The translations under genes were made by a program, and so were the position numbers. Of a stretch of DNA of 64,000 bases, positions 1-64,000 are shown in pieces (within the stretch, counting starts at the first letter, position 1; the number at the start of each line of letters is the position of its first letter). The DNA comes from a virus (lineage: Duplodnaviria > Caudoviricetes), in IMG/VR virus record IMGVR_UViG_3300033066_001102, positions 10,614-74,613 of that record. One strand, written 5' to 3'. The notes under the pieces are model-generated. The model did no database searches. It was not told the origin of the DNA and saw nothing but the letters and a program-made list of their open reading frames with translations.

Positions 1-3
1 GTA

Positions 4-549
4 GTGATAATTGACTACATGCAGCTGATGCACATGCGTAGTATGAACAAAAATGCCAACAGGGAGCAGGAAATAACGGCCATAAGCAGGATTATTAAGA
101 CCGTAGCGATGGAAACCGATACGGCAATGGTGCCCCTTTCACAGTTAAGCAGGACAGTGGAAACCAGGGGCGGGGATAAACGCCCACAACTATCTGATCT
201 ACGAGAATCTGGATCTATTGAACAGGACGCAGATAGCGTATGGTTTATTTACCGGCCGGAGTATTACAAAATCATGCAGGACGCTAATGGATATTCAACG
301 CAGAATGTTGGGATCATTGATGTTGCCAAAAACAGAAATGGAGAAACCAAGGATCATGAATTTTTATACACTCCAGCACTAATGAAGTTTGAAGAATGGC
401 CAAGTGAATTGAATAAGAAGTATGAACCTAATGCCGATGGCAGAAAGGGAAAGAAAAAAAGAGCCACTGACATTTCACGCAGAGATTACACGGAAGCTGA
501 AAGGGATGATGATTCGCCGCCAACAGAAGATGATCCACTACCTTTTTAG
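4..549 (+). CDS. dnaB: Replicative DNA helicase DnaB, C-terminal part (gene begins before the window)
   Basis: DnaB motifs LSQLSRTVETRG..KRPQLSDLRESGSIEQDADSV and IIDVAKNRNGET; acidic C-terminal tail. Confidence 0.95.
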   Translation: MIIDYMQLMHMRSMNKNANREQEITAISRIIKTVAMETDTAMVPLSQLSRTVETRGGDKRPQLSDLRESGSIEQDADSVWFIYRPEYYKIMQDANGYSTQNVGIIDVAKNRNGETKDHEFLYTPALMKFEEWPSELNKKYEPNADGRKGKKKRATDISRRDYTEAERDDDSPPTEDDPLPF

Positions 550-569
550 TTTTAATTCTAAATTTACTA

Positions 570-884
570 ATGATGGGAAAATCCTTTATTGAACAGTCAA
601 AAATTCACTGGTATTTAAGTACAGATCATGAAGTTTATCCGGGTGATGACAATATTATTATTGGTTGCCTCCAACGAATTGCTTTAGCAACCGAGAAGCA
701 AGCAGCAGTAGCCGACATTATTTCTCAGAACTGGCAGCGATTAATGGATGAGCGGGATATGTACAAAAATTGGCATAATAAAGAAGTGGAAAGGACTGAA
801 ACATTGAATCGTAGGATCAGATCTATGAAAGGCGCATACACGAAACTTAAAAATAAAAACATATGTCAGACAAAAAAACCTTAA
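570..884 (+). CDS. Hypothetical protein, coiled-coil C-terminus
   Basis: ORF tightly packed in the + strand replication operon. Confidence 0.6.
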   Translation: MMGKSFIEQSKIHWYLSTDHEVYPGDDNIIIGCLQRIALATEKQAAVADIISQNWQRLMDERDMYKNWHNKEVERTETLNRRIRSMKGAYTKLKNKNICQTKKP

Positions 885-1096
885 CCGACCGCGAAAAGCT
901 CCAGGCATTTGCTCGTGAAGTGCAAACAATGCAAGCCATGCAAGACAGATATTTCAAGATTTCAAAGGAAGCAAGAAATAATTTAGCATCACCGGATCAG
1001 GTGCGAGAAGCACTTAATAAATCAAAGGCTCAGGAAGCCAGAGTAAGAAAACTGGTGACTAATGCGCTGAGTCTTCAACTTACAATCGGAGATTAG
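863..1096 (+). CDS. Hypothetical protein
   Basis: Overlaps the previous ORF and is coupled to the next; helical composition. Confidence 0.6.
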   Translation: MSDKKTLTDREKLQAFAREVQTMQAMQDRYFKISKEARNNLASPDQVREALNKSKAQEARVRKLVTNALSLQLTIGD

Positions 1097-1281
1097 TGGA
1101 ATATCTATACCACGGTGACCGCATCACAGATCCAAGGTTGAAGAAGAAAACCTGCAGCGCCATACGGTTAAACGGTAAGTGTATTCGGGGAACAATGGGA
1201 ACGATGCTGGTCCGATTTGAAGATGGCGAGAGAGCAGTAATCATTGCAAAACTTTTAAGAAAAATAAAATCATGTGGATAA
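1096..1281 (+). CDS. Small basic hypothetical protein (GTG start)
   Basis: Stop/start coupling on both sides. Confidence 0.5.
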   Translation: MEYLYHGDRITDPRLKKKTCSAIRLNGKCIRGTMGTMLVRFEDGERAVIIAKLLRKIKSCG

Positions 1282-2429
1282 TCCCTTCCAATCACCCGCT
1301 TTACTCTCAATTTGCACCGGATCTGGTGGACTCGAAAGAGGAATTGAGCATGCAACCGGCGCTGCAGTTCGAACAGTCGCTCATGTGGAAATCGAAGCCT
1401 TTATCATTGAAAACCTGGTGCGCCAAATGGAACAGGGTATATTGGATCCCGCACCTATTTGGACGGATGTTAAAACCTTCTTCCCATTTGCACACCACTT
1501 TCGTGGAAAAATTGACGGCATCGCTGCAGGATATCCTTGTCAACCCTTCTCAAAAGCCGGTGAACGAAAAGGAGAAGATGATCCAAGACACCTTTGGCCG
1601 TATATATTCAGAATCATTGAAGCAGTACGACCTGTTTGGTGTTTCTTCGAAAATGTCAGAGGACACCTCACAATGGGATATGACCAAGTTTACAAAGACC
1701 TTAGAAGTATTGGTTACTCAGTTGAGTGTGGAATATACTCAGCGCAAGAAGTTGGCGCAACACATGAGAGAGAACGGCTTTTCATCCTTGCCGTGGCCGA
1801 CTCCTACCGCATGGCAGAGCGGGGAAGAACCGGATACATTCGAAGCTCGCAGACTGCGCCTGAAAGAGAAATGGGGGAAAAAAACCGGGAACGGAGCAGG
1901 GGAAACATTGAACATATCAGTAAAGAAGTGGACAACACCAACGCTATCATCAGCGAAGCAGGGAGAGAACGAGCCCGATGGGAAACGATCGCAGACTTTG
2001 ATTGGTCAAGTGCGCGGCAGCAATTGGGCAACACCACTGTCCAGGGAAGTGAAGAAAGGATTCCAGACAAGGGCAGACAGAGAAAAAAACGGGCAGCAGA
2101 TCGGACTGATCACCCAAGTATTAGAAGCAGAGAACTGGGGAACACCAAGGAGCAACGAACACAAGGGATCGGGACCGAAAGGCAGCAAGGTACAGCAGAA
2201 GATGATGGATCAGCAATACCTGTCAGCCCAGGTGGAGGGTACAGATGGCCTGCTCCCAAAGGAGTCTTCCAACATCCGTGGGAAGCGCCCCGTCTTGTCT
2301 CCGGCATGGACTGCACAGTTAATGGGTACAACTTTAGAGAGGATCTTCTTCGCATGTTGGGAAATGCCGTTGTTTACCAGACAGCGGCCAAAGCATATCT
2401 TGACTTACTCTCGAAATTCAGATGAATGA
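1272..2429 (+). CDS. Alternative-frame polypeptide overlapping the C5 methyltransferase; probable beta subunit carrying motif IX and TRD-like repeats (true start uncertain)
   Basis: 385 codons without a stop; four WxTP...LxxxV repeats and a motif-IX-like LSPAWTAQLMG; resembles the M.EcoHK31I alpha/beta arrangement. Confidence 0.65.
   Translation: MWIIPSNHPLYSQFAPDLVDSKEELSMQPALQFEQSLMWKSKPLSLKTWCAKWNRVYWIPHLFGRMLKPSSHLHTTFVEKLTASLQDILVNPSQKPVNEKEKMIQDTFGRIYSESLKQYDLFGVSSKMSEDTSQWDMTKFTKTLEVLVTQLSVEYTQRKKLAQHMRENGFSSLPWPTPTAWQSGEEPDTFEARRLRLKEKWGKKTGNGAGETLNISVKKWTTPTLSSAKQGENEPDGKRSQTLIGQVRGSNWATPLSREVKKGFQTRADREKNGQQIGLITQVLEAENWGTPRSNEHKGSGPKGSKVQQKMMDQQYLSAQVEGTDGLLPKESSNIRGKRPVLSPAWTAQLMGTTLERIFFACWEMPLFTRQRPKHILTYSRNSDE
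1274..2425 (+). CDS. DNA (cytosine-5) methyltransferase, alpha-type polypeptide (motifs I-VIII and X)
   Basis: Motif I LSICTGSGG, IV GYPCQPFS, VI FFENVRG, VIII HERERLFILA, X LGNAVV; no canonical motif IX seen in this frame. Confidence 0.93.
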   Translation: MDNPFQSPALLSICTGSGGLERGIEHATGAAVRTVAHVEIEAFIIENLVRQMEQGILDPAPIWTDVKTFFPFAHHFRGKIDGIAAGYPCQPFSKAGERKGEDDPRHLWPYIFRIIEAVRPVWCFFENVRGHLTMGYDQVYKDLRSIGYSVECGIYSAQEVGATHERERLFILAVADSYRMAERGRTGYIRSSQTAPEREMGEKNRERSRGNIEHISKEVDNTNAIISEAGRERARWETIADFDWSSARQQLGNTTVQGSEERIPDKGRQRKKRAADRTDHPSIRSRELGNTKEQRTQGIGTERQQGTAEDDGSAIPVSPGGGYRWPAPKGVFQHPWEAPRLVSGMDCTVNGYNFREDLLRMLGNAVVYQTAAKAYLDLLSKFR

Positions 2430-2635
2430 ACTACGAATGGAAGCCATTTAACAAATGTCCTGATTGCGATGAAATGATTCAGGCAGGAATCAAGTTCATG
2501 ATAGACCATCAAGTTGAAAAGCATGGACTACAGGAACGTACCAATACATTGATCAATGCAAGAACTTTAAAGGGTAGCGAATTAACCATTGATGAAGCAC
2601 TGACAGTAATAGGGAAAAATGAGCACCGAAAATAA
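2426..2635 (+). CDS. Small protein with a possible C2H2 zinc finger
   Basis: CPDC...HQVEKH; start overlaps the upstream stops. Confidence 0.5.
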   Translation: MNYEWKPFNKCPDCDEMIQAGIKFMIDHQVEKHGLQERTNTLINARTLKGSELTIDEALTVIGKNEHRK

Positions 2636-2709
2636 ATTCCATTTTTCCCCACATAATATGAGAAACGTAGTCCACCATATCAATTCGAACGCATCTTAAT
2701 CAAGCTACT

Positions 2710-3162
2710 ATGAGCAAGCAGAACGTAAAATGGTCGCAGGAGGAATACAAGCAATGGCTACAGCGCACTGCTGAACAGCACCTCAATCACAACAACCAAT
2801 CGGTGCAAAATATCGAAAACAAACAGCCTGAAAAAAAATCCAAGTATTTCAACAAAAAAGTGGAAATCAATGGTGAATTGATCGACTCCAAAAAAGAGGC
2901 CGGTGTGTACATGAAGCTCCTTATGAAACAACGAGCAGGACTGATCACCAATCTGGAGCGCCAAGTACGATTCGATTACACCATTACCTTTGCAGCAAAT
3001 GGGAAAGAATGGAAGAAAACCGGATTTTATCGCGCCGACTTCACCTACAACGAAAACGGACAATTTATTGTTGCTGATGCAAAGGGTATGCGCACGGCTG
3101 AGTACAACAGAAAAAAGAAAATAATGAAAAAACTTTACAACATTGAAATCTTAGAACTATGA
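2710..3162 (+). CDS. DUF1064-family phage nuclease-like protein
   Basis: SKYFNKKVEING...DSKKEA, LERQVRF, YRADFTY, VADAKG.RTAEY.RKKK. Confidence 0.85.
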   Translation: MSKQNVKWSQEEYKQWLQRTAEQHLNHNNQSVQNIENKQPEKKSKYFNKKVEINGELIDSKKEAGVYMKLLMKQRAGLITNLERQVRFDYTITFAANGKEWKKTGFYRADFTYNENGQFIVADAKGMRTAEYNRKKKIMKKLYNIEILEL

Positions 3163-3440
3163 AAACAATCATCACCTACCTTGTATTTGTCGCACTCGCA
3201 GCCCTGGTCTGCGTATTCGGATTCATCGGCATCCTCTGGTGGCTTGCCTTAGTATCAGTAGTCATATTCGTCGTGGACTACGTTTGGCCGTACCTTCAGA
3301 TGAAGTATTATCTATGGAAAGCAAAGTCGAAAATCAATCATGTTTTGAATCACTCAAAAGATATTGATCCTGAAATAAGTGACATTTTAAGAGACTGTTT
3401 ACAATTCATTGATGAAATCAATAGTGAAACAAAACTATGA
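3159..3440 (+). CDS. Hypothetical membrane protein
   Basis: Two hydrophobic N-terminal segments; ATGA overlap. Confidence 0.6.
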   Translation: MKTIITYLVFVALAALVCVFGFIGILWWLALVSVVIFVVDYVWPYLQMKYYLWKAKSKINHVLNHSKDIDPEISDILRDCLQFIDEINSETKL

Positions 3441-3841
3441 TAGATCAATTATCCGAAATCTACCACGGCTGGATGAACTGGCTCAACCATGATAGTCTAT
3501 CCGATGACATGCGCCGTGTAGCCAAACTTCGGCTGCAGTCCTGCTCCAAATGCGAGTACTCAAAGGAACGATGGGTAAAAAAGGTATGGGACCAGATAAC
3601 CGGAAAAAAAGAGCGCCGTTTTACCGGATATAAATGTGAAATATGCACCTGTCCGCTTGATCAAAAATCCGTTTCATGGGCTTCACAATGTCCGCTTCCG
3701 GAATATGACGGCAAGTTATACCCGCAAATAAAGCGATGGGGAAAGGTTCAATTTGATAGCGAGGGTAAGGTAGTAGGTGGCGACAATGTATATGTTACCG
3801 CTTTATCAACTTCTCTTGAATCCTTAACGCCTGAGAAGTAG
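3437..3841 (+). CDS. Cys-rich putative Zn-binding phage protein; last + strand gene before convergence
   Basis: CSKC...CEICTCP...CP motifs. Confidence 0.7.
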   Translation: MIDQLSEIYHGWMNWLNHDSLSDDMRRVAKLRLQSCSKCEYSKERWVKKVWDQITGKKERRFTGYKCEICTCPLDQKSVSWASQCPLPEYDGKLYPQIKRWGKVQFDSEGKVVGGDNVYVTALSTSLESLTPEK

Positions 3842-4208
3842 CCAGATGTAAATTCATTGGTGCATTGCCGGCGCCATGAAAATACATTACCCAATTAGTA
3901 ATTTCCCTCCTAACCGTATATGGACGTAGTAAGTTGATGTTTTCCAAGTTTATAGCACGAGGTCTGGATAGATTAATATTCTGCTGATATTCCCATGTAT
4001 CCACAAGCATGAAGCCGGTACGCTCGCAGAAGTCCCGTAGCGGGATCAGCGCGTGTACCGGCTTAGAACTGCCAACCATAAATATCTTGATGCTGTTTTC
4101 ATCGGGCATCCCGCCAATCAGCCACGGTTCAGCGTAGTTGATCTGGCTTAGCCTTATCATACAGTCCATCTTTACTGTGTCGATAATCGCACTATATATC
4201 AAGAACAT
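3795..4208 (-). CDS. Hypothetical protein with LytTR-like sequence pattern
   Basis: IRLSQINYAE and INLENI resemble LytTR strands; similarity judged by eye only. Confidence 0.4.
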   Translation of the reverse strand: MFLIYSAIIDTVKMDCMIRLSQINYAEPWLIGGMPDENSIKIFMVGSSKPVHALIPLRDFCERTGFMLVDTWEYQQNINLSRPRAINLENINLLRPYTVRREITNWVMYFHGAGNAPMNLHLATSQALRIQEKLIKR

Positions 4209-4221
4209 GGCAGGTTGTTTT

Positions 4222-4821
4222 TTATTTAATGCAATACTGCAAGAACGGCTGCACCCTCTGGCAATTCTTAAACAGGATCCTTGCCTCTGTAAGGCGCTCC
4301 TGCGTGAATCCAGGTAGCGGGAGTATCTTTTCGAACAACTCCCGGCTATGATTAAACTTACTTTTCATCAAAGTCTTGTTACTCTCCATGAGCATCTCGA
4401 ACTTAGCCTGGCGATCCTCTGCCAATGCTTTTTTTTGTTCATCCGAAACTTCAATCTTTGATTTCTTTTGCGGCTTCAAGACGTAAGCATTGCGCTCTCC
4501 ATCATAAACAAACCCAAGCCCTTCCGCATACTTTCTGCGGGCCTCGTTGTAGGGATTGTATTTACGCCGCATCCAGGCAATAGCCCTGCTTAATTCTACT
4601 TCCAGATCAATAGGCAGGGACCTGATTGTTTCCCCGTTTATATCCCTGGATACATTCTCCTGTACTTCCAGGACACTATTGAACAGTTCTTCAAATTCTT
4701 CAAACAGGAAATCCTCCTTAAGGTTACGTTCTTCCCGGTTGTCCAGGCTTTCCACCATATCCATAATGGACGCCTGTGCAATGTCATCCGACATGCTTAC
4801 TACTTTAGATTCGTCTTCCAT
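4222..4821 (-). CDS. Hypothetical acidic helical protein
   Basis: 199-aa ORF in the - strand operon. Confidence 0.7.
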   Translation of the reverse strand: MEDESKVVSMSDDIAQASIMDMVESLDNREERNLKEDFLFEEFEELFNSVLEVQENVSRDINGETIRSLPIDLEVELSRAIAWMRRKYNPYNEARRKYAEGLGFVYDGERNAYVLKPQKKSKIEVSDEQKKALAEDRQAKFEMLMESNKTLMKSKFNHSRELFEKILPLPGFTQERLTEARILFKNCQRVQPFLQYCIK

Positions 4822-4852
4822 GAGTGTACATTTATTAAAGTGAAAAAATAAA

Positions 4853-5692
4853 TTATGGCTTGGGAGTCTTAATCTTCAACCTGCTGTAAAAGGTTGGTAT
4901 GATCCCATAGTCGGGATTGTAATAGATATCGTCATGCTCCCCTAGCGTGTGGTCGCTAAGTGGATAGATTTTGATCAGGGAAGGAATACCTGCCGCGAAC
5001 TGCGCCTCATAAGTTTCCTGTGCTGACTTAACCGGAATAAGCGGATCCAAGGCTCCGTTATAGAAATTGTTTGGAACCCCGGTGCTGTTGATAAGATAAA
5101 AGTAAGAACCAACTGCCGCCCCGGATAATGAAGCGGTACCTATAAGGCTGCCTTTGATTTTGGGTATCTTATATCCATCATAGAATGGAATCCCGGTGTT
5201 GTTAGCTGTAATACCGGCATTGATCCAGGTGATGCCACCGGCGCTTGTCCCAACGCCGAAGATTTCTTTACGCTTGATACCGTATGCAGTGGCATTCTCA
5301 CGCAGAAACCGGATCAGTTCATACGTCTTGATCACCGACTCCTTTTGCTCTTGCTCGGTGAAGCCGTCTCCAACAGTAAGTTTGTACTGAGCAGCCACGG
5401 TAACATAACCCAGCTGCACGATTTCGGTGCATATGTTATTAAGCTTGCTGATATCAGTCGTTCCACCGCCTGTATAGAAAATCATCACCGGGCGTTTATC
5501 TTCTGTATCATGCGCCGGCATATAGATTTTGTACTTGTACCCTGGCTGATATTCACCAAAGTCCGTAGTCCATTCAGTAAATACCGGATCGAGATAGCGA
5601 ACAGGTTCAGGAGTGGTCGCTGTTAATGAAGTTTGTGCAAACGCAAGGCCGCTGCAGCATGTAAGTAGCAGGGCTAACAAGAGATTTTTCAT
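4853..5692 (-). CDS. Secreted alpha/beta-hydrolase (esterase/lipase)
   Basis: Signal peptide MKNLLLALLLTCCSGLAFA; nucleophile elbow GTSAGG; candidate Asp (GALDP) and His (SDHT); GGG oxyanion-like motif. Confidence 0.85.
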   Translation of the reverse strand: MKNLLLALLLTCCSGLAFAQTSLTATTPEPVRYLDPVFTEWTTDFGEYQPGYKYKIYMPAHDTEDKRPVMIFYTGGGTTDISKLNNICTEIVQLGYVTVAAQYKLTVGDGFTEQEQKESVIKTYELIRFLRENATAYGIKRKEIFGVGTSAGGITWINAGITANNTGIPFYDGYKIPKIKGSLIGTASLSGAAVGSYFYLINSTGVPNNFYNGALDPLIPVKSAQETYEAQFAAGIPSLIKIYPLSDHTLGEHDDIYYNPDYGIIPTFYSRLKIKTPKP

Positions 5693-5729
5693 GATTACTT
5701 TGTTTTTTTTCGCTGATTAGATAAAACGA

Positions 5730-6020
5730 TTAATCTTCCTGCTGGATGGCTTCAAGCATTCCCCGGATATCCTCAACAGTTGCATCACCCTTTGGTCCCA
5801 GCAGCGCCTCTGCCAGATCTCCGAATGGGTAAAAGTATTGAACAAGCTCCTTGAATGCATCCGCTTTTTCCTTATCCGGTGTTTCATCGGTAAAGGACTG
5901 CACCTTTTCTTTGAGTGCAATAAATTCAGGGGACTTAAAAGTTTCTTTGATCTGCTTTGCAGCCTCGATCGCTTTTTTGATTTCGATTGGCATAGTGAAT
6001 GGATTTTGAAGGGTTAACAA
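5730..6020 (-). CDS. Hypothetical protein
   Basis: Directly downstream of the holin-like gene. Confidence 0.6.
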   Translation of the reverse strand: MLTLQNPFTMPIEIKKAIEAAKQIKETFKSPEFIALKEKVQSFTDETPDKEKADAFKELVQYFYPFGDLAEALLGPKGDATVEDIRGMLEAIQQED

Positions 6021-6572
6021 TTATTTTTCTTCTTTGACTGAATTGATCGTTTTTATCAACGCCTCCCCGGCTTTGTTTTTATAGGTGTCGATGTATTTGA
6101 TTGCAAGGAGAGCAATTTGCCCCTTTAATGCACCAACCAGCACCAGGTTTTTAAATGCGCTCAGGATCGTATTGAGCAAAATGAGCAGGTAGAAGCATTT
6201 TGAAATGACTGCCAGGATCGGGCTTATTGCCGGCCATCCAAGGGCATCATTTATCTTCGGCATGTTATAGGTTACTCCCAATAGAAACAAAAACGCAACT
6301 ACAGTAAATAACCAACTGGCAAACTTCTTGGTCGAAAACCCCTCTCCGTTTTTTAAAGACAAGGCAATTCCGGAAAACAGGTCCGCATGCAGAACAACGA
6401 TCAGAATAGATAGCGTCCAGGGAGGACTCCACATCCATTCGTTTAAAAAGTCCTGCAGCGACATGAAGGCTACACTCAGCAGTAAAATGTGACGTTCCAT
6501 TTTATTCAGGGGTTTTAGGAGTAAAAGGAAATTCATCTTATGGCCCCATGCATGTTTTAAATCGATTGCCAT
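6021..6572 (-). CDS. Putative holin (phage holin 4-like)
   Basis: Several TM helices, DLFSGI..S..NGEGFSTKKF pattern, basic C-terminus, position after tail genes. Confidence 0.7.
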   Translation of the reverse strand: MAIDLKHAWGHKMNFLLLLKPLNKMERHILLLSVAFMSLQDFLNEWMWSPPWTLSILIVVLHADLFSGIALSLKNGEGFSTKKFASWLFTVVAFLFLLGVTYNMPKINDALGWPAISPILAVISKCFYLLILLNTILSAFKNLVLVGALKGQIALLAIKYIDTYKNKAGEALIKTINSVKEEK

Positions 6573-6620
6573 CGTGCGGTAAATTTAAGATTAAAAATAA
6601 CTACCCCAAATTAGGTATGT

Positions 6621-6896
6621 TTACTTTTCCACCGATTCACTGTTCAAATGAATCTCTATATCCGCGATAAGAGCAAGTTTCTCCTTTATCTTATTTTCAA
6701 AATCAGCCAACTGAGAATCGAACTCCTTTATCATCTGGATCTTTGCCTCCTCCATTCGCTTGACTTCCGATTTCAGTTGACCAGGCGTAACATAGTCAAC
6801 TTTTAATGTTTCCTGCACAGACTCAATCCGCACCCTCCTGTCATCGGGTGCAACAGATGTGGATGCTGGTTCTACTGCTTGTATTTTCCTGTTCAT
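6621..6896 (-). CDS. Coiled-coil protein, possible tail-fibre chaperone
   Basis: Likely start ATG at 6896 (ATGA overlap with the upstream stop) rather than 6956. Confidence 0.55.
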   Translation of the reverse strand: MNRKIQAVEPASTSVAPDDRRVRIESVQETLKVDYVTPGQLKSEVKRMEEAKIQMIKEFDSQLADFENKIKEKLALIADIEIHLNSESVEK

Positions 6897-7996
6897 ATAG
6901 ATAATATTTGAAAAAAGTTTCCAGATGATCCTGCACCAGGCGCCGTAAAAATCCACCCGCTATTCCCGCTTACGTTTGTGCTGTTAGCGCCTGCGTAAAA
7001 TGTGGCGCCTCCGCTTGCGGTACTATCCTTTATGCTCATATAATCAACGCTAACCGTCCCGCTTGACTTACTAATGGTTGCGGCTGATCCGGCTGATGAT
7101 GATATCAACTTTGCCAGATTGCCAACGCTGCCATTGGTTGCCAAGTTAGTAATAGTTTGTGTAACACCTGCAGTAAGTATCAACCCGGTAGCTAACCCTG
7201 CAGTGTTGATATTCAGAGTGGCAATGGTATTGGCGCCACTAAGCACATTGGCATCACCGGAAACAGTCAGCGTAGAAATGGTATTGGCGCCACTAAGCGT
7301 AATCGACGCACCGGATAAAACAATCGTGTTAAAGGTAAGGCCACCGGAAGTAAAAGCCTTTGAAGTCCCGGAAGAATCGTTTACCGTTATCGTAGATCCG
7401 GTAGCAGTAAAGGTCAAATTTGTTATGGTCCCAAAATTCCAAACCGTCCCGGTAGAAGTCAGGGTAAGGCTGCAATTTGTCATTGTCAGCGTCCTGGTAT
7501 TGGAGTTGTTACTTACAAAGTTGCCGGTTGTAATAGTCCTGCCAGTAAGATCGAGGGATCCGTTGGTAAGTGTAAACCCCTTTCCTGTTACCATTGATAC
7601 ATTATCCTGCAGCACCCATGTCCCACCAACACCGTTAAACGTCCAGTTGCTTCCAATAGACAACCCGGCCGTTGTTATATTATGGCTTCCGCTTGTTGCA
7701 GTAAAAGTGATCGTGCCGGTATAGCTTAGTGTCATTCCGGAAACAAGCAACAACCCACCTGCGATGCTGATTGCCTGAGTGCCTGCTATCGTTCCGGTAA
7801 ATCCTGTAAGGATCAGATTCCTGCAGGTAAAGGAGTTCGTGAGCGTAACGGTAACGGCCCCGCTTGCAGCATCAATGTAAACGTCATCGGAAGCAGTAGG
7901 GATAGGCTGCCCACCGGCGCCTCCGGACGTTAACGCCCATTTGGTTCCTGCTGTTGCGTTTGCTGATGCCGTTCCTCCTACCCAATACAGATCCAT
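6893..7996 (-). CDS. Gly/Thr/Ser-rich beta-helical tail-associated protein
   Basis: LYWVGGT..W, beta-helix repeats (LSGANTISTLTV x2); likely start MDLYW at 7996. Confidence 0.7.
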   Translation of the reverse strand: MDLYWVGGTASANATAGTKWALTSGGAGGQPIPTASDDVYIDAASGAVTVTLTNSFTCRNLILTGFTGTIAGTQAISIAGGLLLVSGMTLSYTGTITFTATSGSHNITTAGLSIGSNWTFNGVGGTWVLQDNVSMVTGKGFTLTNGSLDLTGRTITTGNFVSNNSNTRTLTMTNCSLTLTSTGTVWNFGTITNLTFTATGSTITVNDSSGTSKAFTSGGLTFNTIVLSGASITLSGANTISTLTVSGDANVLSGANTIATLNINTAGLATGLILTAGVTQTITNLATNGSVGNLAKLISSSAGSAATISKSSGTVSVDYMSIKDSTASGGATFYAGANSTNVSGNSGWIFTAPGAGSSGNFFQILSI

Positions 7997-8000
7997 AAAA

Positions 8001-9920
8001 CTATGCTTCTTGTGATGTTGCAATACAATCCCAAACTGATGCTACCTCATTCCAGATCAGACCAACGTAAAGATACTTTCCAAGTACCGTCTTAGTTGGT
8101 AAGGTTGCCCCTCTGGAAGCAAACGATGCTCCCCAGGTTATAGCCCTGGCGGTACCGTTATCCAATATGCGAATAATCAAAGACTGTCCGGATGTTGGTG
8201 TACCGGATAGATTCGTTGTAAAGGAAGTGATCGCTGCAGCCAATGCTGTAATAGTGAACATATCAACATTGTCGGTATTGATTGTCGGAGTGGCGCTACT
8301 GGCCACCGTGCCCACCCTTTTCGTTACCCGCTTGTTGGTGAACGTCTGTGTCGCAGCAAGGGTAGCAACCTCATCCCAGCCGGTATCTCCTGCCGTAGAG
8401 GTCTTTAAGTACATTCTTCCTATTGATCCGGTATTTACAAAAGTAACACTGGATCTGGCCGCCGTTATCGCAGATTCCGGAGTGGCAGTGCTTACATGAA
8501 AGAAAGTTGACGTTCCGATATTCTGCATCTTCAATATCGGTTCGGTAACGGCCGCAGATGTGTCAACCAGATACAACGTACCCTCAACGCTCAGCCTCCT
8601 GGTTGATTCATTAAAGGTGAACGTCGAATGACTGTCTATTCCGGTAGCGGTACCAACAATTACCTCCCGGTTTACAAATTCAAGATCTCCGGTAGTAAGC
8701 ATGCGCTCCCAACTGGTAGAGGTAGCCCCTACTTTAAGCCATGCCGTACCATCTGATCCATCGTTTACATATGCTATGCTACTCCTTTGGGCAGTAAGCC
8801 CTGATGCGGGACTTGTTTCCCTGTAATAAGTGCCGTGATTCTTTCCGGCAACAAAATATACCATGGTATGATTGATTGCGCCCCATCCACTACCATCCGG
8901 TTCTGCACCTATTGCAAGCTGGTTACTTGCCGTGATTGCGGCATTGTATCCAAGTGACGTGGATGAATGCAGTGAATCTGTAGATGAAGACTTGCCACCA
9001 AGCATGGTCATCGCATTGCCTGTCACCAGGCCGTTACCGGTGTTGCGTCCCAAAAAGACGTTGTATTGTCCGAACTCCAGATCTCCACCGGAATTGTACC
9101 CAAGGCCAGTGTTGTGGCTTTCCGATTCTATTTTGTGAAGGGAGTTGTACCCTATTGCAGTATTGTAGGACCCGTCAATCAATCCATCCAACGCCTCTGC
9201 CCCAAAACCTGAATTGCCGATAATGTTTTCTACATCGGCATCGGTTAATGCACCTGATCCCCAACTGGTGTTTGTGTCTGAGTATTCTATGCTGAACAGC
9301 TTGGTTTCCCGGTGCCATTTGCCATTGACTTTTATGTCGAGCATCTTAATGCTATTGACCATAATAGCTACCGGCTGATTGTTAGCGCTTCCGATAATGC
9401 CGGGAGCAGTAAGCTCTTGACCATTGAGCAGCCACCTGTTATTGAGGTCTTTGAAGTCTAATAGCGAATTTACCTTTAATGCAAGTTCCCGGTTTATATC
9501 GGTCTGTGTGGCCCGGAAGGCCTGTGTTTCCTGCGCGCCTGCTGAAAAGACAACCATATCCGATTGAAGGATATCCCCGAAATTCCTAAACCCCTTCACC
9601 ACAATACCATTCTTTGAACTGTTACAACCAAACCAACCGATATCCAGGTCGTTTAGCATGTCAATCAGTTCAAAGAGGTTGCCTGGAACACCAACAACAT
9701 ACTCACGGCTGTCAATCAAAATAGATACCGGATCACCCCCATAATCAATGACCTCGTTTACATCGGCATCAAAAGTGTACTCGCTGTAGTTGCCCAACAG
9801 CTGCAGGTCAAGGTTACGGTAAGACCTTTTTGTAGGTTCCCAAAACTTTGCATTGATGGACTGCAGCACATCATTTACTGCGCCAAAATCACCCGTTGAA
9901 ACTAATGTAGGAGAAGCCAT
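8001..9920 (-). CDS. Tail fibre/spike protein
   Basis: NTAIGYNSL-type beta-roll repeats, a duplicated P..xxTA.RSS....W motif, and a C-terminal domain typical of phage fibres (SSATPTINTD...AITW...WDCIA). Confidence 0.75.
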   Translation of the reverse strand: MASPTLVSTGDFGAVNDVLQSINAKFWEPTKRSYRNLDLQLLGNYSEYTFDADVNEVIDYGGDPVSILIDSREYVVGVPGNLFELIDMLNDLDIGWFGCNSSKNGIVVKGFRNFGDILQSDMVVFSAGAQETQAFRATQTDINRELALKVNSLLDFKDLNNRWLLNGQELTAPGIIGSANNQPVAIMVNSIKMLDIKVNGKWHRETKLFSIEYSDTNTSWGSGALTDADVENIIGNSGFGAEALDGLIDGSYNTAIGYNSLHKIESESHNTGLGYNSGGDLEFGQYNVFLGRNTGNGLVTGNAMTMLGGKSSSTDSLHSSTSLGYNAAITASNQLAIGAEPDGSGWGAINHTMVYFVAGKNHGTYYRETSPASGLTAQRSSIAYVNDGSDGTAWLKVGATSTSWERMLTTGDLEFVNREVIVGTATGIDSHSTFTFNESTRRLSVEGTLYLVDTSAAVTEPILKMQNIGTSTFFHVSTATPESAITAARSSVTFVNTGSIGRMYLKTSTAGDTGWDEVATLAATQTFTNKRVTKRVGTVASSATPTINTDNVDMFTITALAAAITSFTTNLSGTPTSGQSLIIRILDNGTARAITWGASFASRGATLPTKTVLGKYLYVGLIWNEVASVWDCIATSQEA

Positions 9921-12900
9921 TATGCAGGGGGATTAATGTTTACAATAATTGCGGACGCCGTAGTAACTCCTGTAAGCTTGATCTTCATAATGCTATGCTC
10001 CGGAACATCTATTAATGAACTGGAAGTTGACAGTTCGCTGATAGGCACGATATCAACCGGAGTAAGACCGGGCACCGGAAGCGGGAAGTATTTGAAGTAA
10101 TCGTATGCATGGCACGTTCCTATTGAACCGTAAAGCTCTTCGCTGTAACACCCTGTTACATCCACATCCGTTAACAAAGTGGTGCCATCCACGACAATAC
10201 TCTGGATGACTTCCGCATCATTGATATTGTACAGCCATAAGTAAACCACGGAATCAACCTCAAATGCTACAATATCAAACTGTAGTGGCTGGTTCGTGAT
10301 CGTCACCGGAATGAATACCGGGTAGCCGCCTGAATACGTGCTTAATGGTTTAAGCAGTTCGTATGCTACCCCTTGTATTCGCTTCACGAATGTATCCGCG
10401 CCAGATCCGTTTATGTATGACGGATCGATCGAGAACAATGCATCTTGCGCAGTAATTACCGAAACGGCACTTTCGTTCATTAAGAATACAGCGCTTGAGA
10501 TAAAATTATCGTGAGTATGATTGAACTTGAAAAACTCAATTATCTCATTTATGATCATAAGCCCATGTAGCATGGTGTTCGCTACATATCCGGTACGCTG
10601 CTGCGAGCATCCGTATTGCCCAACATGCATCCTTAACGGATAAGCCAGGTCATAATAAGTTTGCAGCCTGGGCAGGACTTCCCCGTATAAACTGTTATTG
10701 CCATCAAACAGATTATCCCTTGTATAATCCAGAGCAAGGGCAAAGTAAACATCAATATCCGTAGAGTTGTTTGCCCCGGGAGAGTTGCCGCCATTATCCC
10801 CTAACCAGAAGTATTGACTGAATTCCTCGATACCCTGAGAGATTGCACAAGCCACAACATCAGCATTGGTCCAACCGGAACGATCCTGAATAGCCAGGTT
10901 TATCACCCTTACTGCATTTGGGAAATTGGCTTTTACATAATTATCAAACGTAACAACCAGGGCTATGTACTCCGCAGAAGTCATCGAGGCGCCAGGTGTA
11001 ACAGCGTCAGAATTGCCGGTACTCATCTCGTTACCGTATCGCACCTTGTAAGGGATACCAAGCGATTCCAGTTCTGTAAGATATTGCCCTAACTCGGTTG
11101 TGGTACCGTGCGATAGGTTTGCCGTAAACACGATCATGCTCATGTTTGCAACCGAATTACAATACGTCTTAAACCGGGCCCAGAAGTCCTGCCCGGAATC
11201 GTTGTACGTTTCGTGCAGGTCTACGGCATCATCAACGCTTCCGGTATAATGATAGATCTCATTTGTATTTGCCCGCATCCCTACATTTGATACCGTTGTC
11301 AATGGCTCGTTGTTTGGCACAAGGTCAAACCCGCCACGCTTGCTTACATAGTGTATCCACCGATCCTGAGCACCGGATGAATAGACGCCATGCTTAAATC
11401 CAATTTCATTTACAAAGTCCGTGAAATCGGTTTTGCTGTATAAATCAGTATAATATAAGCCCACGTTATCCAATGCAACCCCAAACAACGGCAGCATGTT
11501 ATCAATTTCATCAGCAGTGTCCGGAGTGGTGAATACCACGGACAAGCTGTATGGGCGAAGCCTTAAGGTGTCCTGCTCAACATATGTAACGCCTTCGGTG
11601 ACAGGATCCGTCGCATTCGTGCTGTAGTTTTGTGTTACAGACAGATTACTTGCCGGCACCGATACGCCATCAATAATGAGTGAATCGACAGTAATATCCT
11701 CTGCAGTAGGATTCAGCAGCAGCACCCGGATCTCGCTGCCAACCTTTATCGCGAGCGTCACCAGGTTACTGTCAACAATAGAACTATTGCTTACCATGGG
11801 CAGCAGCTTTTGATTATCCGCAAAGAAGCTACCCAACTGAACCATGAAAGGGTAATGCACTTTTGTGCTGTAATCATCATTCACATCAAACAGCTGCTTG
11901 ATATTCATGAAACACGCTCCTACCAATTTGTCATCATGATCCAGATTGTCTTTGGTAAGAGTCATGTATATTTCGGCCATGAGCAAGCCATTTGCAGCCG
12001 TGTTACGGATCGGGGAAGTAGCCTTAACAGTAACCTGGGATAAGAACACCCCCTTACCGTTTAAGTCGCTATCCTCTACGAATGCCCAAAAATCAGTCCG
12101 ATCAGCAACCTTCTGGCGAACCGCAGGATAATCCACCGCGTCGCTATCTTTAAACTGATAATACTGCCGGTTTACATCAACAATATCCAGTTCCATTAAG
12201 ACCTGATTCCAGTCGGCATCATCATTGCCTCCGTCGTCCCACAACCTGCCATCCATAGAGATAATGACATTAGGAAGTGCCGCCCGGATATATTCAAGGA
12301 TAGTCGTTCCTGCATCTACTTCGGTCAACAGCCGATAAAGAATTTGCGCCTTCGTTGTTTCTGCCCCTCCGGTATTCACAAACAGATCCTCCCATGCGCC
12401 GGTCTTTAACTCCATACCCAACTCCAAGATATCAAGACTGGCATTTGTAGCATTAATTCCGGCAACGATTAGATCAACCTCGTCCTTTACGGCCTGATAG
12501 TCCACCGAAGCCCATACGATTGTATCATTGCTGAATGGAATTAGCGGAGAGGCCAGGTTCAATCCAACTACAGCCCTGGTTATTTCCAACTGGTCGATGA
12601 AGTACTGGAACTCGGTAAAGAACTTGCGGCCATAAGGATTGCCGCCATTATACAGGTCACCGCCTTGTACCGTTGTATAGTCAAGCCCCCGATCGGTAGC
12701 ATCCGATTCGATACTTCCCCATCCATCCGTTCCTGCAGGATGCCACCAGTCGATGACAGCGCCGGTCGGGAAAGCCAAGAAACTGAAATTAAGCTCCTTC
12801 ACCGCATTAATCAGATCGGTATTTCCTACAAGTGAATTTTCAATAGAAAGGTCAAACCATGTGGATCCCCAAATATTAAGCATATCAACAGGCGATTCCG

Positions 12901-13333
12901 TCGATATGGAAAGAGTAATGACATCGGTGTCGATAGCATTATCAGGGAACATCTCACCGTACTGGTGATAGGCCTGTACGGTAAATATATGATTATCGTC
13001 CACCGACCAGGTTCCAAGCCCCATGGCATTCAGGGCATCCAATAATTCTTCTTCATCTGCAACATCCTCCGCAACCAACTCGATATTGTTATCCACCACA
13101 ACCCAATAGGTAAACGGATATTCAAATCCGGATGCATCGTAAGTATAGGTAAGTAGCCTGGAATAGTACCCGATGAAGGCATATGACTCCGTTACCTCCA
13201 TTGACGCAGCCCCATTCTCACTATTTGGATCACATGAACAGTCATTCTCTACCCTTAATGCGGGCAGCCGCTTTGCCTCCGAAGTATCGCAGGTCCTGTT
13301 ATTAACAACCAATGCAGGAAGTGTTGTTGACAT
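9920..13333 (-). CDS. Tail-associated protein with two tandem clan GH-A-like (TIM barrel plus beta-sandwich) modules
   Basis: FLAFPTGAVIDWWH resembles the LRFPGG motif of GH51/GH79; YGNEM acid/base-like motif; two beta-sandwich ends (LRPYSLSVV and VPEHSIMKI). Confidence 0.6.
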   Translation of the reverse strand: MSTTLPALVVNNRTCDTSEAKRLPALRVENDCSCDPNSENGAASMEVTESYAFIGYYSRLLTYTYDASGFEYPFTYWVVVDNNIELVAEDVADEEELLDALNAMGLGTWSVDDNHIFTVQAYHQYGEMFPDNAIDTDVITLSISTESPVDMLNIWGSTWFDLSIENSLVGNTDLINAVKELNFSFLAFPTGAVIDWWHPAGTDGWGSIESDATDRGLDYTTVQGGDLYNGGNPYGRKFFTEFQYFIDQLEITRAVVGLNLASPLIPFSNDTIVWASVDYQAVKDEVDLIVAGINATNASLDILELGMELKTGAWEDLFVNTGGAETTKAQILYRLLTEVDAGTTILEYIRAALPNVIISMDGRLWDDGGNDDADWNQVLMELDIVDVNRQYYQFKDSDAVDYPAVRQKVADRTDFWAFVEDSDLNGKGVFLSQVTVKATSPIRNTAANGLLMAEIYMTLTKDNLDHDDKLVGACFMNIKQLFDVNDDYSTKVHYPFMVQLGSFFADNQKLLPMVSNSSIVDSNLVTLAIKVGSEIRVLLLNPTAEDITVDSLIIDGVSVPASNLSVTQNYSTNATDPVTEGVTYVEQDTLRLRPYSLSVVFTTPDTADEIDNMLPLFGVALDNVGLYYTDLYSKTDFTDFVNEIGFKHGVYSSGAQDRWIHYVSKRGGFDLVPNNEPLTTVSNVGMRANTNEIYHYTGSVDDAVDLHETYNDSGQDFWARFKTYCNSVANMSMIVFTANLSHGTTTELGQYLTELESLGIPYKVRYGNEMSTGNSDAVTPGASMTSAEYIALVVTFDNYVKANFPNAVRVINLAIQDRSGWTNADVVACAISQGIEEFSQYFWLGDNGGNSPGANNSTDIDVYFALALDYTRDNLFDGNNSLYGEVLPRLQTYYDLAYPLRMHVGQYGCSQQRTGYVANTMLHGLMIINEIIEFFKFNHTHDNFISSAVFLMNESAVSVITAQDALFSIDPSYINGSGADTFVKRIQGVAYELLKPLSTYSGGYPVFIPVTITNQPLQFDIVAFEVDSVVYLWLYNINDAEVIQSIVVDGTTLLTDVDVTGCYSEELYGSIGTCHAYDYFKYFPLPVPGLTPVDIVPISELSTSSSLIDVPEHSIMKIKLTGVTTASAIIVNINPPA

Positions 13334-13336
13334 GGA

Positions 13337-13576
13337 TCAGTATCGGTTTTGATAGTAACAGTTATAGATCTCGTATTCTTCTTCAGTAGCGTTATGCTGC
13401 AAAAGGTATATCAGCAGTTGAAAAATAGTAATGCTGTTTTCCAGTCCGAAGCGTGACAATCCGATGTTTCCCCGGTACACTTTCTTGCAGTGCGCCGACG
13501 ACAACTTGGCTATGATGGTACACGCTAATGCATTGGCATCCGTGTTCTCGATTTCTTTGATATCTGGGACTACCAT
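13337..13576 (-). CDS. Small structural-region hypothetical protein
   Basis: Coupled between tail genes. Confidence 0.55.
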   Translation of the reverse strand: MVVPDIKEIENTDANALACTIIAKLSSAHCKKVYRGNIGLSRFGLENSITIFQLLIYLLQHNATEEEYEIYNCYYQNRY

Positions 13577-14247
13577 TCCGGATCAGTTTGAAGTTTGATT
13601 ATCTTTTTCTGTACAGAACTCAACCCGTTTGTAACACAGTTGCAATCGCATCCATCTGTTTGCGCCACGAACTTAAGGCTCTCAAAATCCTTTACGGTCT
13701 GATAGTACAGATCAATATACTTCTTGTCATTGCACTGAGAAACGCCATTGAAGATTTTCTTTCCAATAGCGGTAATCGCCGCTTGCGCTTGACTATAAAG
13801 AAAAACAGATTCCGTTACCGTGCCGGCTACTGTTTCTTCGTCGGAGTAAACATCATACTTAAATGTCCAACAGCCATCACTGAAGCAGGAAGCCACAACC
13901 CCGTCGCAGTCACTTAGAACCGATTCGCCCCCACATACATCGCAACCTTCAACCACATCATCCTCGTCTTCATCTTCCTCCTCATCCTCTGGAGCGTAGT
14001 TGTCGCAGTTAAATGAAATCTGGCCTTGTGACGGAAGATACCCGAGATCTGTCAGTTCCGTAAAAGTATCCGCGCCTGGAGCTTTAACGGATATTACCGT
14101 TTTAAACACATCCTCCTTCGCAATGTTAGGAGAACCATACCCACCCGGTTCATCATCGGCATCGTAGTCAGGAGTAGTATCTTCAAAATAGTTTGTCTTT
14201 TGATCCGGATAACCGAGCGTTACCGTGAATTCTGGAATGAGCGCCAT
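13570..14247 (-). CDS. Putative tail hub/attachment protein (Cys-rich, acidic insert)
   Basis: Beta-rich N-terminus, helical CDCNC C-terminus; position next to the appendage genes. Confidence 0.45.
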   Translation of the reverse strand: MALIPEFTVTLGYPDQKTNYFEDTTPDYDADDEPGGYGSPNIAKEDVFKTVISVKAPGADTFTELTDLGYLPSQGQISFNCDNYAPEDEEEDEDEDDVVEGCDVCGGESVLSDCDGVVASCFSDGCWTFKYDVYSDEETVAGTVTESVFLYSQAQAAITAIGKKIFNGVSQCNDKKYIDLYYQTVKDFESLKFVAQTDGCDCNCVTNGLSSVQKKIIKLQTDPEW

Positions 14248-14248
14248 A

Positions 14249-17200
14249 TCAATTTTTATTTTCTCTTAGTTTGGCCCTATAGCGATATTCACGCTGTTCT
14301 TTAGGAGTCATTTCTTGACGATTTTGCTCCTTAGAATAGTACATCGCATCCATCAATTCTAAGTAAAGATAATCACTAATAACATTCAAATCCCTAAAAC
14401 TCTGAAGCTCAGTCTTAATCTGCGCATCGGTAGCGCCCCTTAATTCTTCCTTTATATATGCTGGCTTCGATTCTGCCGGCAAGTTATGAATGAACTTTTG
14501 ACGCTTACTCAAAGGAAATTTAGGCATTTCCACAACCTTTTTGGTTTGCTGAAGTATCAATCGTTCAGATTCCGGTGTCTCAGGATCCGCAATTTTAAAG
14601 TTGATAGAATCCATGGCTTCATCTTTCGGCATTGTGCTGTATTGTGAATCGTACAATTTTTGAGCATCTTCTTTAACTTTAGCCATATCATACTGTTGTT
14701 CATGTAAAGAGGAGTAGTCGGATGGTTTTACTGCCATTGACCGCTGATTCAGAGTATTCAAAATCTCCTTATTAATGAAAGGAACCTGAATTACCAGGTT
14801 ACCCATTGCCAATGCCGCCCGTGCCATATTATACTTTGCCAGCGCATCATCATCCGGATTACCATTGCCGACCACATCCATTGCATCTAACACCGGTTGG
14901 TACAGCTTATCTATCGGAGTAGTGAACGGCATAAAGATATTGTACACCTGCTTTGCCTGCGCCCATTCCGTTGGTAATGGGAAGTTTGGACTGTATAAAA
15001 GCGCATCATGGTATGAATTATATGCATGCCCTATAAGATTTTCAGTTACCCGCTTATTAGCCATTTCAGCTAATGCATTGAAAATGATTTTGTTGAAGTA
15101 AGGCAGCCTTCCAAGTGCGAATAATTGCAATCCTGCAGAAAACAGATTCCTTGCCCAATACTCTTTAGTGTACAGATCTTCCAATTGCGCCTTTTTCTCT
15201 TTCGGATCTCCACCCATGCCGATAATCAATGCGCTGATCAACTTTGACATTACATTAAATGCCATATTACCTGCCAGATATCCCATGGTAATTCCAGCAG
15301 ACTTAAGCCTTCCGTATTCACCTTTACCAGAAATTAAATCAGAAGCATATCGTTGAGCATACGCCGTTTGTTGATACATAAGTACTCCAAGGAAGTAACG
15401 GAACCGCCCCATGGCATACGCATACCATGCTTTTCGCTCATCTTCATTCTGAAAACTATATACCTTTTCTGCCGCTCTTCCCCGGTTTGAAACACCAATG
15501 GATTTGTCCACAATCTTCTCAGCATAGTTCCCCGCTGCAGTAACTACTTCCGGAGGCAATGTTGTGGTAATATCTTGAACCGGAATATTTTCATCGTACC
15601 CGTGATCCTTTAGGTATTGCCGGAAAGAAGCTACCCATATCGGGAAGGAGCTCGGATAGTCGCCTATACCAATACTAAGTTGCTGAATCAAATCTCCTGT
15701 CCTACGAACAGCATTGTGCTGCCATGCATTGAAAGTGTCAAATGCAAGTGTTTCTAATTTACTTCTGTTACGATGGTCGTACTTCTTCATCGTCGTCCTC
15801 GACTCTTTCCAGTGTTTCAATGGTGATAGGAACGGATTGTGCAGGATCATTGATTGCCCACCTGGCATATCAACAAGCTCGGTGTGTGTGCTAAACCGTT
15901 GATAAATACTGAATCCATTATTACGCATAAGTTCCAACCATTCCCTTGAGTGTGAAAAGAAATCACGGCCATTTTTATAAATGATTTTAATTGCATTATA
16001 TGGATTGCTTGACAAGTAAGCAGCTGCAATGGTCCAGTTAGGAATATATTCCGCAAACCGCTTTACACTGACAAGCGCCTGACCGGTGAGGGACCGGATT
16101 AATGCATCTACAATCTTCTGTCCTGTTGACTTCGACAATTCGTTAAATCCTATCTCATGCTTCAGCATAGTCATTACCTGATCGCGCAACGTAGTAGCAA
16201 GGTCTGAAGTCATTGCATCGGTAAAGGTCGGGGTGATCATTGCCCCAAATACTTCACGGATCGGTTCTGTCAAGTGTTTATCAAACAAAGTCCCTTCAAT
16301 GCTTCCGAGTAGTGACTGATAGGCAAAAGAGTAAAATACCTTTTTCGGATAGGTACGCTGGAACATGGATGATGCCTTTGTATTCATTATCGCATCCCGA
16401 AGCCCATCGCCAGATTCCATAGCAGCAATCTGATTCTCCAACTTTGCTTCATCCACGTTAACACCTCCCAATATGGTCATAGGATGGTAGTTCTCGATGA
16501 AGTTTACATTTTCACCACGCACGTACATCTGCAGGTATTGAACGATTGGTTGCAACCGATCTTCGACAAGGTCATGCAAACCGTTTGCAAAGGCTTTTTG
16601 CGCAGGAGTGAAAGAATCCCATGTTGCCTGAAGATCAATTACCCGTTCTTCTGTATCATCGGTTGGTGTTGTGAATTTTAATGCATTGTAGGCATCCAGG
16701 TAATCCATTTCAAATACATCGGAATAGAATGAACTCTCACGCATGTTTGCGATGCTGTCATTCAGTTTCTTTTTGAAATCAATATCCGGACGGTTACGAT
16801 CCACCTGATTTGCAAATGCCCACATCCTAACCATCATTGCCGCCTTTGATCTGGAATTTAGACCGGTACCAAGCGCGTCGTATAGTTTATCCAATTGATG
16901 CTTAACAGTCTGATAGTCCGTCCGGAATTGTTCAATGGCTGTAGTGATCGGCTGAATATAATGCTGCCAGAAAGGAGCGTCATATTTCATATTTGGATCG
17001 GGCCTTAATAGAATCGTATCCCACAATGTCTTAGGATTGCGTTTCAGTTCTTCTGCTAATTCCCGGATATTCTTAAAGTAAAATTCCGTTTCCTGCTTCA
17101 TGTTAACCACCGTCGCTGCCTTCTGCTGCTTACGTGCAGGAAGCACCCAATCCTTGTCCATGTGACCGGAAACAAGTTGGTTGTGATACAGATTGTACAT

Positions 17201-20200
17201 GACGCCGTAATAGTTCTTCATCTGATTGAACTTAAGTTCATGATGATCGATATTTACGAATTCCCGTACTTTCTGTTGTAATTGCTTGTCAATTTCCGGA
17301 TGCCGCACAATAGAGGTAGGATCAAAATTATTCTTCATTTCGTCAATCAAATCACTCCACCTATTCCGTTGCGCCTCCTCTCTATTTGCCCTTGCCTCTG
17401 ACGATTCCCGTTCTTCAGGTTCCACCGTTTCAATCTCATTGGCCCAATCAGTCACTTCACGGATCACTTCACGGATCAGGTTTACGTCAGGAAGGAGCTC
17501 CCTGCCTTTTGCCGCCAAAGGATTAATTGCCTGGAGATATTTAAACAATAAGTTCACCGGTATCCGTTGCCTACTTTTTATTATGGGCAGGTTCACCAGT
17601 TCCATTCCAAGCATACGGATATCTGGAAACTTCTGTTGTTTAAGCAGATTGCGCCGTGCATCACGCTTTGCGCGAATTGCTTCTCGGTACTGTTCCCTGT
17701 AAATAAACTTGTCAATGGCCTGTTCAAACCGTGTGATGGCTGTAGCAAGCCTTGCAGGATTGCCCTGAGACTTGCGGATTTTGTCAATGGCATCGAGAAA
17801 CAATCTGGTATCACTGAGCCCAATACTCTTTACCCGTTGTGTGATATAATTGGTCAGGTTATCCAATGCCGTTTCCATGTCACCAGGTTGAGCATTGTTC
17901 ACGAACTTCCTAATCCGTTTTAGATAGCTGTCTAAGGAATCAATATCCGCTGCAGAGCTTATACCATAATCATTGAGCATCCGGATGAAATCATCCATTT
18001 TATACGGATTACCCCTTTTCGCCTGATCACGGTACCAGTTGGTTGTTTCGATGTAGTTGAGCGCATTTCGGATTGCACGAGCAACGCTGAATCCTGCCTT
18101 AACGCTATACCGGATAATTTTAAGAGCGCCTTTCAGGATCAACTTTGGAGGAAGCAGGTATGCTTTGCCGCCACTACCCATCTTCGCAAATTCTGAATCT
18201 ACGCTATCATATAATTGTTTTAATCTATTGTCTATGCGTTCTTGAAGACCAGCCGATTTTGAATTGTCCGGAAACTGCATGAACGGTCCTTCTTCTTCTT
18301 CTTCAGTTCCGGCTCCCAATCCTTTAACCTCACCATCCTCGGTGTCTTCACTTTTTGCAGTTGGCTCATCCGCATCCATTTTTTCATCTTCTTCCCGCTG
18401 CTTACGTTCTTGATCTGATTCTTTCTTTCCTTTCCTTTGCTTCCGCTCTTCTTTTCGCTGCTCCCTTTCGCGATCATCCGCAATTAATCTTTGTATGATT
18501 TCCAATAGTTCCATTGAGTTACTATCAAGTTCACCTTCCCCATCGGATGTTATGCCCTCCTGTAATAATTGCGCTTCCAGTTCTAAAATCTGCTTCTGCA
18601 TCATATCCATTTCTTCCATTTTTTCAAATGGCTGCCCGATCTGTCCTTTAATCTTGTCAATTTCAGATTGATACTCGCTGATCCGTGTATCAATCGTTTC
18701 TTGGTCAAATGAGATATCCTTGACCTTGCCATAAATCCTATTGCCCAGTGATATGCCTCCATTAAAATTAAAGGTGTCTTCCATCCGTTCACCTAAAAAT
18801 AACTGTACCTCGCTACCAATCGCATTAGTATCAAAGATGGGCTCTGTTTTTTTATCATAATTAGTACCACGAGCCTCTTCGTTAAACATTCCTGTTTGAC
18901 CACCATCAACCCAAGCACCAAATCGGTTTGTTATAACGGCAGTCATGTGATCGCCAAATTTAATTACCACCTTCACATTACCACCTGCATCACGGCCTTT
19001 CTCATGTAACTTCTGGATTGCCTTTGCCTGCGCCTCATCAATGGCCTGTCCGAATTTTTCTTTATGAACAATACCATCAATCGTAACAGTAGTGATTTTA
19101 CGATCTGATGACTTCATCTTGCCATCTTCCGTTCTTTCAAAATCCATCCAGTTGGGTAGATCTTCCATGAAAGCATTCAAGAATGGCTTGCGAGAATATA
19201 GTGCTGGTATAATCGCTTCCAGTTCCTTCACGCGGCCGGCCAGTTTACCTTCGCGAAGACGATAGTTGTTATATGCTGCCTCAAGCTGCCTAAGCATCCG
19301 TTGACTTTCTCGCAATAACAGTCCAGTCGAACTGCCAGCAAGCATTGATGCCATAATTCCATTTTGAAGATCACCATCAGAAATATCAATATCGTCATGA
19401 GCGCTCCAGTCAAGAAAATTGGAAAGCGCTTGATTAATAAATTTTCCTTTTATCTCTAATCGTTGATAGGCCAAAGCATCCATTGTATCTTTCACGCCAA
19501 CCTCTTTAACCATCACTGGCCGATCAAACCCACCCTCCTCTATTGATAATGCGCAAAGATTTCCCTGTCTTATGCCACGTCCATTACGTTGTGTCATTTT
19601 AGAAGGAAGATCAGGGGCATCTACATGCCATAAGGCAACTACCCTTTCCTGTACATTTATACCTACACCAATTTTATCCGTGTGGCCAATAAGAAATCTA
19701 ACCTTCCCCTCATTCATATCCTGCATGACAAGTGCTCGCCTTAACCCATCAAACTTATCATCTGCAATTACTATTTCGGAAGGAAGAACCCCATTGGCAA
19801 TAAGATTTTTCCGAATTTCCTGATGAGCATTGAATGAAGAATCTCTGGATCTAATCGAATCGCAGAATATCAATTGAGTTCCCTTAATGCCAGTTGTTTC
19901 ATGATACACTTCAGCAGCGCGAATGGCTGTCTGATTCAATTTGCTATTAGGATCTTCCGGATACTTTTTGTATTTGTTATTAAGAAGCCGTACATCAACA
20001 GCCGCTTTCTTTGCTAATCCATAAAGCACAATGGGCAACCAAATAAGTTTAGCTTGTTGAGACCCTTGCAAATTATCCCACCATACCGCAAGGCTTCGAA
20101 TAGTATCAATAACCTCTTTCGTAGCAAAAGACATTTCTAATACTATTTGCTCCACCTCTTTATTTGGTACAAGCCGACTTTCCTTGAACTCTAAAATATC

Positions 20201-23200
20201 TTCATTGGTAACTACATCTACATTTGTTCTAAATGCAGCAACCAGCGCAGGTAGATTTATAAACTCACGCATTCTCGGCAATTCTTTATAAACACCTGTA
20301 GCAGTAAGCTCTAATGATTGCGTGATATGCGTAAAGGATGCGGCAAAGGAATCAAAAGTATCAATACCTAATTCCTTTAACATGGCAGGTGATATATACC
20401 TCATCACTGTCCACATTTCAGCCATTGTATTTGTAATCGGCGTACCGGAAGCCATTACCACATTACGCCCGCCGTTTTGCTGCATAATAAACCGCGTTTT
20501 CGTATATGCATCCCAGGCAATATTTGATCGTTGCACATCAATGCCTCTTATATTTGGAAGAGAAGTATCAAAACCTACTTTTTTGTACGCATCCGCTTCA
20601 TCTAAAATTATCGCATCAATACCCATCTCTTCAAAATAAAATGTTGCATCCTTCTTTTGGTTATTGATTTCAGCAAACTTCCTACGATCTCTCAACGTCT
20701 GCCGACCTTCATCTTTCACCCTACGAGTCTTTTTATCAGCAATAGGCTTTGCGCCCAATTTTTCCATTCTTTTTTTCAACTTCGCTATATCCCTTGAAAA
20801 TTGCTTTTTTTCTTCATTATCCATATTCGCCTTCTGCGCCTCCAGATTAGCAATTTCTGCTTGTAACATTGCCCGTTCTCGATCTGGATCATTGGGTATT
20901 TTTTCCAAGAAACTTCTTGGAATAATCACAACATCCCAAGCACCATAAGCAATTGATGCAAACAACCGTTGCCTGTTTTCTTTTTGCATATCCTTCTTTG
21001 TTGCCATTAGGATACGTTTACCAGGATACAGTTTTGAGGCAGAAGCATTGAACTGTTCAAATGTTGGATTATGAACAACGATCAAAGTTTTATTTGCCAA
21101 CTTCAACCGCTTCCATTCCATTGCAATAGAAATCAGCGTGTAGGTCTTACCGCTACCTACATCATGCGCGAGGTATGTTGACCGGCGCAGCGATCGGAAC
21201 GCGGCCCTGGATTGATGCTGCCGCAGTTTGAATTCTTCACCATCAATAAATTCTGATTGTTCCGGAAATCTTTTTATAACTCTCGTTGATTTATATTCAA
21301 CAAAACCCTGTACTTCATTATTAAAAGATTGCTCCAGTTCATCGTGAATGCTCTCAGTTCGTTTCACCCATGCTTCGAATTCCGATTTCAGTCCTTCCAG
21401 TTTAAGTCTCGCTTCAGCAGTCTTTTCATGATCAACTATTCGCCTTTTCCCTTCTGCGTCAGTCGGATCAATCTTATACACTTTTACATCACCATTATTT
21501 AACGCTTTCTCCATCATTTCTGATGCATCGTAAATTATTTTACCTGTTTCTGGATTTTGGTATCCCCAGGTTGCCTCGCCTAATGAATTAGAACTCCTGT
21601 ACTTATTGAATTTTACACTGTATCTATTTTTTGAAACATTCTCATTGTAGGTTACATCAGCCTGAATATCCTGGTCTTTCATAAACGAGCTGTACACAGA
21701 CAGCGGAATCCACGTTGAGCCAATTCCAGGTGTGATAAGATGCATTGGTGCCCATGGTGGCAATACTTCTTTTAAAGAAGTTACGTTACGTTCAAAATTT
21801 GCGTCTGTTAGTGCGGCTAATTCTGCCTGTTTTAATTTCTCTCGTACATTTCCTGAGATATATTCATCATGATCAATCAACATGCCCGTAATTGGGTCCA
21901 CAAAAGCAAGGCGCTCCTCCAAAATAAGCTGCCTTGCGGCATCTGGATTTATATCAAGCAATTTTGCAACATAATCAATATTGATTGTCCCCTTGTAAAT
22001 GATCGAAATATTTACTGCATCACTTATGCTTTCCGCACTGGTAGGTATTACGTAAGGATAATTCACCCGACGACTAAGAATATCACCTGGAGCAATTTCG
22101 TACTTATAATAAGCATTGCCGGCTTTATTTCTTTCGATTTTTTGAGTGATTTTTTCCAAAGAATAAACAATAGCAAATTCAGAGTCCTCTTTTAAAAATG
22201 ATAGCTTATTGTTACGGTTAATCCGACCATACCTCTCGTGAAAATTTAGGTAAGCAATTCGCAATTTTCTTCGTTGCTCATTCAATTCATCATCTGTAAA
22301 CTTTACTGATCGCTCACTTTGTACCAGTTTTTTTGCTAACTGTTTAACATTAATAAACAATTTAAACACCGTTTCTACCGAAACAGATTTGCCACCGGAT
22401 AGCGTTACTCTCTCATTTTCAAAATCCACATACACGCGAACGCCATTCTCTGAAGTGTATATTTCACCATTTTCATCAATATAATAGCCACCATCTACAT
22501 CTCGCTCTTCTGAAAACAAATCTTCTGTTGTGGTTGATGAATCTGAACCTGTCGTATTAGATATATTTTGCGGCAGTTTATCAATAGCGTTTTCAATCAT
22601 GCCATTTAGATCATCTGAAGTGGGAACCAGTGTATTATCATTAGCTGTATTAAGACCACCCCTACCCGCTTCATGTGCCAGGCGCATTTCACCCATCATC
22701 ATTTCGGGATTATCATGGAAATACTCATTGATAAACTGCGTGTAAGGATCACCCTCATCGTCTACTGTTTCACGGTGTGGCACGGCCATACTCCATAACT
22801 GTGCTTGTGGATGGGTGCGACCCTGATCAGTCCGTTTGCGGAAAATCAGTATATCGGTAGTAACTTCAGTGCCCGCATTCTCTTTAAACGCATTCCAGGG
22901 CAACCGAATAGCCCCCATAAAATCCACTTCCTCATGCTCATTCATGTAGTCACGAAACTCCTGAATAGTCCCCCTGTCCATCGTATTGGATGTAGTGATT
23001 AATACACCAAGTCCTCCTGGCTTCACCATGCGCATGCTCTTACCAATAAAATAGTTGTGGATATTCCACTTCGTCAAATCCTCAAAGTTTTTATCATACA
23101 CCTTGATGGGTCCAAAAGGAACATTGCTAATGGCAAGATCATACGACGCTGGTTGCAACCGCGTTTCTTCGAATCCGGAAACCCGCACATTTGACTGTGG

Positions 23201-26200
23201 ATATAATTTTGTCGCAATACGTCCTGATATCAGATCCAGTTCAACCATGTCCATCTTGCTGTTAGGAACAAGGTTACGAGGCATAAGTCCATTGAAGTGA
23301 CCTACCCCCGCAGCCGGCTCAAGCACCCTACCACCACGGAATCCCAATCGTTCTGCGATGGTCCACATATGGCTAATGATATCTTTCGAAGTGTAATGTG
23401 CGTTTGTGGTAGACGCAATGGCAGATTTCAGTTCTGATGGTGTCAGCATCTTTACAATCTGATTGTGCATGGATAGGTACTTATCTTTCCATGATGTTTG
23501 CCCACGTTCCTGAGCCTTGTTTACATCCAGTACCGTAGCCAATCCCCCCCATCCAGTAAACTGTGCAAGTATTGTTTTTTCTTCTGGTGTTGGATTACGG
23601 TCAGCCTTTTCAAGTTCCTTCAATAGTTCAATAGCTTCAATATTGGCGCGGATTTTACCCATCTCGCCTTTAGGAACTAACTCTGTTGATTGCGTTATTA
23701 CAAAGTTTCTGTTAGCAGGATCTATTGGATCTGCAGTTTCTTCAGAGCTTGATTCAGTAGATTTTGATTTAGGGTTGCTTCTGATGTTTCTACCGGACTT
23801 AGTACGACGCTCGCCTCCTCCTCCGCTTCCGCTTCCGTTGCTCCCAGTTTCAACGCCTTGGTCCGTACCTGTTCCGCCCGTGTCAGTTTCCATTGGAGAT
23901 ATCTCCTCAGTTTCATCGGGTACTTCACCAGGTATGTTAGAAAACTCTGGTCGGTCGCCGCTAAATAGGTCAGATGTTGTACCGCTTCCTGGCTTTGTTC
24001 CAGGGGTTCTTCCTCCACTAATGTTTTCAGTGTTTTCATTTTTTACAGGTAGTTTAAAGTTACTAACTATTTTTTTATCCGTCAGTTGATCGGAGATTTC
24101 ATCTGGTGCACCATAGGCATAAGAGCCATACGCTTTCTTCAGATACGGTAGCATCATTTCTGCTTTCTGATCACCGAACTTCTGCCTGATGCCATTGACA
24201 ATGCTCTCAAACGATGTCATTCCGGCTTTGACAGCACTTTCCACCATCTTGATTCCTGCATCATTCAGTTTGATTTCCTTCTCATTCATTGCACCTTTGG
24301 TGCGCACCTTACTTGTCAGGAATCTTTCTACCAGTCCCTCCTTTGATTTGTATTCACCAGAAGCGCGTAATACTTCACGCATCCCCTTGATAATGGGATG
24401 ATAGTTGGGCAGTCCGAAAATCTTTTTGATTGCTTCAATTAATTCCTGATAGTATGCTTTGATTTTCTGCCATACAGTATGGGAGATGAATCTATTGCCC
24501 AGGTACTCACTGGCATTCATGGCCCAGAATTCAGAAGGATTGGCATATTGGTAATCATCACGATTCAGTACACCATTCAAGAAATCCAAAAACACCTGAT
24601 CCTGAATATCTTTATCATTAGAGATCGTTGATAAATGTAGGTTGCGTAATGCTTCTCTACGTTCTGTAGTAGCATTTCTAAGTTGCTTATCGTATTGTTT
24701 TGCCCACTCAACAAAAATTGCCTTTTGCGCTTCATCCGACAACATTCGCTCGGTGTGGTGCAATATCTCATGCACGATCACATAAGGATCATTATTGCTT
24801 TTGATAATGCGAACCAGTCGATTGAATGGAGAATATGTCCCCGCCATTCCCTTATAGTCATTGGTGACGATGGAGATGCCCAGGTCAGATGCAACAAGAG
24901 GATTTTTATTCAATAACCATAATGCGAATTCCGCGCCTACCTGAGTTATTTCTCCTTTGCGCTGTGCATTGAGTATTCGCTCTTTGACATATACGGGACC
25001 GCGCTTCCTGTCCCTGATTCTCTTGCTCTGATTGCGCTCAAAGTTTTCATCGAGCAATCTTGCCAACCGGATGGAGAATTCTTTCGGATCCAATTCACCG
25101 GAACTCAGTTCTCTGTCGAGTGCTTTTAGTTTGGCAATGAAACTGAATCGTTTTTCTTTTTCCTCACTCGCATACGGGATCGAGAACATATTTTTTACGA
25201 TGTCGCTTCCATCATCTGTCAGATCATCGAACAGATCTCCGAACTCATCCATTGCGGCATCAACCTCTGATGGAATGTCAACAGGTGGGTATGCCGTTGG
25301 TTTCCCTGCTTCAAAATATGTTTGAATTGCGCCAATATGTCTTCGTACATAATCATCCGTATTTTCAATTTTTCCATTAGCATCTTTTTTCAATGGAGGA
25401 ATACCAATCTTTTCAAAGAGAAGATTGAACTTATTAAAGTCAATGGTGCCAATGCCTAACAATTGAGTTTGCATCCACGATGAAAGATCTTGTGGACGAT
25501 TCCTGCCAATATTAAAGCCAATAGTTTCAATATCTGATTCTACGCTTCGCCGCAGATCCATCTTGATAGCAGATCGCAACACAAAGTTTACAATATCCTC
25601 CACTTTAGTATCAGCGCTGATGTCTTCCGGTTTATATTCATTCTTACCGATCACCAACTTTCTTCCAAACATATTTAGCATCACGGCCTTCACTTCCTGC
25701 CAGAATTCTTTAATCAGATCAATCAGTGATTTATCTTCCAATTGTTTCCGTGCTTCCAAGTCAATTGCCCTGGCAATCATTTCATGCGTCTTCATCCTCG
25801 CGCTGGCATTCGGATATTTGCTGTCAACAAATTCCTTAACCTCCTTATTCTTTCGGACAGACTTCTGCAACCGGTCATACAATTCCGGGTTGCGTTTCTC
25901 TATAGCGAGAATAAATGGATGTGAGAATGCTTCGTGAATTGGAGTGGTTTCATCGGCAACACCACTTACAAAGTATGCTGTTTCTGTTGCATCATCATAA
26001 AATCCGGCCGGCATCGGACCGTCATACTTCTGCATCCTGTATCGCTTAGTTGCGTCCATGATAGCATCCATGTATTCCTTATCGGCAGCAAGAATCTCAA
26101 CCGTATATGCCTTGTCGATTGCATTATTCTTAACAATGTAATCACCTGGAGTAATTGTTTCTTTTTGGCTATTTAGTGTAGCTTTATCTGCATCACGCTT

Positions 26201-29200
26201 TTTCCTTGCATCCTCTTTACGCTTATCCCGCTTTTCACGCGCTTGCTTTGTGATTGTGTCATAAATACTTTGTTTCTCCCTACGTTGGCGCATTTGCTCT
26301 TCATGCGCACTTTTTCCAGCCTGCCTTTCGCGTTCATATTGGCGTTGCCTTTCTTGCTGTCGCCGCTGCCAGTCACGCATTTGTTCTTCTTGATCCCTGC
26401 GGAAGTCTTCATAGGTATTCCGCTGTTGATGACCAGATCTTCCAGAACCCTGATCACCTGGTCTGCGAGCATGACTATCACTGATAATACCCTTGTTATA
26501 GTTGTCATTCACTACATTGAGGTACTTCATCAGCTCTAACGCATCCGCACCCTTGTCTGGATGATATTTGAATGATAACTTTCGATATGCTTTACGTGCT
26601 TCTTCTTTATTGGCAACTGTCCGATAGACCTTTAGGATAAATGCTTTTGCCTCGTTTTGATCAACATTATCGAATAAATCAATGTCTTCCAATATGCCGA
26701 AAAAGAAATCGCGATCCGAATTTAGAATTGCTTTGGCTTCGTCTTGAGTAACTGTTTTGTAATTGATGCCAAATCGTTTCTTAAGCGCTTCACCGATAGT
26801 ATTTAGTTCCTGATCGTTGAGTTTCCTATTATTTAATTTTGTTTGCCTGCGATCAATAGCATTCTTAATTCTTGTTGCAGGATGAGTTTCACGATTGCCT
26901 TTTGGAACCTCATTCCTTGATATGATATTCTTTAGACGGTCCAGTTCTGTTTGACCTGCAGCTTCAATAATATTATCAGGCAATGATTCAATATGAGAGT
27001 ATAAATCTTTGTGCCTTTTAGCTGATGGTGCACGTTTATCCAGTTCCAGATATGCATCATTCCATTGCTTCAAATTAGACCATGTAACCCTCGTTCCAGG
27101 AGTAGTAATTTCTTCAGGTCCAGTAGCAACAGTTTCGGTACGACCGTCAATGATCCGCATTTTCTCAGCGGCCATCCAGTTCATCATAATCTTTTGTCCT
27201 GCAGCATTTGCTTCTTCCCATGTAGCATAACGGGCATCGTTACCATTCCATTTACCACCTTCACCTTTAATAATCAGTTCAACACGATATGGGAAATTCT
27301 CTACATCTTTTTTCTTATCAACCGGTTCAGGCGCTTCTTCTTTCTCGCTTGCAATCACTTCTGAAAACTTCTTTGGTGTCCAATACAGATCCAATTCAAC
27401 CGGCAGTGACTTCATTTCCTCAATGCTGATGTAGCCCCATTCGCCGTCTTCGCCAAACTTCGCATAACCGAACGCCTGGTACTGTTTCCCCTTATCTTTC
27501 GGAGCATCATCCTTGGATCCCTTGTCTTTCTCGATGATGTACCAATCCCTGCCGCCAATGAAGTAGTGCAGGTACACTATTTTGTCGCCTTCTTCCTGGT
27601 CATCCGTTTCATAAGTGGCTGGCATTCCTTCAATCAACTTGTCCAGTTTGTCCAGCATGTCGATGAAGAACTCGGATTCCTCACTCTTTAATTCGTTTTG
27701 CTGCAGCGATTCCAGTTCCGCCTCCGGCATGAAGTTGACGATATTCGGAGTGATAACGGACTTAGCAGTTTTTTCAACCTTAGAGGGTTTTACTTCTTCC
27801 TCTTTGGCTTCGGTGGTATTGTCCGTACTCGTTTTTTTATCGGTGGTAGGGGTAAATTCTTTTTTGAATAATTCAACCTGATCTTTGGGAACTTCAATGG
27901 CTACTTTTTTAAGTCCTAATTCTTTTGCTGCAAGGATTCTATGCCTGCCATCTTCAAATCCTAATTTGCCATCATTAATACTTGCAACGCTTGGTTCAAA
28001 TGTAACTTTCGTTTCAGTCCGTTCACCTGTTTTGGGATGAACCCATCTATTATCATTCAGATAATTACTAATGAACTCTTTTGCTTTTTGAACCCTATTC
28101 CCAATCTGATTCTTTTTATTTGTTACATCATAATCCGGTTGATCTTTTGACTGCCGTTCAAGTATCTTGTCAGTATCCACAAAAACAATTTCATTCTTCT
28201 TTGGATTCCTTAATGTGTATTCAACGTCCTCAAGTGCATTAGGATTTTTGCCTACGTCTTCTTTTGGCACTCCGAACTCTTCAAGTTGTTGTCTTGTGTC
28301 AGTAGGTTGACTTTCTGGAACTACTTCTTCTTGTGAAAGTCCTTCTGCGATATTGGTTGCTTCGACATTTCTTTCACCGCCTGCAATCGCTCCTCGTTTT
28401 TCTTCTGGTGATTGAGAGGCGGCTTTGCCCCGTATTCCATTTTTATTTGCCAATTCTTCTATTTTAGCAAGCAAATCCGTTTCAGATAAATTTAAAATAT
28501 CTTCTTTATCTAAAGGGAAACTTTGATCTGCTATATCTATGTATTTTTCACCTGTATGAATATTCGTTCTTTCTGTTTCTTTTCTATACGTTATATGCCA
28601 ATTTCCTCCTACACTAAATAATTTTTCAAAAACATAGTCCCCTATTTTATTAGGTAATACCTTTCTTAAAATATTAGATGTTTTCTTTACATCTTCTTGT
28701 ATATTTTTTTCGTCAAATTTTTCAAATGCTTTTTGTTTTTTAACATCTACATCATTCAATGCACTTTCCCCTTTGGCTTCTGGCTGTTGTATTTCATTTT
28801 TAGCAACGCCAGCGCCACCTTGCTGCTCTTGTCCAATTTCGTCTTTGGTTTCTTCGGTTGTGATTTCATTGATCAGAGTTTTTGTTTCGTCAGTTAATGG
28901 TACTTCCAATGTAAGTTCCTCTATGGTCCCATCAGGATTATCATCAAGCCATGCAAGAATATCTTCTTGCTCAGAGGAAGGTATCTGTGATGCTTTTTTG
29001 CGATATTCTGCGAATGTTTTTAAAAGAGTTCTGTCAAATTGTATCCCTGTAATGGCCGTAAATTGCTGCCCTAATCTTGATGTTAACGGCCCAAATAATT
29101 TAGATTCATCCAGACCATTAGGATACTTAAGCATAAAGTCCCACAAATCCTTCTCTGTAAATCGATCAAAATCTTCTCTAAGATTGAGATCTGAAACAGA

Positions 29201-32200
29201 TTGATCTATACCCTTTGCATTTTTACCGTAGTAATTATCTCTAAGCGCCTGCCAATTAGGTAAATCACTAAGATCATATCCGAAATATCTCCTTACATCT
29301 TCATTGTTAAAACTGATGTGCGCATCAGCCATCCGTCGCTCTTTATCACTAAATTGCAACGACTCACCTTCCATTTGATCCATGTAGGCCGCACCAATCA
29401 ATATTTCTAATGGATTCTCGCCTTCAGATCCGAGTTTGTGATAATAGTCTTCTTCATTATTGATATCCGACACATCAAGCTCAGGAGTACTTGAATATTT
29501 TTCAACCAGGTAACCAGAAACAACTTTATCATAAATAGGACTTCTTCGATCAACTTCTTTACCCGAAACCGAATTTTCAAATATTATAGAGCCACTTTTC
29601 GATTTCTTAACCTCATATTCAATGTTCTCTACCGATATAAATTCCTTGTTACCGATAACAGATAATTTCGCCTTGTTTTTATTTTCAGTACCTGGAGTGA
29701 TCTCTTTTTTGATATCTTCAAGTTGATCAATCAATTCCTCATCAAGATCATCTTCAGGGAAAGGAATATCTACAGGAATATGTTCTACCGGATCACCAAT
29801 GTCAATTCCAATAACAGGTGGTACTACGTCGATAATAGGAACAGTTTGACTCTCTGGCATCCCCGCTGCTACATTAGTCTGCTCCTTTATCTTTCTATTC
29901 AATTCAGCCAGTAGTGCTGAAGCATGCGCCGCAGGAATATTTTTATACCGGTTCACTTTCATTGCTACTTCTGCCTCATTCATGCCAGGAGCACCCACCT
30001 TCTTAGCCGTTGCCCTCGTTTCAAAAGCATTTAATACTTGTTCCGCATAAATCCTTTCATCGCCCGCTGCAAATTTCCCGAGATTCTTTTTTCTGAAATC
30101 CCTGATGGACATTACGCCGGCATTGCGAAGTGCATACAGTTGTCCCAGTTTTCCGTTGCTTATATTCACAGCAACAGGATTCTGATTCACGTCGAAGTAA
30201 CGAACAGTTGATTTTGCTTTTGGCAAGAATGATCCCACTGATGCTATAGGAGCAAACGCCCCGATTCCCAATGCAGTAGTAGCAAAAAACTCTTTATTAT
30301 ACCCTTCAAAAACGCCCTGATCACCGGTAATTATATTCGATAACGGACTATTTACCCATTCTTCAAATTGCTCACCAATGATATTTGAATATGAAAGGTT
30401 ATGCTTAAATATCTCTTGTATTGCTTCATTCGGCTCAATACCATGACGCGCTAACCAGTAACCAACAGTCAGTCGCTTCATAAAATCAGGATCCTTCAGC
30501 ACCTTTTTTGAGAAAGCATTACCCATCCATGGAACAACCTCTCCAATTCGCTCAGTAGCAAATTCAGCCCATGAAGTACCAAATGCTTTTGCAAAAGCAG
30601 TAGAAAAGTCTTCTCCTCTGCCCTTTTGCGATTCATCCAATTGGTATAACAATTTAGTTCCGTCAGGCGAAAAAGCCATTACCATTCCCGGTTGCATGCG
30701 CTCCAGTGTGGTGTTAATATACATTTGAGGATTTGCAGCCGTTTGCGCTATTCCACCAATAAGGCTTGCCAATACCTCGCTTGAACGTCCCGCTGCCGAT
30801 TCTGCAAATATTACCGAACCGGCCGATTTAGCACTTTGTGCGGCGCTGATTTTTCCAAGATCAAGAATGCTTGTACCCGCTTTTGCAGCAATCTTTTGCA
30901 GACCTTGTCCTACTACTGTTTTTGCGGAAGAATAAACACCACTTGTAGCTGCAAATTCACCAATGTAAGGGAACATTCCGGTTGTTATTTGCCCGGCCGT
31001 GTACCAGTAATTCGGTGTAATCTGGCTTTCAATATCATTCTTTGCTGTTTCTGATTGCAACAGCAATGTTTCAATAGGAGATAAGGCCTTGCCATCGCGA
31101 ACTTTATTCTTGATACTTAACAGATTGATGTTGTCTGGAATGTCAGCAATAGATTTTATAAAAGGAATAAAATCGGTCATTCGTTTATTTATCGCACCTT
31201 GATAAAACCATCCCTGATAGTTTTCTGGCAATGTCCCAATTTTGACGAGATTTTCCCGTGTCTGCAGCAATAGTCTGTATTCCTTGTATTTATCTATGGA
31301 TTCATTAGATAGCGATCCGTTTTTTTCAATACCATCATTCCTTGCTACATTTAATTCCTTTTTTAATTCGGCTATTTGCTTATCGATTTCTGGCAATGTC
31401 TGTTCTGCATAGCTGCGAAGCGAAAAGGTAGTTAAGTTACCCTTGTCAGTGATATATGCCGGCCTTACTACATGGTAATAAAATTGCTTTCTGGCTTCAA
31501 AAATATCCTCTGGCGACACGCCTGCATTATGAAGCTCTATTGCTTTATTTTGCCAGGCATGATCCATCAACTTCTTTTTCTCTTCATAGGATTTTCCTTG
31601 AAATTCTGGACTTTCGAAAGCACTTTGCGCCTTCCGTATGTAATCGCCACCGAGAATGGTCTTAGATGGGCTGATTACGGCATCAATTTTTAAATTGAAT
31701 GCATCATCAATTTCTGTTTTAAGGGGAGTAAAATATTTACTTTGCCATAGATCAGTGATTTTGGCATTATACACCTGATTTAACTCAGCACCTTTTTGTC
31801 TAACAAAGTTTTGAGCATTGGCATTTCCTTCAGGTGATGAAAGATCAAATGTTTTAGAGGCTTCTACTTTAAGGTTTTGTATTGCCGCTTCCAATGATTT
31901 GTTTAATGCAAGATACTCTGGATCTCTTTGAAAAATAGAATCGTACTTCGACTGAATGGGACGAATAAATGAAGTGTCTGCGTACACCTTATTGAGATTA
32001 TTAAGAATCTCAGCCCGTGGCTTAAGAAAGCTGTCTATTTGTGTAGGTAATCGATATTGCTGACCATAGAAAGTATTTGATGCCGGCTGATTAATAACAT
32101 CTTTTAGGAAGTTTGTGTTTTTAGCTTTGAGTACTTCTTCATGCATCACACCTAACCCAACCAACTTATCTCTCATTCCATCGGCATCTTCTATATCACC

Positions 32201-32707
32201 CTCTGTAATGGTTTTTTTCGCAATTGCTATTTGCTTATTTCCGGAAGGGAATTGACCAATAAGCTCACCACCTTCAACTTTCAGTTTCGGAACTTCTGGC
32301 ACCCATCCCGCGAAGTAATCGGTGATCATCCGTTTTGCCTTCTGAACCATTGATTGATCCGTTGGCTCCTGGTCAACCGCATTAACCGGTTTCTGCGGAT
32401 AAGTAACGGAAGATTTATTTTCAGTAGCCGTCGGTGTAGCGACAGGAGTACTGGTCAACTTATCACCCAAGTTTGCCGATGGTCCGAGCGATTTTGTATC
32501 AACAGGGGCAGTGTTGGTCAGACGGAGCGCACTGTCAACCTTTGAACTGAACTTGTCATAATCAGGAAGATTGAAATCTCTGGCAGCGGCATCATAAAAG
32601 GACTTCCGGAGTTTTGGGTCCTTCATCTTCGACTGAAAATTCTCATAGCTGCCTACATTGAACTTTTGTGAAGCGGCCTGGTATAATGGGAGCAAATCAT
32701 TGGGCAT
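14249..32707 (-). CDS. Giant 6152-aa polyvalent, probably virion-injected protein with a DarB-like N6-adenine MTase plus SF2 helicase, J-domain, DUF2958, ParB-like and zincin-like modules
   Basis: VLEPAAGVGHF and NVPF (MTase); AHDVGSGKT, DEAD, SGTPITN, QRNGRGIRQG (SF2); YRKLSFKYHPDKG (J); HEAFSH and HEILH; DGRHR; ejection-protein-like N-terminus; lies next to cargo genes. Confidence 0.85.
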   Translation of the reverse strand: MPNDLLPLYQAASQKFNVGSYENFQSKMKDPKLRKSFYDAAARDFNLPDYDKFSSKVDSALRLTNTAPVDTKSLGPSANLGDKLTSTPVATPTATENKSSVTYPQKPVNAVDQEPTDQSMVQKAKRMITDYFAGWVPEVPKLKVEGGELIGQFPSGNKQIAIAKKTITEGDIEDADGMRDKLVGLGVMHEEVLKAKNTNFLKDVINQPASNTFYGQQYRLPTQIDSFLKPRAEILNNLNKVYADTSFIRPIQSKYDSIFQRDPEYLALNKSLEAAIQNLKVEASKTFDLSSPEGNANAQNFVRQKGAELNQVYNAKITDLWQSKYFTPLKTEIDDAFNLKIDAVISPSKTILGGDYIRKAQSAFESPEFQGKSYEEKKKLMDHAWQNKAIELHNAGVSPEDIFEARKQFYYHVVRPAYITDKGNLTTFSLRSYAEQTLPEIDKQIAELKKELNVARNDGIEKNGSLSNESIDKYKEYRLLLQTRENLVKIGTLPENYQGWFYQGAINKRMTDFIPFIKSIADIPDNINLLSIKNKVRDGKALSPIETLLLQSETAKNDIESQITPNYWYTAGQITTGMFPYIGEFAATSGVYSSAKTVVGQGLQKIAAKAGTSILDLGKISAAQSAKSAGSVIFAESAAGRSSEVLASLIGGIAQTAANPQMYINTTLERMQPGMVMAFSPDGTKLLYQLDESQKGRGEDFSTAFAKAFGTSWAEFATERIGEVVPWMGNAFSKKVLKDPDFMKRLTVGYWLARHGIEPNEAIQEIFKHNLSYSNIIGEQFEEWVNSPLSNIITGDQGVFEGYNKEFFATTALGIGAFAPIASVGSFLPKAKSTVRYFDVNQNPVAVNISNGKLGQLYALRNAGVMSIRDFRKKNLGKFAAGDERIYAEQVLNAFETRATAKKVGAPGMNEAEVAMKVNRYKNIPAAHASALLAELNRKIKEQTNVAAGMPESQTVPIIDVVPPVIGIDIGDPVEHIPVDIPFPEDDLDEELIDQLEDIKKEITPGTENKNKAKLSVIGNKEFISVENIEYEVKKSKSGSIIFENSVSGKEVDRRSPIYDKVVSGYLVEKYSSTPELDVSDINNEEDYYHKLGSEGENPLEILIGAAYMDQMEGESLQFSDKERRMADAHISFNNEDVRRYFGYDLSDLPNWQALRDNYYGKNAKGIDQSVSDLNLREDFDRFTEKDLWDFMLKYPNGLDESKLFGPLTSRLGQQFTAITGIQFDRTLLKTFAEYRKKASQIPSSEQEDILAWLDDNPDGTIEELTLEVPLTDETKTLINEITTEETKDEIGQEQQGGAGVAKNEIQQPEAKGESALNDVDVKKQKAFEKFDEKNIQEDVKKTSNILRKVLPNKIGDYVFEKLFSVGGNWHITYRKETERTNIHTGEKYIDIADQSFPLDKEDILNLSETDLLAKIEELANKNGIRGKAASQSPEEKRGAIAGGERNVEATNIAEGLSQEEVVPESQPTDTRQQLEEFGVPKEDVGKNPNALEDVEYTLRNPKKNEIVFVDTDKILERQSKDQPDYDVTNKKNQIGNRVQKAKEFISNYLNDNRWVHPKTGERTETKVTFEPSVASINDGKLGFEDGRHRILAAKELGLKKVAIEVPKDQVELFKKEFTPTTDKKTSTDNTTEAKEEEVKPSKVEKTAKSVITPNIVNFMPEAELESLQQNELKSEESEFFIDMLDKLDKLIEGMPATYETDDQEEGDKIVYLHYFIGGRDWYIIEKDKGSKDDAPKDKGKQYQAFGYAKFGEDGEWGYISIEEMKSLPVELDLYWTPKKFSEVIASEKEEAPEPVDKKKDVENFPYRVELIIKGEGGKWNGNDARYATWEEANAAGQKIMMNWMAAEKMRIIDGRTETVATGPEEITTPGTRVTWSNLKQWNDAYLELDKRAPSAKRHKDLYSHIESLPDNIIEAAGQTELDRLKNIISRNEVPKGNRETHPATRIKNAIDRRQTKLNNRKLNDQELNTIGEALKKRFGINYKTVTQDEAKAILNSDRDFFFGILEDIDLFDNVDQNEAKAFILKVYRTVANKEEARKAYRKLSFKYHPDKGADALELMKYLNVVNDNYNKGIISDSHARRPGDQGSGRSGHQQRNTYEDFRRDQEEQMRDWQRRQQERQRQYERERQAGKSAHEEQMRQRREKQSIYDTITKQAREKRDKRKEDARKKRDADKATLNSQKETITPGDYIVKNNAIDKAYTVEILAADKEYMDAIMDATKRYRMQKYDGPMPAGFYDDATETAYFVSGVADETTPIHEAFSHPFILAIEKRNPELYDRLQKSVRKNKEVKEFVDSKYPNASARMKTHEMIARAIDLEARKQLEDKSLIDLIKEFWQEVKAVMLNMFGRKLVIGKNEYKPEDISADTKVEDIVNFVLRSAIKMDLRRSVESDIETIGFNIGRNRPQDLSSWMQTQLLGIGTIDFNKFNLLFEKIGIPPLKKDANGKIENTDDYVRRHIGAIQTYFEAGKPTAYPPVDIPSEVDAAMDEFGDLFDDLTDDGSDIVKNMFSIPYASEEKEKRFSFIAKLKALDRELSSGELDPKEFSIRLARLLDENFERNQSKRIRDRKRGPVYVKERILNAQRKGEITQVGAEFALWLLNKNPLVASDLGISIVTNDYKGMAGTYSPFNRLVRIIKSNNDPYVIVHEILHHTERMLSDEAQKAIFVEWAKQYDKQLRNATTERREALRNLHLSTISNDKDIQDQVFLDFLNGVLNRDDYQYANPSEFWAMNASEYLGNRFISHTVWQKIKAYYQELIEAIKKIFGLPNYHPIIKGMREVLRASGEYKSKEGLVERFLTSKVRTKGAMNEKEIKLNDAGIKMVESAVKAGMTSFESIVNGIRQKFGDQKAEMMLPYLKKAYGSYAYGAPDEISDQLTDKKIVSNFKLPVKNENTENISGGRTPGTKPGSGTTSDLFSGDRPEFSNIPGEVPDETEEISPMETDTGGTGTDQGVETGSNGSGSGGGGERRTKSGRNIRSNPKSKSTESSSEETADPIDPANRNFVITQSTELVPKGEMGKIRANIEAIELLKELEKADRNPTPEEKTILAQFTGWGGLATVLDVNKAQERGQTSWKDKYLSMHNQIVKMLTPSELKSAIASTTNAHYTSKDIISHMWTIAERLGFRGGRVLEPAAGVGHFNGLMPRNLVPNSKMDMVELDLISGRIATKLYPQSNVRVSGFEETRLQPASYDLAISNVPFGPIKVYDKNFEDLTKWNIHNYFIGKSMRMVKPGGLGVLITTSNTMDRGTIQEFRDYMNEHEEVDFMGAIRLPWNAFKENAGTEVTTDILIFRKRTDQGRTHPQAQLWSMAVPHRETVDDEGDPYTQFINEYFHDNPEMMMGEMRLAHEAGRGGLNTANDNTLVPTSDDLNGMIENAIDKLPQNISNTTGSDSSTTTEDLFSEERDVDGGYYIDENGEIYTSENGVRVYVDFENERVTLSGGKSVSVETVFKLFINVKQLAKKLVQSERSVKFTDDELNEQRRKLRIAYLNFHERYGRINRNNKLSFLKEDSEFAIVYSLEKITQKIERNKAGNAYYKYEIAPGDILSRRVNYPYVIPTSAESISDAVNISIIYKGTINIDYVAKLLDINPDAARQLILEERLAFVDPITGMLIDHDEYISGNVREKLKQAELAALTDANFERNVTSLKEVLPPWAPMHLITPGIGSTWIPLSVYSSFMKDQDIQADVTYNENVSKNRYSVKFNKYRSSNSLGEATWGYQNPETGKIIYDASEMMEKALNNGDVKVYKIDPTDAEGKRRIVDHEKTAEARLKLEGLKSEFEAWVKRTESIHDELEQSFNNEVQGFVEYKSTRVIKRFPEQSEFIDGEEFKLRQHQSRAAFRSLRRSTYLAHDVGSGKTYTLISIAMEWKRLKLANKTLIVVHNPTFEQFNASASKLYPGKRILMATKKDMQKENRQRLFASIAYGAWDVVIIPRSFLEKIPNDPDRERAMLQAEIANLEAQKANMDNEEKKQFSRDIAKLKKRMEKLGAKPIADKKTRRVKDEGRQTLRDRRKFAEINNQKKDATFYFEEMGIDAIILDEADAYKKVGFDTSLPNIRGIDVQRSNIAWDAYTKTRFIMQQNGGRNVVMASGTPITNTMAEMWTVMRYISPAMLKELGIDTFDSFAASFTHITQSLELTATGVYKELPRMREFINLPALVAAFRTNVDVVTNEDILEFKESRLVPNKEVEQIVLEMSFATKEVIDTIRSLAVWWDNLQGSQQAKLIWLPIVLYGLAKKAAVDVRLLNNKYKKYPEDPNSKLNQTAIRAAEVYHETTGIKGTQLIFCDSIRSRDSSFNAHQEIRKNLIANGVLPSEIVIADDKFDGLRRALVMQDMNEGKVRFLIGHTDKIGVGINVQERVVALWHVDAPDLPSKMTQRNGRGIRQGNLCALSIEEGGFDRPVMVKEVGVKDTMDALAYQRLEIKGKFINQALSNFLDWSAHDDIDISDGDLQNGIMASMLAGSSTGLLLRESQRMLRQLEAAYNNYRLREGKLAGRVKELEAIIPALYSRKPFLNAFMEDLPNWMDFERTEDGKMKSSDRKITTVTIDGIVHKEKFGQAIDEAQAKAIQKLHEKGRDAGGNVKVVIKFGDHMTAVITNRFGAWVDGGQTGMFNEEARGTNYDKKTEPIFDTNAIGSEVQLFLGERMEDTFNFNGGISLGNRIYGKVKDISFDQETIDTRISEYQSEIDKIKGQIGQPFEKMEEMDMMQKQILELEAQLLQEGITSDGEGELDSNSMELLEIIQRLIADDREREQRKEERKQRKGKKESDQERKQREEDEKMDADEPTAKSEDTEDGEVKGLGAGTEEEEEGPFMQFPDNSKSAGLQERIDNRLKQLYDSVDSEFAKMGSGGKAYLLPPKLILKGALKIIRYSVKAGFSVARAIRNALNYIETTNWYRDQAKRGNPYKMDDFIRMLNDYGISSAADIDSLDSYLKRIRKFVNNAQPGDMETALDNLTNYITQRVKSIGLSDTRLFLDAIDKIRKSQGNPARLATAITRFEQAIDKFIYREQYREAIRAKRDARRNLLKQQKFPDIRMLGMELVNLPIIKSRQRIPVNLLFKYLQAINPLAAKGRELLPDVNLIREVIREVTDWANEIETVEPEERESSEARANREEAQRNRWSDLIDEMKNNFDPTSIVRHPEIDKQLQQKVREFVNIDHHELKFNQMKNYYGVMYNLYHNQLVSGHMDKDWVLPARKQQKAATVVNMKQETEFYFKNIRELAEELKRNPKTLWDTILLRPDPNMKYDAPFWQHYIQPITTAIEQFRTDYQTVKHQLDKLYDALGTGLNSRSKAAMMVRMWAFANQVDRNRPDIDFKKKLNDSIANMRESSFYSDVFEMDYLDAYNALKFTTPTDDTEERVIDLQATWDSFTPAQKAFANGLHDLVEDRLQPIVQYLQMYVRGENVNFIENYHPMTILGGVNVDEAKLENQIAAMESGDGLRDAIMNTKASSMFQRTYPKKVFYSFAYQSLLGSIEGTLFDKHLTEPIREVFGAMITPTFTDAMTSDLATTLRDQVMTMLKHEIGFNELSKSTGQKIVDALIRSLTGQALVSVKRFAEYIPNWTIAAAYLSSNPYNAIKIIYKNGRDFFSHSREWLELMRNNGFSIYQRFSTHTELVDMPGGQSMILHNPFLSPLKHWKESRTTMKKYDHRNRSKLETLAFDTFNAWQHNAVRRTGDLIQQLSIGIGDYPSSFPIWVASFRQYLKDHGYDENIPVQDITTTLPPEVVTAAGNYAEKIVDKSIGVSNRGRAAEKVYSFQNEDERKAWYAYAMGRFRYFLGVLMYQQTAYAQRYASDLISGKGEYGRLKSAGITMGYLAGNMAFNVMSKLISALIIGMGGDPKEKKAQLEDLYTKEYWARNLFSAGLQLFALGRLPYFNKIIFNALAEMANKRVTENLIGHAYNSYHDALLYSPNFPLPTEWAQAKQVYNIFMPFTTPIDKLYQPVLDAMDVVGNGNPDDDALAKYNMARAALAMGNLVIQVPFINKEILNTLNQRSMAVKPSDYSSLHEQQYDMAKVKEDAQKLYDSQYSTMPKDEAMDSINFKIADPETPESERLILQQTKKVVEMPKFPLSKRQKFIHNLPAESKPAYIKEELRGATDAQIKTELQSFRDLNVISDYLYLELMDAMYYSKEQNRQEMTPKEQREYRYRAKLRENKN

Positions 32708-32717
32708 GTGATATGTT

Positions 32718-34097
32718 TTAATAGTTTGACCAACCTTCTATGTTTATCTTCCCGCCGCTTGCAGGACTGTAATAAATGTCTTTACGCTTGAATCGCGTAG
32801 GTGTCTTTCCAGACTGCGCAATCTCAAATGCTGTTTGAATATCCGGTGTCATGTATTGCGACTGATCTTCTTCGGCAGTAGTGGCACCAAATCCAATGTC
32901 TGGAGTTGCAGCAGCATACTTATTTGGATTATAAATATTCGTACCATCATGGTTGATCAGTCCCATCAAACTGGTATAATCCCCAATATTCACATTACTT
33001 GCCCCCAGTATGCGCTGCGCCATATCATCAAAGGTCAGCGCATCGCTGGTGCCATCATCATATTTCACCACGAATCTGGATTGTGAAGGATCAGCAGGAT
33101 CATTCTTTACCTGTACAGCAACGGCCTCGTTCACAAATTTTCCTGTCCCTTTCCTGAGCTTGGTGATGTCAAAAGGTGTAACATTTACATTATAAGCACC
33201 GGTAGCAGGATCGTAAGTGGTTTTATTGGTAGGATCAAACATTGCACGGTGCAGGTTATCAGTAACCGATTTCACTGATTGTAACTTGTCCATATACTTT
33301 TGTTGAGCAAGCCAACTGTCATAACCACCGCCTGATCCGTGAGATTGAATTCTTCCCCAAATAAACTTCGTAGCGCCTTTCACTTCCGGATTATCGTACA
33401 GATCTGCCATCTGCTCAATATCCTCTCTTGGAATAGCAGGATTTTCTGCAGACATCACATCGACAAGAAATTCCTTTCCTACATATCCCTTATGTTTAGC
33501 GTCTGCAGTAGGCATTTCGATTGAAAGGAATTTTAACGGATTAACTTCTGGCATGGCATGAGAACGTGAAAACGGCAACTTTTTGATCACACCCTTATTG
33601 TGCAGGTCAACGGCCTCAATCCACGGCACCTTTTCTTTCGTCCCGCCCGGATATTCCACTTCAACCGGCGCTACCCATTCGCTTTTTTGGATCGCTTCGG
33701 TGCCCAGGTTGTAGTTCTTCAGGTTTTCCTTTGCATCACGCAATTCCGGACTATCGAGCAGTGTCCGTTTATACTTCGATACCACTTCAGGAGCCATCAA
33801 CTGAAGCATGTGCGTGTCATTGTTGTACTTCGATAGTTCCGCAATAACCGGTTGCATCAACTTCTCATGTGCTGCCTTGAACCGTTCAGCATCGGCAGGT
33901 AGCATCTCGCTTGCCTTTTGTGCCGTTTCCTCTAATTGTGCCGAAACCAGTCCCATTGCCTTCATCCGCTCCTTCATCTGATCGAGAGCATCATCACGCA
34001 TTCGTGTAGCAATGGTGATGTTTTCCATCGAATCTCTTCTTCTGGCTGCATAGTCAGGCGAAGCGTTTAATCCATTATAAAAGGCGGCTCCAGGCAT
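32718..34097 (-). CDS. Putative internal virion/cargo (ejection) protein
   Basis: Helical Ala/Gln-rich N-terminus; position between tail stabilisation protein and giant protein as in crAss-like phages. Confidence 0.55.
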   Translation of the reverse strand: MPGAAFYNGLNASPDYAARRRDSMENITIATRMRDDALDQMKERMKAMGLVSAQLEETAQKASEMLPADAERFKAAHEKLMQPVIAELSKYNNDTHMLQLMAPEVVSKYKRTLLDSPELRDAKENLKNYNLGTEAIQKSEWVAPVEVEYPGGTKEKVPWIEAVDLHNKGVIKKLPFSRSHAMPEVNPLKFLSIEMPTADAKHKGYVGKEFLVDVMSAENPAIPREDIEQMADLYDNPEVKGATKFIWGRIQSHGSGGGYDSWLAQQKYMDKLQSVKSVTDNLHRAMFDPTNKTTYDPATGAYNVNVTPFDITKLRKGTGKFVNEAVAVQVKNDPADPSQSRFVVKYDDGTSDALTFDDMAQRILGASNVNIGDYTSLMGLINHDGTNIYNPNKYAAATPDIGFGATTAEEDQSQYMTPDIQTAFEIAQSGKTPTRFKRKDIYYSPASGGKINIEGWSNY

Positions 34098-34100
34098 GGC

Positions 34101-35810
34101 TTAATGTGTTGGCAGTTGTGATTGTGGATTGTAATTACCGTAATTTAAGTACCAAAGAGGATCTTCTGGTAAAATTGGAGAACGCTCTATTTCAGAATTA
34201 AGTAACGATGGCGGCAAAAAAGGCGATTGCAATTTCGGCACTGTTGGCATTACCGGAGCAGCTGCAGTAACAGGAGTAGCGGCCTTATCTTCCGGAACCA
34301 ATCCTTTTAACCATGCGCTGATGTCCATTCCGCTCAGTTTCTTATTCACTTCAATCAGCGACTTCAAGTATTGATCATTTATACTACCAGGTCCATAGTT
34401 TTTACTGTAGTCCATCTGGTTTATCATGCTTTGTAATCCTGTCTTTGCCAAGTCGCCTGCAGCGGTTTGTTCACGCAATTTCTCTTCATACTTCCGGATG
34501 AAATTCTCTTTGTCCATGCTCACATCCTGAAGGAGCGCATTACCATAAGCCTGTTGTGACCTCCGTTTCATATCCGCGTTGGCCGCAGCAAACTTCATTG
34601 CTCGACTCATGTAGTCGCCGGCAAAACGTGAAGCATCACCGACGCTGAAAGCACCATTACCACCGCTTGTTTCATGCGCAAAATTTAATCCGGCCGTAAG
34701 TGCTCGCTCATTAGCATCTTTGATCGCACCTGCTTCCGCTCCTGTGAAGCCCATAGTCGCATCCTTATGAAGCTGTAATAGATATTGTGACCAAGCATCC
34801 GGTTTCTTGAATTCGGGAAGATCGCCCTTTGTGCCCTGCATTCCCATAAGGAACTGTGCAGCATTGAATATTTGCTCAGGTCCGCCAAGTTGTGTACTGA
34901 TCTTTTCAGCAGTATCCCATGGATTATTATAGCTTCTTCCTCCCCCCATGTCAATAATGGTAGCACCGGAAGCATATTCAATCGGATCCTGCTTGTACTT
35001 TTTCGGATCCCCGCCACCGGCCACAAACCCGAAAAATTTACGTTGTCGCTTTGATATTGGTTTACCGTAAACTGTACCGTCTTTCAATATCTGCTTTGCT
35101 TTTTCAGCACTGAGCTCACCGCCCTTCTTCGCTTCCATCAAACCTTTTTCTTCCTCATGATCCGGTTGACGGTCCATTGCCTTCGCAACAAACTTGCCGA
35201 GCGCAGTAGGATCGCCTTCTTCTTTGAGTTCCTTCATTTTCCGGTTATCGGACTTGCTCATTACCCGTTCACCATAGCTGATGTCGCCAACGTGACGACC
35301 AGTTTTTTTGTCAATCATGGCGAGGTCTTCATCGCCGTCCCACCAGTGTTTCATTTCGCCTCCTTTTTTCATTGGATGAAAGGACGAGCCCCAATCGTCC
35401 GAAAGATTCACGTCATTGGTTGCACCTGCAGCGCCGGACATGGTCATTTTTGCACCTTGGCCAATTGCCGATATTCCTAAAGGATTACCTGGAACAAGTA
35501 TTTCAGATAATACACCACCAGCCGTTATAAGTACTCCTACGCCTGCCATTGAAGCTGCGTGATCCGATGCTTTATTGTCATTCACATTTTCAAGAAAAGT
35601 ATTAAAACCGTCACCCTTGAATTGCTGCGCCATTCCATGACGGGTATTACTTCCAAATCCAGGTATAAACCGTGCGACTTTCCCAAAGTTGTTACGTTCA
35701 CCAGTTTGTTTAAATCCGGCTATTGCAGCAATCCATTTCTTATCGTCCGGCAGATATGTTGGATCGACAACAAATTGAGAATCGGGAATATTTTCATTAA
35801 AGAGTGGCAT
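34101..35810 (-). CDS. Putative internal virion/cargo protein with a hydrophobic Gly/Ala segment
   Basis: Gly-rich TM-like stretch, KKGGE repeats, motif AKQILKDGTVYGKPISKRQRKFFG. Confidence 0.55.
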   Translation of the reverse strand: MPLFNENIPDSQFVVDPTYLPDDKKWIAAIAGFKQTGERNNFGKVARFIPGFGSNTRHGMAQQFKGDGFNTFLENVNDNKASDHAASMAGVGVLITAGGVLSEILVPGNPLGISAIGQGAKMTMSGAAGATNDVNLSDDWGSSFHPMKKGGEMKHWWDGDEDLAMIDKKTGRHVGDISYGERVMSKSDNRKMKELKEEGDPTALGKFVAKAMDRQPDHEEEKGLMEAKKGGELSAEKAKQILKDGTVYGKPISKRQRKFFGFVAGGGDPKKYKQDPIEYASGATIIDMGGGRSYNNPWDTAEKISTQLGGPEQIFNAAQFLMGMQGTKGDLPEFKKPDAWSQYLLQLHKDATMGFTGAEAGAIKDANERALTAGLNFAHETSGGNGAFSVGDASRFAGDYMSRAMKFAAANADMKRRSQQAYGNALLQDVSMDKENFIRKYEEKLREQTAAGDLAKTGLQSMINQMDYSKNYGPGSINDQYLKSLIEVNKKLSGMDISAWLKGLVPEDKAATPVTAAAPVMPTVPKLQSPFLPPSLLNSEIERSPILPEDPLWYLNYGNYNPQSQLPTH

Positions 35811-35812
35811 AT

Positions 35813-38800
35813 CTATCTTATTTTAGCAATCGGTTGATAAGATTGATCGTGTGAAGTTAATGCAATCACGGCATCATCCGCATTGGTAAATATCAACTCG
35901 GTAGTCATAGTCTTACCAGATAGATGTTCACCGCTTACATTCCTGCCCATTGTTGGAGTAGTAAATAGAAGGTTTTTATACCTGGATTTGGTATCTCCTG
36001 AAATTGTCAATCCTTGTGTTTGGGTATCAGTTACCCAATTTACTGTCGTTAGCAAATCATAAGCATCTGGATTGATATTCGTCCAAGAATTATGAAAAAG
36101 TTTATTTACGTCTGGCAGCGGATTCTGAACGAACTTAATTTTTGTCTGTCTATAAGTCCCAAAGTACTTACCCCTTTCACCGACGTTATGTACATACCAG
36201 TCCAAAGTACCATCCGTTTCTACGGAAGCAGACATCATCAATCCCCTTATAGTAGTATAAACATACGGAACCCAGTCAAAGATGGAAACGAAACTTGTAA
36301 CATGCTCATCTGCACTATAACAGATTGTGGTCCTTGTTTTTTCTTGTCCGTGTGATACTGCGTAAATACTCCAATAGATTTTCTCCCTAACAGGATCATA
36401 ACCCCCTGCAATATGACGTGCCTCATCATCCACTGACACATCTTCATAACTAAGATACATCAGGTTGTCATAACTCCATTGCTTCATCTCGCAACGAACG
36501 GATAGATTCGTTATGCCATCCTGAGCAAATCGAACAAAGGACTTGCTATAGTAATCCGGATAATAAAAAGCCTTTGGCGTTTGGATGATCGCATGCGGAT
36601 GGATACACCCATATTCAGTACTGATAGGATAAGGTTTTTGCCATACTTCCGGTGTTCCAATCGAGATTGCTTGGCCTGCTTCCGTTGATAATGCAGTAAG
36701 TTCATTGATTCGTAAGCCAAACAACGCCCTTTCTTGAATTGAATACATATTGTTTCCGAAATAGCCTCGACCGGTAATCTTTCCATACTGAAGTTCCACG
36801 TTTCCACGGTTTCCTGTAAGGAACTGCCTGTAGTTATCATTAAATTCTCCCGGCACCTTAAGCAAGGAGTATAGCCATGTGCCGTCAAAATCAGTGATCG
36901 TAGGATTGATTTCCGATGGCATTGAAACATAAGCCTGGACATTGCTTTCGTGCATTACCACGGAATTTAGATAGAATTCTTCCGGTTGCCCTTCCATAAT
37001 TCCTTCCGGGAAATTTTCCGGATCTTCATAACCACACGCTTCGGCCTGACTGCGAATTCCCTTACTTGCAAAATTGCGCCCCCTTCGAAGTGCTATATTC
37101 ATACTTGATTCAAGAGGAACAATAACACCTACGCCATAGTCTTGCCAGCAATCGCCATCATGAGTACAATCACCAGGCTTTGGATATAATCGTACAAAGT
37201 CAAAAAGCCAAGGGTAACAATCCCCACCCCAAACCTCGACTCCATTCAGAATATATCTGTCACCACCGGTACGAACCGCATCAATTGTTATTGTATCCCC
37301 TCCATCCATGTATGTAATATCACTATAAACATTCGTAGGATGCTCAACAGTAATGATTGTAGTAGTTGTGCTGAAATCACCAAGGGAAAGCGAATCAAGC
37401 CATGTTGTTAATTCGGAAAGAGAGGTAACGCCAGATGATGTGTGCGGAGTACCATTTATAGTTATAGTAAATGCTGTTGATGAAAAGGAATCAGACTCAA
37501 ATGTCCATGTATAACGGTAATCTGATTTAATGTCATCGAGCACGTCCTGATTAATTGGCTGAATATGTCCAGTTCCGATGTAAACACGCTCCTCTAATGA
37601 ACTTTGATTTGGATCAGTATAATACGATGGCTGCTTTACAATGTAATTAGCAACATAATATGCCGCATAATTAGTTAAATCTGCCCCTGCAGCTGCAAAA
37701 GTAAGATTCTTAAAGTCCTTGGTTTTCAGAATCCATACCTGACGAACCCCCTGCGCATGCGGATTACCACAAGAACCATCAATATCATCCATATTGGCAT
37801 CATTGCGAAACTTAAGGTCTGTATTATCTTCATCGTACCCGGAAGAATCATACTCATTGAATAACGATACAGTTTGCATCCTCTTAACACGCGATTTTTT
37901 CCCGTATTCATAGAGCTTTTCGGATAAAGTTGCATTCCCATCTATAACAACATTCTTTGTATAGTATTTCCGATAATTTCCTTCTAATTGAGTAACGCCG
38001 GGCATATCGCTGCCTTGTTTGTATGCTTCCGGAACACCATAAAGAGCGACAAGATTCATACGGTCAACATCAAAGACAACATCATCCTGAGAGGTTCCTT
38101 CAAAAATATTTCGCTCAAACAATAAATCTGGACTATAGAACATACCAGTATAAGGACGTGAAGCAATATCCAAAGAATTGCTTTCATAACCATATATTCT
38201 ACTATCAGGCACAACCGAATAAGGATCCGTGAAATCATTGCTCGGGAGAGGAAGTGGTTGCGTCGAATTATCTTGATCCTCACTATTCTTTTCTATCACT
38301 GCAGGTAATAACAATCCCTGACATAATATTTGTGGTTTCCTTTTACAGCGAACGATTAAGACGGCACTTACTTGTAATTTCCCATCAGAATCAAATAAAA
38401 TATCAGTGATATCAAGCCCACTAATTTTTAAGCCAAGCAAGTTGATATTTTCAGTATCAGTATCGTTCATCAGCTGATACTCATTACCAGTACCATCATA
38501 TCTATCTGGGAAAGTGTAATCCTTTATGTGTTTAGCGTAAAATTTGTTACCCTTAAGATCTAATGCAACCAATGCAAAAGGATATGTTTCGCCACCCCAA
38601 TAGCTACTAAAAGCATGTTCAAATTGAACTCCTTTATAATTTAGATAGTCATTTATAACAGGAAGACTTACCGTTTTGGATGCTGATAACCGATCAATAT
38701 ACAATTGTTGCGTTAAGGTGCCTTCATCAGTAATTTCAACATCTGTAAGCGGTACACTTGTTTCAGCCTTTAATTCATCAACACTCATTTCTTTTATAAA

Positions 38801-39919
38801 TGGCTCGAATGTAGCTGAAGATAAATCCAAATCATACGGGCCATATGTTTTAACACCACCCGTCCATAACCGGTTATCCTTCTGTCCGATGGCAGCAACC
38901 CTACGAATTGGAACAATGTATTTATTAAATTCCTGCAGCGAAACCGGTATTCCGGACGTATTGGTAAAGTTCACCGTCACATCTTCTAATTCCGGATCGA
39001 TAACTTCCCTGTAAAAAATAGATGCCTCAACTGTAGTGTCCTTGTCAGTAGAATAGACATAAGCGACTTCTAACTGATAAAACCTTGTGTCAACACCTTG
39101 AATCTCGAACTGATAGCCAACACCTGTCACCACATTAGACGCATACATCGAACGGTCGTGCATGCTTTCCAGTTCTTCCGGATCCAAGGTGACAAAGTAA
39201 TGCCTGGTAAGTGGTGTCCACGGCGTTTTATATCCGTCACGAGTAATAAGCCGGTAGGAAAACTCATACATCCCGGTTTTCAGTGTTCCTTCAAGAGTGG
39301 TATCCTTAAGAACGATTCTTCCAACGGCCATATCTGGCTGCAAGGCCAACGAATGTACAGAATAGAACCACGGATATTTACCTGAGCCAAGAGGCGTATA
39401 ATCTCCTTCCGTGAATTCTTCACTGATACTTTGAAGTCCAACCTTATGATTCAGACAGCGAGGTTCCGCATTCTTTGTATTCCAATAAACACGCTCAATA
39501 TTTTTTGATTCAATACATGGTTCAATATTAATAATCAGGTTTTCATTATTGAAATCCAGCTTATCCCCATTGGGGTCAAACTCGTCATTGAATATCGTTG
39601 TGTACGTCGATGTGTACCCATTCACATCCAATTTTACGATTCCAATCTCTGAAAAACCCGTGTTTTCATTGGCGGCAAAAATGATAGAGTAATCCAGTAT
39701 TTCCCGGCCACCAACTGGCACATATCCTTCCGGAAGCATTTCGCTCAATGCAATATTGCCACGCTCGTTAGTAAATTGCGCATCACCGGCACCGGTAAAG
39801 ACAATATCTCCATTTAGCGCATAAATATAACTTCCATGATCTTGTGCAGATAGTGTACGATCCATCCGGAGCCCCTTGCTAAAGGTATTGGTGAATATGT
39901 GTTTACCACGTTGCTGCAT
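35813..39919 (-). CDS. Tail stabilisation / muzzle-like protein
   Basis: 1368 aa; N-terminal FSKGL..D...Y.YALNG propeller pattern; downstream of ring-like genes as in crAss-like podoviruses. Confidence 0.75.
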   Translation of the reverse strand: MQQRGKHIFTNTFSKGLRMDRTLSAQDHGSYIYALNGDIVFTGAGDAQFTNERGNIALSEMLPEGYVPVGGREILDYSIIFAANENTGFSEIGIVKLDVNGYTSTYTTIFNDEFDPNGDKLDFNNENLIINIEPCIESKNIERVYWNTKNAEPRCLNHKVGLQSISEEFTEGDYTPLGSGKYPWFYSVHSLALQPDMAVGRIVLKDTTLEGTLKTGMYEFSYRLITRDGYKTPWTPLTRHYFVTLDPEELESMHDRSMYASNVVTGVGYQFEIQGVDTRFYQLEVAYVYSTDKDTTVEASIFYREVIDPELEDVTVNFTNTSGIPVSLQEFNKYIVPIRRVAAIGQKDNRLWTGGVKTYGPYDLDLSSATFEPFIKEMSVDELKAETSVPLTDVEITDEGTLTQQLYIDRLSASKTVSLPVINDYLNYKGVQFEHAFSSYWGGETYPFALVALDLKGNKFYAKHIKDYTFPDRYDGTGNEYQLMNDTDTENINLLGLKISGLDITDILFDSDGKLQVSAVLIVRCKRKPQILCQGLLLPAVIEKNSEDQDNSTQPLPLPSNDFTDPYSVVPDSRIYGYESNSLDIASRPYTGMFYSPDLLFERNIFEGTSQDDVVFDVDRMNLVALYGVPEAYKQGSDMPGVTQLEGNYRKYYTKNVVIDGNATLSEKLYEYGKKSRVKRMQTVSLFNEYDSSGYDEDNTDLKFRNDANMDDIDGSCGNPHAQGVRQVWILKTKDFKNLTFAAAGADLTNYAAYYVANYIVKQPSYYTDPNQSSLEERVYIGTGHIQPINQDVLDDIKSDYRYTWTFESDSFSSTAFTITINGTPHTSSGVTSLSELTTWLDSLSLGDFSTTTTIITVEHPTNVYSDITYMDGGDTITIDAVRTGGDRYILNGVEVWGGDCYPWLFDFVRLYPKPGDCTHDGDCWQDYGVGVIVPLESSMNIALRRGRNFASKGIRSQAEACGYEDPENFPEGIMEGQPEEFYLNSVVMHESNVQAYVSMPSEINPTITDFDGTWLYSLLKVPGEFNDNYRQFLTGNRGNVELQYGKITGRGYFGNNMYSIQERALFGLRINELTALSTEAGQAISIGTPEVWQKPYPISTEYGCIHPHAIIQTPKAFYYPDYYSKSFVRFAQDGITNLSVRCEMKQWSYDNLMYLSYEDVSVDDEARHIAGGYDPVREKIYWSIYAVSHGQEKTRTTICYSADEHVTSFVSIFDWVPYVYTTIRGLMMSASVETDGTLDWYVHNVGERGKYFGTYRQTKIKFVQNPLPDVNKLFHNSWTNINPDAYDLLTTVNWVTDTQTQGLTISGDTKSRYKNLLFTTPTMGRNVSGEHLSGKTMTTELIFTNADDAVIALTSHDQSYQPIAKIR

Positions 39920-40569
39920 TATCTAAGAACAAATTTGAATGGTGAACTTGTCACGTCAGATGCTAATTTAACATTGAAGAACTTCGGTACATTGTCGCGT
40001 GATCTTGTATAAAGCGACTGGCTTTCCCAGTTTTGCTTATTAATTTGATACACATTGGCCCCAATCTGTCCGCTATTCATTTCACCGAGCTTGAACATGG
40101 TATTTACATAGGCCATGTATGCTTCAACATGATCTTCCATCACCATCGGAAGGCCATCACGGTCCAATTCAAGCGACCAGTAGCTAAAACTGATAGTTCC
40201 TGTTTTGTACGGACAATCAACGACGTTATCATGGAAACTGAAATAACCACCTTGCTCATGTATGAATGTATAACCACAATGACAAGGAGAACACCGGCAT
40301 TGGCAGCACGTCATATCGAACAATCGAGGATCGAGGCAGAGATCCAAAATCTGGTTTTCTTTAAAGAATCCAACCGGAAGCATCGCTTGACCTCTTTCAA
40401 CTGGGACGTTGATTGCATTTTTTCCGTGCAATGCGTTTTCCGATAACCCAAGGTTTGTTTCAACCATCCCAACCATTTGTGCCAGTTCTGGCAAAAACTG
40501 ATCAATATCAGGTCTTCCAGAAGTTATCTTCAGCAGCGGTAGTATTGATTCTAAGGAACGGTATCTCAT
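39919..40569 (-). CDS. Tail ring / head-tail adaptor-like protein
   Basis: Size, synteny, C-terminal LDRDGLPMV..DH.EA pattern. Confidence 0.55.
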   Translation of the reverse strand: MRYRSLESILPLLKITSGRPDIDQFLPELAQMVGMVETNLGLSENALHGKNAINVPVERGQAMLPVGFFKENQILDLCLDPRLFDMTCCQCRCSPCHCGYTFIHEQGGYFSFHDNVVDCPYKTGTISFSYWSLELDRDGLPMVMEDHVEAYMAYVNTMFKLGEMNSGQIGANVYQINKQNWESQSLYTRSRDNVPKFFNVKLASDVTSSPFKFVLR

Positions 40570-41357
40570 ACAATCCGAACGGTTTTTTGCATTTGTGACT
40601 GTCTGTCGTCACGGTTGTTATTGGTCTGATCACTTAGGAACTGCATGGAAATATTCATCTCTCTGGAAAGAATCAGCATCTTAATTTCCGACATCATATC
40701 ATCGGTTACCGGATAGATATCATTGGTCTTGTCGTAACAGCATACGGCTGAACTAAGGGACTTCTTGTAGCATGCAGTCGTGGGATCCGCAACGATCATG
40801 CGCACATTGATATAACACATATCCATGTATAATTCAGAGTCCTGAGTAGCCACGTAAAGCGCATTGGTACCCACTCGCCATGCAAAGACAAACTTTTCAG
40901 AGAATGGCGCTGCGAGTTTTCCACCCAGTTCATTAGGTGAATCAAGGATGATAAACTTCTTCCGTTTATTGATCACACCCACATAATCCAGAGCGCCTTC
41001 GATTTCCAGTGGTGCGGGGATGATGGCCTTTGAAACATAACTGCCGGTTGGAAGTCCGGAACATTCACTTTGGTCAACACAATCCAGTAAGATGCAGCCC
41101 AGATCCTGTACCAGTGATTGCTTTACCTTGAGGTACATCTTACGGTCCCGCTTCAGTGTCTGCGTAACAATGGTTGCCCGATATTCCCTGATCCACTTCT
41201 CTACCTCCCTGGAATCAATTGCTTCACGGCGCTTTACTGCACCGAGCTTGTTTGCAATGCCGATGATGTCGTATGTATGTGCCCGAAGCGTGTCCATTAC
41301 CTTGCTGGTTGAGAGTAAGAAATAAAGGGGCAACCATGTTTTGCATAGCTGCCCCAT
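40566..41357 (-). CDS. Tail ring / adaptor-like protein (start probably the internal Met at about 41297)
   Basis: Synteny; IYPVTDDMM..IK..IL C-terminal helix. Confidence 0.55.
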   Translation of the reverse strand: MGQLCKTWLPLYFLLSTSKVMDTLRAHTYDIIGIANKLGAVKRREAIDSREVEKWIREYRATIVTQTLKRDRKMYLKVKQSLVQDLGCILLDCVDQSECSGLPTGSYVSKAIIPAPLEIEGALDYVGVINKRKKFIILDSPNELGGKLAAPFSEKFVFAWRVGTNALYVATQDSELYMDMCYINVRMIVADPTTACYKKSLSSAVCCYDKTNDIYPVTDDMMSEIKMLILSREMNISMQFLSDQTNNNRDDRQSQMQKTVRIV

Positions 41358-41377
41358 TTTAAACTATAGGCAAACGA

Positions 41378-42259
41378 TTATGAGCAAGGGCAACCTTGGT
41401 GAATCACCTGATGGTATTTGGCTGCAGTAGCCGTTCCACCGAGGATCGCGCAAAGTGCGGTGCTGATCGTTGTACCCAATGATGCTGACTCGGCAGTACC
41501 ACCTTCCTGGATTACGAGCCATAACACATGCTTTTTCAGCACGGCTCCACCACTTTCCCTGTTAAAGGAAGGCAGATCGCCGGTGTCGATGCTGTAATAA
41601 GGAATCTCAACCACCAGGTATGAAGTGCTGTCGCTGTCTTCAATGCCGTCATCGGTAGTCCATCCACCGAATTCGATGAAGTCAGAGCCACGACCGAAGT
41701 TGATCCTGTTGGCAGTGGTGATCGCTACAGACTGAATAGCAGTGTTCACCTTCGTCAAAAAGTCCTGTCCTGCAGTTACAGCAGTCAGGCGAAGATGATT
41801 ACTGGAATTTGATGCTGTAACAATCCTGTCCGGATCCGCATTGATCTTGGTCACAAACTTATCCGTGAAGGTTGATTCAGTCCATGTTGTGGATGTCAGG
41901 TAGTCAACCGAATAGGTTTTAGTCTGCCATTCACCTGATGTCAGGTCCTTCCAGCTGAGCGTAACGTGATAGGTTGCAACATCGCGATCGGTGAATGTTT
42001 GTGGCAATACCGATGTGGTGATGGTGTCAACTTCCGCAACAGCCGTTTGAGGGCAAAGCACTTTCACTTTGTCCATGCGATCGATCAGGGGCCAACTGAT
42101 CAGAAACGACTTGTCCGTTTGGTCATCCGTGAGGGTGAGGACGCCGTCTTCGATGCCATAAGTGAGGGTATCGCCGTTATTTAGGACGATGAACTCCTTT
42201 GGCTTTCCGGGCCATTGCTGCACCGGAGAACAGTGCAGGTTATTAGGGTTTGTATCCAT
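41378..42259 (-). CDS. Auxiliary capsid (decoration)-like protein
   Basis: Thr-rich beta composition; position shortly downstream of the major capsid gene. Confidence 0.5.
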   Translation of the reverse strand: MDTNPNNLHCSPVQQWPGKPKEFIVLNNGDTLTYGIEDGVLTLTDDQTDKSFLISWPLIDRMDKVKVLCPQTAVAEVDTITTSVLPQTFTDRDVATYHVTLSWKDLTSGEWQTKTYSVDYLTSTTWTESTFTDKFVTKINADPDRIVTASNSSNHLRLTAVTAGQDFLTKVNTAIQSVAITTANRINFGRGSDFIEFGGWTTDDGIEDSDSTSYLVVEIPYYSIDTGDLPSFNRESGGAVLKKHVLWLVIQEGGTAESASLGTTISTALCAILGGTATAAKYHQVIHQGCPCS

Positions 42260-42275
42260 TATTTTAATGATTTTA

Positions 42276-42935
42276 CTATGTTAACTGAATTTGTGTGTCT
42301 TTATTCGTTTCTGCTTGCGTGATGGGCCTTCGCTCATCGAGGTTTATTCCGCATTGTTTATCCACTGCCCTTTTTATAATCCTCCAGTCGCCACCTTCGC
42401 CAATCTCAGGAGATCCGGTAATTGTTGCCAATACTGTTGGATTCCTGTAGTAAAAGGCATCTACCGTGGCAGGAGCAGAGTAGCAATGAATAGTGACTTT
42501 TTTTTTCGATGCGCCGGCATCATACCATACGCTGTATTTCGGATGGTCATTGTCCGGCTTGCGTAACGGATTGTAAAAATCGCTGCGCTCATTCATTGAA
42601 AGGAATTCGATGTTTCGGGATTCTGCGGTATTGCTACATGACTGAATAAAATTTCCACGAAGGCTGGCAATCCACCGTGCACCACCCGGGAAATTGGTAG
42701 TATCGATGTAAAAGATAACACCCGTAAGTGTAATCCCAATAGCCGGACGTAACAACGGAGCAAGGAGTTGGATCGCACTTTCATCCTTTTCGGACAGCAG
42801 TTTAATCCATTCCTCAAACAGTTCATCGTAGGTTTCGTTGAGCAGGCCAACCATTTCGGTATCATCTACCATTGGCGAAGCCGACTCAACGAGCTTACGA
42901 TTTATTTGATCAGCTATTTGCTGCCACGTTTGCAT
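42276..42935 (-). CDS. Head-tail adaptor / ring protein
   Basis: Helical N-terminus, C-terminal YYRNP; synteny. Confidence 0.55.
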   Translation of the reverse strand: MQTWQQIADQINRKLVESASPMVDDTEMVGLLNETYDELFEEWIKLLSEKDESAIQLLAPLLRPAIGITLTGVIFYIDTTNFPGGARWIASLRGNFIQSCSNTAESRNIEFLSMNERSDFYNPLRKPDNDHPKYSVWYDAGASKKKVTIHCYSAPATVDAFYYRNPTVLATITGSPEIGEGGDWRIIKRAVDKQCGINLDERRPITQAETNKDTQIQLT

Positions 42936-43731
42936 CCTTTAAAAACTTTGGTTTCAGTGAAGCAAAAATATTAGGTTGATCCTTCAGCCAAACTACTACG
43001 GCATCAAGATCCATCCCGATTCCGGCATTCTCGTATTTATAAACGCCGTTATCAAACTTCAACATTCCTTTCATCAGCATGCCTGCAACAACCAAATGAT
43101 AATCAAGATCAGACGACAACAGCTTGTCTTGAACGTCCTTTGAGGTATATAACATGCCTTCCGTATGTGCGGGGGTATGAACCAATTCGATAAGTGCATT
43201 TAGCACATCATCGTAACCCATATCTTTTCCGGAAGCGCCAAATAGATAACCGAATAGCAATAGCCGATCCGGTTCCATTTCCTCAATAGTGACCTCCATT
43301 TTACGAAGCTGCTGGCGATTAAGAGTATTCTTTTTCGCTTCTTCGGTAGCATTAACCATGTAAAGCAATTTCCGCTTTGGATTTAACCGGTCATGCCCCA
43401 ACCATGGTCCTCCAGGCTTAGTATCACCGATTAAAAATTCATATACTGCCTTATGCCACGGATTCCTTGGCTCACCTTTTTCGTTTACAGAGGTGTCCAA
43501 CTTATAATCCTTATAGGCAAAAACGGTAAATGATTTCGGCTCATTTGTCCTGGGATCTATAAGTATCCGCATGGTACCATTTCGATCCTTGTAAGCACGG
43601 AAACGCTGATCGCCAGCCGTCACCTTATTATTGTGGCTTTTAAACCACTTGATCCAGATTACATCTGAAGTAGAGGATGCTGCCAGGGCTTTGGTCTTGC
43701 TTCCTCCTGTTTTTGTTGCTGTTTCAGCCAT
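42910..43731 (-). CDS. Conserved-type hypothetical protein immediately downstream of the major capsid gene
   Basis: 273-aa ORF; position. Confidence 0.6.
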   Translation of the reverse strand: MAETATKTGGSKTKALAASSTSDVIWIKWFKSHNNKVTAGDQRFRAYKDRNGTMRILIDPRTNEPKSFTVFAYKDYKLDTSVNEKGEPRNPWHKAVYEFLIGDTKPGGPWLGHDRLNPKRKLLYMVNATEEAKKNTLNRQQLRKMEVTIEEMEPDRLLLFGYLFGASGKDMGYDDVLNALIELVHTPAHTEGMLYTSKDVQDKLLSSDLDYHLVVAGMLMKGMLKFDNGVYKYENAGIGMDLDAVVVWLKDQPNIFASLKPKFLKDANVAANS

Positions 43732-43775
43732 GATGATTTTTTTAAAAAAGGGTTAGTGAATAAACAAATTGAAAA

Positions 43776-45212
43776 TTAACCTACGCAGTACCACGCTGCC
43801 ACGCCATTAATTTTGCGTAACACCGTCATACCTTCGGAAAGCCATTCAGCAGAGTAACCGTCACGGGCGTTGGATGAAAAAATCTTCATCGGATCGATCG
43901 GATTTACCATACCGTCAACGATTTTGCAAATCAGGCGACGGTCAATGCCGTTTGCCTTCTTCACCTTACGCTGCAGCGTAGGAATCTGCTTACCGGTGTC
44001 GCTCACACTCATGTTGCCGTCCACAAAGAAGTAGGATTGGCCAAGCAGCGATAATCCTTCATCATCGGTATCGTTGTTCAGAGGATCGGTAAGTACCGGA
44101 TTTTCGAATACGGTGATATCGCAGTTCAACAGGTGAACCGTAACAATATCCTCACCAACGATCACTTTCCTTCCGGAATCCATCGTGTAAACAATACCAC
44201 GGTTTCCATTATGGAGATAATCATTTGCAAGCAGCCTGTACCATTCAGCCACTCCGCCGGCACCGGTATGTACGGTAATTTTTCCACCGTTGATACCTGC
44301 GGAGATTTTGAAGTCGCGGATAAAATTCAGCAGCTTATCGCGTGTCAGCGTTCCTTTTGCAAACTCATCCGTCATAGATGCGCTAATTTGCTCAAGGAAG
44401 CCGTTACCACGGATGATCTTTTTGGAATCCTTATCGGTCTTCTGAGAGAATCCGTCAGTGCTCATGGTTGTTTTACCAAACCATGCATCCTTTTCAAGTT
44501 CCCATAAAAAACCACCGTCCTGAGAACCGAATTGATCCATGAATTCCTGCGGAGTAGATCCAATCATCCACATCTTAGCGGCTTTCGGACCGTTACCTTT
44601 TTGAATCCAGAGGATTGAGGACGCTGCATCACCGGTTACTGTTTTGGCAGAACGGGAGATAGTTGTCCAGTTAGCCATCCAGTCCATAAAGTTCTGTGCT
44701 CCATATCCTTTTTCGCTGTACTCCGTGTTGGAGTTTGCGACCTTACCCATGCGACGGCCTCCATAAAACTCAGAACTGTCGATGGTATCGGTTGGATCAC
44801 CGGACATCAGTTTGAACGGAACGCGGTACCCTTTCACGGTTTTCACACCGTAGTCATTTGCACGAAGCAATGCAGTACCGACTTTATATTCCCATGTAGG
44901 ACGGGCGTAATCTTCTTCGACCTCCACGTAGATGATGCTGTCACCAGCGCCATCACCGATCGGGGCGGTATCTGTCATGGTAAGCGGACGATCCTTTCGT
45001 CCCATAACAGGAAACTCAAACTTCTTGTCACCAATACCTTCTACATCAGCTTCAGTGAATGGTGCGGTAATGTTGGTGAGGGAATATTGCGGCTGCGTCA
45101 TCAGCAGGTCCATCGCAATTTCCGGGTAAATAGTATGATTGGCGTAAAGCGAATTCATCGCTGTTATTCCGTCCGGATCATACGTTCCCTTAAAGATTTT
45201 TATTTGTGGCAT
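43776..45212 (-). CDS. Major capsid protein
   Basis: 478 aa downstream of a scaffold-like gene; SNTEYSEKG, NWTTISR..TVTG, VHTGAGG pattern of crAss-like HK97-fold capsids. Confidence 0.8.
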   Translation of the reverse strand: MPQIKIFKGTYDPDGITAMNSLYANHTIYPEIAMDLLMTQPQYSLTNITAPFTEADVEGIGDKKFEFPVMGRKDRPLTMTDTAPIGDGAGDSIIYVEVEEDYARPTWEYKVGTALLRANDYGVKTVKGYRVPFKLMSGDPTDTIDSSEFYGGRRMGKVANSNTEYSEKGYGAQNFMDWMANWTTISRSAKTVTGDAASSILWIQKGNGPKAAKMWMIGSTPQEFMDQFGSQDGGFLWELEKDAWFGKTTMSTDGFSQKTDKDSKKIIRGNGFLEQISASMTDEFAKGTLTRDKLLNFIRDFKISAGINGGKITVHTGAGGVAEWYRLLANDYLHNGNRGIVYTMDSGRKVIVGEDIVTVHLLNCDITVFENPVLTDPLNNDTDDEGLSLLGQSYFFVDGNMSVSDTGKQIPTLQRKVKKANGIDRRLICKIVDGMVNPIDPMKIFSSNARDGYSAEWLSEGMTVLRKINGVAAWYCVG

Positions 45213-45277
45213 TGTGAGTCCATAATTAACCCATACATGCAGTTAACATACACATCCCCATGTAAGAAAGGCTATGA

Positions 45278-46417
45278 CTATCCTTCGTCTTCCGGATCAT
45301 TCCACCGGTTAATGTCGAAGGTGCCTTCTTTGGTGCCACGAGTGGCAACCTCAGTAGCTATTCTTTGGTTGTAGCTTTTATTCAAAATCTTTTCTTCAAC
45401 ATTCGTCTTGTAGCTCGACTTATGCCCACGCCTGAATCCATCCGTCCTCTCACCTCTTAGAAGTTTGTTGAGAATTTTCTTACCGAATTTCGCAGCAAAG
45501 GCGGCCTCGGTGAAAAATTTGGGATCGTTGCGCATTTTAGCGACTCCATCGGGATTTTTAATCATAGCCTGGAACTCTTTAAGCTCTGCAATGAATGGCT
45601 TCAATGGGATTCCGAACATAGTTTTTAAGTTCAGAACTTCTTCCTTTACGCCATCAGAAAAATGTGATTCAAGTTTTGCTTTGGCTTCTTGTTGTTTGAC
45701 GTGAGCATCCACGATACGTTTCCTGTAAGACTTTAGGGATGACAATATTTCGGGAGTTTGCGTACCAATCCAGTCTTCACCGTAAAGATCAACATTCTTT
45801 TCGATGTAGGTTTCGGCATCATTTTCTTCCCAACCCTTCTCCTTTACAAGCCACGTTTTTAATAGCTCACGCTCAGGTAATTTCATTACAGCGTCGATTC
45901 CTGCCGTTGGAGCAGAAGCACCATTTTCAGCAGCGACAATCCTTTGTTTTAATAAGGCGATAAGTTGCTCAGGATTCTGAGCGTCACCTATCTCAAGTTC
46001 TTTTGAAATGCGACCGATCAAATCAGTAGCATCAATTTTTTGATCTTTTTGATCTGATTTTTCCTTTTCTAACTCAGTTTCGGCACCACCATCATCATCA
46101 AGAGAAAAATCATTGTCATCCGTACCTGCCAGTTCCTTCAGCACATTGTCTTCATCATCATTCATTCCTGCACCATCATCGGTACCTGGCACTTTTACTT
46201 TTGGTTCACCCTTTTTCTCAACTGTTACTTTATTCTGTGCTCCAAGGTCAATCTCTCCAGGTTTTTCTTTTTCTTCATTCTCTTCACCATCCGGATTATC
46301 ATTCCATCCTTTGATGTCAAACTTGCCTTCAGTATTTTCTGCAGGATCATGTTTGCCCAAGACAATAACGTCATTATCTTCATGTACTTCATCTTTTGAT
46401 TGATTCCCTGGTGTCAT
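45278..46417 (-). CDS. Capsid scaffolding-like protein
   Basis: Very acidic low-complexity N-terminus, coiled-coil C-terminus, directly upstream of the capsid gene. Confidence 0.65.
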   Translation of the reverse strand: MTPGNQSKDEVHEDNDVIVLGKHDPAENTEGKFDIKGWNDNPDGEENEEKEKPGEIDLGAQNKVTVEKKGEPKVKVPGTDDGAGMNDDEDNVLKELAGTDDNDFSLDDDGGAETELEKEKSDQKDQKIDATDLIGRISKELEIGDAQNPEQLIALLKQRIVAAENGASAPTAGIDAVMKLPERELLKTWLVKEKGWEENDAETYIEKNVDLYGEDWIGTQTPEILSSLKSYRKRIVDAHVKQQEAKAKLESHFSDGVKEEVLNLKTMFGIPLKPFIAELKEFQAMIKNPDGVAKMRNDPKFFTEAAFAAKFGKKILNKLLRGERTDGFRRGHKSSYKTNVEEKILNKSYNQRIATEVATRGTKEGTFDINRWNDPEDEG

Positions 46418-46452
46418 GACTTGCTAATTTTCAGTTAAAGATATAAACTTTA

Positions 46453-47649
46453 TTAAAACAAAATTAGATTTTCTGCTAATTCAAGTTGTGTTATGGCAAT
46501 GTGCCAGATCTCATAATCATTAATTCCGGCAGTGATTCGCCATTTATACGATTCTAAATTGAACATTGCGCTCATCGGAAATACATTAAAATTATGATTC
46601 CCTCCATGTGGAATATCCGGATCAATATATGGTCCAGACATTAACGGCTCTTTTGATAATGCAATGACCTTGAATGTTTCAGCATCATATACATAACAAC
46701 CCATGTGATACTGCCGGTGAATCTGACCTCGCAAGTGCTCAGGATATTGAATGCGTGAATGAAAGAAAGAATAATAACGACCACCATAAAGAACAGGGCA
46801 TGTCCCGCCTCCAATGTCATTGCCGAAGCCCCAACGCCACCAATCAGGAGCAGGATGATCGTGCCGGCAAACTTCCGTGAGTTTTGTGCCATTGACTTTA
46901 TATACCACATGGGGAGCAACTGAATATACGGTGTACAGTTCATCATTCTTCTCGAAGAATGTCCAGTTTTTTTCCATCCTTCGACGGTTCGGCTTGTCAA
47001 GAAACCTTGCCATTGCAACAAGCCTGTCCTCCGGATAAACAATACACAACCCAATTGCACAACCATCAGCATAGGACAGATGCAGCCCTCCCTGATAAAT
47101 GAATAACCTGGGATCTTCCGCAAAGGAATCGCAGTAAGGAAGGTCAAGCAGCCAATTCGTTCCCGGTATTGGTTGCCACGAATCCATATCAATCTCACAC
47201 ATCGCAATGCGGGTATTTACCGTCCACGGCATTGCATCTACACGGTAGGCCATATACAATCGATTACTATACCGGCACACGGATCCATTGAACCAATTAG
47301 TGACTTTTATTTCCTGATCACCTACCATGTACGACTGAATCAGTTTAGAACTGTCAACCTTTATCGGCTTCCGGTCCCATCCATATTGATCGAGCAGGCT
47401 CTTGACGGAAACATATTTTGATGCATGTGACTTTGTCAGCCAGGTTTCTTCTTCCAACCGGCGCATGACGATCATGTAATCATCTTCATTCTGTGCCAGT
47501 GCGACCGCACGTTTTATAATGTCCCGCGAATAGTGCATGAATGCACCATGTACATTTACTACCCTGCTGAGTTCAGGGGCAGTCTTGTAACTTTCCAGAA
47601 TCCGGGAGATTTCATCCTGCAGCAACTTATGTTTTCTGTTGTCAGCCAT
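46453..47649 (-). CDS. Five-bladed beta-propeller glycosidase-like protein (GH130/GH43-like) with an N-terminal helical extension
   Basis: EDPRLF, EKNWTFF, GGTCP, YYSFFHS, VFPMSA motifs. Confidence 0.7.
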   Translation of the reverse strand: MADNRKHKLLQDEISRILESYKTAPELSRVVNVHGAFMHYSRDIIKRAVALAQNEDDYMIVMRRLEEETWLTKSHASKYVSVKSLLDQYGWDRKPIKVDSSKLIQSYMVGDQEIKVTNWFNGSVCRYSNRLYMAYRVDAMPWTVNTRIAMCEIDMDSWQPIPGTNWLLDLPYCDSFAEDPRLFIYQGGLHLSYADGCAIGLCIVYPEDRLVAMARFLDKPNRRRMEKNWTFFEKNDELYTVYSVAPHVVYKVNGTKLTEVCRHDHPAPDWWRWGFGNDIGGGTCPVLYGGRYYSFFHSRIQYPEHLRGQIHRQYHMGCYVYDAETFKVIALSKEPLMSGPYIDPDIPHGGNHNFNVFPMSAMFNLESYKWRITAGINDYEIWHIAITQLELAENLILF

Positions 47650-47650
47650 G

Positions 47651-48889
47651 TTACCATTTTAAAGCAGCATCCGAAGTATCATTCCATTTCACCTGATCAG
47701 CAATCCTGGGAAGGACGGTCAGCACTTTCATGTAAGGCAGCGACCTTTGCATGAGCGCACAGTCAATGGCTGCGTAAACATCACGTTGTGACATAATCAA
47801 ATATTTTACGGCCTTTCGCGTGAGTAAATATGCATGTGTGCAAAGAGGATATTTAACATCCCACAAATCACCTTTCAGTCTTGTTTTTGGCTTTCCGAGG
47901 CAATGACAACTTCCTACATACATGATATCCCAATCCGGCATTACGTCATCCGCATCATTAAGCGCCTCAATTATTCTGGCATACCAATCTTCTACCAGTA
48001 TCACGTCACCTTCCACAATCAGAAATAAATCATGCGGCAACGCAGCCGCAACGGTCCACGCCATGTAGTGTGACATCACATTGCCAACGTCCTTGGCCCC
48101 AATATGGTAGTCCGTGCCAGGATTATCATATTCATAGGTGTGTTCAGTTTTTAACCCGAACACTTCTGCATTGATACCATTCATGTAATGCACATTGCTT
48201 ACGCCCCGCTCGTTCAAGTGTTGTTCCAGTCGGGCACGTTCTTCGGGACGCTCAGATAGGGTAATAGCAATTGTTTTGATCTGCCCTGCATGTCCCTTTG
48301 TGATACTTGCTTTATTTTTTTGTCTGGTTATTTTTATCAGCGCATTGTCATACACGCGCTCACTTGACATATCAAATAATTCAACATTAAAATCTCCAAG
48401 CGGGAAAATATTCAGATGGCCTTTCCAATGTGCAGGAGCAACGTCTTCGATGATGTACAGACCTTCAGGAGCAACCATGCGAGCCAGATTATTGAGCAAT
48501 TGCAATTGATCTTTTTTCTCGTGCGATGCATCATCAATGATCAAATCAAATTCAACATTCTTTATCTGATTCAGCCATTCAACTTTATATGCATCGGTAG
48601 GAATGAGCATGATTCGGCCATGATCAAGTACCGCATCAATGAAACGATCAGTTCGATTATCAACACCAGTTACAATAGCATCCGGAAAATATTCAGCGAG
48701 TGATAGCAAGCACCCACCGCCGTATTCATTGCAACCAACTTCAATGATGTACTTTACCTTTCGTGTAGCTTTCAATTCTGCAAACCACAGATCATACAAA
48801 TAACCGTATGTGTGATGATCCAGACGATCAGACTTTACTCCAAACTGTTGTTCAATTCTGCGAACCACGTCGCTGTACATTTCTTCCAT
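47651..48889 (-). CDS. Fusion of a class I SAM-dependent (sugar O-) methyltransferase and a GT25-family glycosyltransferase
   Basis: N-terminal HTY...IIEVG...DLIIDDASH; C-terminal IAITLSER..R, GNVMSH..AW, LIVEGDV, DIMYVG, THAYLLTRKAV. Confidence 0.8.
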   Translation of the reverse strand: MEEMYSDVVRRIEQQFGVKSDRLDHHTYGYLYDLWFAELKATRKVKYIIEVGCNEYGGGCLLSLAEYFPDAIVTGVDNRTDRFIDAVLDHGRIMLIPTDAYKVEWLNQIKNVEFDLIIDDASHEKKDQLQLLNNLARMVAPEGLYIIEDVAPAHWKGHLNIFPLGDFNVELFDMSSERVYDNALIKITRQKNKASITKGHAGQIKTIAITLSERPEERARLEQHLNERGVSNVHYMNGINAEVFGLKTEHTYEYDNPGTDYHIGAKDVGNVMSHYMAWTVAAALPHDLFLIVEGDVILVEDWYARIIEALNDADDVMPDWDIMYVGSCHCLGKPKTRLKGDLWDVKYPLCTHAYLLTRKAVKYLIMSQRDVYAAIDCALMQRSLPYMKVLTVLPRIADQVKWNDTSDAALKW

Positions 48890-48915
48890 GCTATTTATTT
48901 TATGATGTTAATTAA

Positions 48916-51123
48916 TCATGCTCCTTGCGGTTGCGCTGCAGGTTGACTGAATGCCGCCATTTCCTGCTTATCGGCCAGTTCCATTTCCTGTAAATGCTGA
49001 TTGTTTTGCAAAATACGATCTTCCACCGATTCATTCAACTTCGCTTCTTTATTGATAAGTGCAACATTTTCAGATCCCGCTTTTTGTGTCTTCGCTACTT
49101 CGAGCGGAACCGTTCTCTTAATGAACAACTCTTCCTCTTTTAGCCGGTTTGCATGTGCGGCAATCTGATTACCTTGCTCCATAACGGCAATTTTAGACTG
49201 CTCGATTTTATTCTGAGTCTGCCTGATAATATTAACCGCATGCTCTAATATCACTTCCGCTTCAGCACCACTTTCTGCATTATAAGTTTTCACCAGTTCA
49301 AGAATCATGGTTGCATCCGTAGCAAGGGTTTTCTCCATCCATCCCATAATGTACTCTTTTTCCTGGTTAACCTTGGTTGATGATTGCAGGTATATACCAG
49401 CTTCACAAAGTTCAAAATCATTAGATACCTGAAATACGTGAGGCATTCCATCACCACCGATATAACTCTTTGTATCACCCGGTGACCATAGATACCTAAT
49501 CAGATCAGCACAACGCTGTAATCCGGTTTCGGTAAAAGTGCTCATAACATCAAAAACCGGCTTTGTCATGTACGAGCTTTGAATTAGATTGCTTTGTACT
49601 GTACCTACCGGTGAGGTTGAGGCCGCCTGGCCACTTCGTGCGGAAGGAACACCTGTCATGCGTTCCGCTGTCTGCGTAAGCATAGTTGATAATGCAATAA
49701 TGTATTGAATAGAAGCACTTGGTCCATAATCTACTTCACCGCCAGATACTGATCTGCCTGGTATGTCACCGGCGCGGATCTGCTCAACAACAAAACCTAA
49801 AACCTTTGCTGAATAAGCAACATCCTCCAATTCCATGTTATCCGGTTTTCTTTCAGATGCATATCTTGTTGCCTTTCCACCTGATTGCGCAAGTAAAAAA
49901 TCAAGTGTCATCATGCAGTTGCTATACAACTTCTGAACAGGATAAGCACGATTATAAAATGAATGTCGGCTTAACATGCCAAAATAAGAATATTGCAAAT
50001 CCATATGATTACCCTGCATGGGAATCTGATTGCGACGGCGTAATGGCTTTAATACAATATCCTTAGAAATCTTTACCAATTCCCAAATCTCATCAATCGT
50101 CTTATTGTTGTACACTTTATCATTATCTGGCTCATATGGCATAGCAAGAAATTGCTTCTCACTATGTGCCTTAACCTCAATGTCAATAACACGATAGAAT
50201 AATGTTCCATTAATATTTGTAACGCAATCTCCATATTTGCCATTCCAATCCTGGATAGTTTGCGTTCCATCTGCAAGAGAACGCTGATCATCCAGTAGTT
50301 GTTTCCTTTGCTTGGTATTAAGACGATAGCCATACCTGTGCAATATTTCACTTAACGGCATCAACACATCTTTTCCCATAAATGGTGATCTGCGATGAAT
50401 AGTATCAAATATATAACTGCCTTCGCCACGTTGAAAAATGCAATTCTGTATAGGAATATGGCTGATAATCGGATCATCGTTGATGATATCAACCTTTCCC
50501 ATTACATCGCCATTAATAAGAATATCATATAGGCATTTTGCTAACTCATCTTGAAATCCATACCGATAATACAGATAGTTCAATCCATACTTAAGATTAA
50601 TTTCCAGATAATCCCGGATACTTTTGTTCGGCATGGATTTAAACTGCTCAGGAATAACGTCCATCTTTTTATCAATCGGAAGTTTCATCCCAATAATTGA
50701 TTCCGCTTCGGCCCATATTGGCTCCAATACCTTTTCGGCAGCAATCCTTCCCATCAGATTCATCTTGCTCGAATAAGCATTTTTATTCACTCGAAGTACG
50801 CTGAATGGGACAGGTCTTGATGTATGTTCACCTACTAACCTTTGTATCAGCGGCTCAAGCAATGGATAACTGGCTGCCGTAAATGGCTTTGGCTTATCAT
50901 CCCCATATGTATGTGTCAAATACTTCAGTTCACTAAGGTCAACATTGCCGAGAAAACGATCAAAGTTCTTTTGGTAGTTAAACCTTGTATCATTCCATCC
51001 TTTTGATGATGAATACTTGCTTACTGTATTAGTAATATCAACTGCCCATTTCTGGCGCTCTTCATCTGTTGTTGGTACTGTAAGATCTGCGATCATGACG
51101 CTTTGTTTTGAGTATTCATCCAT
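48916..51123 (-). CDS. Portal protein
   Basis: About 730 aa, immediately downstream of terminase; AERMTGVPSARSG clip/crown pattern and C-terminal coiled coil. Confidence 0.85.
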   Translation of the reverse strand: MDEYSKQSVMIADLTVPTTDEERQKWAVDITNTVSKYSSSKGWNDTRFNYQKNFDRFLGNVDLSELKYLTHTYGDDKPKPFTAASYPLLEPLIQRLVGEHTSRPVPFSVLRVNKNAYSSKMNLMGRIAAEKVLEPIWAEAESIIGMKLPIDKKMDVIPEQFKSMPNKSIRDYLEINLKYGLNYLYYRYGFQDELAKCLYDILINGDVMGKVDIINDDPIISHIPIQNCIFQRGEGSYIFDTIHRRSPFMGKDVLMPLSEILHRYGYRLNTKQRKQLLDDQRSLADGTQTIQDWNGKYGDCVTNINGTLFYRVIDIEVKAHSEKQFLAMPYEPDNDKVYNNKTIDEIWELVKISKDIVLKPLRRRNQIPMQGNHMDLQYSYFGMLSRHSFYNRAYPVQKLYSNCMMTLDFLLAQSGGKATRYASERKPDNMELEDVAYSAKVLGFVVEQIRAGDIPGRSVSGGEVDYGPSASIQYIIALSTMLTQTAERMTGVPSARSGQAASTSPVGTVQSNLIQSSYMTKPVFDVMSTFTETGLQRCADLIRYLWSPGDTKSYIGGDGMPHVFQVSNDFELCEAGIYLQSSTKVNQEKEYIMGWMEKTLATDATMILELVKTYNAESGAEAEVILEHAVNIIRQTQNKIEQSKIAVMEQGNQIAAHANRLKEEELFIKRTVPLEVAKTQKAGSENVALINKEAKLNESVEDRILQNNQHLQEMELADKQEMAAFSQPAAQPQGA

Positions 51124-53036
51124 GACATCTTCCGAAACAGCTTCCGTTCGCCTTGCGACCTGGTAGAGACTTGCATCGGTATTCCCATATCATTAAAACT
51201 GTAATGAACTCCAAGAATAGACTCTTTTTTATCTTCTTCATCCCCTTCTTTTTTGATTGGTACGCCAGACATATCTTCTTCATAACACAATGCAACACCT
51301 GCGGCGCTCCCCAGATCACTATTGGCTTTGCCAAACAAAGCTATGTTTTTTAAGAAACGTATGTCAAAACAATTTTCAATATGCGGAGATTGTGTCCATA
51401 ACTTCAACCGTTCTGCAATAAGCTCTTTCTGGTCCTTGATGTTATAACCGTATGCATCTGCTTCTGATACAACCTTACCGTTTACTCTGGGGAAGATCTT
51501 AAGGTAATCACGTCCATTCACCTTCTTTGATTTCAAAAAATACTCTTTGAGCATTTTGTTATGAAACTCTACTGCAGCTCGAGATTGCGTGTAAACTGCA
51601 GCCTTCAATGCTTCATCATGAAAATCATCAAGTTTTGGCGGCCTTCCAAGGTAAGTAAGTATCGGAATACGACCTATCTCATTGTTGTTAATAAACCGGC
51701 GCCATACAACGATTCCACCTTCAGAGTCCGACTCAGGCGCCTCATCCTTAAAATAATCATCAACAGCTGTTATGTCCGCATCCGGATAAAGATGATTGAT
51801 AGGATCATATGTCTTTACCCACAAACCACCTGGTTGTTCTATAAAAAAAACACGGCCGGTAAACCGGTACTCCCTTCCTATTGATTCTCGTTCCCATGTC
51901 AATGAACCGGTTTTCGCTATTGCCTTCAACTGCGGATTTATAGCAATTCGCTCAATCTGATCATTAATCGCCTTAACATCCACCTTTGAATTCATCGTAA
52001 GCAGGAACAACTCGCCTTTATTGGTTGGATTATTCTGAACTTCTTTATAGTAAGAAGTCTTGTCGTCCATTTCCATCAACGGAGCACGGACGGCCATTAT
52101 CTTTTTTAATGCTCCTTCCTGATCGCTTATACCTGTTTCAATATCCCAATAGTCACCATACTGCATCTGTGCAGGTATCAATATCTGTTCAAAATTGAAC
52201 GCTTCCGCAAAAGACCAGTAGTTTTCAAGATCCGTGTTTTTCGAATAGCTGATCTGGTCCACCGTACCAAGAAAAATGTGAAACCCAATTATCACATCAC
52301 CTTCCACAAAACAATCCTTTGTGTCACCCCAATAGGCTGACATGGTAACCTTCTTTCCAAATGTCCCGATTTCATCCGTTACCCCAAGACTGAAAGCGCC
52401 TCCTTTCCATATTGAAGGCTTCGGTATCTGAGAAGTGTAAAGAATAGACTCAGATCCAAGTGTGCGCTTGCCCCACGGTGAATCTACTTCCATCCCCAAT
52501 TTTCGGGCATCTACATTTTCAACGGTAAATGGTTGTGTCATTTGTGGATTGACAGTGCTCAATGCCGTGGCAAACTTCTCTTTGATTTTTGAAAGGGCCT
52601 CCAAATCAGGAGTGGCATAAAAACATTCGGCCTCTGTATTGAACAATAACTCGTGCTCAACAATAGACGTGATATCATCCGATGCACCCTTGCGACGACC
52701 TTTTAATAGTATTGCGCCAATACGTTTGCTTTCTTTTCGAAGCTCATATATCTTTTGGTGCAATTCATGATCAAGATCTCGGTACAACGCATAACTGATA
52801 ATTTTCTTTTTTGAATATGGACCAGGATCGAATTCTTTATACCGCCGCCTTTTAATAGGCCTGTGATTCAAATGCCGGTAATAGCTTCCAGGGATCCATA
52901 CGCCGTCAGGTGGCTTGTACCCTTCCTGGCATCGCCTGATTTCCTCTCTCCAATAGCTTTGATATTCCTTACTGTCCTCTCGCATCGGCGGCGGCGGATC
53001 AGCTATGACAGGGCTATATTTTAAGCATGGTTTCAT
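51093..53036 (-). CDS. terL: Terminase large subunit
   Basis: Walker A-like LLKGRRKGAS, Walker B GVTDEIG, RNase H-like AVDDY...DSEG...VEF. Confidence 0.9.
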   Translation of the reverse strand: MKPCLKYSPVIADPPPPMREDSKEYQSYWREEIRRCQEGYKPPDGVWIPGSYYRHLNHRPIKRRRYKEFDPGPYSKKKIISYALYRDLDHELHQKIYELRKESKRIGAILLKGRRKGASDDITSIVEHELLFNTEAECFYATPDLEALSKIKEKFATALSTVNPQMTQPFTVENVDARKLGMEVDSPWGKRTLGSESILYTSQIPKPSIWKGGAFSLGVTDEIGTFGKKVTMSAYWGDTKDCFVEGDVIIGFHIFLGTVDQISYSKNTDLENYWSFAEAFNFEQILIPAQMQYGDYWDIETGISDQEGALKKIMAVRAPLMEMDDKTSYYKEVQNNPTNKGELFLLTMNSKVDVKAINDQIERIAINPQLKAIAKTGSLTWERESIGREYRFTGRVFFIEQPGGLWVKTYDPINHLYPDADITAVDDYFKDEAPESDSEGGIVVWRRFINNNEIGRIPILTYLGRPPKLDDFHDEALKAAVYTQSRAAVEFHNKMLKEYFLKSKKVNGRDYLKIFPRVNGKVVSEADAYGYNIKDQKELIAERLKLWTQSPHIENCFDIRFLKNIALFGKANSDLGSAAGVALCYEEDMSGVPIKKEGDEEDKKESILGVHYSFNDMGIPMQVSTRSQGERKLFRKMSWMNTQNKAS

Positions 53037-53599
53037 TCTGCCGCTGGTGCCGCGTTACGTTCTGCTACCTTTTGCTCTTCCATAACAACCGTCAACATAC
53101 TCGGTTTTCGGTTCTTTTTATACACGATATTATCAAAAACTCCATCCGATATACTCTGTTTCAGATTTTCAAGAGCCTCTCTACGAAGCTCATTCAGCGC
53201 TTTTAGCGATTTGCCAATGTCAGTTATGGTTTCAACGTCCTTACTTTCCTTCATCCTAATTGTTTGCAGATAAATCTGTTCGTCATAAACCTGCACCTGT
53301 ATAAAATCAGAATCATAAAAGTGATCCCTTAATTTTTCAATGGCATCAAGTATCACCGGATCCTTTTCCCATGCAATATGCTTCTTCCGGAACTTGTCCA
53401 TGTTGACGGCCTCTATACGGTCCCGTTCATTATGATATTTTGACTGATATGGGCTTCGAACATCATAAATGGCAAGCATCCATTTCATTGCTTCTTCTCC
53501 ATACGCCTTATTCTTCATTATCCGCTCAAATGCCGGAACAAGCGATATGGCATCTTTGAATAGCGAAAATCCAAGCGTCTGATTGAATTGATAAAACAT
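53033..53599 (-). CDS. Possible terminase small subunit
   Basis: Directly upstream of and overlapping terL; helical/coiled-coil C-terminus. Confidence 0.45.
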   Translation of the reverse strand: MFYQFNQTLGFSLFKDAISLVPAFERIMKNKAYGEEAMKWMLAIYDVRSPYQSKYHNERDRIEAVNMDKFRKKHIAWEKDPVILDAIEKLRDHFYDSDFIQVQVYDEQIYLQTIRMKESKDVETITDIGKSLKALNELRREALENLKQSISDGVFDNIVYKKNRKPSMLTVVMEEQKVAERNAAPAAE

Positions 53600-53811
53600 A
53601 CAGATCAGTTTAGGCTTATTTCAAAATAGATGACCTTTCGCTTCTCAGTTATCATTAAAAACCGCTGCCAGGGTATTCCACCCATGAACATACGGAGATT
53701 GTTCTGAATCTCTAACTGATACTTCAGCATTTCAAGCAGCGGATCCTGATACATCAATACATTGCTTTTTTCTTCTTCTTTTTCTTCTTTGCCATACTAC
53801 GAAAGTAATAA

Positions 53812-54036
53812 TTAACGATGACGATCAAACTTTTGCAAGACATGGCCAGTTTTACGCACCCATTGCTGCTTAATATCCTCATGTGATACTGCAATCGCAA
53901 TTCCACCTTTCATTCCGGATCGACGTGCTTTAATTTCTCTCATTGAAACAAGTTCGCCAGTAGGCACTATTTCAGACGGCTTTCGGCTAATCCGGTTTGA
54001 AATTTGTTTCCCGTGAAACGTATTTGACTTTGCCAT
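53812..54036 (-). CDS. Small basic hypothetical protein
   Basis: ORF with an A/T-rich upstream region. Confidence 0.5.
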   Translation of the reverse strand: MAKSNTFHGKQISNRISRKPSEIVPTGELVSMREIKARRSGMKGGIAIAVSHEDIKQQWVRKTGHVLQKFDRHR

Positions 54037-54040
54037 GGAA

Positions 54041-54331
54041 TTACTTTTTCTTCGTTCCAGGTGCCGGCACCCAATATATATTCAATTCATTGCCGCTCAT
54101 GAAAGTGAATACCCCCGCAATTTCACCGGTCATGTTCCGCTTGAACACAACATCGTCACCGCCTACCCGGTAGATTGAGATTACGTTTTTTACTACCCCC
54201 GCAATCCGGCTCCACCCCTGCGGATTACCCATAATATTCTCTCCATTGCGCCCAATCAGGCGATATCCGTACTTCTTACTCTTGTTCTTCCATATCTCCA
54301 ACCTGGGAGATTCCATTTTTTGCTTTGCCAT
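54041..54331 (-). CDS. DUF1508/YegP-like small protein
   Basis: YGYRLIGRNGENIMG..QGW resembles the WRWRL.A.NGEII...EGY pattern. Confidence 0.55.
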   Translation of the reverse strand: MAKQKMESPRLEIWKNKSKKYGYRLIGRNGENIMGNPQGWSRIAGVVKNVISIYRVGGDDVVFKRNMTGEIAGVFTFMSGNELNIYWVPAPGTKKK

Positions 54332-54453
54332 AAAATTTGTTTTAGTAATCGGTTAAAAAAATCGAAGTTCAAAACATGGCCTGCAGCGCAACTTACTCCA
54401 CCAACATAGATGAATCTTGCCACACTGCAAACCCCAATACATTAAGCGAACAT

Positions 54454-54858
54454 TCACGCCGGATTCCTTTCCCATACTGATAGCTTTATCGCAAAATCCT
54501 TATCATCAACCCCGTAAACACCTTGTCCTAACTTGATGATAACATCACCCTTAACCAACTTCCGTATTGACCCCTGGATTGACCGATAATGCATCCCTAA
54601 TCCACTCTCCCATTCAACCCGATCTGCCTTATGTATCGTAAAGATACCATCCTTATCGCAACGATTCATCAACACATACAGCAATACCCGCAACGATACC
54701 AGTGAACATTTGCTCAGACGATCCCACAAATCAACATATCGGTACAACTCAACCTTCCGGTTCACCCGGTCTATCGACACCCGACGACGTATTACCCTGA
54801 TCCGCCTGCCATTCACGTTTGCGCTCTGTAACCTCGATCCACTTTGTCGCTTTACCAT
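54454..54858 (-). CDS. Winged-HTH DNA-binding protein (RepL-like), copy 2
   Basis: SLRVLLYVL...IQGSIRKLVKGDVIIK..QGVYGV. Confidence 0.55.
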   Translation of the reverse strand: MVKRQSGSRLQSANVNGRRIRVIRRRVSIDRVNRKVELYRYVDLWDRLSKCSLVSLRVLLYVLMNRCDKDGIFTIHKADRVEWESGLGMHYRSIQGSIRKLVKGDVIIKLGQGVYGVDDKDFAIKLSVWERNPA

Positions 54859-55246
54859 AATGAAAAAATATTTGTGATACCCTGTACGTACTACTATTTA
54901 CCTTCACCAACACCCCACCACTTACCAATTCACGCATTCTGGACCACAACGACCGATCATCCATCATCAGCCCATTCTCCCGAACCTTATCCCTTTGCCA
55001 CTTCGTAAAGTTTATTATCCCGGTCGAAAATTCTACAAAACCACGCGATATCAAAAAAATTAGTACATACATGCTCTTCGGCCCAACTTTATTAAATACT
55101 TTCATCCATTCAACATTGTGAGTCTTCATCATTATGAACCGCTCCTCCCTTACCTGCTCTACCGTCTTTATGCTCTGGCTTAGTACCTCGCCAGTACCTA
55201 AATCCATCGTCGTATGCGTGAATATCTTACGCTTCTTTCCTCCCAT
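54749..55246 (-). CDS. Winged-HTH DNA-binding protein (RepL-like), copy 1; first late-strand gene
   Basis: DLGTGEV N-terminal motif; MYVLIFL...RMRELVSGGVLVK..STYRVS..FFHYG. Confidence 0.65.
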   Translation of the reverse strand: MGGKKRKIFTHTTMDLGTGEVLSQSIKTVEQVREERFIMMKTHNVEWMKVFNKVGPKSMYVLIFLISRGFVEFSTGIINFTKWQRDKVRENGLMMDDRSLWSRMRELVSGGVLVKVNSSTYRVSQIFFHYGKATKWIEVTERKREWQADQGNTSSGVDRPGEPEG

Positions 55247-55302
55247 TTGGCGATTTTGTCAGCACAATTATACTCCTTTTTTATTAGCAGTACATAAAAA
55301 AG

Positions 55303-55344
55303 GTATCGCATAGTACATTTTATTTGTACCGCATAGTACGTTTT
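55303..55344. repeat. Two 19-bp direct repeats, 23-bp period (gta[t/c]cgcatagtac[a/g]tttt)
   Basis: gtatcgcatagtacatttt at 55303 and gtaccgcatagtacgtttt at 55326. Confidence 0.85.
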
Positions 55345-55510
55345 TTATATCACACTTTCCCCTGCAATACCACGCCAGTAAGCCTCGTAGCACTCTGTTG
55401 ATTAATCAATAATAGAACTATTTTCCTGCCATACTGTCACTTTTAACAACCCAAACAATCAAACCATACCCCCGCCTAAAATTTTTACAAAATTGAAAGA
55501 CACGGCGCAG

Positions 55511-55569
55511 AGAGGGTAACCCCCCCCGGCGGCGCGGCGACCAGGGGCGCGGACGGCTCCCCCCCCTCT
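55511..55569. other. GC-rich island with two C8 runs closed by agaggg/ccctct; candidate packaging/terminus signal
   Basis: Sequence is directly visible; the function is inferred from its position upstream of the terminase operon at the strand switch. Confidence 0.4.
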
Positions 55570-55730
55570 TTGCTGCGAACTTTTGCAGCCAATAGCGCTA
55601 AACACACAGGCCAACACGACCGACACGAAAACGTACAGGCGGAACCGACCAGTCAACGACTGGAACTACCGAGCGGCCTGATCCTTTGCCTTGATGCAAT
55701 CCGAAGCGACCAATCCAATGGGCAGAGCTG

Positions 55731-55759
55731 ATGACTTTCGTCATGTGACTTTCGTCATG
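55731..55759. repeat. Tandem duplicated palindrome (TGAC-TTTC-GTCA) x2
   Basis: atgactttcgtcatg followed by tgactttcgtcatg. Confidence 0.8.
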
Positions 55760-56224
55760 TGCTGCTCACCGATCCTGCACATTCCGACCTTCAGACATGA
55801 TAACACCCTCCAAAACGTGACCATAGACGAACGATCTGCCAACGACCTGATAGATAGCACGACCTAATTACTGATGATGCAACCACGCAAGCAGGACACG
55901 CCAACACGATAGCAATTCGACACGACCAACAACGGCCAGATGGACACGGCAACAGTTCACACATGACCAATCCGATTGCGTTAACCTGCTCATGTTCAGT
56001 CCTGCCATCAGATTTTCAGCCAGTCCAGAAAATCCGAGTAAAAGACTTGCTATTCTTTCTCCAACAGGAGATTGCTCAATCCAATCCTTTGCGCAGTTTT
56101 GCCAAAACCTTATCAGCAATTTTAACAAACGTGATAGTATAATTCAATTTTCTTAATAAAATTATTCTACTGATAATCAGTAAGTTGTGCAGGTATTGCA
56201 AATAAAATTGAGATAGCGGGAACA

Positions 56225-56252
56225 ATGTTGAAAAGTTGGTTGTATATTGCAT
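56225..56252 (+). promoter_or_regulatory. Possible Bacteroidota-type early promoter
   Basis: TATATTG at 56243 approximates the TAnnTTTG -7 box with an upstream TTG; imperfect match. Confidence 0.3.
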
Positions 56253-56282
56253 GAAATCGGGAGCAAAAACCGACAAAAAACT

Positions 56283-56546
56283 ATGAACTTAGAAGCAATT
56301 AAACAAGCAGTTCTTGCACACAAAACAGTGCATTGGAAACAGGGTAATTATGTAGTTTCCCACGACAGCCGGTTAGATGACTGGTACATTGAATGCTTAA
56401 CCAACGGACATTTAATTGGGCTGACATGGAGTGATGGAAAAACTATGAACGGTCACCCTGATGACTTTTACATAGGTGACGGTTATGGCAACAGGCTGGA
56501 GTATTTTGATGAGCAGTTAGGGAAGGACGTGATAGAAGCAATTTAA
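56283..56546 (+). CDS. First early-region hypothetical protein (likely start 56283)
   Basis: aaaaaactATG context; VHWKQGNYVV...IGLTW pattern. Confidence 0.65.
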   Translation: MNLEAIKQAVLAHKTVHWKQGNYVVSHDSRLDDWYIECLTNGHLIGLTWSDGKTMNGHPDDFYIGDGYGNRLEYFDEQLGKDVIEAI

Positions 56547-56587
56547 CGATTAATAACTAACCAATTTTTTAAAAACCACAAACCACT

Positions 56588-57340
56588 ATGAACGACAACA
56601 CGAATTCCTTACATACCGAAATCCAAGATTTAGGTACACCTGTAACACAACCTGCCAAAGTGCGCAATAAATGCACATGGGCAGAAGAAGATCTGCCACA
56701 TTATAAGTTGCAGGCGAAGGGCAAACACTCGCTAACAGATCGGGAGCTATTGAGTATGATAATCGGGGACAATCCGCAAATAGCGGCACAATTGACTACG
56801 GCATTACTCGAGCATTTTAACAATAACCTTAACGCATTGTTTAAGAGTACAGCGCAAGACATTATGGGATTGGGAGTAAAGGGGATAACGCCGAGAATGG
56901 CGAGATTAATAGTAGCAGTTGGAGAGCTCGGAAGGCGCAGGACATTGGCACCAGTTAAGGAATTGCCGAAGATAACAAGCAGTAGGGAAGCATACGACAT
57001 TCTTTATCCGCACATGGTAGATATGCAAGTAGAGCAGTTTATGATATTGACATTGAACAGGGCAAACAAGGTAATCAATACTCACGTCATATCGTTGGGA
57101 GGATTAACAGGAACCGTAGCCGATCCGCGAGTAATACTACGGCATTGCTTACAGGATCAATCAACAGGGTTAATACTTGCGCACAACCACCCGAGCGGAA
57201 ATCTGAAGCCCTCAACACCGGATTTGGAATTAACGAAGAAGGTGAAATCTGGTGCCGTTTTCATGGACATATCCGTACATGACCACTTGATAATTGGAGA
57301 TGCAAATTATTTCAGCTTTGCGGATGAAGGATTGATGTAA
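56588..57340 (+). CDS. radC: RadC/JAB-domain protein
   Basis: W.EEDLP..KL..KG..SLTD.ELL, EQF.IL.LNRAN.VI, GGLTGTVADPR, ILAHNHPSG.L.PS..D..LT, VHDHLII. Confidence 0.95.
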   Translation: MNDNTNSLHTEIQDLGTPVTQPAKVRNKCTWAEEDLPHYKLQAKGKHSLTDRELLSMIIGDNPQIAAQLTTALLEHFNNNLNALFKSTAQDIMGLGVKGITPRMARLIVAVGELGRRRTLAPVKELPKITSSREAYDILYPHMVDMQVEQFMILTLNRANKVINTHVISLGGLTGTVADPRVILRHCLQDQSTGLILAHNHPSGNLKPSTPDLELTKKVKSGAVFMDISVHDHLIIGDANYFSFADEGLM

Positions 57341-57421
57341 AGAGTACCGGTGCGGGAGAGAGGATCGAATGTGTTCGTTACACACCCGCACCACACCTGA
57401 TAAAACCACAGGGATCAACAC

Positions 57422-57911
57422 TATGAAAACCACAAACAAGTTACTGCAATTCAAAGAGCAGAAGAAAAGCGATTGCTTCATTGTTACTGCAATGAGTAAT
57501 GATGATTATTGGAATGAATGCCCACTCATTTACTTCCGTAAGACAGAAGAACTCATGGAGCAGGTGAAAGCAGCCCACGATTTGCTAAAACAGGGAAAGG
57601 AGGGTAATCTTTCACGGGTTTACAGTATCAATATCTGGAATCAGGATGCGTACTACCTTCATGACAGCGAAATACAGGAAGACGATTTTACGGAAGGATG
57701 TGTGGACATCAACACCGTAAATCCGTATAATGGCAATAGCGGAAGGATCGAAGTAGAACCATTGACGGATGATGAACTTGAGCATATCGGCAATGAAATG
57801 AATACAGAAGCGGAATATATACAGGTTACGGAAAGGGGAATCTTTCGTTTTGTTGCTTACGTGAAGAACACCAACATTAAAATAAGTAGCGAGGACATTG
57901 AAATAGGTTAG
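57422..57911 (+). CDS. Acidic hypothetical early protein (likely start 57422)
   Basis: caacactATG leader; its stop codon lies inside hammerhead stem I. Confidence 0.7.
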
Positions 57912-57970
57912 CTGATGATGGATTGATTATCCGAAAGCAGGGAGTGATTGTATGCTTCCTGCTCCTAACC
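57906..57970 (+). ncRNA. Type I hammerhead ribozyme 1; predicted cleavage after C57964 (CUC)
   Basis: GGUUAG / CUGAUGA / extra U / GGAU-ugauu-AUCC / GAAA / GCAGGGAG-loop-CUUCCUGC / UC / CUAACC: full core and three paired stems. Confidence 0.92.
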
Positions 57971-57983
57971 AAAAATAACCACT

Positions 57984-58490
57984 ATGAAAACAATGGATTT
58001 TTTTTCAGCGACAAGACAATGCGGATCACGCAGGAATTATTTGAACCTCGCAGCAGCACCGAATGACGAGGAAACGATACGAGCCGGAGGAGATAAGGCG
58101 CTGGCTACTTTGGAATGTCAGGCGCTTATGGAGCAGCTGATCCGAGAACATGGCGCACCGCCCGATGGAGCCGAGTTCTTTATCATGGAGAACGCCCACG
58201 AATTTGGGACATATTACGAGCTGAACATTTTTTATGTTGAACCAGACGATGATGAAGAAGAAACCACGCCGAGCTTCGAATATGCGCTTCAATGTGAGAG
58301 CATACCGGCTAAATGGGACGAGCAATCAATCCAGGCATTGCGTAAAGCGGGGCACCCCGTTTATGCAGAAGCAAAGGAAGAAACGCCTAAATCCAATGGA
58401 ATGAGTATCAACGCAAGTTGGAGGGCAGATTTTGCAAGGGAAACAGCCAATCAAAAGCTGGGACGCGAAAATTACGCATGGGGCGATTAA
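57984..58490 (+). CDS. Uncharacterised acidic phage protein bracketed by two hammerheads
   Basis: ECQAL..QL.R, HEFGTYYE, P.KWD pattern; taaccactATG leader. Confidence 0.8.
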   Translation: MKTMDFFSATRQCGSRRNYLNLAAAPNDEETIRAGGDKALATLECQALMEQLIREHGAPPDGAEFFIMENAHEFGTYYELNIFYVEPDDDEEETTPSFEYALQCESIPAKWDEQSIQALRKAGHPVYAEAKEETPKSNGMSINASWRADFARETANQKLGRENYAWGD

Positions 58491-58555
58491 GGTTAGCTGA
58501 TGATGGGTTGAATATCCGAAAGCAGGGAGCGATTGTATGCTTCCTGCTCCTAACC
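58491..58555 (+). ncRNA. Type I hammerhead ribozyme 2; predicted cleavage after C58549 (CUC)
   Basis: Same fold as copy 1; the three differences are one A-U to G.U change in stem II and two loop changes. Confidence 0.92.
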
Positions 58556-58569
58556 AAAAATAACACACT

Positions 58570-58956
58570 ATGAAAACAAAACGGAATCCGTTGGAGGAAT
58601 TGGGAAAATTTCTCCCGGAAGTAAAAAAAGCCAAGCACATTGTTACGACAGTGCAGCATATCACAGGACGGCAGCTAATCACCAATGCTGATAAGTTACC
58701 GGAAAGCAGGAGCAGGGAAACGGCACAGCTATTTGCCCGCTACCATGCGATGCACTTCTTACGGAAGTACACAGCGTTAACGCTGGAGGAGATAGGGATT
58801 GCATTGTGTCCCTTAAAGCCATACGATCATTCCACCGTCATACATGCAATACAGACGGCACAAGATCTTATCGACACGATGGAAGGACGCAACGACTTCT
58901 ACAAGCATTATATGATGTTGCAACATTTTTTCATTGGATCCGAAACCTTAAACTAA
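58570..58956 (+). CDS. Stand-alone DnaA C-terminal (domain IV)-like HTH protein
   Basis: ARYHAMHFLRKYT.LTLEEIG...DHSTVIHA matches the DnaA signature R..AMYL.R..T..SL..IG..F..RDHTTV.HA. Confidence 0.85.
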   Translation: MKTKRNPLEELGKFLPEVKKAKHIVTTVQHITGRQLITNADKLPESRSRETAQLFARYHAMHFLRKYTALTLEEIGIALCPLKPYDHSTVIHAIQTAQDLIDTMEGRNDFYKHYMMLQHFFIGSETLN

Positions 58957-58964
58957 CCACTACC

Positions 58965-59189
58965 ATGACATTACGAAACGAAGTTACCCTAATGGGAGGA
59001 AAAGAAGTTGATTACAGGGATATTGCAATTGACGTTTTAAAGGACGGCAGTAATGACCACAAGATAAAAGCGATATGCTTAATGTGCGGGACAGCCTATA
59101 CTGTACGTCCATTTATATGCCGATGCGCTTCAAATGTGTTTTTGCGCAATGTTGAAAATGGAGAAATTGTTAACGACTCTAAATCCTAA
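58965..59189 (+). CDS. Small Zn-ribbon-like protein (likely start MTLRNE)
   Basis: CLMC...CRC; aaccactaccATG leader. Confidence 0.55.
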   Translation: MTLRNEVTLMGGKEVDYRDIAIDVLKDGSNDHKIKAICLMCGTAYTVRPFICRCASNVFLRNVENGEIVNDSKS

Positions 59190-59194
59190 CCGCC

Positions 59195-59476
59195 ATGACA
59201 AACAAAGAATTTAATAAGCACCTGAAGGAATTATCCGGGAAATCCGGATTGCTTGACAAGGCAAAGATGCGGGCAGCTGATAATGCGCTCCGTAATCAGC
59301 TAATAAACCACCTGGTGCGCCACAGGCACAACATTGTGGAGGAATTAATCAATGATGAAACCGACCGATCCTGGTTAGCTTCAATGGGCTATATGTACAG
59401 GGGCACCAACGGAAAGTTTAATTTCCTATGCACATGCGAATCATACATTCACCAACACTTAAAACCACTACCATGA
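59195..59476 (+). CDS. Hypothetical early protein
   Basis: Packed ORF in the early operon. Confidence 0.6.
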   Translation: MTNKEFNKHLKELSGKSGLLDKAKMRAADNALRNQLINHLVRHRHNIVEELINDETDRSWLASMGYMYRGTNGKFNFLCTCESYIHQHLKPLP

Positions 59477-59964
59477 AAATCACAAGCTATTACATTGACG
59501 AAAACAAAGTGCTGCATACCTACATAGGCAACAGCAAGCACGTAACAATCAGTGACGTTACTACTGATGAGCAGGCGCAACAACTGATTGACGAAGAAAA
59601 TCTACTGATCGAAGATCGTCCTGATCCGGAAGAAAAGCAGAGTGCAGTCAGTGAACCGGAAGTGAAATACACGGCAGGTAACTGGAAGGTACACAGGGTT
59701 GTAAATGACTTCGAGATTTATGATGAAGTCAGTGACAAATATCTTGCACTTGTTTATCAGTACTCCAGAAGTATTCCAATGGAGGAAGCAGAAGCAAACG
59801 CCAAAGTGATGGCAGCAGCACCGAAACTACTTGCAGCACTGGAGATGTTTATGGAAGCAACGCACAGCGAGGGGCGCAATCCTGAAAAGGTGACAATCAA
59901 TGTGCAACTGCACACCACAGCCATGCAGTTTGCAGAGGAAGCAATCAGGGAAGCAACGTATTAA
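59473..59964 (+). CDS. Hypothetical early protein (likely start MKITSY)
   Basis: C-terminal YTAGNW...EANAKVMAAAPKLLAAL motif common in phage early proteins. Confidence 0.7.
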   Translation: MKITSYYIDENKVLHTYIGNSKHVTISDVTTDEQAQQLIDEENLLIEDRPDPEEKQSAVSEPEVKYTAGNWKVHRVVNDFEIYDEVSDKYLALVYQYSRSIPMEEAEANAKVMAAAPKLLAALEMFMEATHSEGRNPEKVTINVQLHTTAMQFAEEAIREATY

Positions 59965-59994
59965 TTCACTAACCAATTTTAAAACCATAACACT

Positions 59995-60288
59995 ATGAAT
60001 CTAATCACAAGTAATGCCCGACAATTCAATTCCTCGCTAAAGAAAGCGATCACGGAAGCGATAGGGCAAAAGGTCAAAGTAGAGATAATCAACTCATACA
60101 AATTCCCCAATTGTTGGGTGCGAGTACATCCGGAAACAACTTTCAGCAATGATTTCAGACTAAGAGTATTTGATGGATGTTTAAAAGACAGGAAGAATTT
60201 GCTTAATTCTGATGATGTTTCATACGGTAATATCCAATCGAATAGTATTTCTGCTTTAGCTATCAAATGGATGCGCATCTTTCCATAA
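59995..60288 (+). CDS. Hypothetical early protein
   Basis: Conserved leader aaccaattttaaaacc..cactATG. Confidence 0.65.
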   Translation: MNLITSNARQFNSSLKKAITEAIGQKVKVEIINSYKFPNCWVRVHPETTFSNDFRLRVFDGCLKDRKNLLNSDDVSYGNIQSNSISALAIKWMRIFP

Positions 60289-60343
60289 TTGTTTGTAATT
60301 TTAATTTTTAATTTTAAACCAATTTTAAAAACCATTTACCACT

Positions 60344-60565
60344 ATGCCACAGTACAAAAATGATCCGAGAGTAACTTACTCCAAGTTCAACAGCACTTGC
60401 GCGAAGTGCGGAAAGACCATCCGTAAAGGTGAAGAAATCGTTTACTGGCCCGCCAAGAAAGAAGCGATGCACCACGCTTGCGGGCAGCCTGACTTGCAGT
60501 CATTCTATGAATCCGCACAGGACGAGGACAACTACAATGCGCAGTTTCCTGGACGGAGTTATTAA
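60344..60565 (+). CDS. Small Zn-finger-like early protein
   Basis: SKFNSTCAKCG..I.KGE.I.Y.P...HHAC. Confidence 0.7.
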   Translation: MPQYKNDPRVTYSKFNSTCAKCGKTIRKGEEIVYWPAKKEAMHHACGQPDLQSFYESAQDEDNYNAQFPGRSY

Positions 60566-60619
60566 CCAATTAATTCACAAGCAACGGGGAGCAGCATCCG
60601 AACAACTGCAACTTACCAC

Positions 60620-60857
60620 TATGAGAACTTTAAGTAGAACATCATTACCCATAATCATTCGCTGCAACCATAAGGATTACGTGCTTGACCTAAAACGCAC
60701 AGAAAGGCTCAGGGAGCAGCCGCACCTAAAAATGAAGCATTGCATACAGGTGAATGTATTACAACGCAGCCTGAAGGGGAAAACAGACCTACATGGCAAG
60801 CCTTACCAACCGCACCCATTTATTTATCACGCACGTAAAAAATCCGAACAATCATGA
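60620..60857 (+). CDS. Small basic hypothetical protein (likely start MRTLSR; start coordinate approximate)
   Basis: ttaccactATG leader. Confidence 0.45.
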
Positions 60858-61066
60858 AAGCAATCGGAATCACCATCAAGCACATTCCTGAGCTATGCTG
60901 CGCTTCTGTTGAAGTCACAGAAGGCGACAATGTAGAGCGGGGCCTCTTAAGAGAGGATTTCATTTTGTGGCAAAACATCGTATGGTCCCTAACAATGGAC
61001 AAGGATACCGTCACGGATCTTGTTTTAATAAAACTCGAACTTTTAAAAACCAACGCAACGCTATGA
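60854..61066 (+). CDS. Hypothetical protein
   Basis: ATGA-coupled ORF. Confidence 0.5.
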   Translation: MKAIGITIKHIPELCCASVEVTEGDNVERGLLREDFILWQNIVWSLTMDKDTVTDLVLIKLELLKTNATL

Positions 61067-61233
61067 AGAATCCAAACCAACTCACGCCAGACGAAATTGA
61101 TACATACGCAGCCTCAGAAAAGCGCGATGATGAAATGATGCCGGCGAAAAATTACTCCGGTAAAATTATTTTTTGGCTTTACATCCTGGTGCTTTCCGCA
61201 ATTGCTTACTTACTATTTATTTGTAACAATTAA
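61063..61233 (+). CDS. Small membrane protein (likely start MKNPNQ)
   Basis: C-terminal TM helix; ATGA overlap. Confidence 0.5.
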   Translation: MKNPNQLTPDEIDTYAASEKRDDEMMPAKNYSGKIIFWLYILVLSAIAYLLFICNN

Positions 61234-61266
61234 ATTTTCAACGATGAAAGTAACAAAACCATCAAC

Positions 61267-61515
61267 ATGAAAACAAAAGCATCAACTAAGCAGAAAAACG
61301 CCAATAGTGCCAAGAGTGTTATTGGCGGCAGTTTGCATCGGCGAAGAGCCGAAGCAACATACAGGGAAATAAAAACCGAATGGGATATACAGAAATGCTT
61401 TGAGCAATTAAGATTTAATAAAGACTACCATTTAGGGATGGGTGACATACGATTAACAATAGGTATGCAAGAAGAAATATGCGAATTAGTGGAGCGTTTC
61501 TACCGTTGCTGCTAA
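61267..61515 (+). CDS. Hypothetical cassette-like ORF
   Basis: Reads through a GTT-type boundary hairpin; stops within TAAC. Confidence 0.5.
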   Translation: MKTKASTKQKNANSAKSVIGGSLHRRRAEATYREIKTEWDIQKCFEQLRFNKDYHLGMGDIRLTIGMQEEICELVERFYRCC

Positions 61516-61582
61516 CGGTGGCAATAAGAAACGAAAGGGATTTGAAGTCGCTTTCTTATCTAATAATTAAAACAATAGTAAA

Positions 61583-61804
61583 ATGGTAGAAAGAAAATTA
61601 AAACTTTACAAACTTGTAAATGGAATAGGAATTTATTGGGTAATTGCTAAAGACCCAACTGATGCGGAAAACAAATTAACCGCCTTACTCGACAAAGCTG
61701 ATTATGGCTTTTCAAAAGATCGCGTAGTAAAAGAAATACATCTAATTGCAGATGAAATTTATGAAGGTTCGTTTGGGATAAGCAATAAGTTTCTGGTTGT
61801 TTAG
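61583..61804 (+). CDS. Hypothetical cassette-like ORF
   Basis: Flanked by two hairpin elements. Confidence 0.65.
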   Translation: MVERKLKLYKLVNGIGIYWVIAKDPTDAENKLTALLDKADYGFSKDRVVKEIHLIADEIYEGSFGISNKFLVV

Positions 61805-61807
61805 CAC

Positions 61808-61892
61808 TTATGGCTATGTGTCAGGGAAAATTTTACAAATGAAAAAAAATAAACAAGCCAAAATTTTACTTGCATCATAGCCGATGTTAAGT
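61808..61892 (+). repeat. attC-like hairpin (degenerate)
   Basis: ggctatg..aaaatttt / aaaatttt..catagcc arms followed by GTTAAGT. Confidence 0.55.
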
Positions 61893-61916
61893 TTATTTTT
61901 TGGCAACCTAAACGAA

Positions 61917-62294
61917 ATGATTATGAATTACTATGAAGTAGGTTACTGGAGTTACGAAGAAGCACCAAGCTACACTTTAACTCACGAAAAAGAATATACA
62001 CAGGAGCAGTTTGACGAACTTGTGGCTGACTGTATGGCTAAGGTTTTTAAAGCCAAAGGAGAAGAATACGGAGAGAGCATACAATACTTGCTTGACAAAA
62101 CAATAAAGATGCTTGAAGATGATTTTGGCTTTAAACAACCGATTGTAAAAGCAAGATTTTCTCCATTCGGATGGGCAGATATAAATAATGCGAATGATTG
62201 GAAGACACAAGTTGAAGATGCTCAATTAGAATTGGTGCGCTCAAAGGTTGCCAATGGTTCTCGGCTTTGCGATGGCCGCCAAAGAGTATTTTAA
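61917..62294 (+). CDS. Hypothetical acidic cassette-like ORF
   Basis: Bounded by ttggcaacct (61900) and aggttgccaa (62245). Confidence 0.65.
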   Translation: MIMNYYEVGYWSYEEAPSYTLTHEKEYTQEQFDELVADCMAKVFKAKGEEYGESIQYLLDKTIKMLEDDFGFKQPIVKARFSPFGWADINNANDWKTQVEDAQLELVRSKVANGSRLCDGRQRVF

Positions 62295-62348
62295 TTATTA
62301 ACCGAGAATTGTCAGGCGGCTATTGCAAAACCGTTGTTAGGTGCAGTG
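62245..62348 (+). repeat. attC-like hairpin
   Basis: ggctttgcgatggccgcc pairs with ggcggctattgcaaaacc; ends in GTTAGGT. Confidence 0.7.
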
Positions 62349-62369
62349 ATTCTCACAATTTCAAATAAA

Positions 62370-62588
62370 ATGGAAATACTTATCAAACATTATGGAAATT
62401 CAAGGACAACTCCTTCAAAAATTATTGAGTTGACTTGTAAAGATTACGACACTCAATTTACAGTTGACGTTACAAACTTAAAAGGTTTGGTTGATGTCAA
62501 TTTAATTGAAAACTTACGTCAAGTTGCTGATGAATTGGAAGAACAAAATAGACTTGTAAAGGAGTTGTCCGAAGGTGTGGTGTCATAG
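62370..62588 (+). CDS. Hypothetical cassette-like ORF (likely start MEILIK)
   Basis: Bounded by gttaggtgcagtg and cattgcacctaac. Confidence 0.65.
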   Translation: MEILIKHYGNSRTTPSKIIELTCKDYDTQFTVDVTNLKGLVDVNLIENLRQVADELEEQNRLVKELSEGVVS

Positions 62589-62679
62589 CATTGCACCTAA
62601 CTGTTTCGGGCTTGGCGCAGTTGTGTGTCGGCTTGTGCGGTGGGAAAATTGCGCCAAACCCGTGTTAGTAGCTGGCGGG
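62589..62679 (+). repeat. attC-like hairpin (best example)
   Basis: ACCTAAC ... cgggcttggcgcagtt / aattgcgccaaacccg ... GTTAGTA. Confidence 0.75.
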
Positions 62680-62729
62680 ATTTTCAGCACTAAACTTCAA
62701 TCGAAGAACTAAAGAAAAAAGTATTAAAA

Positions 62730-63833
62730 ATGTGTGATGGCAAAAATGGTTTTGAAAAAACCAAACATAACTTCCCTTACAAATGGACTTTGAAGGATGC
62801 AGTATTTACAAAAGACAAAGGAAAAGTATTTAGCTGCTTTGCTTGTGGCGGTGGTTCAACTATGGGCTATAAATTAGCTGGATTTGATGTATTAGGATGC
62901 AATGAAATTGACCCTAAAATGATTGAAGCATACAAAGTTAATCACAACCCAAAATATGCTTATTTAGAGCCTATACAGACCTTTAAATTAAGAACTGATT
63001 TACCTGATGAATTATACAAATTAGATATTTTGGATGGTTCGCCACCTTGTAGTAGCTTTTCAATGGCAGGTAATAGAGAAAAAGACTGGGGAGAAGAAAA
63101 GCAATTTAGAGAAGGACAAGCAATGCAAGTTTTAGATACGTTGTTTTTTGATTTTATTGATTTGGCAAAAGAATTACAGCCAAAAGTTGTAATAGCTGAA
63201 AATGTAAAAGGTCTATTAATTGGAGAAGCAAAGCAATATGTAATTCAGATTTATAGAGAATTTGCAAAAGCTGGGTATAATGTTCAACATTGGCTTGTAG
63301 ATGCTTCTGATGTTGGAGTGCCACAACGTAGAGAAAGAGTGTTTTTTATAGCATTAAGAAATGATTTATGTGATAAGTTTATGCACCAAAAAGATTTGTT
63401 TACCCAAGCACCTGAATTGAATTTAGATTTTAAAGAACCTAAAATTACATTTGGAGAATTTTACCAAAAAGGAGTTGATGATAGACCCGCTTCAAAAGGT
63501 AAAATGTTTGAATACTGGAATAACAGAAAACAAGGTGATGAAAGTTTTTGTGATACTATCAAAAGAACCGAAGGAGTAGAAAGATGCTTTACAAATAAAT
63601 ATCTTTATCAGGATATTGTGCCAATGACTTACACAAGCAATTCAGATGTGATGTATTTATTTGATGAATATAGAAAGCCTAATAAATTTGAAAGCTGTTG
63701 TATTGGCTCATATCCTTTAGATTATAATTTTTACAAGGTGCAATATAATTACTTAATTGGAATGAGTGTTCCACCTGTAATGACTGCACAAATAGCAAAA
63801 CAAGTATATGAACAATGGTTATCAAAAATCTAA
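62730..63833 (+). CDS. DNA (cytosine-5) methyltransferase
   Basis: FSCFACGGG (I), GSPPCSSFS (IV), ENVKG (VI), PQRRERVFF (VIII), GMSVPP (X). Confidence 0.93.
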   Translation: MCDGKNGFEKTKHNFPYKWTLKDAVFTKDKGKVFSCFACGGGSTMGYKLAGFDVLGCNEIDPKMIEAYKVNHNPKYAYLEPIQTFKLRTDLPDELYKLDILDGSPPCSSFSMAGNREKDWGEEKQFREGQAMQVLDTLFFDFIDLAKELQPKVVIAENVKGLLIGEAKQYVIQIYREFAKAGYNVQHWLVDASDVGVPQRRERVFFIALRNDLCDKFMHQKDLFTQAPELNLDFKEPKITFGEFYQKGVDDRPASKGKMFEYWNNRKQGDESFCDTIKRTEGVERCFTNKYLYQDIVPMTYTSNSDVMYLFDEYRKPNKFESCCIGSYPLDYNFYKVQYNYLIGMSVPPVMTAQIAKQVYEQWLSKI

Positions 63834-63911
63834 TGGCTGCGGAGCAGACAAAGAGGGAGGGAAAATTTTTAATACTTTTTTCTATCCTGAACTTCAATCG
63901 AAGCACGTCCG

Positions 63912-64000
63912 CCCGCTTGCTACTAACGGTAAAATATTTGCGCAGGCGGGGCTGCAATAACCCGAAATTTACGATAAGTGTTTCGCCCCGCTTGTCGCAA
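63912..64000 (+). repeat. attC-like hairpin, truncated by the window end
   Basis: TACTAAC followed by ttgcgcaggcgggg / ccccgcttgtcgcaa arms. Confidence 0.7.

Follow-up and report, generated by a model that had tools for sequence, protein, structure and literature searches.

In C5 enzymes of the M.AquI type, the methyltransferase consists of two chains and is split in its variable region, with motifs I–VIII on the alpha chain and motifs IX–X on the beta chain. The methyltransferases of the Bacillus phages SPR, phi3T, and rho11s are single chains that carry tandem modules in the region between motifs VIII and IX, each module having an experimentally assigned target. Split enzymes of the M.AquI type are named in PMC3404938, and a second way of dividing the motifs has been described for M.EcoHK31I, in which the alpha chain holds motifs I–VIII plus X and a beta chain, encoded in another frame inside the alpha gene, provides motif IX, both chains being needed (PMC2836561). 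Totally overlapping methyltransferase ORFs were described by McDonnell et al. (2017) in Streptococcus thermophilus phages of the 5093 group, citing MM1 and Tn5252, and the discoverers of the nested ORF in Tn5252, MM1, and 5093 annotated its product as a second methyltransferase (PMC5601072). When we searched the literature for phage methyltransferase genes that overlap or are overprinted, only EcoHK31I and these streptococcal nested ORFs came up. With regard to translation initiation, Kohl et al. (2022) found that AUGUG or GUGUG at a 4-nt spacer gives the products of both frames in Escherichia coli, in vitro and in vivo (PMC9841429).

The locus analyzed here lies in a 64,000-nucleotide stretch of phage DNA (IMG/VR record IMGVR_UViG_3300033066_001102, positions 10,614–74,613), which we refer to as the window. 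We read it as a two-chain DNA (cytosine-5) methyltransferase specified by one piece of DNA read in two frames, and we put the probability of this reading at roughly 80%. Two ORFs on the + strand overlap fully, frame B being +1 relative to frame A and covering all of it; the third frame contains 23 stops over the same locus. The first-pass annotation had placed their starts 2 nt apart, at ATG 1272 and GTG 1274, with about 385 codons open in each, and the two ORFs indeed encode 385 and 383 residues. Frame A ends with TGA at 2423–2425 and frame B with TGA at 2427–2429. The GC content of the locus is 0.49, compared with 0.43 for the whole window. Because a TAA at 1265–1267 stands in frame A, GTG 1274 is the earliest possible start of that frame, and the TAA of an upstream ORF falls just beyond the double start, so that all three frames are used at 1272–1281. 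The features of the locus, in window coordinates, are as follows.

1096–1281, + strand: upstream ORF of 61 aa, with its TAA at 1279–1281
1272–1277, + strand: shared start site ATGTGG, in which ATG 1272 opens frame B and GTG 1274 opens frame A
1272–2429, + strand: frame B, 385 aa, putative second chain, made up of an overprinted N-terminal part, then four W-x-T-P units and motif IX
1274–2425, + strand: frame A, 383 aa, predicted C5 cytosine methyltransferase catalytic chain (motifs I–VIII, disordered linker, motif X)
1272–1793, + strand: N-terminal part of B (Bn), 174 aa, overprinted on the catalytic domain of A
1304–1342, + strand: A motif I, AdoMet binding, x-G-x-G-G; C14, G16, and G23 invariant in 66 relatives
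1529–1552, + strand: A motif IV, catalytic P-C-Q; C89 invariant in 66 relatives
1643–1663, + strand: A motif VI, E-N-V; E126 and N127 invariant in relatives
1754–1792, + strand: A motif VIII (x-R-x-R); R168 invariant in relatives
1793–2245, + strand: A linker, a charged, low-complexity shadow of the B units that stays open; pLDDT 39–48
1794–1928, + strand: B unit 1, W-P-T-P, type 1, a type found in 31 proteins, once in each
1929–2024, + strand: B unit 2, W-T-T-P, type 11
2025–2135, + strand: B unit 3, W-A-T-P, type 10
2136–2294, + strand: B unit 4, W-G-T-P, type 2, the usual last unit, found in 25 proteins, once in each
2246–2293, + strand: A segment W-P...W-E-x-P-R before motif X; P326, A327, G330, W336, P339, and R340 nearly invariant
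2295–2327, + strand: B motif IX, L-x-P-x-W...L-M-G, residues 342–352
2348–2386, + strand: A motif X, G-N-A-V helix; G363, N364, and V366 nearly invariant; pLDDT 87–97
2426–2635, + strand: downstream ORF of 69 aa, whose ATG 2426 sits between the frame A stop and the frame B stop

Frame A matches Pfam PF00145 with an E value of 4.8e-34 and phrog_363 with an E value of 3.4e-51, and motifs I, IV (P-C-Q), VI, VIII, and X are all present, by which it is predicted to be a C5 methyl-transferring enzyme. Between motifs VIII and X there is neither a target recognition domain (TRD) nor a motif IX, the place being taken by a predicted disordered linker whose length follows the number of units in frame B. 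An AlphaFold2 model built with a 66-sequence alignment (pTM 0.65) has pLDDT values of 90–98 over residues 1–180, 39–48 over residues 190–320, and 87–97 over residues 355–380. As modeled, a disordered linker in frame A connects the catalytic large domain with the motif X helix. The Pfam match and the predicted disorder bear out the earlier description of a frame that holds motifs I–VIII and X around a low-complexity middle.

In frame B, the W-x-T-P sequence recurs at residues 175, 220, 252, and 289, and every unit closes with L-x-x-Q/S-V. The units begin at 1794, 1929, 2025, and 2136 and are followed at 2295–2327 by the motif IX segment, as the first-pass annotation had proposed in describing four W-x-T-P units and then a motif-IX-like stretch. 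Residues L342, W346, L350, M351, and G352 of this segment are invariant in 38 relatives. The IX–X stretch of one relative (L153) can be aligned with motifs IX–X of the plant methyltransferase DRM, weakly, at an E value of 0.018. The AlphaFold2 model of frame B is weak (pLDDT 66, pTM 0.31), and a Foldseek search with it gave no usable match. The B-type proteins of five phages have no match in Pfam or NCBIfam, a profile built from 110 B proteins matched none of the solved structures even at an E value of 10, and a search of the ESM Atlas returned only viral clusters labeled “hypothetical protein”.

We tallied 377 units from 106 B proteins, which carry one to seven units each, and sorted them into at least 12 types. 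BLAST comparison among the units gave 1,526 significant links, all of them between proteins and none within one protein. A protein has most types no more than once, and phages differ in their set and order of units. Since the links run only between proteins and the set and order vary, the units are shuffled modules rather than recent tandem duplications. This pattern of distinct types shuffled among phages fits the earlier suggestion that the repeats may be multiple target-recognition units.

The two-frame layout is not confined to the window. A search with the frame A protein alone retrieved a single locus, and alignments were required to find relatives. About 160 related loci, viral and bacterial, have both frames open, against 11–34 stops in the third frame. 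A check proposed in the first-pass annotation was to look for stops in the second frame of homologues, and they were not found. In the search with the B alignment, about 76 of the 82 loci analyzed, with GC contents of 0.43–0.57, had no less than 95% of B open in both frames, the 82 being 80 viral loci with the cultured-phage loci and the window counted in. A search with the A alignment, run to avoid selecting loci on B, gave 80 loci in nearly all of which the +1 frame is open over 0.84–1.0 of A, compared with only 0.1–0.3 for the +2 frame. The layout was also present in 20 of 21 loci from bacterial genomes, nearly all from Bacteroidota (Chitinophaga, Dyadobacter, Aquimarina, Mucilaginibacter, and others), which suggests a Bacteroidota host for the window phage. 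Three loci (L025, L054, and L064) that appeared to be exceptions are variants with motif X shifted into frame B. This retention of both frames in homologues supports the proposal, made in the first-pass annotation, of a two-chain methyltransferase.

Frame B itself has 323 relatives in a set of 5.8 billion proteins, mostly with 35–47% identity over about 95% of its length and none with a Pfam assignment. Among cultured phages, tblastn with B retrieved phage C75C1 and Synechococcus phages, in which neither frame is interrupted along its whole length and B is again +1 to A. The same layout was found in C75C1, Synechococcus phage Yong-M2-251, Acidovorax phage Alfacinha3, Burkholderia phage phi1026b, Paenibacillus larvae phages, and Lactobacillus phage Lc-Nu. 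In the P. larvae phages, the start of B lies within A, about 60 codons in, and annotations list B as an internal gene or as a second methyltransferase; the papers on these phages name two methyltransferase genes and leave the overlap undiscussed. The B frame of Lc-Nu carries no annotation, that of phi1026b-like phages continues into a ParB-like gene, and in Maddy2 the frame switch falls in the middle of the unit array. In relatives that we call type 3 (L121, L153, L167, L104, L025, and L054), A ends soon after motif VIII and B holds the units, motif IX, and motif X. Mycobacterium phage Martik gp71 has motifs I–VIII, several L-P-T-P units, motif IX, and motif X in a single frame and matches PF00145 end to end; as a control, about 24 single-chain relatives of this protein (GC 0.60–0.71) have 5–12 stops in the +1 frame, as they do in the +2 frame. 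Motif IX stands in frame before motif X in both the type-3 and the single-chain relatives. The parts in both frames are homologous to in-frame parts of single-chain enzymes. The switch point shifts between lineages, and what persists is the split between a catalytic frame and a recognition frame at +1.

Whether a second frame would stay open without selection was assessed by shuffling synonymous codons within each gene, which preserves both the protein and its codon usage. Across the relatives, 3.4 stops are expected in frame B over the catalytic part of A, with a probability of about 0.02 per locus of there being none, and 5.4 stops are expected in frame A over the unit part of B, where none is seen (probability of none about 0.007). 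For the window, a stop-free frame B over the catalytic part of A arose in 0.2% of shuffles and a stop-free frame A over the unit part of B in 1.2%. Amino-acid identity did not discriminate between the open and the closed frame (0.43 for frame B vs 0.39 for the closed +2 frame), because both inherit the constraints of frame A. Part of the likeness of Bn among relatives is likewise a shadow of the conserved motifs of A.

The shuffles did discriminate, and so did four-fold degenerate sites at conserved codons of A, which we examined in 18 sequences with less than 62% identity in A, the cyanophage and C75C1 sequences included. The third bases at 1385, 1397, 1436, 1454, 1475, 1712, 1721, 1730, 1742, and 1754 are fixed in 85–100% of these sequences as G, C, T, T, C, T, T, A, G, and C, respectively, so that the base varies by site, and in frame B they set the residues W, P, V, L, P, V, L, E/D, R, and A. 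The four-fold sites at 1307, 1535, and 1559 are saturated. Fixed bases that differ from site to site cannot come from codon bias or from mere avoidance of stops, and Bn is therefore under residue-specific purifying selection. Both frames are thus conserved, open, and under purifying selection, and not open by chance.

The double start is also conserved. Among 129 distinct start contexts from relatives, 84 have ATGTGG, with GTG as the first possible start of A in 46, and the variants are ATGACATGG, ATGATGTGG, and GTGTGG, the last in phi1026b and three bacterial loci. The B protein begins with M-W-I in 104 of 120 relatives. A Shine-Dalgarno core is present in 45 of 96 relatives, with spacers that cluster at 4–5 nt, and an upstream stop adjoins or overlaps the ATG in 56 of the 96. 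No Shine-Dalgarno sequence was found at the window locus; missing Shine-Dalgarno sequences are common in Bacteroidota and their phages. The spacing rule for E. coli may therefore not apply to the window. Like the sites studied by Kohl et al., the window site has an AUG and a GUG two bases apart, each opening an ORF; in their reporter constructs and E. coli sites the two codons share one Shine-Dalgarno sequence and the alternative ORFs are short (PMC9841429), whereas both ORFs here have about 385 codons, are conserved, and apparently encode parts of one enzyme. By analogy with those sites, both starts at 1272 and 1274 are probably used.

Taken as a two-chain enzyme, the locus would work as follows. 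Chain A would be the catalytic large domain, with motifs I–VIII, a disordered linker at the usual place of the TRD, and the motif X helix, and chain B would supply what A lacks, namely the arrayed W-x-T-P recognition units followed by motif IX, placed after the 174-residue Bn. One initiation site, ATGTGG, would serve both chains: with AUG in the ribosomal P site, B would be made, and with the GUG two bases on, A. A single initiation site for two frames would require B to be open from its first codon, and the need for A to reach motif X would require A to be open through the unit array. We infer that both proteins are made and assemble and that the sequence or sequences targeted are determined by B; with such an enzyme, the phage would presumably protect its DNA from host restriction by methylating it.

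Several other accounts of the locus have to be weighed against the two-chain reading. Decay or artefact, whether through a frameshift that left a pseudogene, through an error in assembly, or through a composition that by chance keeps a second frame open, might draw on the purine-rich, T-poor middle region, in which fewer stops are expected, and on the GC content of the locus, higher than that of the window; the layout is, however, kept in hundreds of independent assemblies with GC contents from 0.43 to 0.65, shuffles seldom yield an open frame, and the catalytic motifs are all intact. We give this account next to no weight, and the conserved layout, the shuffles, and the four-fold sites led us to reject pseudogene, assembly error, and chance ORF alike. 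The next account is recoding. Translation would start in A, shift +1 after motif VIII to read the units and motif IX, and shift back before motif X, yielding one single-chain methyltransferase with the long ORFs as by-products. The order of the parts on the DNA (motifs I–VIII from frame A, then the units with motif IX from frame B, then motif X from frame A) is the order in single-chain relatives, a single +1 shift would be enough in the type-3 relatives, and A7 runs lie at 1878–1884 and 2083–2089. The window locus would nonetheless need two precise shifts, and an unsystematic look at the two junctions revealed no obvious shift site; the place where the frame switches, moreover, varies among relatives. 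Recoding also leaves unexplained the openness of B, its conserved ATG, and the residue-specific selection over its first 174 codons, as well as the openness of A through a linker of 45–279 codons. A simple double frameshift as the sole explanation was rejected, as selection on Bn and the open A linker are unaccounted for, and recoding in general strikes us as very improbable.

Another account takes A to be an orphan methyltransferase that works alone and has hardly any sequence specificity, if any, and B to be an unrelated overprinted protein, for example one acting in DNA binding or anti-restriction. It is in keeping with the confident fold predicted for A without B (pTM 0.65) and with the extension of the B frame into a ParB-like gene in phi1026b-like phages. 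The complete enzymes of MM1 and 5093 lend it further substance: inspection of their DNA revealed a single-chain enzyme with TRD, motif IX, and motif X in frame and a nested +1 ORF of 141–144 aa that has neither W-x-T-P units nor motif IX. An open +1 frame over the catalytic domain therefore does not always mean a split enzyme. Yet motif IX, which is part of the methyltransferase fold, is on B, and binding and flipping of the target are not to be expected of a C5 chain that lacks both motif IX and a TRD. The B units, furthermore, sit at the position of the TRD in single-chain relatives, and the presence of motif X on the B chain of the type-3 relatives leaves A incomplete there. We regard an independent A as unlikely.

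Within the two-chain reading, the role of B may go further. B may be a separate, exchangeable specificity subunit comparable with HsdS, the specificity subunit of Type I enzymes, with shuffled unit cassettes, of at least a dozen types, that let one enzyme cover several restriction targets, an overprinted Bn that docks B on A, and a double start that fixes the ratio of A to B. We hold this view tentatively, at somewhat less than even odds. Were it true, few functional same-strand dual-coding regions known from DNA phages would be as long or as widespread, the protein clusters numbering in the thousands. A detachable array of modules could also help in building methyltransferases with chosen targets.

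The layout is kept in hundreds of phages and has barely been described so far. Gene callers allow one gene per stretch, and either the catalytic or the recognition frame is therefore kept and the other lost; public records usually call one frame, as anticipated in the first-pass annotation, which held that standard annotation would drop the second gene. The records name the locus variously as methyltransferase, hypothetical protein, or chromosome partitioning protein. The B profile reaches 25,435 clusters at 50% identity with E values of at most 1e-3 and 2,642 with E values of at most 1e-30, and despite the latter number the family has no Pfam or NCBIfam model. If the two-chain reading is true, methylation specificity cannot be predicted from the annotated methyltransferase alone, the locus is a natural and strongly conserved test case for two proteins in one sequence of more than 1 kb, and the ambiguous initiation at AUGUG has a biological use.

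Compared with the streptococcal phages MM1 and 5093, the locus has in common a second, +1 ORF over the codons of the catalytic domain of a phage C5 enzyme, and the layout is otherwise different. By description, the B units are like the modules of the SPR-type enzymes in that several distinct short modules stand in tandem and are combined differently among phages; unlike those, the modules here are on a separate chain. The AquI-type division of motifs is matched by the six type-3 relatives, whereas in the window motif X stays on A, and in every form found here the second chain, rather than coming after the first, overlaps with it along the catalytic domain.

The closest likeness is to M.EcoHK31I. 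As described (PMC2836561), that enzyme shares with the window locus an A-type chain with motifs I–VIII plus X and without motif IX, and a B-type chain inside the A gene, in another frame, with motif IX. The first-pass annotation had cited it as a precedent, and the comparison holds for the alternative-frame beta chain and its motif IX; it does not extend to the TRD, which is on alpha in M.EcoHK31I and on the second chain here. The beta chain of M.EcoHK31I is short and nested, whereas the second ORF of the window spans the whole gene (385 codons), starts 2 nt before the A chain, and holds a TRD-like unit array together with a conserved, overprinted N-terminal part of 174 residues. On the sequence evidence, the locus is an extended variant of the EcoHK31I principle, with the recognition array on the second chain.

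The methyltransferase locus, in which the catalytic chain (frame A) and the overlapping chain carrying the W-x-T-P units and motif IX (frame B) are most likely both read from the same DNA, lies downstream of a replication gene and contains two homopolymeric runs.

Window 1-549: DnaB-like replicative helicase (C-terminal part), upstream of the methyltransferase locus
Window 1878-1884 and 2083-2089: A7 runs in the unit region, where both frames are coding

In C75C1 and Yong-M2-251, phages with the same two-frame layout, and in Redbud, the methyltransferase likewise has the helicase or another replication gene as its neighbour. The GC content of the locus (window 1272-2429) is 0.49 versus 0.43 for the entire window, a difference that would be expected where two frames have to be kept free of stops. 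A transcript lacking one A of an A7 run would carry frame A on into frame B.

An intermediate layout is seen in a related locus.

L003 1688-3082 and 1875-2504: intermediate-layout ORFs of Mycobacterium phage Maddy2

The +1 ORF of Maddy2 comprises the N-terminal part and two units before it reaches a stop, and the main frame carries three further units followed by motifs IX and X; the same layout is found in loci L187-L189, L198, and L203. In locus L005 (~1460-1671), a single in-frame stop, with an ATG shortly after it, interrupts the N-terminal part of frame B; the sequence could be in error at this point, the copy could be decaying, or B could be shorter here. The 477-residue B-type protein P0029 has NUMOD4 and HNH_3 domains on record (PF07463, PF13392), perhaps because a homing endonuclease has been fused to it or inserted into it.

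In Burkholderia phage phi1026b (L168 601-2466) and in vB_E253 (L170 1498-3618), frame B opens at GTGTGG and no stop separates it from a ParB-like partition gene, so that it reads through to give a B-ParB fusion of ~700 residues. This fusion, named "chromosome partitioning protein" in some records, overlaps the annotated methyltransferase frame.

A conserved nested +1 ORF is also present in two streptococcal phages.

L208 7622-8056: conserved nested +1 ORF, S. pneumoniae phage MM1
L209 6218-6643: conserved nested +1 ORF, S. thermophilus phage 5093

These ORFs, of 141-144 residues, lack the W-x-T-P units and motif IX and lie within a complete, single-chain C5 methyltransferase gene, which shows that the +1 frame over the C5 methyltransferase domain has been put to use more than once.

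Follow-up and report, generated by a model that had tools for sequence, protein, structure and literature searches.

DarB of phage P1, a myovirus, is a fusion of a methyltransferase (MTase) and a helicase of 2255 aa, which shields the entering DNA against type I restriction after being packaged in the capsid, a step that requires DarA, Hdf, DdrA and Ulx. The crAss-like phages inject large cargo proteins, an RNA polymerase (RNAP) among them, and gp16 of T7 carries a transglycosylase. Virion-borne giants resembling DarB have already been published in podophages of Burkholderia (Bcep22/JC1), Erwinia (PEp14) and Bacteroides (BKO1-TP3), and the protein described here is a very large new example. 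Bcep22 gp75 / JC1 gp69 (4515 aa), PEp14 gp27 (4914 aa) and BKO1-TP3 gp55 (5553 aa) are each encoded by one ORF that takes up 22-26% of a 60-75-kb genome and lies in or beside the virion module. The DarB-like JC1 gp69, occupying 22% of its genome, was represented by 51 peptides in purified virions (PMC9144972). As set out in the part of the study by Iyer, Burroughs, Anand, de Souza and Aravind (2017, PMC5512222) drawn on here, polyvalent proteins carry many effector modules per chain, shuffled among relatives, and are predicted to be packaged/injected. Two further systems are relevant for their architecture: the cargo of crAss001 is ejected and refolded (Bayfield et al. 2023, PMC10172136), while the N4 virion RNAP (gp50), built of an NTD, the enzyme and a CTD, is ejected together with two smaller proteins (PMC13434306).

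The window analysed here is a stretch of 64,000 nt from the record of an uncultured crAss-related phage (74.6 kb, ∼95% complete), and all coordinates refer to it. A preliminary description had reported a single ORF of 18.5 kb within a crAss-like virion module, directly after two cargo-like genes. The ORF is real, running without interruption in one frame from 14249 to 32707 on the minus strand and accounting for 24.7% of the 74,613-bp record; at 6152 aa, its product is longer than the giants compared above. The upstream gene ends 10 nt before the ATG of the giant, whose own stop is followed after 1 nt by the next start. The co-oriented genes and the main divisions of the giant are as follows.

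39919..40569, minus strand: crAss tail ring protein 1 (PF24228, 29.9 bits)
35813..39919, minus strand: crAss-type muzzle protein, 1368 aa (PF25731, E 1.5e-84)
34101..35810, minus strand: cargo-like protein, 569 aa, 0 Cys
32718..34097, minus strand: cargo-like protein, 459 aa, 0 Cys, conserved in relatives
14249..32707, minus strand: giant ORF, 6152 aa, 699.8 kDa, 2 Cys (ORF analysis)
32522..32707, minus strand: N-terminal tag, residues 1-62, with an internal twin repeat (phrog_24532, E 1e-10)
28718..32521, minus strand: N-terminal chassis, residues 63-1330, 51-90% conserved in P0002-P0004
18164..28717, minus strand: variable payload, residues 1331-4848, with polar linkers at its bounds; composition differs among five giants
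14252..18163, minus strand: C-terminal chassis, residues 4849-6152, 47-92% conserved in all giants
13570..14247, minus strand: Cys-rich (4.4%) protein of 225 aa directly downstream of the giant, its position kept in relatives

The ring and muzzle matches bear out the assignment to a crAss-like virion module; for TerL and MCP, INPHARED yielded Crassvirales alone, with an identity of only 22-25%. The two small upstream genes are cargo-like by position, size and absence of Cys, but match neither of the crAss cargo families PF25725/PF25712. As with T7 gp14-16 and N4 gp50-52, three consecutive genes follow the tail genes and the last is the largest. This slot would be the one where podoviruses keep three ejection proteins, with the giant taking the part of T7 gp16 or N4 gp50. 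The layout is also that of crAss001 gp45, gp46, gp47, gp49 and gp50, with a muzzle, two mid-size cargo genes and then a very large, Cys-poor helical protein in the same order, and the mass of the giant is close to that of gp47, gp49 and gp50 combined (693.9 kDa). However, crAss001 gp45-gp50 showed no detectable sequence or profile similarity here, by tblastn of gp47, gp49 and gp50 against the genome (nothing below E 0.07) or by hhalign of the N- or C-terminal profiles against gp47 only (probability under 1%).

Cysteine content separates the giant from most of its surroundings. Only 2 of its 6152 residues are Cys, against 1.0% in the other counted proteins of this phage (binomial P 2.8e-24), and a similar scarcity marks the cargo gp45-gp50 of crAss001 verified by mass spectrometry (7/7478), PEp14 gp27 (0/4914), elemoC gp20 (0/3694) and BKO1 gp55 (8/5553), whereas muzzles have 10-17 Cys. 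These figures bear on whether the protein enters the virion at all. Since phage methyltransferases commonly act before packaging, the giant could be an enzyme complex that works late in the cytoplasm of the producing cell, methylating or remodelling the DNA of the progeny, with a gene that simply lies among those of the virion. We regard this as improbable. The enzymatic payload is itself depleted of Cys (2/3518, P 2.9e-13), unlike the cytoplasmic C5-methylase and SNF2 helicase of the same phage (the latter 6/557), relatives have slot proteins homologous to the ends, the tag has homologues annotated as virion structural proteins, and DarB-like giants have been found in virions elsewhere (PMC9144972).

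The ends of the protein are its constant part. Five giants (P0001-P0004 and P0007) have the same ends and differing middles, although P0007 shares only residues 970-1300 of the N-terminal chassis; in P0004 the middle instead holds a non-orthologous MTase and a Strawberry-notch helicase. The apparent split of the giant in L003 is an artefact of a scaffold gap of N, and the gene is not really split. The tag recurs on other Bacteroidota phage giants, and BKO1-TP3 gp55 and P0010 each have a homologue of it as their initial 60 residues; a purpose-built HMM matched from residue 1 onward in both (E 8e-10 and E 8e-5, respectively), and the tag is homologous to gp119, a 102-aa ‘structural protein’ of Cellulophaga phage phi46:3 (tblastn 39%, E 6e-11). 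The N-terminal profile gave nothing with gp120 of the same phage by hhalign. Within the N-terminal chassis, LPD14 matched weakly at 763-817 (20.9 bits against a cut-off of 27). With regard to the membrane insertion and channel formation known of podovirus ejection proteins, hydropathy revealed only weak hydrophobic segments, one in the N-terminal chassis (807-825) and one in the C-terminal chassis (5811-5833). AlphaFold2 modelled the N-terminal part (residues 1-1200) as mostly helical and the C-terminal part (residues 5035-6152) as all helices, both with low confidence (pLDDT 39 and 47.6); the long helical C-terminus previously described thus agrees with the model, but only as far as such a model can be trusted.

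Proteins of 2.2-2.4 kaa that carry no payload have a C-terminal half homologous to the C-terminal chassis (hhalign 99.8%, E 2.8e-29, 881 columns). Two of them, the 2368-aa protein of the sister phage G001 and P0011, occupy the same slot; P0008, also payload-free, is followed by the same downstream genes, and P0010 is a further homologue of this kind. No homology to these slot proteins was detected for residues 63-1330. The slot protein of P0011 carries a glucosaminidase (PF01832), thereby resembling T7 gp16 with its transglycosylase, and its C-terminus matches that of a 3694-aa ‘structural protein’ of Flavobacterium phage elemoC. The C-terminal chassis found no match by tblastn against INPHARED, in IMG/VR scans or in a PDB profile search, and HMMER with the C-terminal profile returned only 8 matches among 1.84 billion representative proteins, which indicates that the lineage is rare. 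As judged from sequence, the conserved ends with a swappable middle in four other giants, and the existence of payload-free homologues, two of them in the slot, are new here, and so are the Cys depletion shared with verified crAss001 cargo and the recurrence of the tag.

Between the ends, long polar linkers separate the following modules.

27758..28030, minus strand: ParB-like motif region, DGRHR at residue 1586, motif only (no PF02195 match)
27353..27766, minus strand: conserved module, residues 1648-1785 (phrog_5203, E 1.4e-11)
26456..26656, minus strand: J-domain, residues 2018-2084, with HPD (29.3 bits against a GA of 27.8)
24332..25177, minus strand: HExxH module, residues 2511-2792, HEILHH at 2646 (34% identity to part of PEp14 gp27)
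19430..24034, minus strand: DarB-like core, residues 2892-4426, N6A-MTase and SF2 helicase (phrog_10089)

The predicted payload, spanning approximately residues 1331-4848, is thus a DarB-like MTase-helicase core accompanied by a J-domain, an HExxH module and smaller modules. The core matches profiles of Eco57I-type MTases and of SNF2/ResIII/Helicase_C, and reaches 1202 bits with the ‘DarB-like’ family phrog_10089. MTase motifs I and IV (EPAAGVG, NVPFG), helicase motifs I, II, III and VI (GSGKT, DEAD, SGTP, QRNGRG) and the HPD of the J-domain (residues 2049-2051) are all intact; the J-domain was the sole match of the giant in an NCBIfam search. The MTase, helicase and J-domain that had been proposed from the letters are accordingly confirmed. 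Two other proposals are not confirmed: PF02195 (ParB) and PF11171 (DUF2958) have no match on the genome, although residues 1648-1785 form a real conserved module with 45% identity to part of the ‘internal head protein’ of Xanthomonas phage Rb1. Two zincin motifs had also been claimed, and that at 2646 is a proper HExxH, but the site at 2258 reads HExxxH. Neighbours in the protein atlas were unnamed viral clusters, with LPD14 and LPD39 as the only leads.

The N6A-MTase and SF2 helicase core is common to the podophage giants, with 30-32% identity over ∼1500 residues. PEp14 gp27 also shares the HExxH module, but in a rearranged order, its counterpart (residues 3643-3926) lying on the opposite side of the core; PEp14 gp27 is Cys-free and BKO1 gp55, which shares the N-terminal tag, nearly so. 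The ends otherwise differ, no similarity being seen outside the core and the HExxH module, and the podophage giants are distinct from the present protein in that here the payload sits within a crAss-type cargo-slot protein and a J-domain is present. P1 DarB aligns with only about a quarter of the core (tblastn E 3e-18, 29% identity), and none of DarA, Hdf, DdrA, DdrB or Ulx was found in Pfam/PHROG scans of the giant's neighbours. The giant agrees with the DarB-like proteins in its N6-adenine MTase fused to an SF2 helicase. In having several effector domains in one chain (J-domain, MTase, SF2 helicase, HExxH and phrog_5203) and modules shuffled among the five giants and relative to PEp14, it agrees with the polyvalent proteins, which in the portion of PMC5512222 considered combine MTase, SF2 helicase, zincin and ParB-type modules in one chain. 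LPD14 and LPD39 are only weak leads to that class, and the constant N- and C-terminal chassis around an internal variable cassette, on a crAss-type tail, sets the giant apart from the polyvalent description in that portion of the source.

The preliminary description placed the giant in the slot of the virion RNAP and took it for a multi-tool protein carried in place of a polymerase. It was right that the giant has no DFDxD polymerase motif, since DxDxD is absent from all 6152 residues, and Pfam, PDB and NCBIfam searches gave no polymerase match. The slot, however, corresponds to crAss001 gp47 (2341 aa, without DxDxD). The catalytic gp50, which served as the positive control with its DFDVD at 1483, is a different protein encoded on the opposite strand. 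Unlike crAss001, this genome has no DFDxD polymerase; DxDxD occurs in it just three times, always within acidic stretches, in the 225-aa and the 569-aa ORF. The sister phage, whose genome is complete (78.3 kb, terminal repeats present), likewise has no DxDxD protein among ORFs of 300 aa or more, and its slot protein is payload-free. It follows that the lineage, represented by two genomes of which one is complete, appears to lack the crAss polymerase whether the payload is present or absent, and that the payload looks like an insertion into an older cargo protein and did not replace a polymerase.

A rival reading is that the giant hides a very divergent virion RNAP missed by sequence methods. 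Polymerases of crAss phages diverge to an extreme degree, the epsilon group was initially believed to have none until HHpred led to an assignment (PMC7886860, PMC11054128), and ∼2600 chassis residues have no assigned fold. Nevertheless, the missing motif in the giant and in the sister ORFs, the acidic context of the three DxDxD and the failure of the profile searches, along with chassis models that are almost entirely helical and contain no barrel-sized sheet (at the low confidence given above), make such an enzyme very improbable. If this phage and its sister lineage are without a crAss-type RNAP, the host enzyme presumably reads the early genes. Dependence on host RNAP, previously suggested, follows by elimination only, and no host-type promoter signal accompanies it: the Bacteroidota motif TTTG...TAnnTTTG was seen 4 times against 2.4 expected, and TAnnTTTG alone 29 and 25 times against about 30 expected.

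Taken together, these data make it probable that the giant is a virion-packaged, ejected polyvalent cargo protein, in which chassis ends hold an inserted payload that would serve in antirestriction on entry. That it would be an injected multi-tool anti-defence protein, as first proposed, is well supported by comparison (position, homology of the ends, Cys depletion and the published mass spectrometry of DarB-like virion proteins in other podophages). Under this reading, the 60-aa tag and residues 63-1330 and 4849-6152 would form a Cys-free, mainly helical chassis, of which at least the C-terminal part may descend from a 2.2-2.4-kaa protein encoded after the muzzle and two small cargo-like genes, with a payload of ∼3500 residues of shuffled modules inserted between the ends. 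The protein would be made late alongside the virion genes, stored in the capsid in few copies and sent out by way of the tail in a largely unfolded state, either before the DNA or together with it. Host DnaK, recruited by the J-domain, might then refold the giant or pull it in, while the MTase-helicase core could act on the incoming genome, protecting it from restriction as P1 DarB does; this role is carried over from P1 DarB, to which part of the core is 29% identical. The giant might be processed, or further host targets struck, by the HExxH and other modules. The giant is most likely delivered into the host with the DNA to blunt host defences. By analogy, the build recalls that of N4 gp50, with a polymerase as the central enzyme there and an MTase-helicase array here.

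The HExxH module also allows a variant of this reading, in which the giant is a polyprotein serving chiefly as an internal core or as scaffold of the ejectosome; cleavage by the module, either ahead of packaging or later, would yield separate proteins, of which only a part would reach the cell. In PMC5512222, Iyer et al. suggest that such proteins are cut by their own zincin (MPTase) modules, and processing of P1 DdrB takes place ahead of packaging. The modules here are set apart by long polar linkers and it is the ends that are conserved. We hold this to be unlikely, since N4 vRNAP and JC1 gp69 are reported full-length in virions (PMC5512222, PMC9144972), and P0003 lacks the HExxH module and P0004 has no match to it while both keep the same ends. 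In any case, such processing differs from delivery of a polyvalent cargo in detail and is not opposed to it.

These findings bring the theme of the giant DarB-like virion protein, described in Burkholderia, Erwinia and one Bacteroides phage, into what is predicted to be a crAss-type particle, and suggest how such a giant may originate, namely when an older cargo protein takes up an exchangeable enzyme cassette. A crAss-related lineage with the crAss tail and cargo layout and apparently no virion polymerase is relevant to the timing of the gain or loss of that polymerase. Cys depletion, a position-specific N-terminal tag and constant ends could also be practical markers by which to recognise, in uncultured phages, proteins that are likely to be injected, and suggest a packaging signal. 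More tentatively, and with a fairly low probability, the tag and the Cys-free helical ends might constitute a general protein-delivery platform of Bacteroidota podophages with unrelated payloads, of which the polymerase-associated cargo of crAss phages would be far-diverged members. On that reading, nothing beyond the tag and ends would be needed for loading and injecting foreign proteins of hundreds of kDa. The payloads that such a platform would embrace comprise a cell-wall hydrolase, two different methylase-helicase pairs and TPR modules, up to ∼3500 residues.

The single 18.5-kb ORF proposed in the preliminary description is uninterrupted at 14249–32707 (−), encoding 6152 residues (699.8 kDa) and taking up 24.7% of the source IMG/VR virus record (74,613 bp, CheckV completeness 95%, without terminal repeat), of which the window covers bases 10614–74613. 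The giant is a genuine, intact polyvalent protein of very large size and probably virion cargo. The polyvalent cargo principle and the DarB-like payload are already known; this case adds the chassis-plus-insert anatomy, a shared N-terminal tag and a cysteine signature, as well as an apparently polymerase-less lineage carrying a crAss-type tail. Since its ATG lies 10 nt past the upstream stop and its stop 1 nt ahead of the next start, the giant forms part of a long co-oriented block starting at the terminase.

Genes of the block, in order
Start: TerL (phrog_6681), portal, methyltransferase/glycosyltransferase gene, two unknown genes, MCP
Middle: four small genes, tail ring 1 (PF24228), muzzle (1368 aa, PF25731, E 1.5e-84)
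End: 569 aa, 459 aa, giant, 225 aa, 1137 aa, tailspike-like 639 aa, esterase, holin

In INPHARED, TerL and MCP matched Crassvirales only (22–25% identity), and on sequence grounds the source, whose tail is of the crAss type, appears to be related to crAss phages at a distance. The 569- and 459-aa upstream proteins showed no match to crAss cargo families. Two of the listed genes were placed as follows.

47651–48889 (−): methyltransferase and family-25 glycosyltransferase gene, between the portal and capsid genes
4853–5692 (−): BD-FAE esterase gene adjoining the holin, kept in two relatives' loci (L003 and L004)

The gene order of crAss001 matches this arrangement, with muzzle gp44, cargo 1 gp45 and cargo 2 gp46 followed by gp47 (2341 aa), while gp49 and gp50 are encoded on the other strand and DFDVD is found in gp50 only. 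Therefore the giant occupies the place of gp47 and not that of the catalytic subunit, which corrects the earlier placing in the slot of the virion RNA polymerase. Mass spectrometry identified gp45, gp46, gp47, gp49 and gp50, all five, as cargo of the crAss001 virion (PMC10172136). In mass, the giant is close to the sum of gp47, gp49 and gp50 (693.9 kDa; PMC10172136), which may reflect either coincidence or a cargo-volume limit.

Among the 5.8 billion and 1.84 billion proteins searched, relatives were very few, and included four other giants, P0002 (5392 aa), P0003 (5496 aa), P0004 (4887 aa) and P0007 (4991 aa). All four share residues 4849–6152 at 47–92%, and P0002–P0004 also residues 1–1330 at 51–90%; N-terminal sharing by P0007 is limited to residues 1–61 and 970–1300. 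Between these chassis ends the middles differ: P0002 lacks 1388–2470, P0003 lacks 1281–1957 and 2489–2818, P0004 carries a non-orthologous methylase and a Strawberry-notch helicase in place of the entire DarB core, and P0007 has added TPRs. Gene order is identical around those giants whose synteny was compared. The C-terminal profile also matches the 2236–2404-aa proteins P0008, P0010 and P0011, payload-free basal proteins (hhalign against the giant's C-terminus: probability 99.8%, E 2.8e-29, 881 columns); no homology to them was detected for residues 63–1330. Given this C-terminal homology, the giant, or at minimum its C-terminal part, reads at the sequence level as an old protein of the cargo slot, with about 3500 residues inserted. 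The one sister genome in IMG/VR (G001; 100% complete at 78,308 bp and bearing terminal repeats) has a collinear virion module (identity: MCP 68%, portal 55%, TerL 51%, muzzle 54%, cargo-like genes 43–47%) and a slot protein of 2368 aa. P0011 itself (2404-aa slot protein; locus L008, 10001–17215) follows a muzzle-C gene as the last of its virion module and contains a glucosaminidase, a different kind of payload on the same C-terminal chassis; its C-terminus matches the corresponding end of a 3694-aa 'structural protein' encoded by Flavobacterium phage elemoC.

Within the payload, phrog_10089 ('DarB-like antirestriction') matched residues about 3000–4780 firmly, with 1202 bits. The proposed methyltransferase and SF2 helicase are equally firm, with Eco57I-type MTase, SNF2, ResIII and Helicase_C matches and intact EPAAGVG, NVPFG, GSGKT, DEAD, SGTP and QRNGRG motifs. 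Erwinia phage PEp14 gp27 is 30% identical to the giant across 1500 residues, and P1 darB 29% identical in parts only. The J-domain, HPD included, was also firmly recovered. Of the two suggested zincin motifs, the HExxH module (2511–2792) stood firm, being 34% identical to PEp14 gp27 3643–3926, which lies on the opposite side of the core, but the 'first zincin' reads HExxxH. Neither the ParB-like module, reduced to a DGRHR motif with no PF02195 match, nor the DUF2958 module, with no PF11171 match, could be upheld. Residues 1648–1785 (phrog_5203) do form a firm module, which shares 45% identity with an 'internal head protein' from a Xanthomonas phage.

Packaging and injection have been predicted for phage polyvalent proteins (PMC5512222); purified JC1 virions contain gp69 (4515 aa, 22% of the genome) in abundance (PMC9144972), and in N4 two smaller ejection proteins precede the vRNAP, itself an ejection protein of NTD-enzyme-CTD build (PMC13434306). 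The giant contains 2 cysteines in 6152 residues, versus 1.0% in the other counted proteins of this phage (binomial P 2.8e-24), and the 569- and 459-aa proteins contain none. This depletion recurs in the G001 slot protein (0/2368), crAss001 gp45–gp50 (7/7478), PEp14 gp27 (0/4914) and elemoC gp20 (0/3694); muzzles, in contrast, have 10–17 cysteines and the replicative SNF2 helicase of this phage has 6/557. Directly after the giant, the 225-aa ORF (13570–14247, −) has 10 cysteines (4.4%) and an acidic stretch, its product being a putative cysteine-rich partner beside cysteine-free cargo; a gene of 224–306 aa is retained at this position in L003, L004, L006, L007 and G001. Residues 1–62, the tag, consist of a twin repeat. 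It is homologous to gp119, a 102-aa 'structural protein' from Cellulophaga phage phi46:3 that is encoded directly 5′ of the 1439-aa virion protein gp120 (gp119–gp120, L002 11986–16625). Tag and cargo look split into separate genes there, and gp120 has a stretch of 49 residues in common with P0008 (E 6e-7). The tag HMM matches exactly at residue 1 of both basal P0010 (E 8e-5) and the DarB-like gp55 (5553 aa, E 8e-10) of BKO1-TP3, a cultured temperate Bacteroides phage (PQ571269.1) in which this gene (L018 5630–22291) makes up 25.6% of the genome and adjoins the portal gene. BKO1-TP3 could serve as an experimental model.

As previously noticed, the DFDxD motif is missing from the giant, DxDxD being absent from its sequence. 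The whole genome holds three DxDxD occurrences, all of them where the 225- and 569-aa ORFs run through acidic sequence, and the complete sister genome none in any ORF of at least 300 aa. Among the remaining ORFs of at least 150 aa, early ones included, Pfam recognised proteins of replication and recombination but no polymerase, and structure models of the chassis were helical and of low confidence. With and without the payload alike, the lineage appears to lack the crAss polymerase; thus the proposal of a tool injected instead of a polymerase holds as regards the missing enzyme, but not as a replacement. Dependence on the host polymerase is inferred by elimination, and a search for a promoter signal found none. 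Environmental phages outside the five groups are not crAss-like according to Yutin et al. (PMC7886860), and this lineage probably belongs among them.

Follow-up and report, generated by a model that had tools for sequence, protein, structure and literature searches.

Introduction

The closest described systems are the hammerhead ribozymes of prophages. Perreault et al. [quoted passage not shown] The reading published for such clusters is the processing of polycistronic transcripts (PMC3088659), and in a review of 2019 the processing of mRNA with differential stability or translation is given as a suggested, unproven role (PMC6765202). The arrangement of prophage hammerheads on both sides of a single gene has been known since 2011, and the pair described herein leaves the knowledge of this class unchanged.

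We analysed a 64,000-nt stretch of DNA (hereafter referred to as the window) from the 74.6-kb IMG/VR virus record of an uncultured phage, for which the completeness is estimated to be about 95%. A first-pass annotation, made from the letters alone, had proposed for this window a pair of type I hammerheads within near-identical 65-nt repeats bracketing one gene. The repeats lie within a co-oriented block of early genes, and we consider it fairly probable that the type I hammerheads formed by them cut the polycistronic early transcript by themselves into separate messages.

Hammerhead motifs within two direct repeats

The two direct repeats, HH1 and HH2, are 65 nt each and differ at 3 positions (95% identical); their parse is given in Table 1 together with the genes and leaders around them. 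By a repeat search of the window, the duplication was extended to 75 nt (57905-57979 and 58490-58564) with 96% identity and a spacing of 585 on the same strand, and a third copy was not found elsewhere in the phage by either sequence or CM search. In both copies, every invariant base of the core is intact, together with the pairs G10.1-C11.1 and A15.1-U16.1 and with C17, which agrees with the requirement for a base other than G at this position (H17). The lengths of the helices are 6 bp for stem I, 4 bp for stem II and 9-10 bp for stem III. The differences between the two copies are A17G, which turns an A-U pair of stem II into G-U, U22A within loop II, and U40C, which turns the top pair of stem III from U-G into C-G. 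All three are structure-neutral, and with a neutral share of 35% among the possible single substitutions, three neutral changes out of three correspond to p ~0.04. The coordinates, the core and the three helices of the first-pass annotation all check out, and so does its statement that the pairing is spared by the three differences.

Table 1. Genes, leaders and predicted ribozyme parts at the HH1-ORF168-HH2 locus (window coordinates)
Feature	Position	Strand	Basis or remark
RadC-like JAB gene, head of the early block	56588..57340	+	Pfam PF04002, E 1.7e-39
Upstream ORF (180 aa; 162 aa from Met19)	57369..57911	+	ORF list; gene call of the collection, 162 aa
HH1, predicted type I hammerhead, open stem I	57906..57970	+	parse, descriptor match, CM 99.6 bits
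Stem I, 5' strand GGUUAG	HH1 57906-57911; HH2 +585
Core CUGAUGA (C3-U4-G5-A6-N7-G8-A9)	HH1 57912-57918; HH2 58497-58503
Extra U between A9 and G10.1	HH1 57919; HH2 58504
Stem II, GGAU/AUCC in HH1	HH1 57920-23 with 57929-32		HH2: GGGU/AUCC
GAA (G12-A13-A14)	HH1 57933-35; HH2 +585
Stem III, from A15.1 to U16.1	HH1 57936 to 57963; HH2 +585		A-U pair opens the helix
C17, predicted cleavage on its 3' side	HH1 C57964; HH2 C58549
Stem I, 3' strand CUAACC	HH1 57965-70; HH2 +585
19-nt A-rich leader of ORF168 mRNA after predicted cleavage	57965..57983	+	sequence
ORF168, between the predicted ribozymes	57984..58490	+	ORF list; uncharacterised small-protein family
HH2, predicted type I hammerhead	58491..58555	+	parse, MFE = hammerhead fold, CM 98.7 bits
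Equivalent 20-nt leader of the next gene	58550-58569	+
Downstream ORF, 128 aa, DnaA C-terminal-like helix-turn-helix	58570..58956	+	Pfam PF08299, E 3.5e-8

Statistical, folding and database tests

For the search of the window we employed our own strict descriptor, consisting of a stem I of 5 bp or more, CUGANGA, 0-1 inserted nucleotides, a stem II with G10.1-C11.1, GAA, a stem III opened by an A-U pair, and H17. It matched twice, at HH1 and HH2, across both strands of the window, and not once in 300 Markov-simulated windows. For the HH2 RNA, RNAfold returned the three-way junction of a hammerhead as the MFE structure (z = -3.6), and pair 15:27 of stem II was predicted with p = 0.91. The MFE structure of the HH1 RNA has instead a 6-bp helix, competing with stem II, between GAUGAU (from G5 to the extra U) and AUUAUC, within 57914-57931, which sequesters G5-A9 with p ~0.5-0.6; the same helix has p <0.01 in HH2, because two substitutions in stem-loop II abolish it. 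Since the competing helix of HH1 is absent from HH2, the two copies may differ in cleavage efficiency, and one of them may possibly cut slowly, as far as can be judged from these folding predictions.

The search of Rfam gave no match, either at the gathering threshold or at E<=10, for the window and for a 900-nt region, and RF00163 had no match in the whole phage. As a control, the same search was found to miss also the canonical hammerheads of two metagenome contigs, L009 and L015, and that of contig L004 (see below). The negative result with Rfam is therefore uninformative for this architecture. The Rfam model Hammerhead_1 (RF00163) agrees with the motifs described herein in its type I topology and core consensus, but the long stem III and the short open stem I of these motifs are poorly covered by its 45 positions.

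Relatives and covariation

Using a CM made from the two window copies, we identified five further elements at 27-42 bits (in L015, L029 and L004, and two in L009), and decoys sharing stem I plus CUGAUGA had CM scores of at most 21.7 bits. One of the L009 elements, which was preselected by no pattern, was found by the CM, and its stem I, GGUUAA/UUAACC, represents a compensatory change. After alignment of all 7 sequences, which form a small comparative set (n=7) with stem I preselected in 5 of 7 and with the alignment fitted to the model, 99.1% of the cells pair and 11 of the 19 pairs show changes on both sides; in the controls, the observed pairing was reached by none of 500 shuffles, and slid partners paired at 20-49%. 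Taking the core, the three helices and the covariation in relatives together, the assignment of both repeats as genuine type I hammerheads is well supported in silico.

Scans of metagenomes and genomes with the pattern of stem I plus CUGAUGA gave 22 matches, among which real hammerheads were only those of L009, L015 and L029, the rest being rejected as hammerheads for being without both GAAA and the stems. L029 is a Terrimonas (Bacteroidota) MAG, and the CM search of 151 genomes of its family returned the seed only. The contig L009 carries on its minus strand two canonical type I hammerheads (L009:938-991 and L009:1799-1850) at a distance of 859 nt, which bracket two ORFs (172 and 87 aa). Each of the two hammerheads starts at the upstream stop, and the next ATG is found about 13 nt past its end. 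Judged from these positions and folds, L009 is an independent case of the same architecture.

The sole close relatives of the phage are the ENA/Logan contigs L004-L006, which were reached via a 72%-identical homologue of ORF168. The hammerhead of L004 is located 3' of the homologue of ORF162 and has stem I and the leader as in the window, while stems II and III differ; its stem II is 2 bp long with a C/A mismatch, or else has two bulges beside the core. Scans of IMG/VR with the exact motif, with stem I plus core, and with ORF168, RadC and terminase gave no informative relative. In the terminase scan, a record of 16.2 kb (L042, IMGVR_UViG_3300033121_001142) gave a match 100% identical to the window's terminase; by coordinate arithmetic this record ends at about window 57400, approximately 500 nt short of HH1. 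Neither tRNA nor tmRNA was found in the window, L004, L009 or L015.

Position of the motifs relative to stops and starts

The upstream stop UAG (57909-11) falls within stem I of HH1, and the stop UAA of ORF168 (58488-90) directly adjoins HH2. With the predicted cuts placed 3' of C17 and the next ATGs at 57984 and 58570, leaders of 19 nt (after the HH1 cut) and 20 nt (after the HH2 cut) would be left. The predicted RNA between the two cuts, 57965-58549, is 585 nt long and includes ORF168 as its sole ORF. On all these points the first-pass annotation proved accurate, as it had placed each repeat at or right after the upstream stop and the cuts 19-20 nt before the next ATG, and had described the RNA freed by double cleavage as carrying exactly one ORF of 168 aa. 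The leader of ORF168 is homologous to that of its L004 homologue (the blastn block begins at window 57967) and is similar to those found for other early genes of the window.

A/T-rich leaders conforming to (C)TAACCAATTTTAAAAACCA...ACTATG are common to several early genes (56550-56587, 59965-59996, 60318-60345, 57965-57983 and 58550-58569), and the 3' strand of stem I, CUAACC, runs into this leader motif. The early-gene leaders are without a Shine-Dalgarno sequence. Because such A-rich leaders lack a Shine-Dalgarno sequence, the host of the phage is probably a member of Bacteroidota.

Gene organization of the early block

The + strand at about 56.2-61 kb is tightly packed with co-oriented small genes, including RadC, ORF162, ORF168, the gene for the helix-turn-helix protein and, later, a C5 methyltransferase gene. 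From 56.2 to 60.9 kb, the + strand showed no terminator-like site, and the scans for sigma-70 and Bacteroides -7 motifs were uninformative. The ORF upstream of HH1 probably starts at Met19 (57423) and then encodes 162 aa; this ORF162 is 39% identical to L004:4776-5288, and the alignment starts at Met19. Two non-coding segments of this region were also noted. One is an intergenic element, about 80 nt long and conserved, located 3' of RadC (window 57341-57422 and L004:3507-3588), which became visible only once the start of the 180-aa ORF was moved to Met19, and which consists of a long hairpin GGUGCGGG...CCCGCACC around a small inner hairpin, followed by a 4-bp hairpin before the ATG. The other is a non-coding segment of about 1 kb (window 55250-56250) located where the structural and early arms diverge, with a C/G-rich tract at 55500-55570 and repeated words similar to CGACACGA/CCAACACGA; it may serve as an origin or have a regulatory function.

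The ORF168 family includes 535 representative clusters (50% identity) at E<=1e-3, the members of which are often located beside RadC in small-gene arrays, and P26, E29, C31, G35, E44, C45, H72, W111 and D112 are near-invariant. Ten ORF168 homologues gave no match in Pfam, and ORF168 itself had no match in PHROG or among PDB sequences. Its AF2 model has a pLDDT of 89, with no significant match by Foldseek against PDB or in ESM Atlas. A borderline Pfam hit of ORF168 to HK97-gp10_like (E 4.4e-4; 21.6 bits, the cut-off being 21.4) was set aside.

The order of genes is RadC-ORF162-hammerhead-ORF168-hammerhead in the window and RadC-orfX-element-ORF168-element-ORF162-hammerhead in L004, where the element is a three-way junction RNA. 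The block of homology for ORF168 between the window and L004 extends from within the leader (57967) exactly to the stop codon, and the blocks break at the intergenic elements. The L004 element, which is present also in L005 and L006, is a structured RNA of about 70-90 nt found in two copies, L004:4096-4167 and L004:4687-4775, flanking the ORF168 homologue; each of its two hairpins shows a single compensatory change when the copies are compared, and the junction strands (GUCA... and CCCUUCGYUCAAACC) are conserved. It had no match in Rfam, even in a search with 111 nt, and no further copies in IMG/VR, where only chance matches within coding DNA were obtained. Since it takes the slots where the window phage has hammerheads, we consider this element a candidate functional analogue of the hammerheads, possibly a self-cleaving or processing motif. 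New self-cleaving classes have previously been found through such positional association, and this unclassified three-way-junction RNA around the same gene is the more open lead from the present analysis.

Departures from the ideal ribozyme

In the strict form of the core, G10.1 follows immediately after A9. Both window copies have the G-C pair, and one extra U intervenes; none of the four canonical relatives has this U, and L004 has C at this position. Located beside the A9/G10.1 metal site, the extra U may slow cleavage. An inserted nucleotide at 9/10.1 is found in the (+) hammerhead of CChMVd (A10), with a moderate decrease in rate, and is conserved in the hammerheads of Penelope-like elements, and natural hammerheads carrying it are active (PMC1636495, PMC4209133). 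The extra U is therefore a known variant and does not exclude the motifs from the hammerheads, and the statement of the first-pass annotation that such a nucleotide is tolerated in nature is documented by these active examples. The CChMVd (+) and Penelope hammerheads agree with the window motifs in the position of the extra nucleotide, in G10.1-C11.1 following after it and in the otherwise canonical core; they differ in coming from a plant viroid and eukaryotic retroelements, whereas the inserted base is U and the context is a phage mRNA in our case.

Fast cleavage of hammerheads at cellular Mg2+ is usually conferred by tertiary contacts between stem I and loop II, in the form of a loop-loop contact or a pseudoknot. 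Across the 7 sequences, the complementarity between loop II and the flank showed no recurrent pairing, a clear match of at least 5 bp being present only in one, L009a. In one L009 hammerhead, a stretch complementary to loop II (UUAAU), AUUAA, is found 4 nt past stem I, and a pseudoknot may be formed.

These departures bear on the view that the motifs are derived from hammerheads but catalytically weak or dead, being retained as stable intergenic hairpins for 3' protection or as sites for RNases or proteins, and as repeats for recombination. The insertion at 9/10.1, the lack of recurrent pairing between loop II and the flank, and the competing helix of HH1 are all in line with this view, as are the 2-bp stem II of the L004 hammerhead, the presence of other structured elements in the same intergenic slots of L004, and the breaks of homology between the window and L004 at these elements. 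Against it stand the intact invariant core of both copies with three neutral differences only (p ~0.04), the activity of natural hammerheads with a nucleotide at 9/10.1 (PMC1636495, PMC4209133), and the frequent activity of core variants from prophages (PMC3088659). We regard this view as rather unlikely, and self-cutting of the early transcript as the reading to be preferred.

Possible fate of the RNA between the two predicted cuts

Cleavage by hammerheads leaves 5'-OH and 2',3'-cyclic phosphate ends. After double cleavage, the ends of the 585-nt RNA could be joined by RtcB of the host or by hammerhead ligation, and the ORF168 mRNA would then be circular, resistant to exonucleases and translatable; a potentially circular mRNA had been suggested in the first-pass annotation. 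The unit is indeed bounded by a tandem same-strand pair of type I geometry with a spacing of 585 nt, a Bacteroidota host could supply the ligase, as RtcB is present in the control genome of Bacteroides thetaiotaomicron, and the same route is used by retrozymes and viroids (PMC6765202). The search of the phage, however, found neither RtcB nor an Rnl2-type ligase, and for the tandem hammerheads of prophages, Perreault et al. looked for spliced or circular products without detecting any (PMC3088659). Furthermore, the two ends are brought together in sequence only by the 6-bp stem I, and no coding capacity is gained by circularization because ORF168 has its own stop. The first-pass annotation was correct that an intact hammerhead is rebuilt at the joined ends, but this gives no evidence for a circle, since it is true of any tandem pair. 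We therefore consider the circular mRNA very improbable. If it did exist, a dsDNA phage would possess a natural circular mRNA that codes for a protein and is translated during infection.

The closest parallel for such a circle is given by retrozymes and viroid-like RNAs, in which direct repeats, each with a hammerhead, likewise yield by double cleavage a ligatable unit-length RNA (PMC4918200, PMC7229834). Their units are non-coding and have been seen as circles, with tRNA ligase or RtcB as the joining enzyme (PMC4918200, PMC7229834), and retrozymes need reverse transcriptase. The unit analysed herein is instead a 168-aa protein-coding cistron within an operon of a dsDNA phage, and no RVT_1 match was found in the phage, so that it differs from retrozymes and viroid-like RNAs both in coding content and in the reverse transcription or RNA replication on which these depend.

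Origin of the gene arrangement

The ORF168 module stands elsewhere in the gene order of L004, with homology starting in the leader and stopping at the stop codon, and the ends of stem I, GGTTAG/CTAACC, loosely recall integron core sites. Both points could be taken in favour of the mobile ribozyme-flanked cassette proposed in the first-pass annotation, which would move through RNA, in the manner of a retrozyme, or, as integrons do, by site-specific recombination. This reading is hardly credible, as the RVT_1 search found no reverse transcriptase in the phage, the ORF168 homologue of L004 is flanked by a different element instead of hammerheads, the two sampled distant homologues (L038 and L039) are without hammerheads, and mosaicism of phages at conserved intergenic sequences is ordinary. 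The survey of ORF168 homologues for flanking hammerheads, which had been suggested together with the cassette, thus turned out negative for L004, L038 and L039, the contexts of the last two (RadC-linked small-gene arrays) giving neither a hammerhead nor an Rfam match. The attC sites of integrons have the consensus order RYYYAAC...GTTRRRY; the likeness to attC was rejected, as the order GTTAG...CTAAC is reversed and both hexamers miss the consensus. On the comparison of sequences, the difference in gene order between the window and L004 and the breaks of homology at the elements represent ordinary DNA-level shuffling of modules, that is, phage mosaicism with breakpoints at the intergenic elements, and give no support for RNA-mediated or integron-type mobility.

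Proposed role in processing of the early transcript

The motif itself, its fit to the hammerhead family, the covariation in relatives and the position with respect to stops and starts, all described above, point to processing of the early transcript, for which the events within the infected cell would be as follows. HH1 and HH2 would be transcribed as parts of the early block together with RadC, ORF162, ORF168, the helix-turn-helix protein gene and others, and each motif would fold co-transcriptionally and cut itself on the 3' side of C17. The message upstream of each cut would then end with the stable stem III hairpin of 9-10 bp and a 2',3'-cyclic phosphate, and the message downstream would start with 5'-OH 19-20 nt before its ATG, its A-rich leader being released from stem I. 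The early transcript would in this way be split at the boundaries ORF162/ORF168/helix-turn-helix gene, after which the stability and translation of the pieces could differ. Studies of the glmS ribozyme have indicated that 5'-OH is destabilizing in Bacillus (RNase J1) and stabilizing in E. coli. As the effect of 5'-OH on decay depends on the RNases of the host, the messages of this phage may be affected in either direction.

The pair represents a compact case, in which two near-identical ribozymes, as predicted, are placed around one small gene with cuts 19-20 nt before the starts and with a natural variant of the core. The two substitutions that make or remove the competing fold in one copy only provide a built-in comparison, and the pair could serve for measurement of the effect of ribozyme cutting on mRNA stability and translation within an early block of anti-defence type.

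Comparison with the prophage hammerhead clusters

The claim of the first-pass annotation that the early transcript is cut into monocistronic mRNAs agrees well with the reading published for prophages (PMC3088659), its circular form being left without support. As in the clusters described by Perreault et al., same-strand intergenic hammerheads are located around single small genes of varying identity, and an early context of anti-restriction type is common to both, with RadC and C5 methyltransferases in the present phage and ardA in the prophages. For these clusters, too, a role in processing was proposed and circles were considered. The window pair differs from them in the extra U, in the 95% identity of its copies, in stem I holding or abutting the stop codon and in its probable Bacteroidota host, and its ribozyme activity is a prediction, whereas the prophage hammerheads have been found to cleave.

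Follow-up and report, generated by a model that had tools for sequence, protein, structure and literature searches.

Small phage genes are exchanged as units in the PeSL (promoter-early stem-loop) cassettes of T4-type phages, in which small accessory genes of early or hyperplastic regions are separated by repeated stem-loops and shuffled between phages; each PeSL bears an early promoter, and homologous recombination is the presumed mechanism. In the pdif modules of Acinetobacter plasmids, gene modules are bounded by sites of a Xer-type tyrosine recombinase, which are double-stranded, 28 bp long, of the XerC-6-XerD type, and arranged as inverted pairs. Integrons are regarded as scarce in phages and as all but missing from Bacteroidota.

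CALINs, clusters of attC sites that have no integrase, have been described in virulent phages, including the Polaribacter phage P12002L, in which a site predicted by HattCI was treated as a classical attC (Qi et al., 2023; PMC9892861). Only two sites were reported for that phage and they were said to be divergent, and a methyltransferase cargo was mentioned (PMC9892861). Here we analyze a locus of the same general appearance, situated at the end of a phage record of 74.6 kb, of which the last 64,000 nucleotides form the stretch under study (the window).

An array of five units at the record end

From approximately 61.3 kb to the end of the record, five small AT-rich units follow one another, with imperfect hairpins in between. 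With good confidence, we interpret the region between 61.3 and 64.0 kb as an orphan array of five gene cassettes, in part decayed, from an integron-like system that is widespread in the phages and chromosomes of Bacteroidota. The junctions between units have the form ..TTGCnnnTAAC, 5 nt, stem-loop-stem, 1 nt, GTTAnnnGC.., and pairing is observed between the two ends of one unit, not across the hairpin. As the earlier note had remarked, the region is richer in AT, the GC content being 0.34–0.37 as compared to 0.40–0.47 upstream, and it lacks the early leader motif CTAACC..AAAACCAC..ACTATG, which stands ahead of the genes between 56588 and 60344 and nowhere from 61583 onward. It seems that the cassettes depend on read-through out of the early operon.

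All units lie on the plus strand. The gene of unit 1 (61267–61515; 82 aa; repeat family D3) has its TAA stop codon inside the R'' core TTGCTGCTAAC (61506–61516), and a weak R'-like sequence, GTTATTGGCGGCAG, is located within the ORF at 61316–61329. Unit 2 has a gene at 61583–61804 (73 aa). Unit 3 (61887–62254) starts with R' GTTAAGTTTATTTTTTGGCAACCT (61887–61910) and ends with R'' truncated to AGGTTGCCAA (62245–62254); its gene (61923–62294; 123 aa) reads into the next junction, because the TAAC stop has been lost. Unit 4 (62336–62601), bounded by R' GTTAGGTGCAGTG and R'' CATTGCACCTAAC, contains a gene at 62370–62588 (72 aa). Unit 5 (62664–63927), with R' GTTAGTAGCTGGCGGG and R'' CCCGCTTGCTACTAAC, carries a gene for a C5 DNA methyltransferase (62730–63833; 367 aa; PF00145, E = 9e-45). 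It also contains two copies of motif B (CTAAACTTCAATCGAAGAAC at 62690–62709, and 63887–63906) and a perfect inverted repeat of 19 nt, with arms at 62713–62731 and 63865–63883.

The cargo consists of a methyltransferase, whose role is probably anti-restriction, and four small proteins. None of the four small ORFs matches a Pfam family, and the only PHROGs match, a weak one, is that of gene 3 to phrog_34088; the 240 or so family loci contain no homologue of any of the four. For genes 3 and 4, distant homologues are located in conventional phage operons that are closely packed and have no hairpins, and hence these genes are not specific to cassettes.

The earlier note described hairpins of the form AAC, arm-loop-arm, GTT between the genes. 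This description holds fully for the fourth junction, J4, whereas J1, J2, and J3 deviate from it and J5 runs out of the record; in all, one of the five junctions is fully intact and three are damaged. J4 (62598–62667, plus strand, as are the other four) consists of TAAC, TGTTT, CGGGCTTGGCGCA..loop..TGCGCCAAACCCG, T, and GTTA. It reads CACCTAAC-TGTTT-stem-loop-stem-T-GTTAGTAG, fitting the attC order of R'' (RYYYAAC), L'', a variable loop, L', and R' (GTTRRRY) in an imperfect hairpin, it has the C.A mismatch conserved in the family, and it is the sole clean TAAC-hairpin-GTTA arrangement in the whole 74.6-kb genome.

J1 (61513–61560) is decayed: TAAC and GG are followed by a 5' arm, GGTGGCAATAAGAAACG, that resembles family variants, the 3' arm is truncated, and GTTA is missing (covariance model E = 1.3). 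In J2 (61797–61901; repeat I5), the upstream TAAC core has been lost (TAGCAC), and the hairpin at 61812–61882 (GGCTATGTGTCAG.. / ..CTTGCATCATAGCC) is followed by GTTA at 61887 (covariance model R1, E = 0.011); the same hairpin occurs in L265, there after an intact TTTGCTAAC. J3 (62240–62351; repeat I16) has arms at 62262–62280 and 62315–62333, then TT and GTTAG at 62336, and its core reads CCAAT where CTAAC is expected; it is 83–91% identical to junctions in other loci (L062, L104, L130, L140, L025, and others). When tested against the form of the family site, J3 and J4 were full matches and J1 and J5 partial ones, and the sites found by the covariance model in this phage genome are confined to 61.8–62.7 kb.

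J5 (63924–64000) comprises TAAC, GG, and a hairpin TTTGCGCAGGCGGGGC..GCCCCGCTTGTCGCAA and stops at the record end. At the record start, an R''-like sequence, ATTGCGCCCAAC, is situated about 60 nt before the leader of an SNF2 helicase gene, and it is plausible that the end and the start of the record are contiguous. When they are joined, the J5 stem is lengthened weakly, and the sequence is GTTT, not GTTA. J5 probably continues at the record start, and the array itself would probably extend across the record end onto the first ~85 nt. A search for close relatives through the SNF2 helicase yielded none in IMG/VR.

Unit ends, break-points, and the site family

All four complementarities between unit ends listed in the earlier note are present in the sequence. 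In unit 4, GTTAGGTGCAGTG (62336–62348) pairs with CATTGCACCTAAC (62589–62601) at 12/13 positions, the sole exception being a G.T pair; in unit 5, GTTAGTAGCTGGCGGG (62664–62679) pairs with CCCGCTTGCTACTAAC (63912–63927) at 14/16; and in unit 3, TTGGCAACCT (61901) pairs with AGGTTGCCAA (62245) at 10/10. The pair in unit 1, GTTATTGGCGGCAG (61316) with CCGTTGCTGCTAAC (61503), given in the note as ttggcggcag/ttgctgctaa, is weak and needs G.T pairs. Outside the common GTTAG/CTAAC core, the probability of such matches arising by chance is roughly 4e-4 for unit 4 and 1e-4 for unit 5, by a binomial estimate for anchored matches. The integron signature that the note had recognized stands insofar as R'' matches the R' of its own cassette in units 3, 4, and 5, but the complementary ends span 12–24 nt instead of 7.

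The same tendency is seen across the family. In 175 units, the two ends of a unit form on average 7.2/12 Watson–Crick pairs, with at least nine pairs in 59% of units; for flanks of the same hairpin the mean is 3.9 (9% with at least nine), and for random pairs it is 3.8 (6%).

A search with a 20-nt half-site pattern gave matches in over 120 contigs of IMG/VR and in over 120 of bacteria, almost all of them Bacteroidota. A total of 358 distinct junctions of this family, whose stems show covariation, were collected; the thresholds of the junction detector were ad hoc, and a few false positives entered the alignment (A1). A custom covariance model, as suggested in the earlier note, was constructed. 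The consensus is aaTtgC..cTAAC GTTTTGgGGcTTtgcG ... cGcaAAacCgcT GTTAgc.GctGg, and hairpins fall into length classes of about 41, 64, 80–88, and 117–120 nt. Compensatory changes were observed at 11 of 12 pairs of the L stem. In this consensus of 358 sites, the 7-mers of the attC type are conserved only in the YTAAC/GTTAR part. Genes are co-oriented with the sites in 133/175 units, and DNA methyltransferase genes are the most frequent cargo. A BLAST search of J4 against cultured phages gave no match, and the family was seen there only by the covariance model and by eye. P12002L_attC1 is letter-for-letter a member of the family, and the model finds 4–5 sites in the cultured P12002L, a phage that, like the one studied here, lacks the recombinase described below.

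Exchange of cassettes can be followed for three units of the window. The motif flanking the methyltransferase is present in 19 IMG/VR contigs; the methyltransferase unit, which was seen in at least 10 contexts, retains its homology up to ...GCTACTAAC, after which 10 different sequences follow, one per contig context, so that the cassette stops exactly at CTAAC. Methyltransferase homologues from Flavobacterium phages (72% nucleotide identity) have no flanking sites. Unit 3 recurs with other neighbors in L265, being 94% identical over 61812–62254, and that copy has full 24-nt ends that are complementary at 22/24 positions. Unit 4 recurs in L276 with a 96% identical protein, equal ends, and other hairpins on both sides.

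Megablast break-points in about 240 family loci peak at TAAC: homology on the right ends at TAAC+0 or +1 in 24/93 cases, and homology on the left ends at the start of TAAC in 32/113. Gene-content differences among relatives hence break at the AAC/GTT boundaries, as expected under the reading offered in the earlier note. Break-points on the GTTA side also occur (the J3 hairpin in the window, L276, and L020), and therefore a model with a single crossover does not explain everything. Judging from these sequence comparisons, the crossover would take place mainly on the TAAC side, with a minority at GTTA; the hairpin would thus mostly move with the gene downstream of it.

Read on the opposite strand, TAAC is G/TTA (the slash marking the exchange point), which would be the same place of exchange as in integrons. 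In gene orientation, a cassette would consist of the hairpin site, GTTAnnnGC.., the gene, and ..GCnnnTAAC, with ends complementary over 12–24 nt. In a circular cassette or a folded single strand, the two ends and the hairpin could form one long imperfect stem resembling a folded attC, and we infer that the substrate is a folded single strand.

A linked recombinase and alternative explanations

Related phages encode, just downstream of the arrays, a tyrosine recombinase of the Xer/IntI type (about 275 aa; e.g., the gene at L280:3600–4430), which is preceded by a conserved attI-like site, TAAC/TAYTATATGTA. The best NCBIfam matches of the recombinase are XerA and integron integrase (IntI), the latter an enzyme with an additional domain near patch III; the integrase model TIGR02249 aligns in two stretches, with positions 181–235 skipped and a score below the cut-off. 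In 80 loci fetched by the protein profile alone, 143 junctions are co-oriented relative to the recombinase and 2 are opposite. A junction is located within 1.5 kb upstream of the recombinase in 36/62 loci and downstream of it in 0/78, and TAAC occurs within 120 nt of the recombinase ATG, with conserved sequence after it, in 72/78. In L285–L293, four different cassette ends meet one conserved site at TAAC. This arrangement suggests that the Xer-like recombinase catalyzes the exchange.

Most arrays have no such neighbor. Among those found through the site pattern, an adjacent recombinase is present in 3/56 (about 5%), and the enzyme is missing from G000 and G004, two phage genomes that are complete or almost so. 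The earlier note had stated that no integrase is encoded in the window and had proposed looking for a tyrosine recombinase in the rest of the genome; the first observation extends to the whole 74.6-kb record (95% complete by CheckV), in which no PF00589 protein was detected, and the enzyme is instead found in related phages. Neither a serine recombinase nor a Y1-HUH enzyme was detected in the whole record. As the record contains neither the Xer-like recombinase nor the TAAC/TAYTATATGTA site at the downstream end of the array, the array is an orphan (CALIN-like), and as the phage encodes no such enzyme, the cassettes were acquired in trans or by an ancestor. The absence of the recombinase, together with decay of three of the five junctions, makes it probable that the array is a relic that no longer captures genes. 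The note's proposal of a cassette system of Bacteroidota phages using a recombinase encoded elsewhere thus agrees with the related phages, but the copy studied here is probably past activity.

Shuffling by homologous recombination, as has been proposed for the PeSL cassettes of T4-type phages, would use short shared arms or cores, e.g., through annealing of the ERF/YqaJ type, and would need no dedicated enzyme. ERF and YqaJ genes are recurrent in the family loci, most arrays lack an adjacent recombinase, and break-points lie to either side of the hairpin. However, this explanation accounts neither for the complementarity of own ends through variable positions nor for the way in which a recombinase with a conserved TAAC-bounded site is strictly linked to one side of the arrays and in one orientation, and the break-points form a sharp peak at TAAC and are not spread over the roughly 20-nt conserved arms. 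We consider it improbable. That the hairpins and the 5'-3' pairing of each unit are RNA-level elements, i.e., processing, stability, or termination signals of the early transcript, with exchange being secondary, seems to us very unlikely. Several non-Watson–Crick positions of the R stem are G.T on the coding strand, the same early region contains two hammerhead-like repeats with a GGTTAG/CTAACC stem, and the co-orientation of genes and sites noted above would fit, but the conserved L-stem mismatch, C.A on the coding strand, is G.T on the other one. No Rfam family matches: a search of the whole window at the gathering score and of three sub-regions at E up to 10 returned nothing relevant, and the hammerhead-like repeats were unmatched too. 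The hairpins contain large loops and lack a U tract, and two terminator-like sites were observed as against 2.2 expected, none of them at a junction. Nor would an RNA function predict TAAC-precise break-points or an attI-like site by the recombinase.

A relic of an ordinary integron, i.e., a classical CALIN with attC sites on which a bacterial IntI acts, would share the attC-like architecture (..YTAAC, spacer, imperfect hairpin, GTTAR..), and HattCI did call an attC in phage P12002L, a family member (PMC9892861). Of the six sites in the same study, P12002L_attC1 alone was not recombined by IntI1, and it failed the Infernal step (PMC9892861); the failure of IntI1 counts against the classical enzyme only. 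Bacteroidetes are almost devoid of complete integrons (PMC9024848), the linked recombinase has no IntI insertion and scores below IntI cut-offs, and the sites have ends of 12–24 nt and a central spacer of 5 nt vs 1 nt. An origin of the array from a classical integron is, in our opinion, hardly credible.

Two further mechanisms were considered and rejected. A transposon with terminal inverted repeats does not describe the methyltransferase unit, since ends differ between units, with only the TAAC/GTTA core in common, and the hairpins between units are not target duplications. Mechanisms similar to REP/RAYT or IS200/IS605 are unsupported, there being no Y1-HUH transposase or serine recombinase in the genome.

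Returning to the integron-like system, we lean, with moderate confidence, towards a self-contained analogue of integrons in Bacteroidota and their phages. It would use a short Xer-like recombinase without the extra domain of IntI, in mirror orientation to the genes, and would mainly circulate DNA methyltransferases and other small counter-defense genes among virulent phages, temperate phages, and host chromosomes, the window being an orphan outpost. If this is true, the capture of genes in the manner of integrons either has more than one origin or is much older and more widespread than the IntI clade. A dedicated route for exchanging anti-restriction and other accessory genes would be open to the phages of a major phylum, and the system would offer a natural comparison for tyrosine recombinases that read folded DNA. 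The window on its own provides a decaying orphan and shows that such arrays are kept by virulent phages without the enzyme.

Comparison with described systems

The previous study of phage CALINs (PMC9892861) did not describe the family, the covariation of ends, the attI-like site, or the Xer-like recombinase. Unlike PeSLs, the sites considered here have no excess of promoter-like sequences, and they differ further in the covariation of the unit ends, the fixed position of the break-point, and the existence of a dedicated recombinase. Unlike pdif sites, they are folding hairpins of 60–130 nt with complementary ends specific to each unit.

The family resembles integrons, in particular sedentary chromosomal integrons and CALINs. 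In both cases, the array is made up of single-gene cassettes, every one of which is bounded by an imperfect palindrome that folds and has ..TAAC and GTTA.. cores, the cassette ends are complementary, and the crossover occurs at one fixed point of the core. Both have a tyrosine recombinase of the Xer/IntI branch at the end of the array, behind an attI-like site that is not a hairpin; sites are similar within an array, as are the VCRs of Vibrio, and orphan arrays without an integrase exist. In contrast to integrons, the recombinase of the family is about 275 aa long and lacks the IntI-specific insertion, and genes face the recombinase, with the hairpin placed before its gene, so that the textbook cassette is mirrored. 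In the family, complementary ends span 12–24 nt, as opposed to 7 in integrons, the central spacer is asymmetric (5 nt vs 1 nt), and a fixed mismatch occupies the place of the extrahelical bases of attC. Finally, the hosts of the family are Bacteroidota and their phages.

The array and its phage setting

The IMG/VR record is 74,613 bp long and rated linear and 95% complete by CheckV; the window comprises its last 64 kb. An early operon runs on the plus strand from 56.2 kb to the record end, and up to 60.3 kb each of its genes is preceded by the leader CTAACC..AAAACCAC..ACTATG (window 56557–60344, directly 5' of at least eight early genes), which often starts at the stop codon of the preceding gene or just past it. 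As the earlier note had stated, the cassette region lacks this leader, no copy being present from 61.58 kb on, and is AT-richer (GC 0.34–0.37 vs. 0.40–0.47 before). The phage backbone beside the array includes genes for a RadC-like JAB protein (window 56588–57340) and an SNF2-family helicase (record 146–1819). Two near-identical intergenic repeats (window 57906–57970 and 58493–58557) resemble type I hammerheads, with the element order GGTTAG, CTGATGA, stem, GAAA, stem, TC, CTAACC, and the putative cut falls immediately 5' of the following gene's CTAACC leader; a 121-nt slice gave no match to any Rfam hammerhead model, even at E up to 10. The similarity of their stem I (GGTTAG/CTAACC) to the cassette cores GTTAG/CTAAC may be a coincidence.

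Five genes separated by imperfect hairpins occupy the last 2.7 kb of the window. Four are small ORFs (82, 73, 123, and 72 aa) with a single weak PHROG match among them and no Pfam family for any; the fifth encodes a C5 DNA methyltransferase of 367 aa (PF00145, E 9e-45). The end complementarities listed in the earlier note are all present in the sequence. In units 4 and 5, the ends GTTAG../..CTAAC pair over 13 and 16 nt, respectively, and the variable dinucleotide beside the core changes in step at the two ends (GT opposite AC in one unit, TA opposite TA in the other). The pairing of unit 1 exists but is weak and requires G·T pairs, while the 10/10 match of unit 3 is displaced from GTTA, because the last 14 nt of this unit are gone, including its TAAC stop codon. 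For the same reason, gene 3 runs on into J3, the hairpin junction 3' of unit 3; relative to its 113-aa homologue P0002, it has a 10-codon C-terminal extension (window 62245–62294). The AAC-hairpin-GTT pattern, previously described for the array as a whole, is complete at junction J4 (62598–62667), the sole complete TAAC-hairpin-GTTA site of the genome, but some part is missing at each of the other four.

An end-like sequence, ATTGCGCCCAAC, occurs within the initial 85 nt of the record and likewise in the next cassette of L265, another locus with unit 3, which points to an array that probably wraps over the record ends, stopping short of the SNF2 helicase gene. The absence of a tyrosine recombinase, noted for the window, extends to the whole record, in which neither a serine recombinase nor a Y1-HUH enzyme was found; a search for a tyrosine recombinase in another complete phage with family sites (50 kb, terminal repeats) was also negative. 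Given that three of the five junctions are damaged, the array is best interpreted as an orphan relic resembling a CALIN, i.e., a cluster of attC sites without an integrase.

Unit ends and break-points

The claim that unit ends match the other end of the same unit, rather than the sequence across the hairpin, holds on average across 175 units with a site at either end. Over 12 positions past the invariant core, the start and end of one unit form on average 7.2 Watson-Crick pairs, vs. 3.9 for the two flanks of one hairpin and 3.8 for random pairs; at least nine pairs, counting G·T, are formed in 59, 9, and 6% of cases, respectively. Gene-content differences had been expected to break at the GTT/AAC boundaries. 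In megablast comparisons of all oriented loci, ignoring contig kinship, the right ends of shared segments fall at TAAC+0 or +1 in 24/93 cases and the left ends at the first TAAC base in 32/113, but GTTA shows only a minor peak. This clustering at TAAC indicates that the commonest exchangeable unit, in gene orientation, is hairpin, GTTA.., gene, ..TAAC.

Individual units illustrate both kinds of break-point. L265 is 94% identical to the window over exactly 61812–62254, from the J2 hairpin through GGTTGCCAA, and differs from it on both sides; there, unit 3 retains full 24-nt ends, 22/24 complementary, behind an intact TTTGCTAAC. The protein of unit 4 recurs in another locus (L276) with 96% identity and the same unit ends, between hairpins that differ on both sides, and hence GTTA-side break-points exist too. 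The J3 hairpin is 83–91% identical to hairpins of more than 10 other contigs, several of which continue with a different cassette start.

The methyltransferase gene is flanked on both sides by a 20-nt motif that recurs in 19 IMG/VR contigs. In these, conservation of the gene and its right flank extends to ...CCCGCTTGCTACTAAC, past which 10 unrelated sequences follow in 10 contig contexts; the hairpin 5' of the unit is of one type in five contigs, of two more types elsewhere, and of its own type in the window. With intact ends and 84–92% identity to copies elsewhere, this unit looks the most recent of the five. Its cargo lies between two direct copies of a small hairpin motif, AACTTCAATCGAAG, and between the arms of a 19-nt perfect inverted repeat, AGAAAAAAGTATTAAAAAT, both pairs being in the 62681–62731 and 63865–63906 regions of the window. 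Two loci, L004 (1689–1756) and L005, carry the ends of this cassette and one motif copy without the gene, i.e., an empty cassette, which suggests that cargo is also lost or swapped at a second level, through recombination between motif copies. The motif was also observed after other cassette starts (L008, L016).

A site family in Bacteroidota and their phages

The 5' half-site of the hairpin (TAACGTTTTNNGGCTTKGCG) has matches in more than 120 contigs each from viruses and bacteria, both counts being lower bounds. The bacterial matches listed are nearly all from Bacteroidota, among them isolates of Flavobacterium, Pedobacter, Chryseobacterium, Kaistella, Riemerella, and Empedobacter. When these loci were scanned with a structure-aware detector, using ad hoc thresholds, 358 distinct sites of defined orientation were obtained, up to 11 per array; they have in common a consensus, discrete classes of hairpin length, and spacers of 5 nt past TAAC and 1 nt ahead of GTTA. 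In an alignment of 54 sites, 11/12 stem pairs have compensatory double changes, and one stem position is a conserved C·A mismatch. Many cassettes have the start codon of their gene in the loop of the hairpin, from where the reading frame crosses the 3' arm and then the GTTA core (e.g., L010:2616–2743, L021:251–378, L020:2315–2441), so that the putative recombination site encodes the first ~15 residues. The most frequent ORF clusters in ~240 family loci are N6/N4 methyltransferases (57 loci), the C5 methyltransferase (23), and a ~275-aa tyrosine recombinase (16).

Polaribacter phage P12002L (L264), cultured and virulent, has 4–5 family sites according to a covariance model, whose E-values are rough. 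At two of its array ends (29166–29247 and 37200–37304), ..TAAC leads into one and the same stretch of ~65 nt (AACGGATAAAACAAGTTTTACCAAACTAAAAATGAC..). The site published as P12002L_attC2 corresponds to the reverse complement of that stretch rather than to a family hairpin.

The linked recombinase and comparison with integrons

The best NCBIfam matches of the ~275-aa recombinase are XerA/integron integrase, IntI (TIGR02249), XerC, and XerD, all below cut-offs; the IntI match is in two pieces and skips the IntI-specific insertion. Several phage contigs place its ATG 45–65 nt past the ..TAAC of the last cassette, on the same strand, after a hairpin-free gap. Linkage was assessed independently in 80 loci fetched by the recombinase protein profile alone: 143 sites are co-oriented with the recombinase and 2 opposite, with a site within 1.5 kb upstream in 36/62 loci and downstream in 0/78. 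A TAAC within 120 nt of the recombinase start is followed by the conserved TAYTATATGTA.. in 72/78 loci, forming an attI-like site, and the 70 nt nearest the recombinase are common to nine loci, in which TAAC is preceded by four different cassette ends. Only 3/56 arrays found by site pattern have the recombinase adjacent.

If the hairpins served at the RNA level, neither TAAC-precise break-points nor an attI-like site would be predicted, and the hairpins show no Rfam match and no terminator signal. Linker-mediated homologous recombination could contribute to exchange, as break-points occur on both hairpin sides and ERF/YqaJ genes are common; it leaves unexplained the covarying unit ends and the recombinase linkage. 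As to a classical IntI integron, P12002L_attC1, the only instance we found in the literature, is a family member that was handled as a classical attC (Qi et al., 2023, PMC9892861), but it was the single site of six without IntI1 recombination in that study, and integrons are almost unknown in Bacteroidetes (PMC9024848). We found no published description of the site family, its recombinase, or the attI-like site.

Read on the other strand, the exchangeable unit is a classical integron cassette with crossover at G|TT, and the recombinase-linked loci, when flipped, have the integron layout of integrase, attI, and cassettes whose attC sites recombine at their distal core. Unlike in integrons, the cassette genes of these arrays point towards the recombinase.
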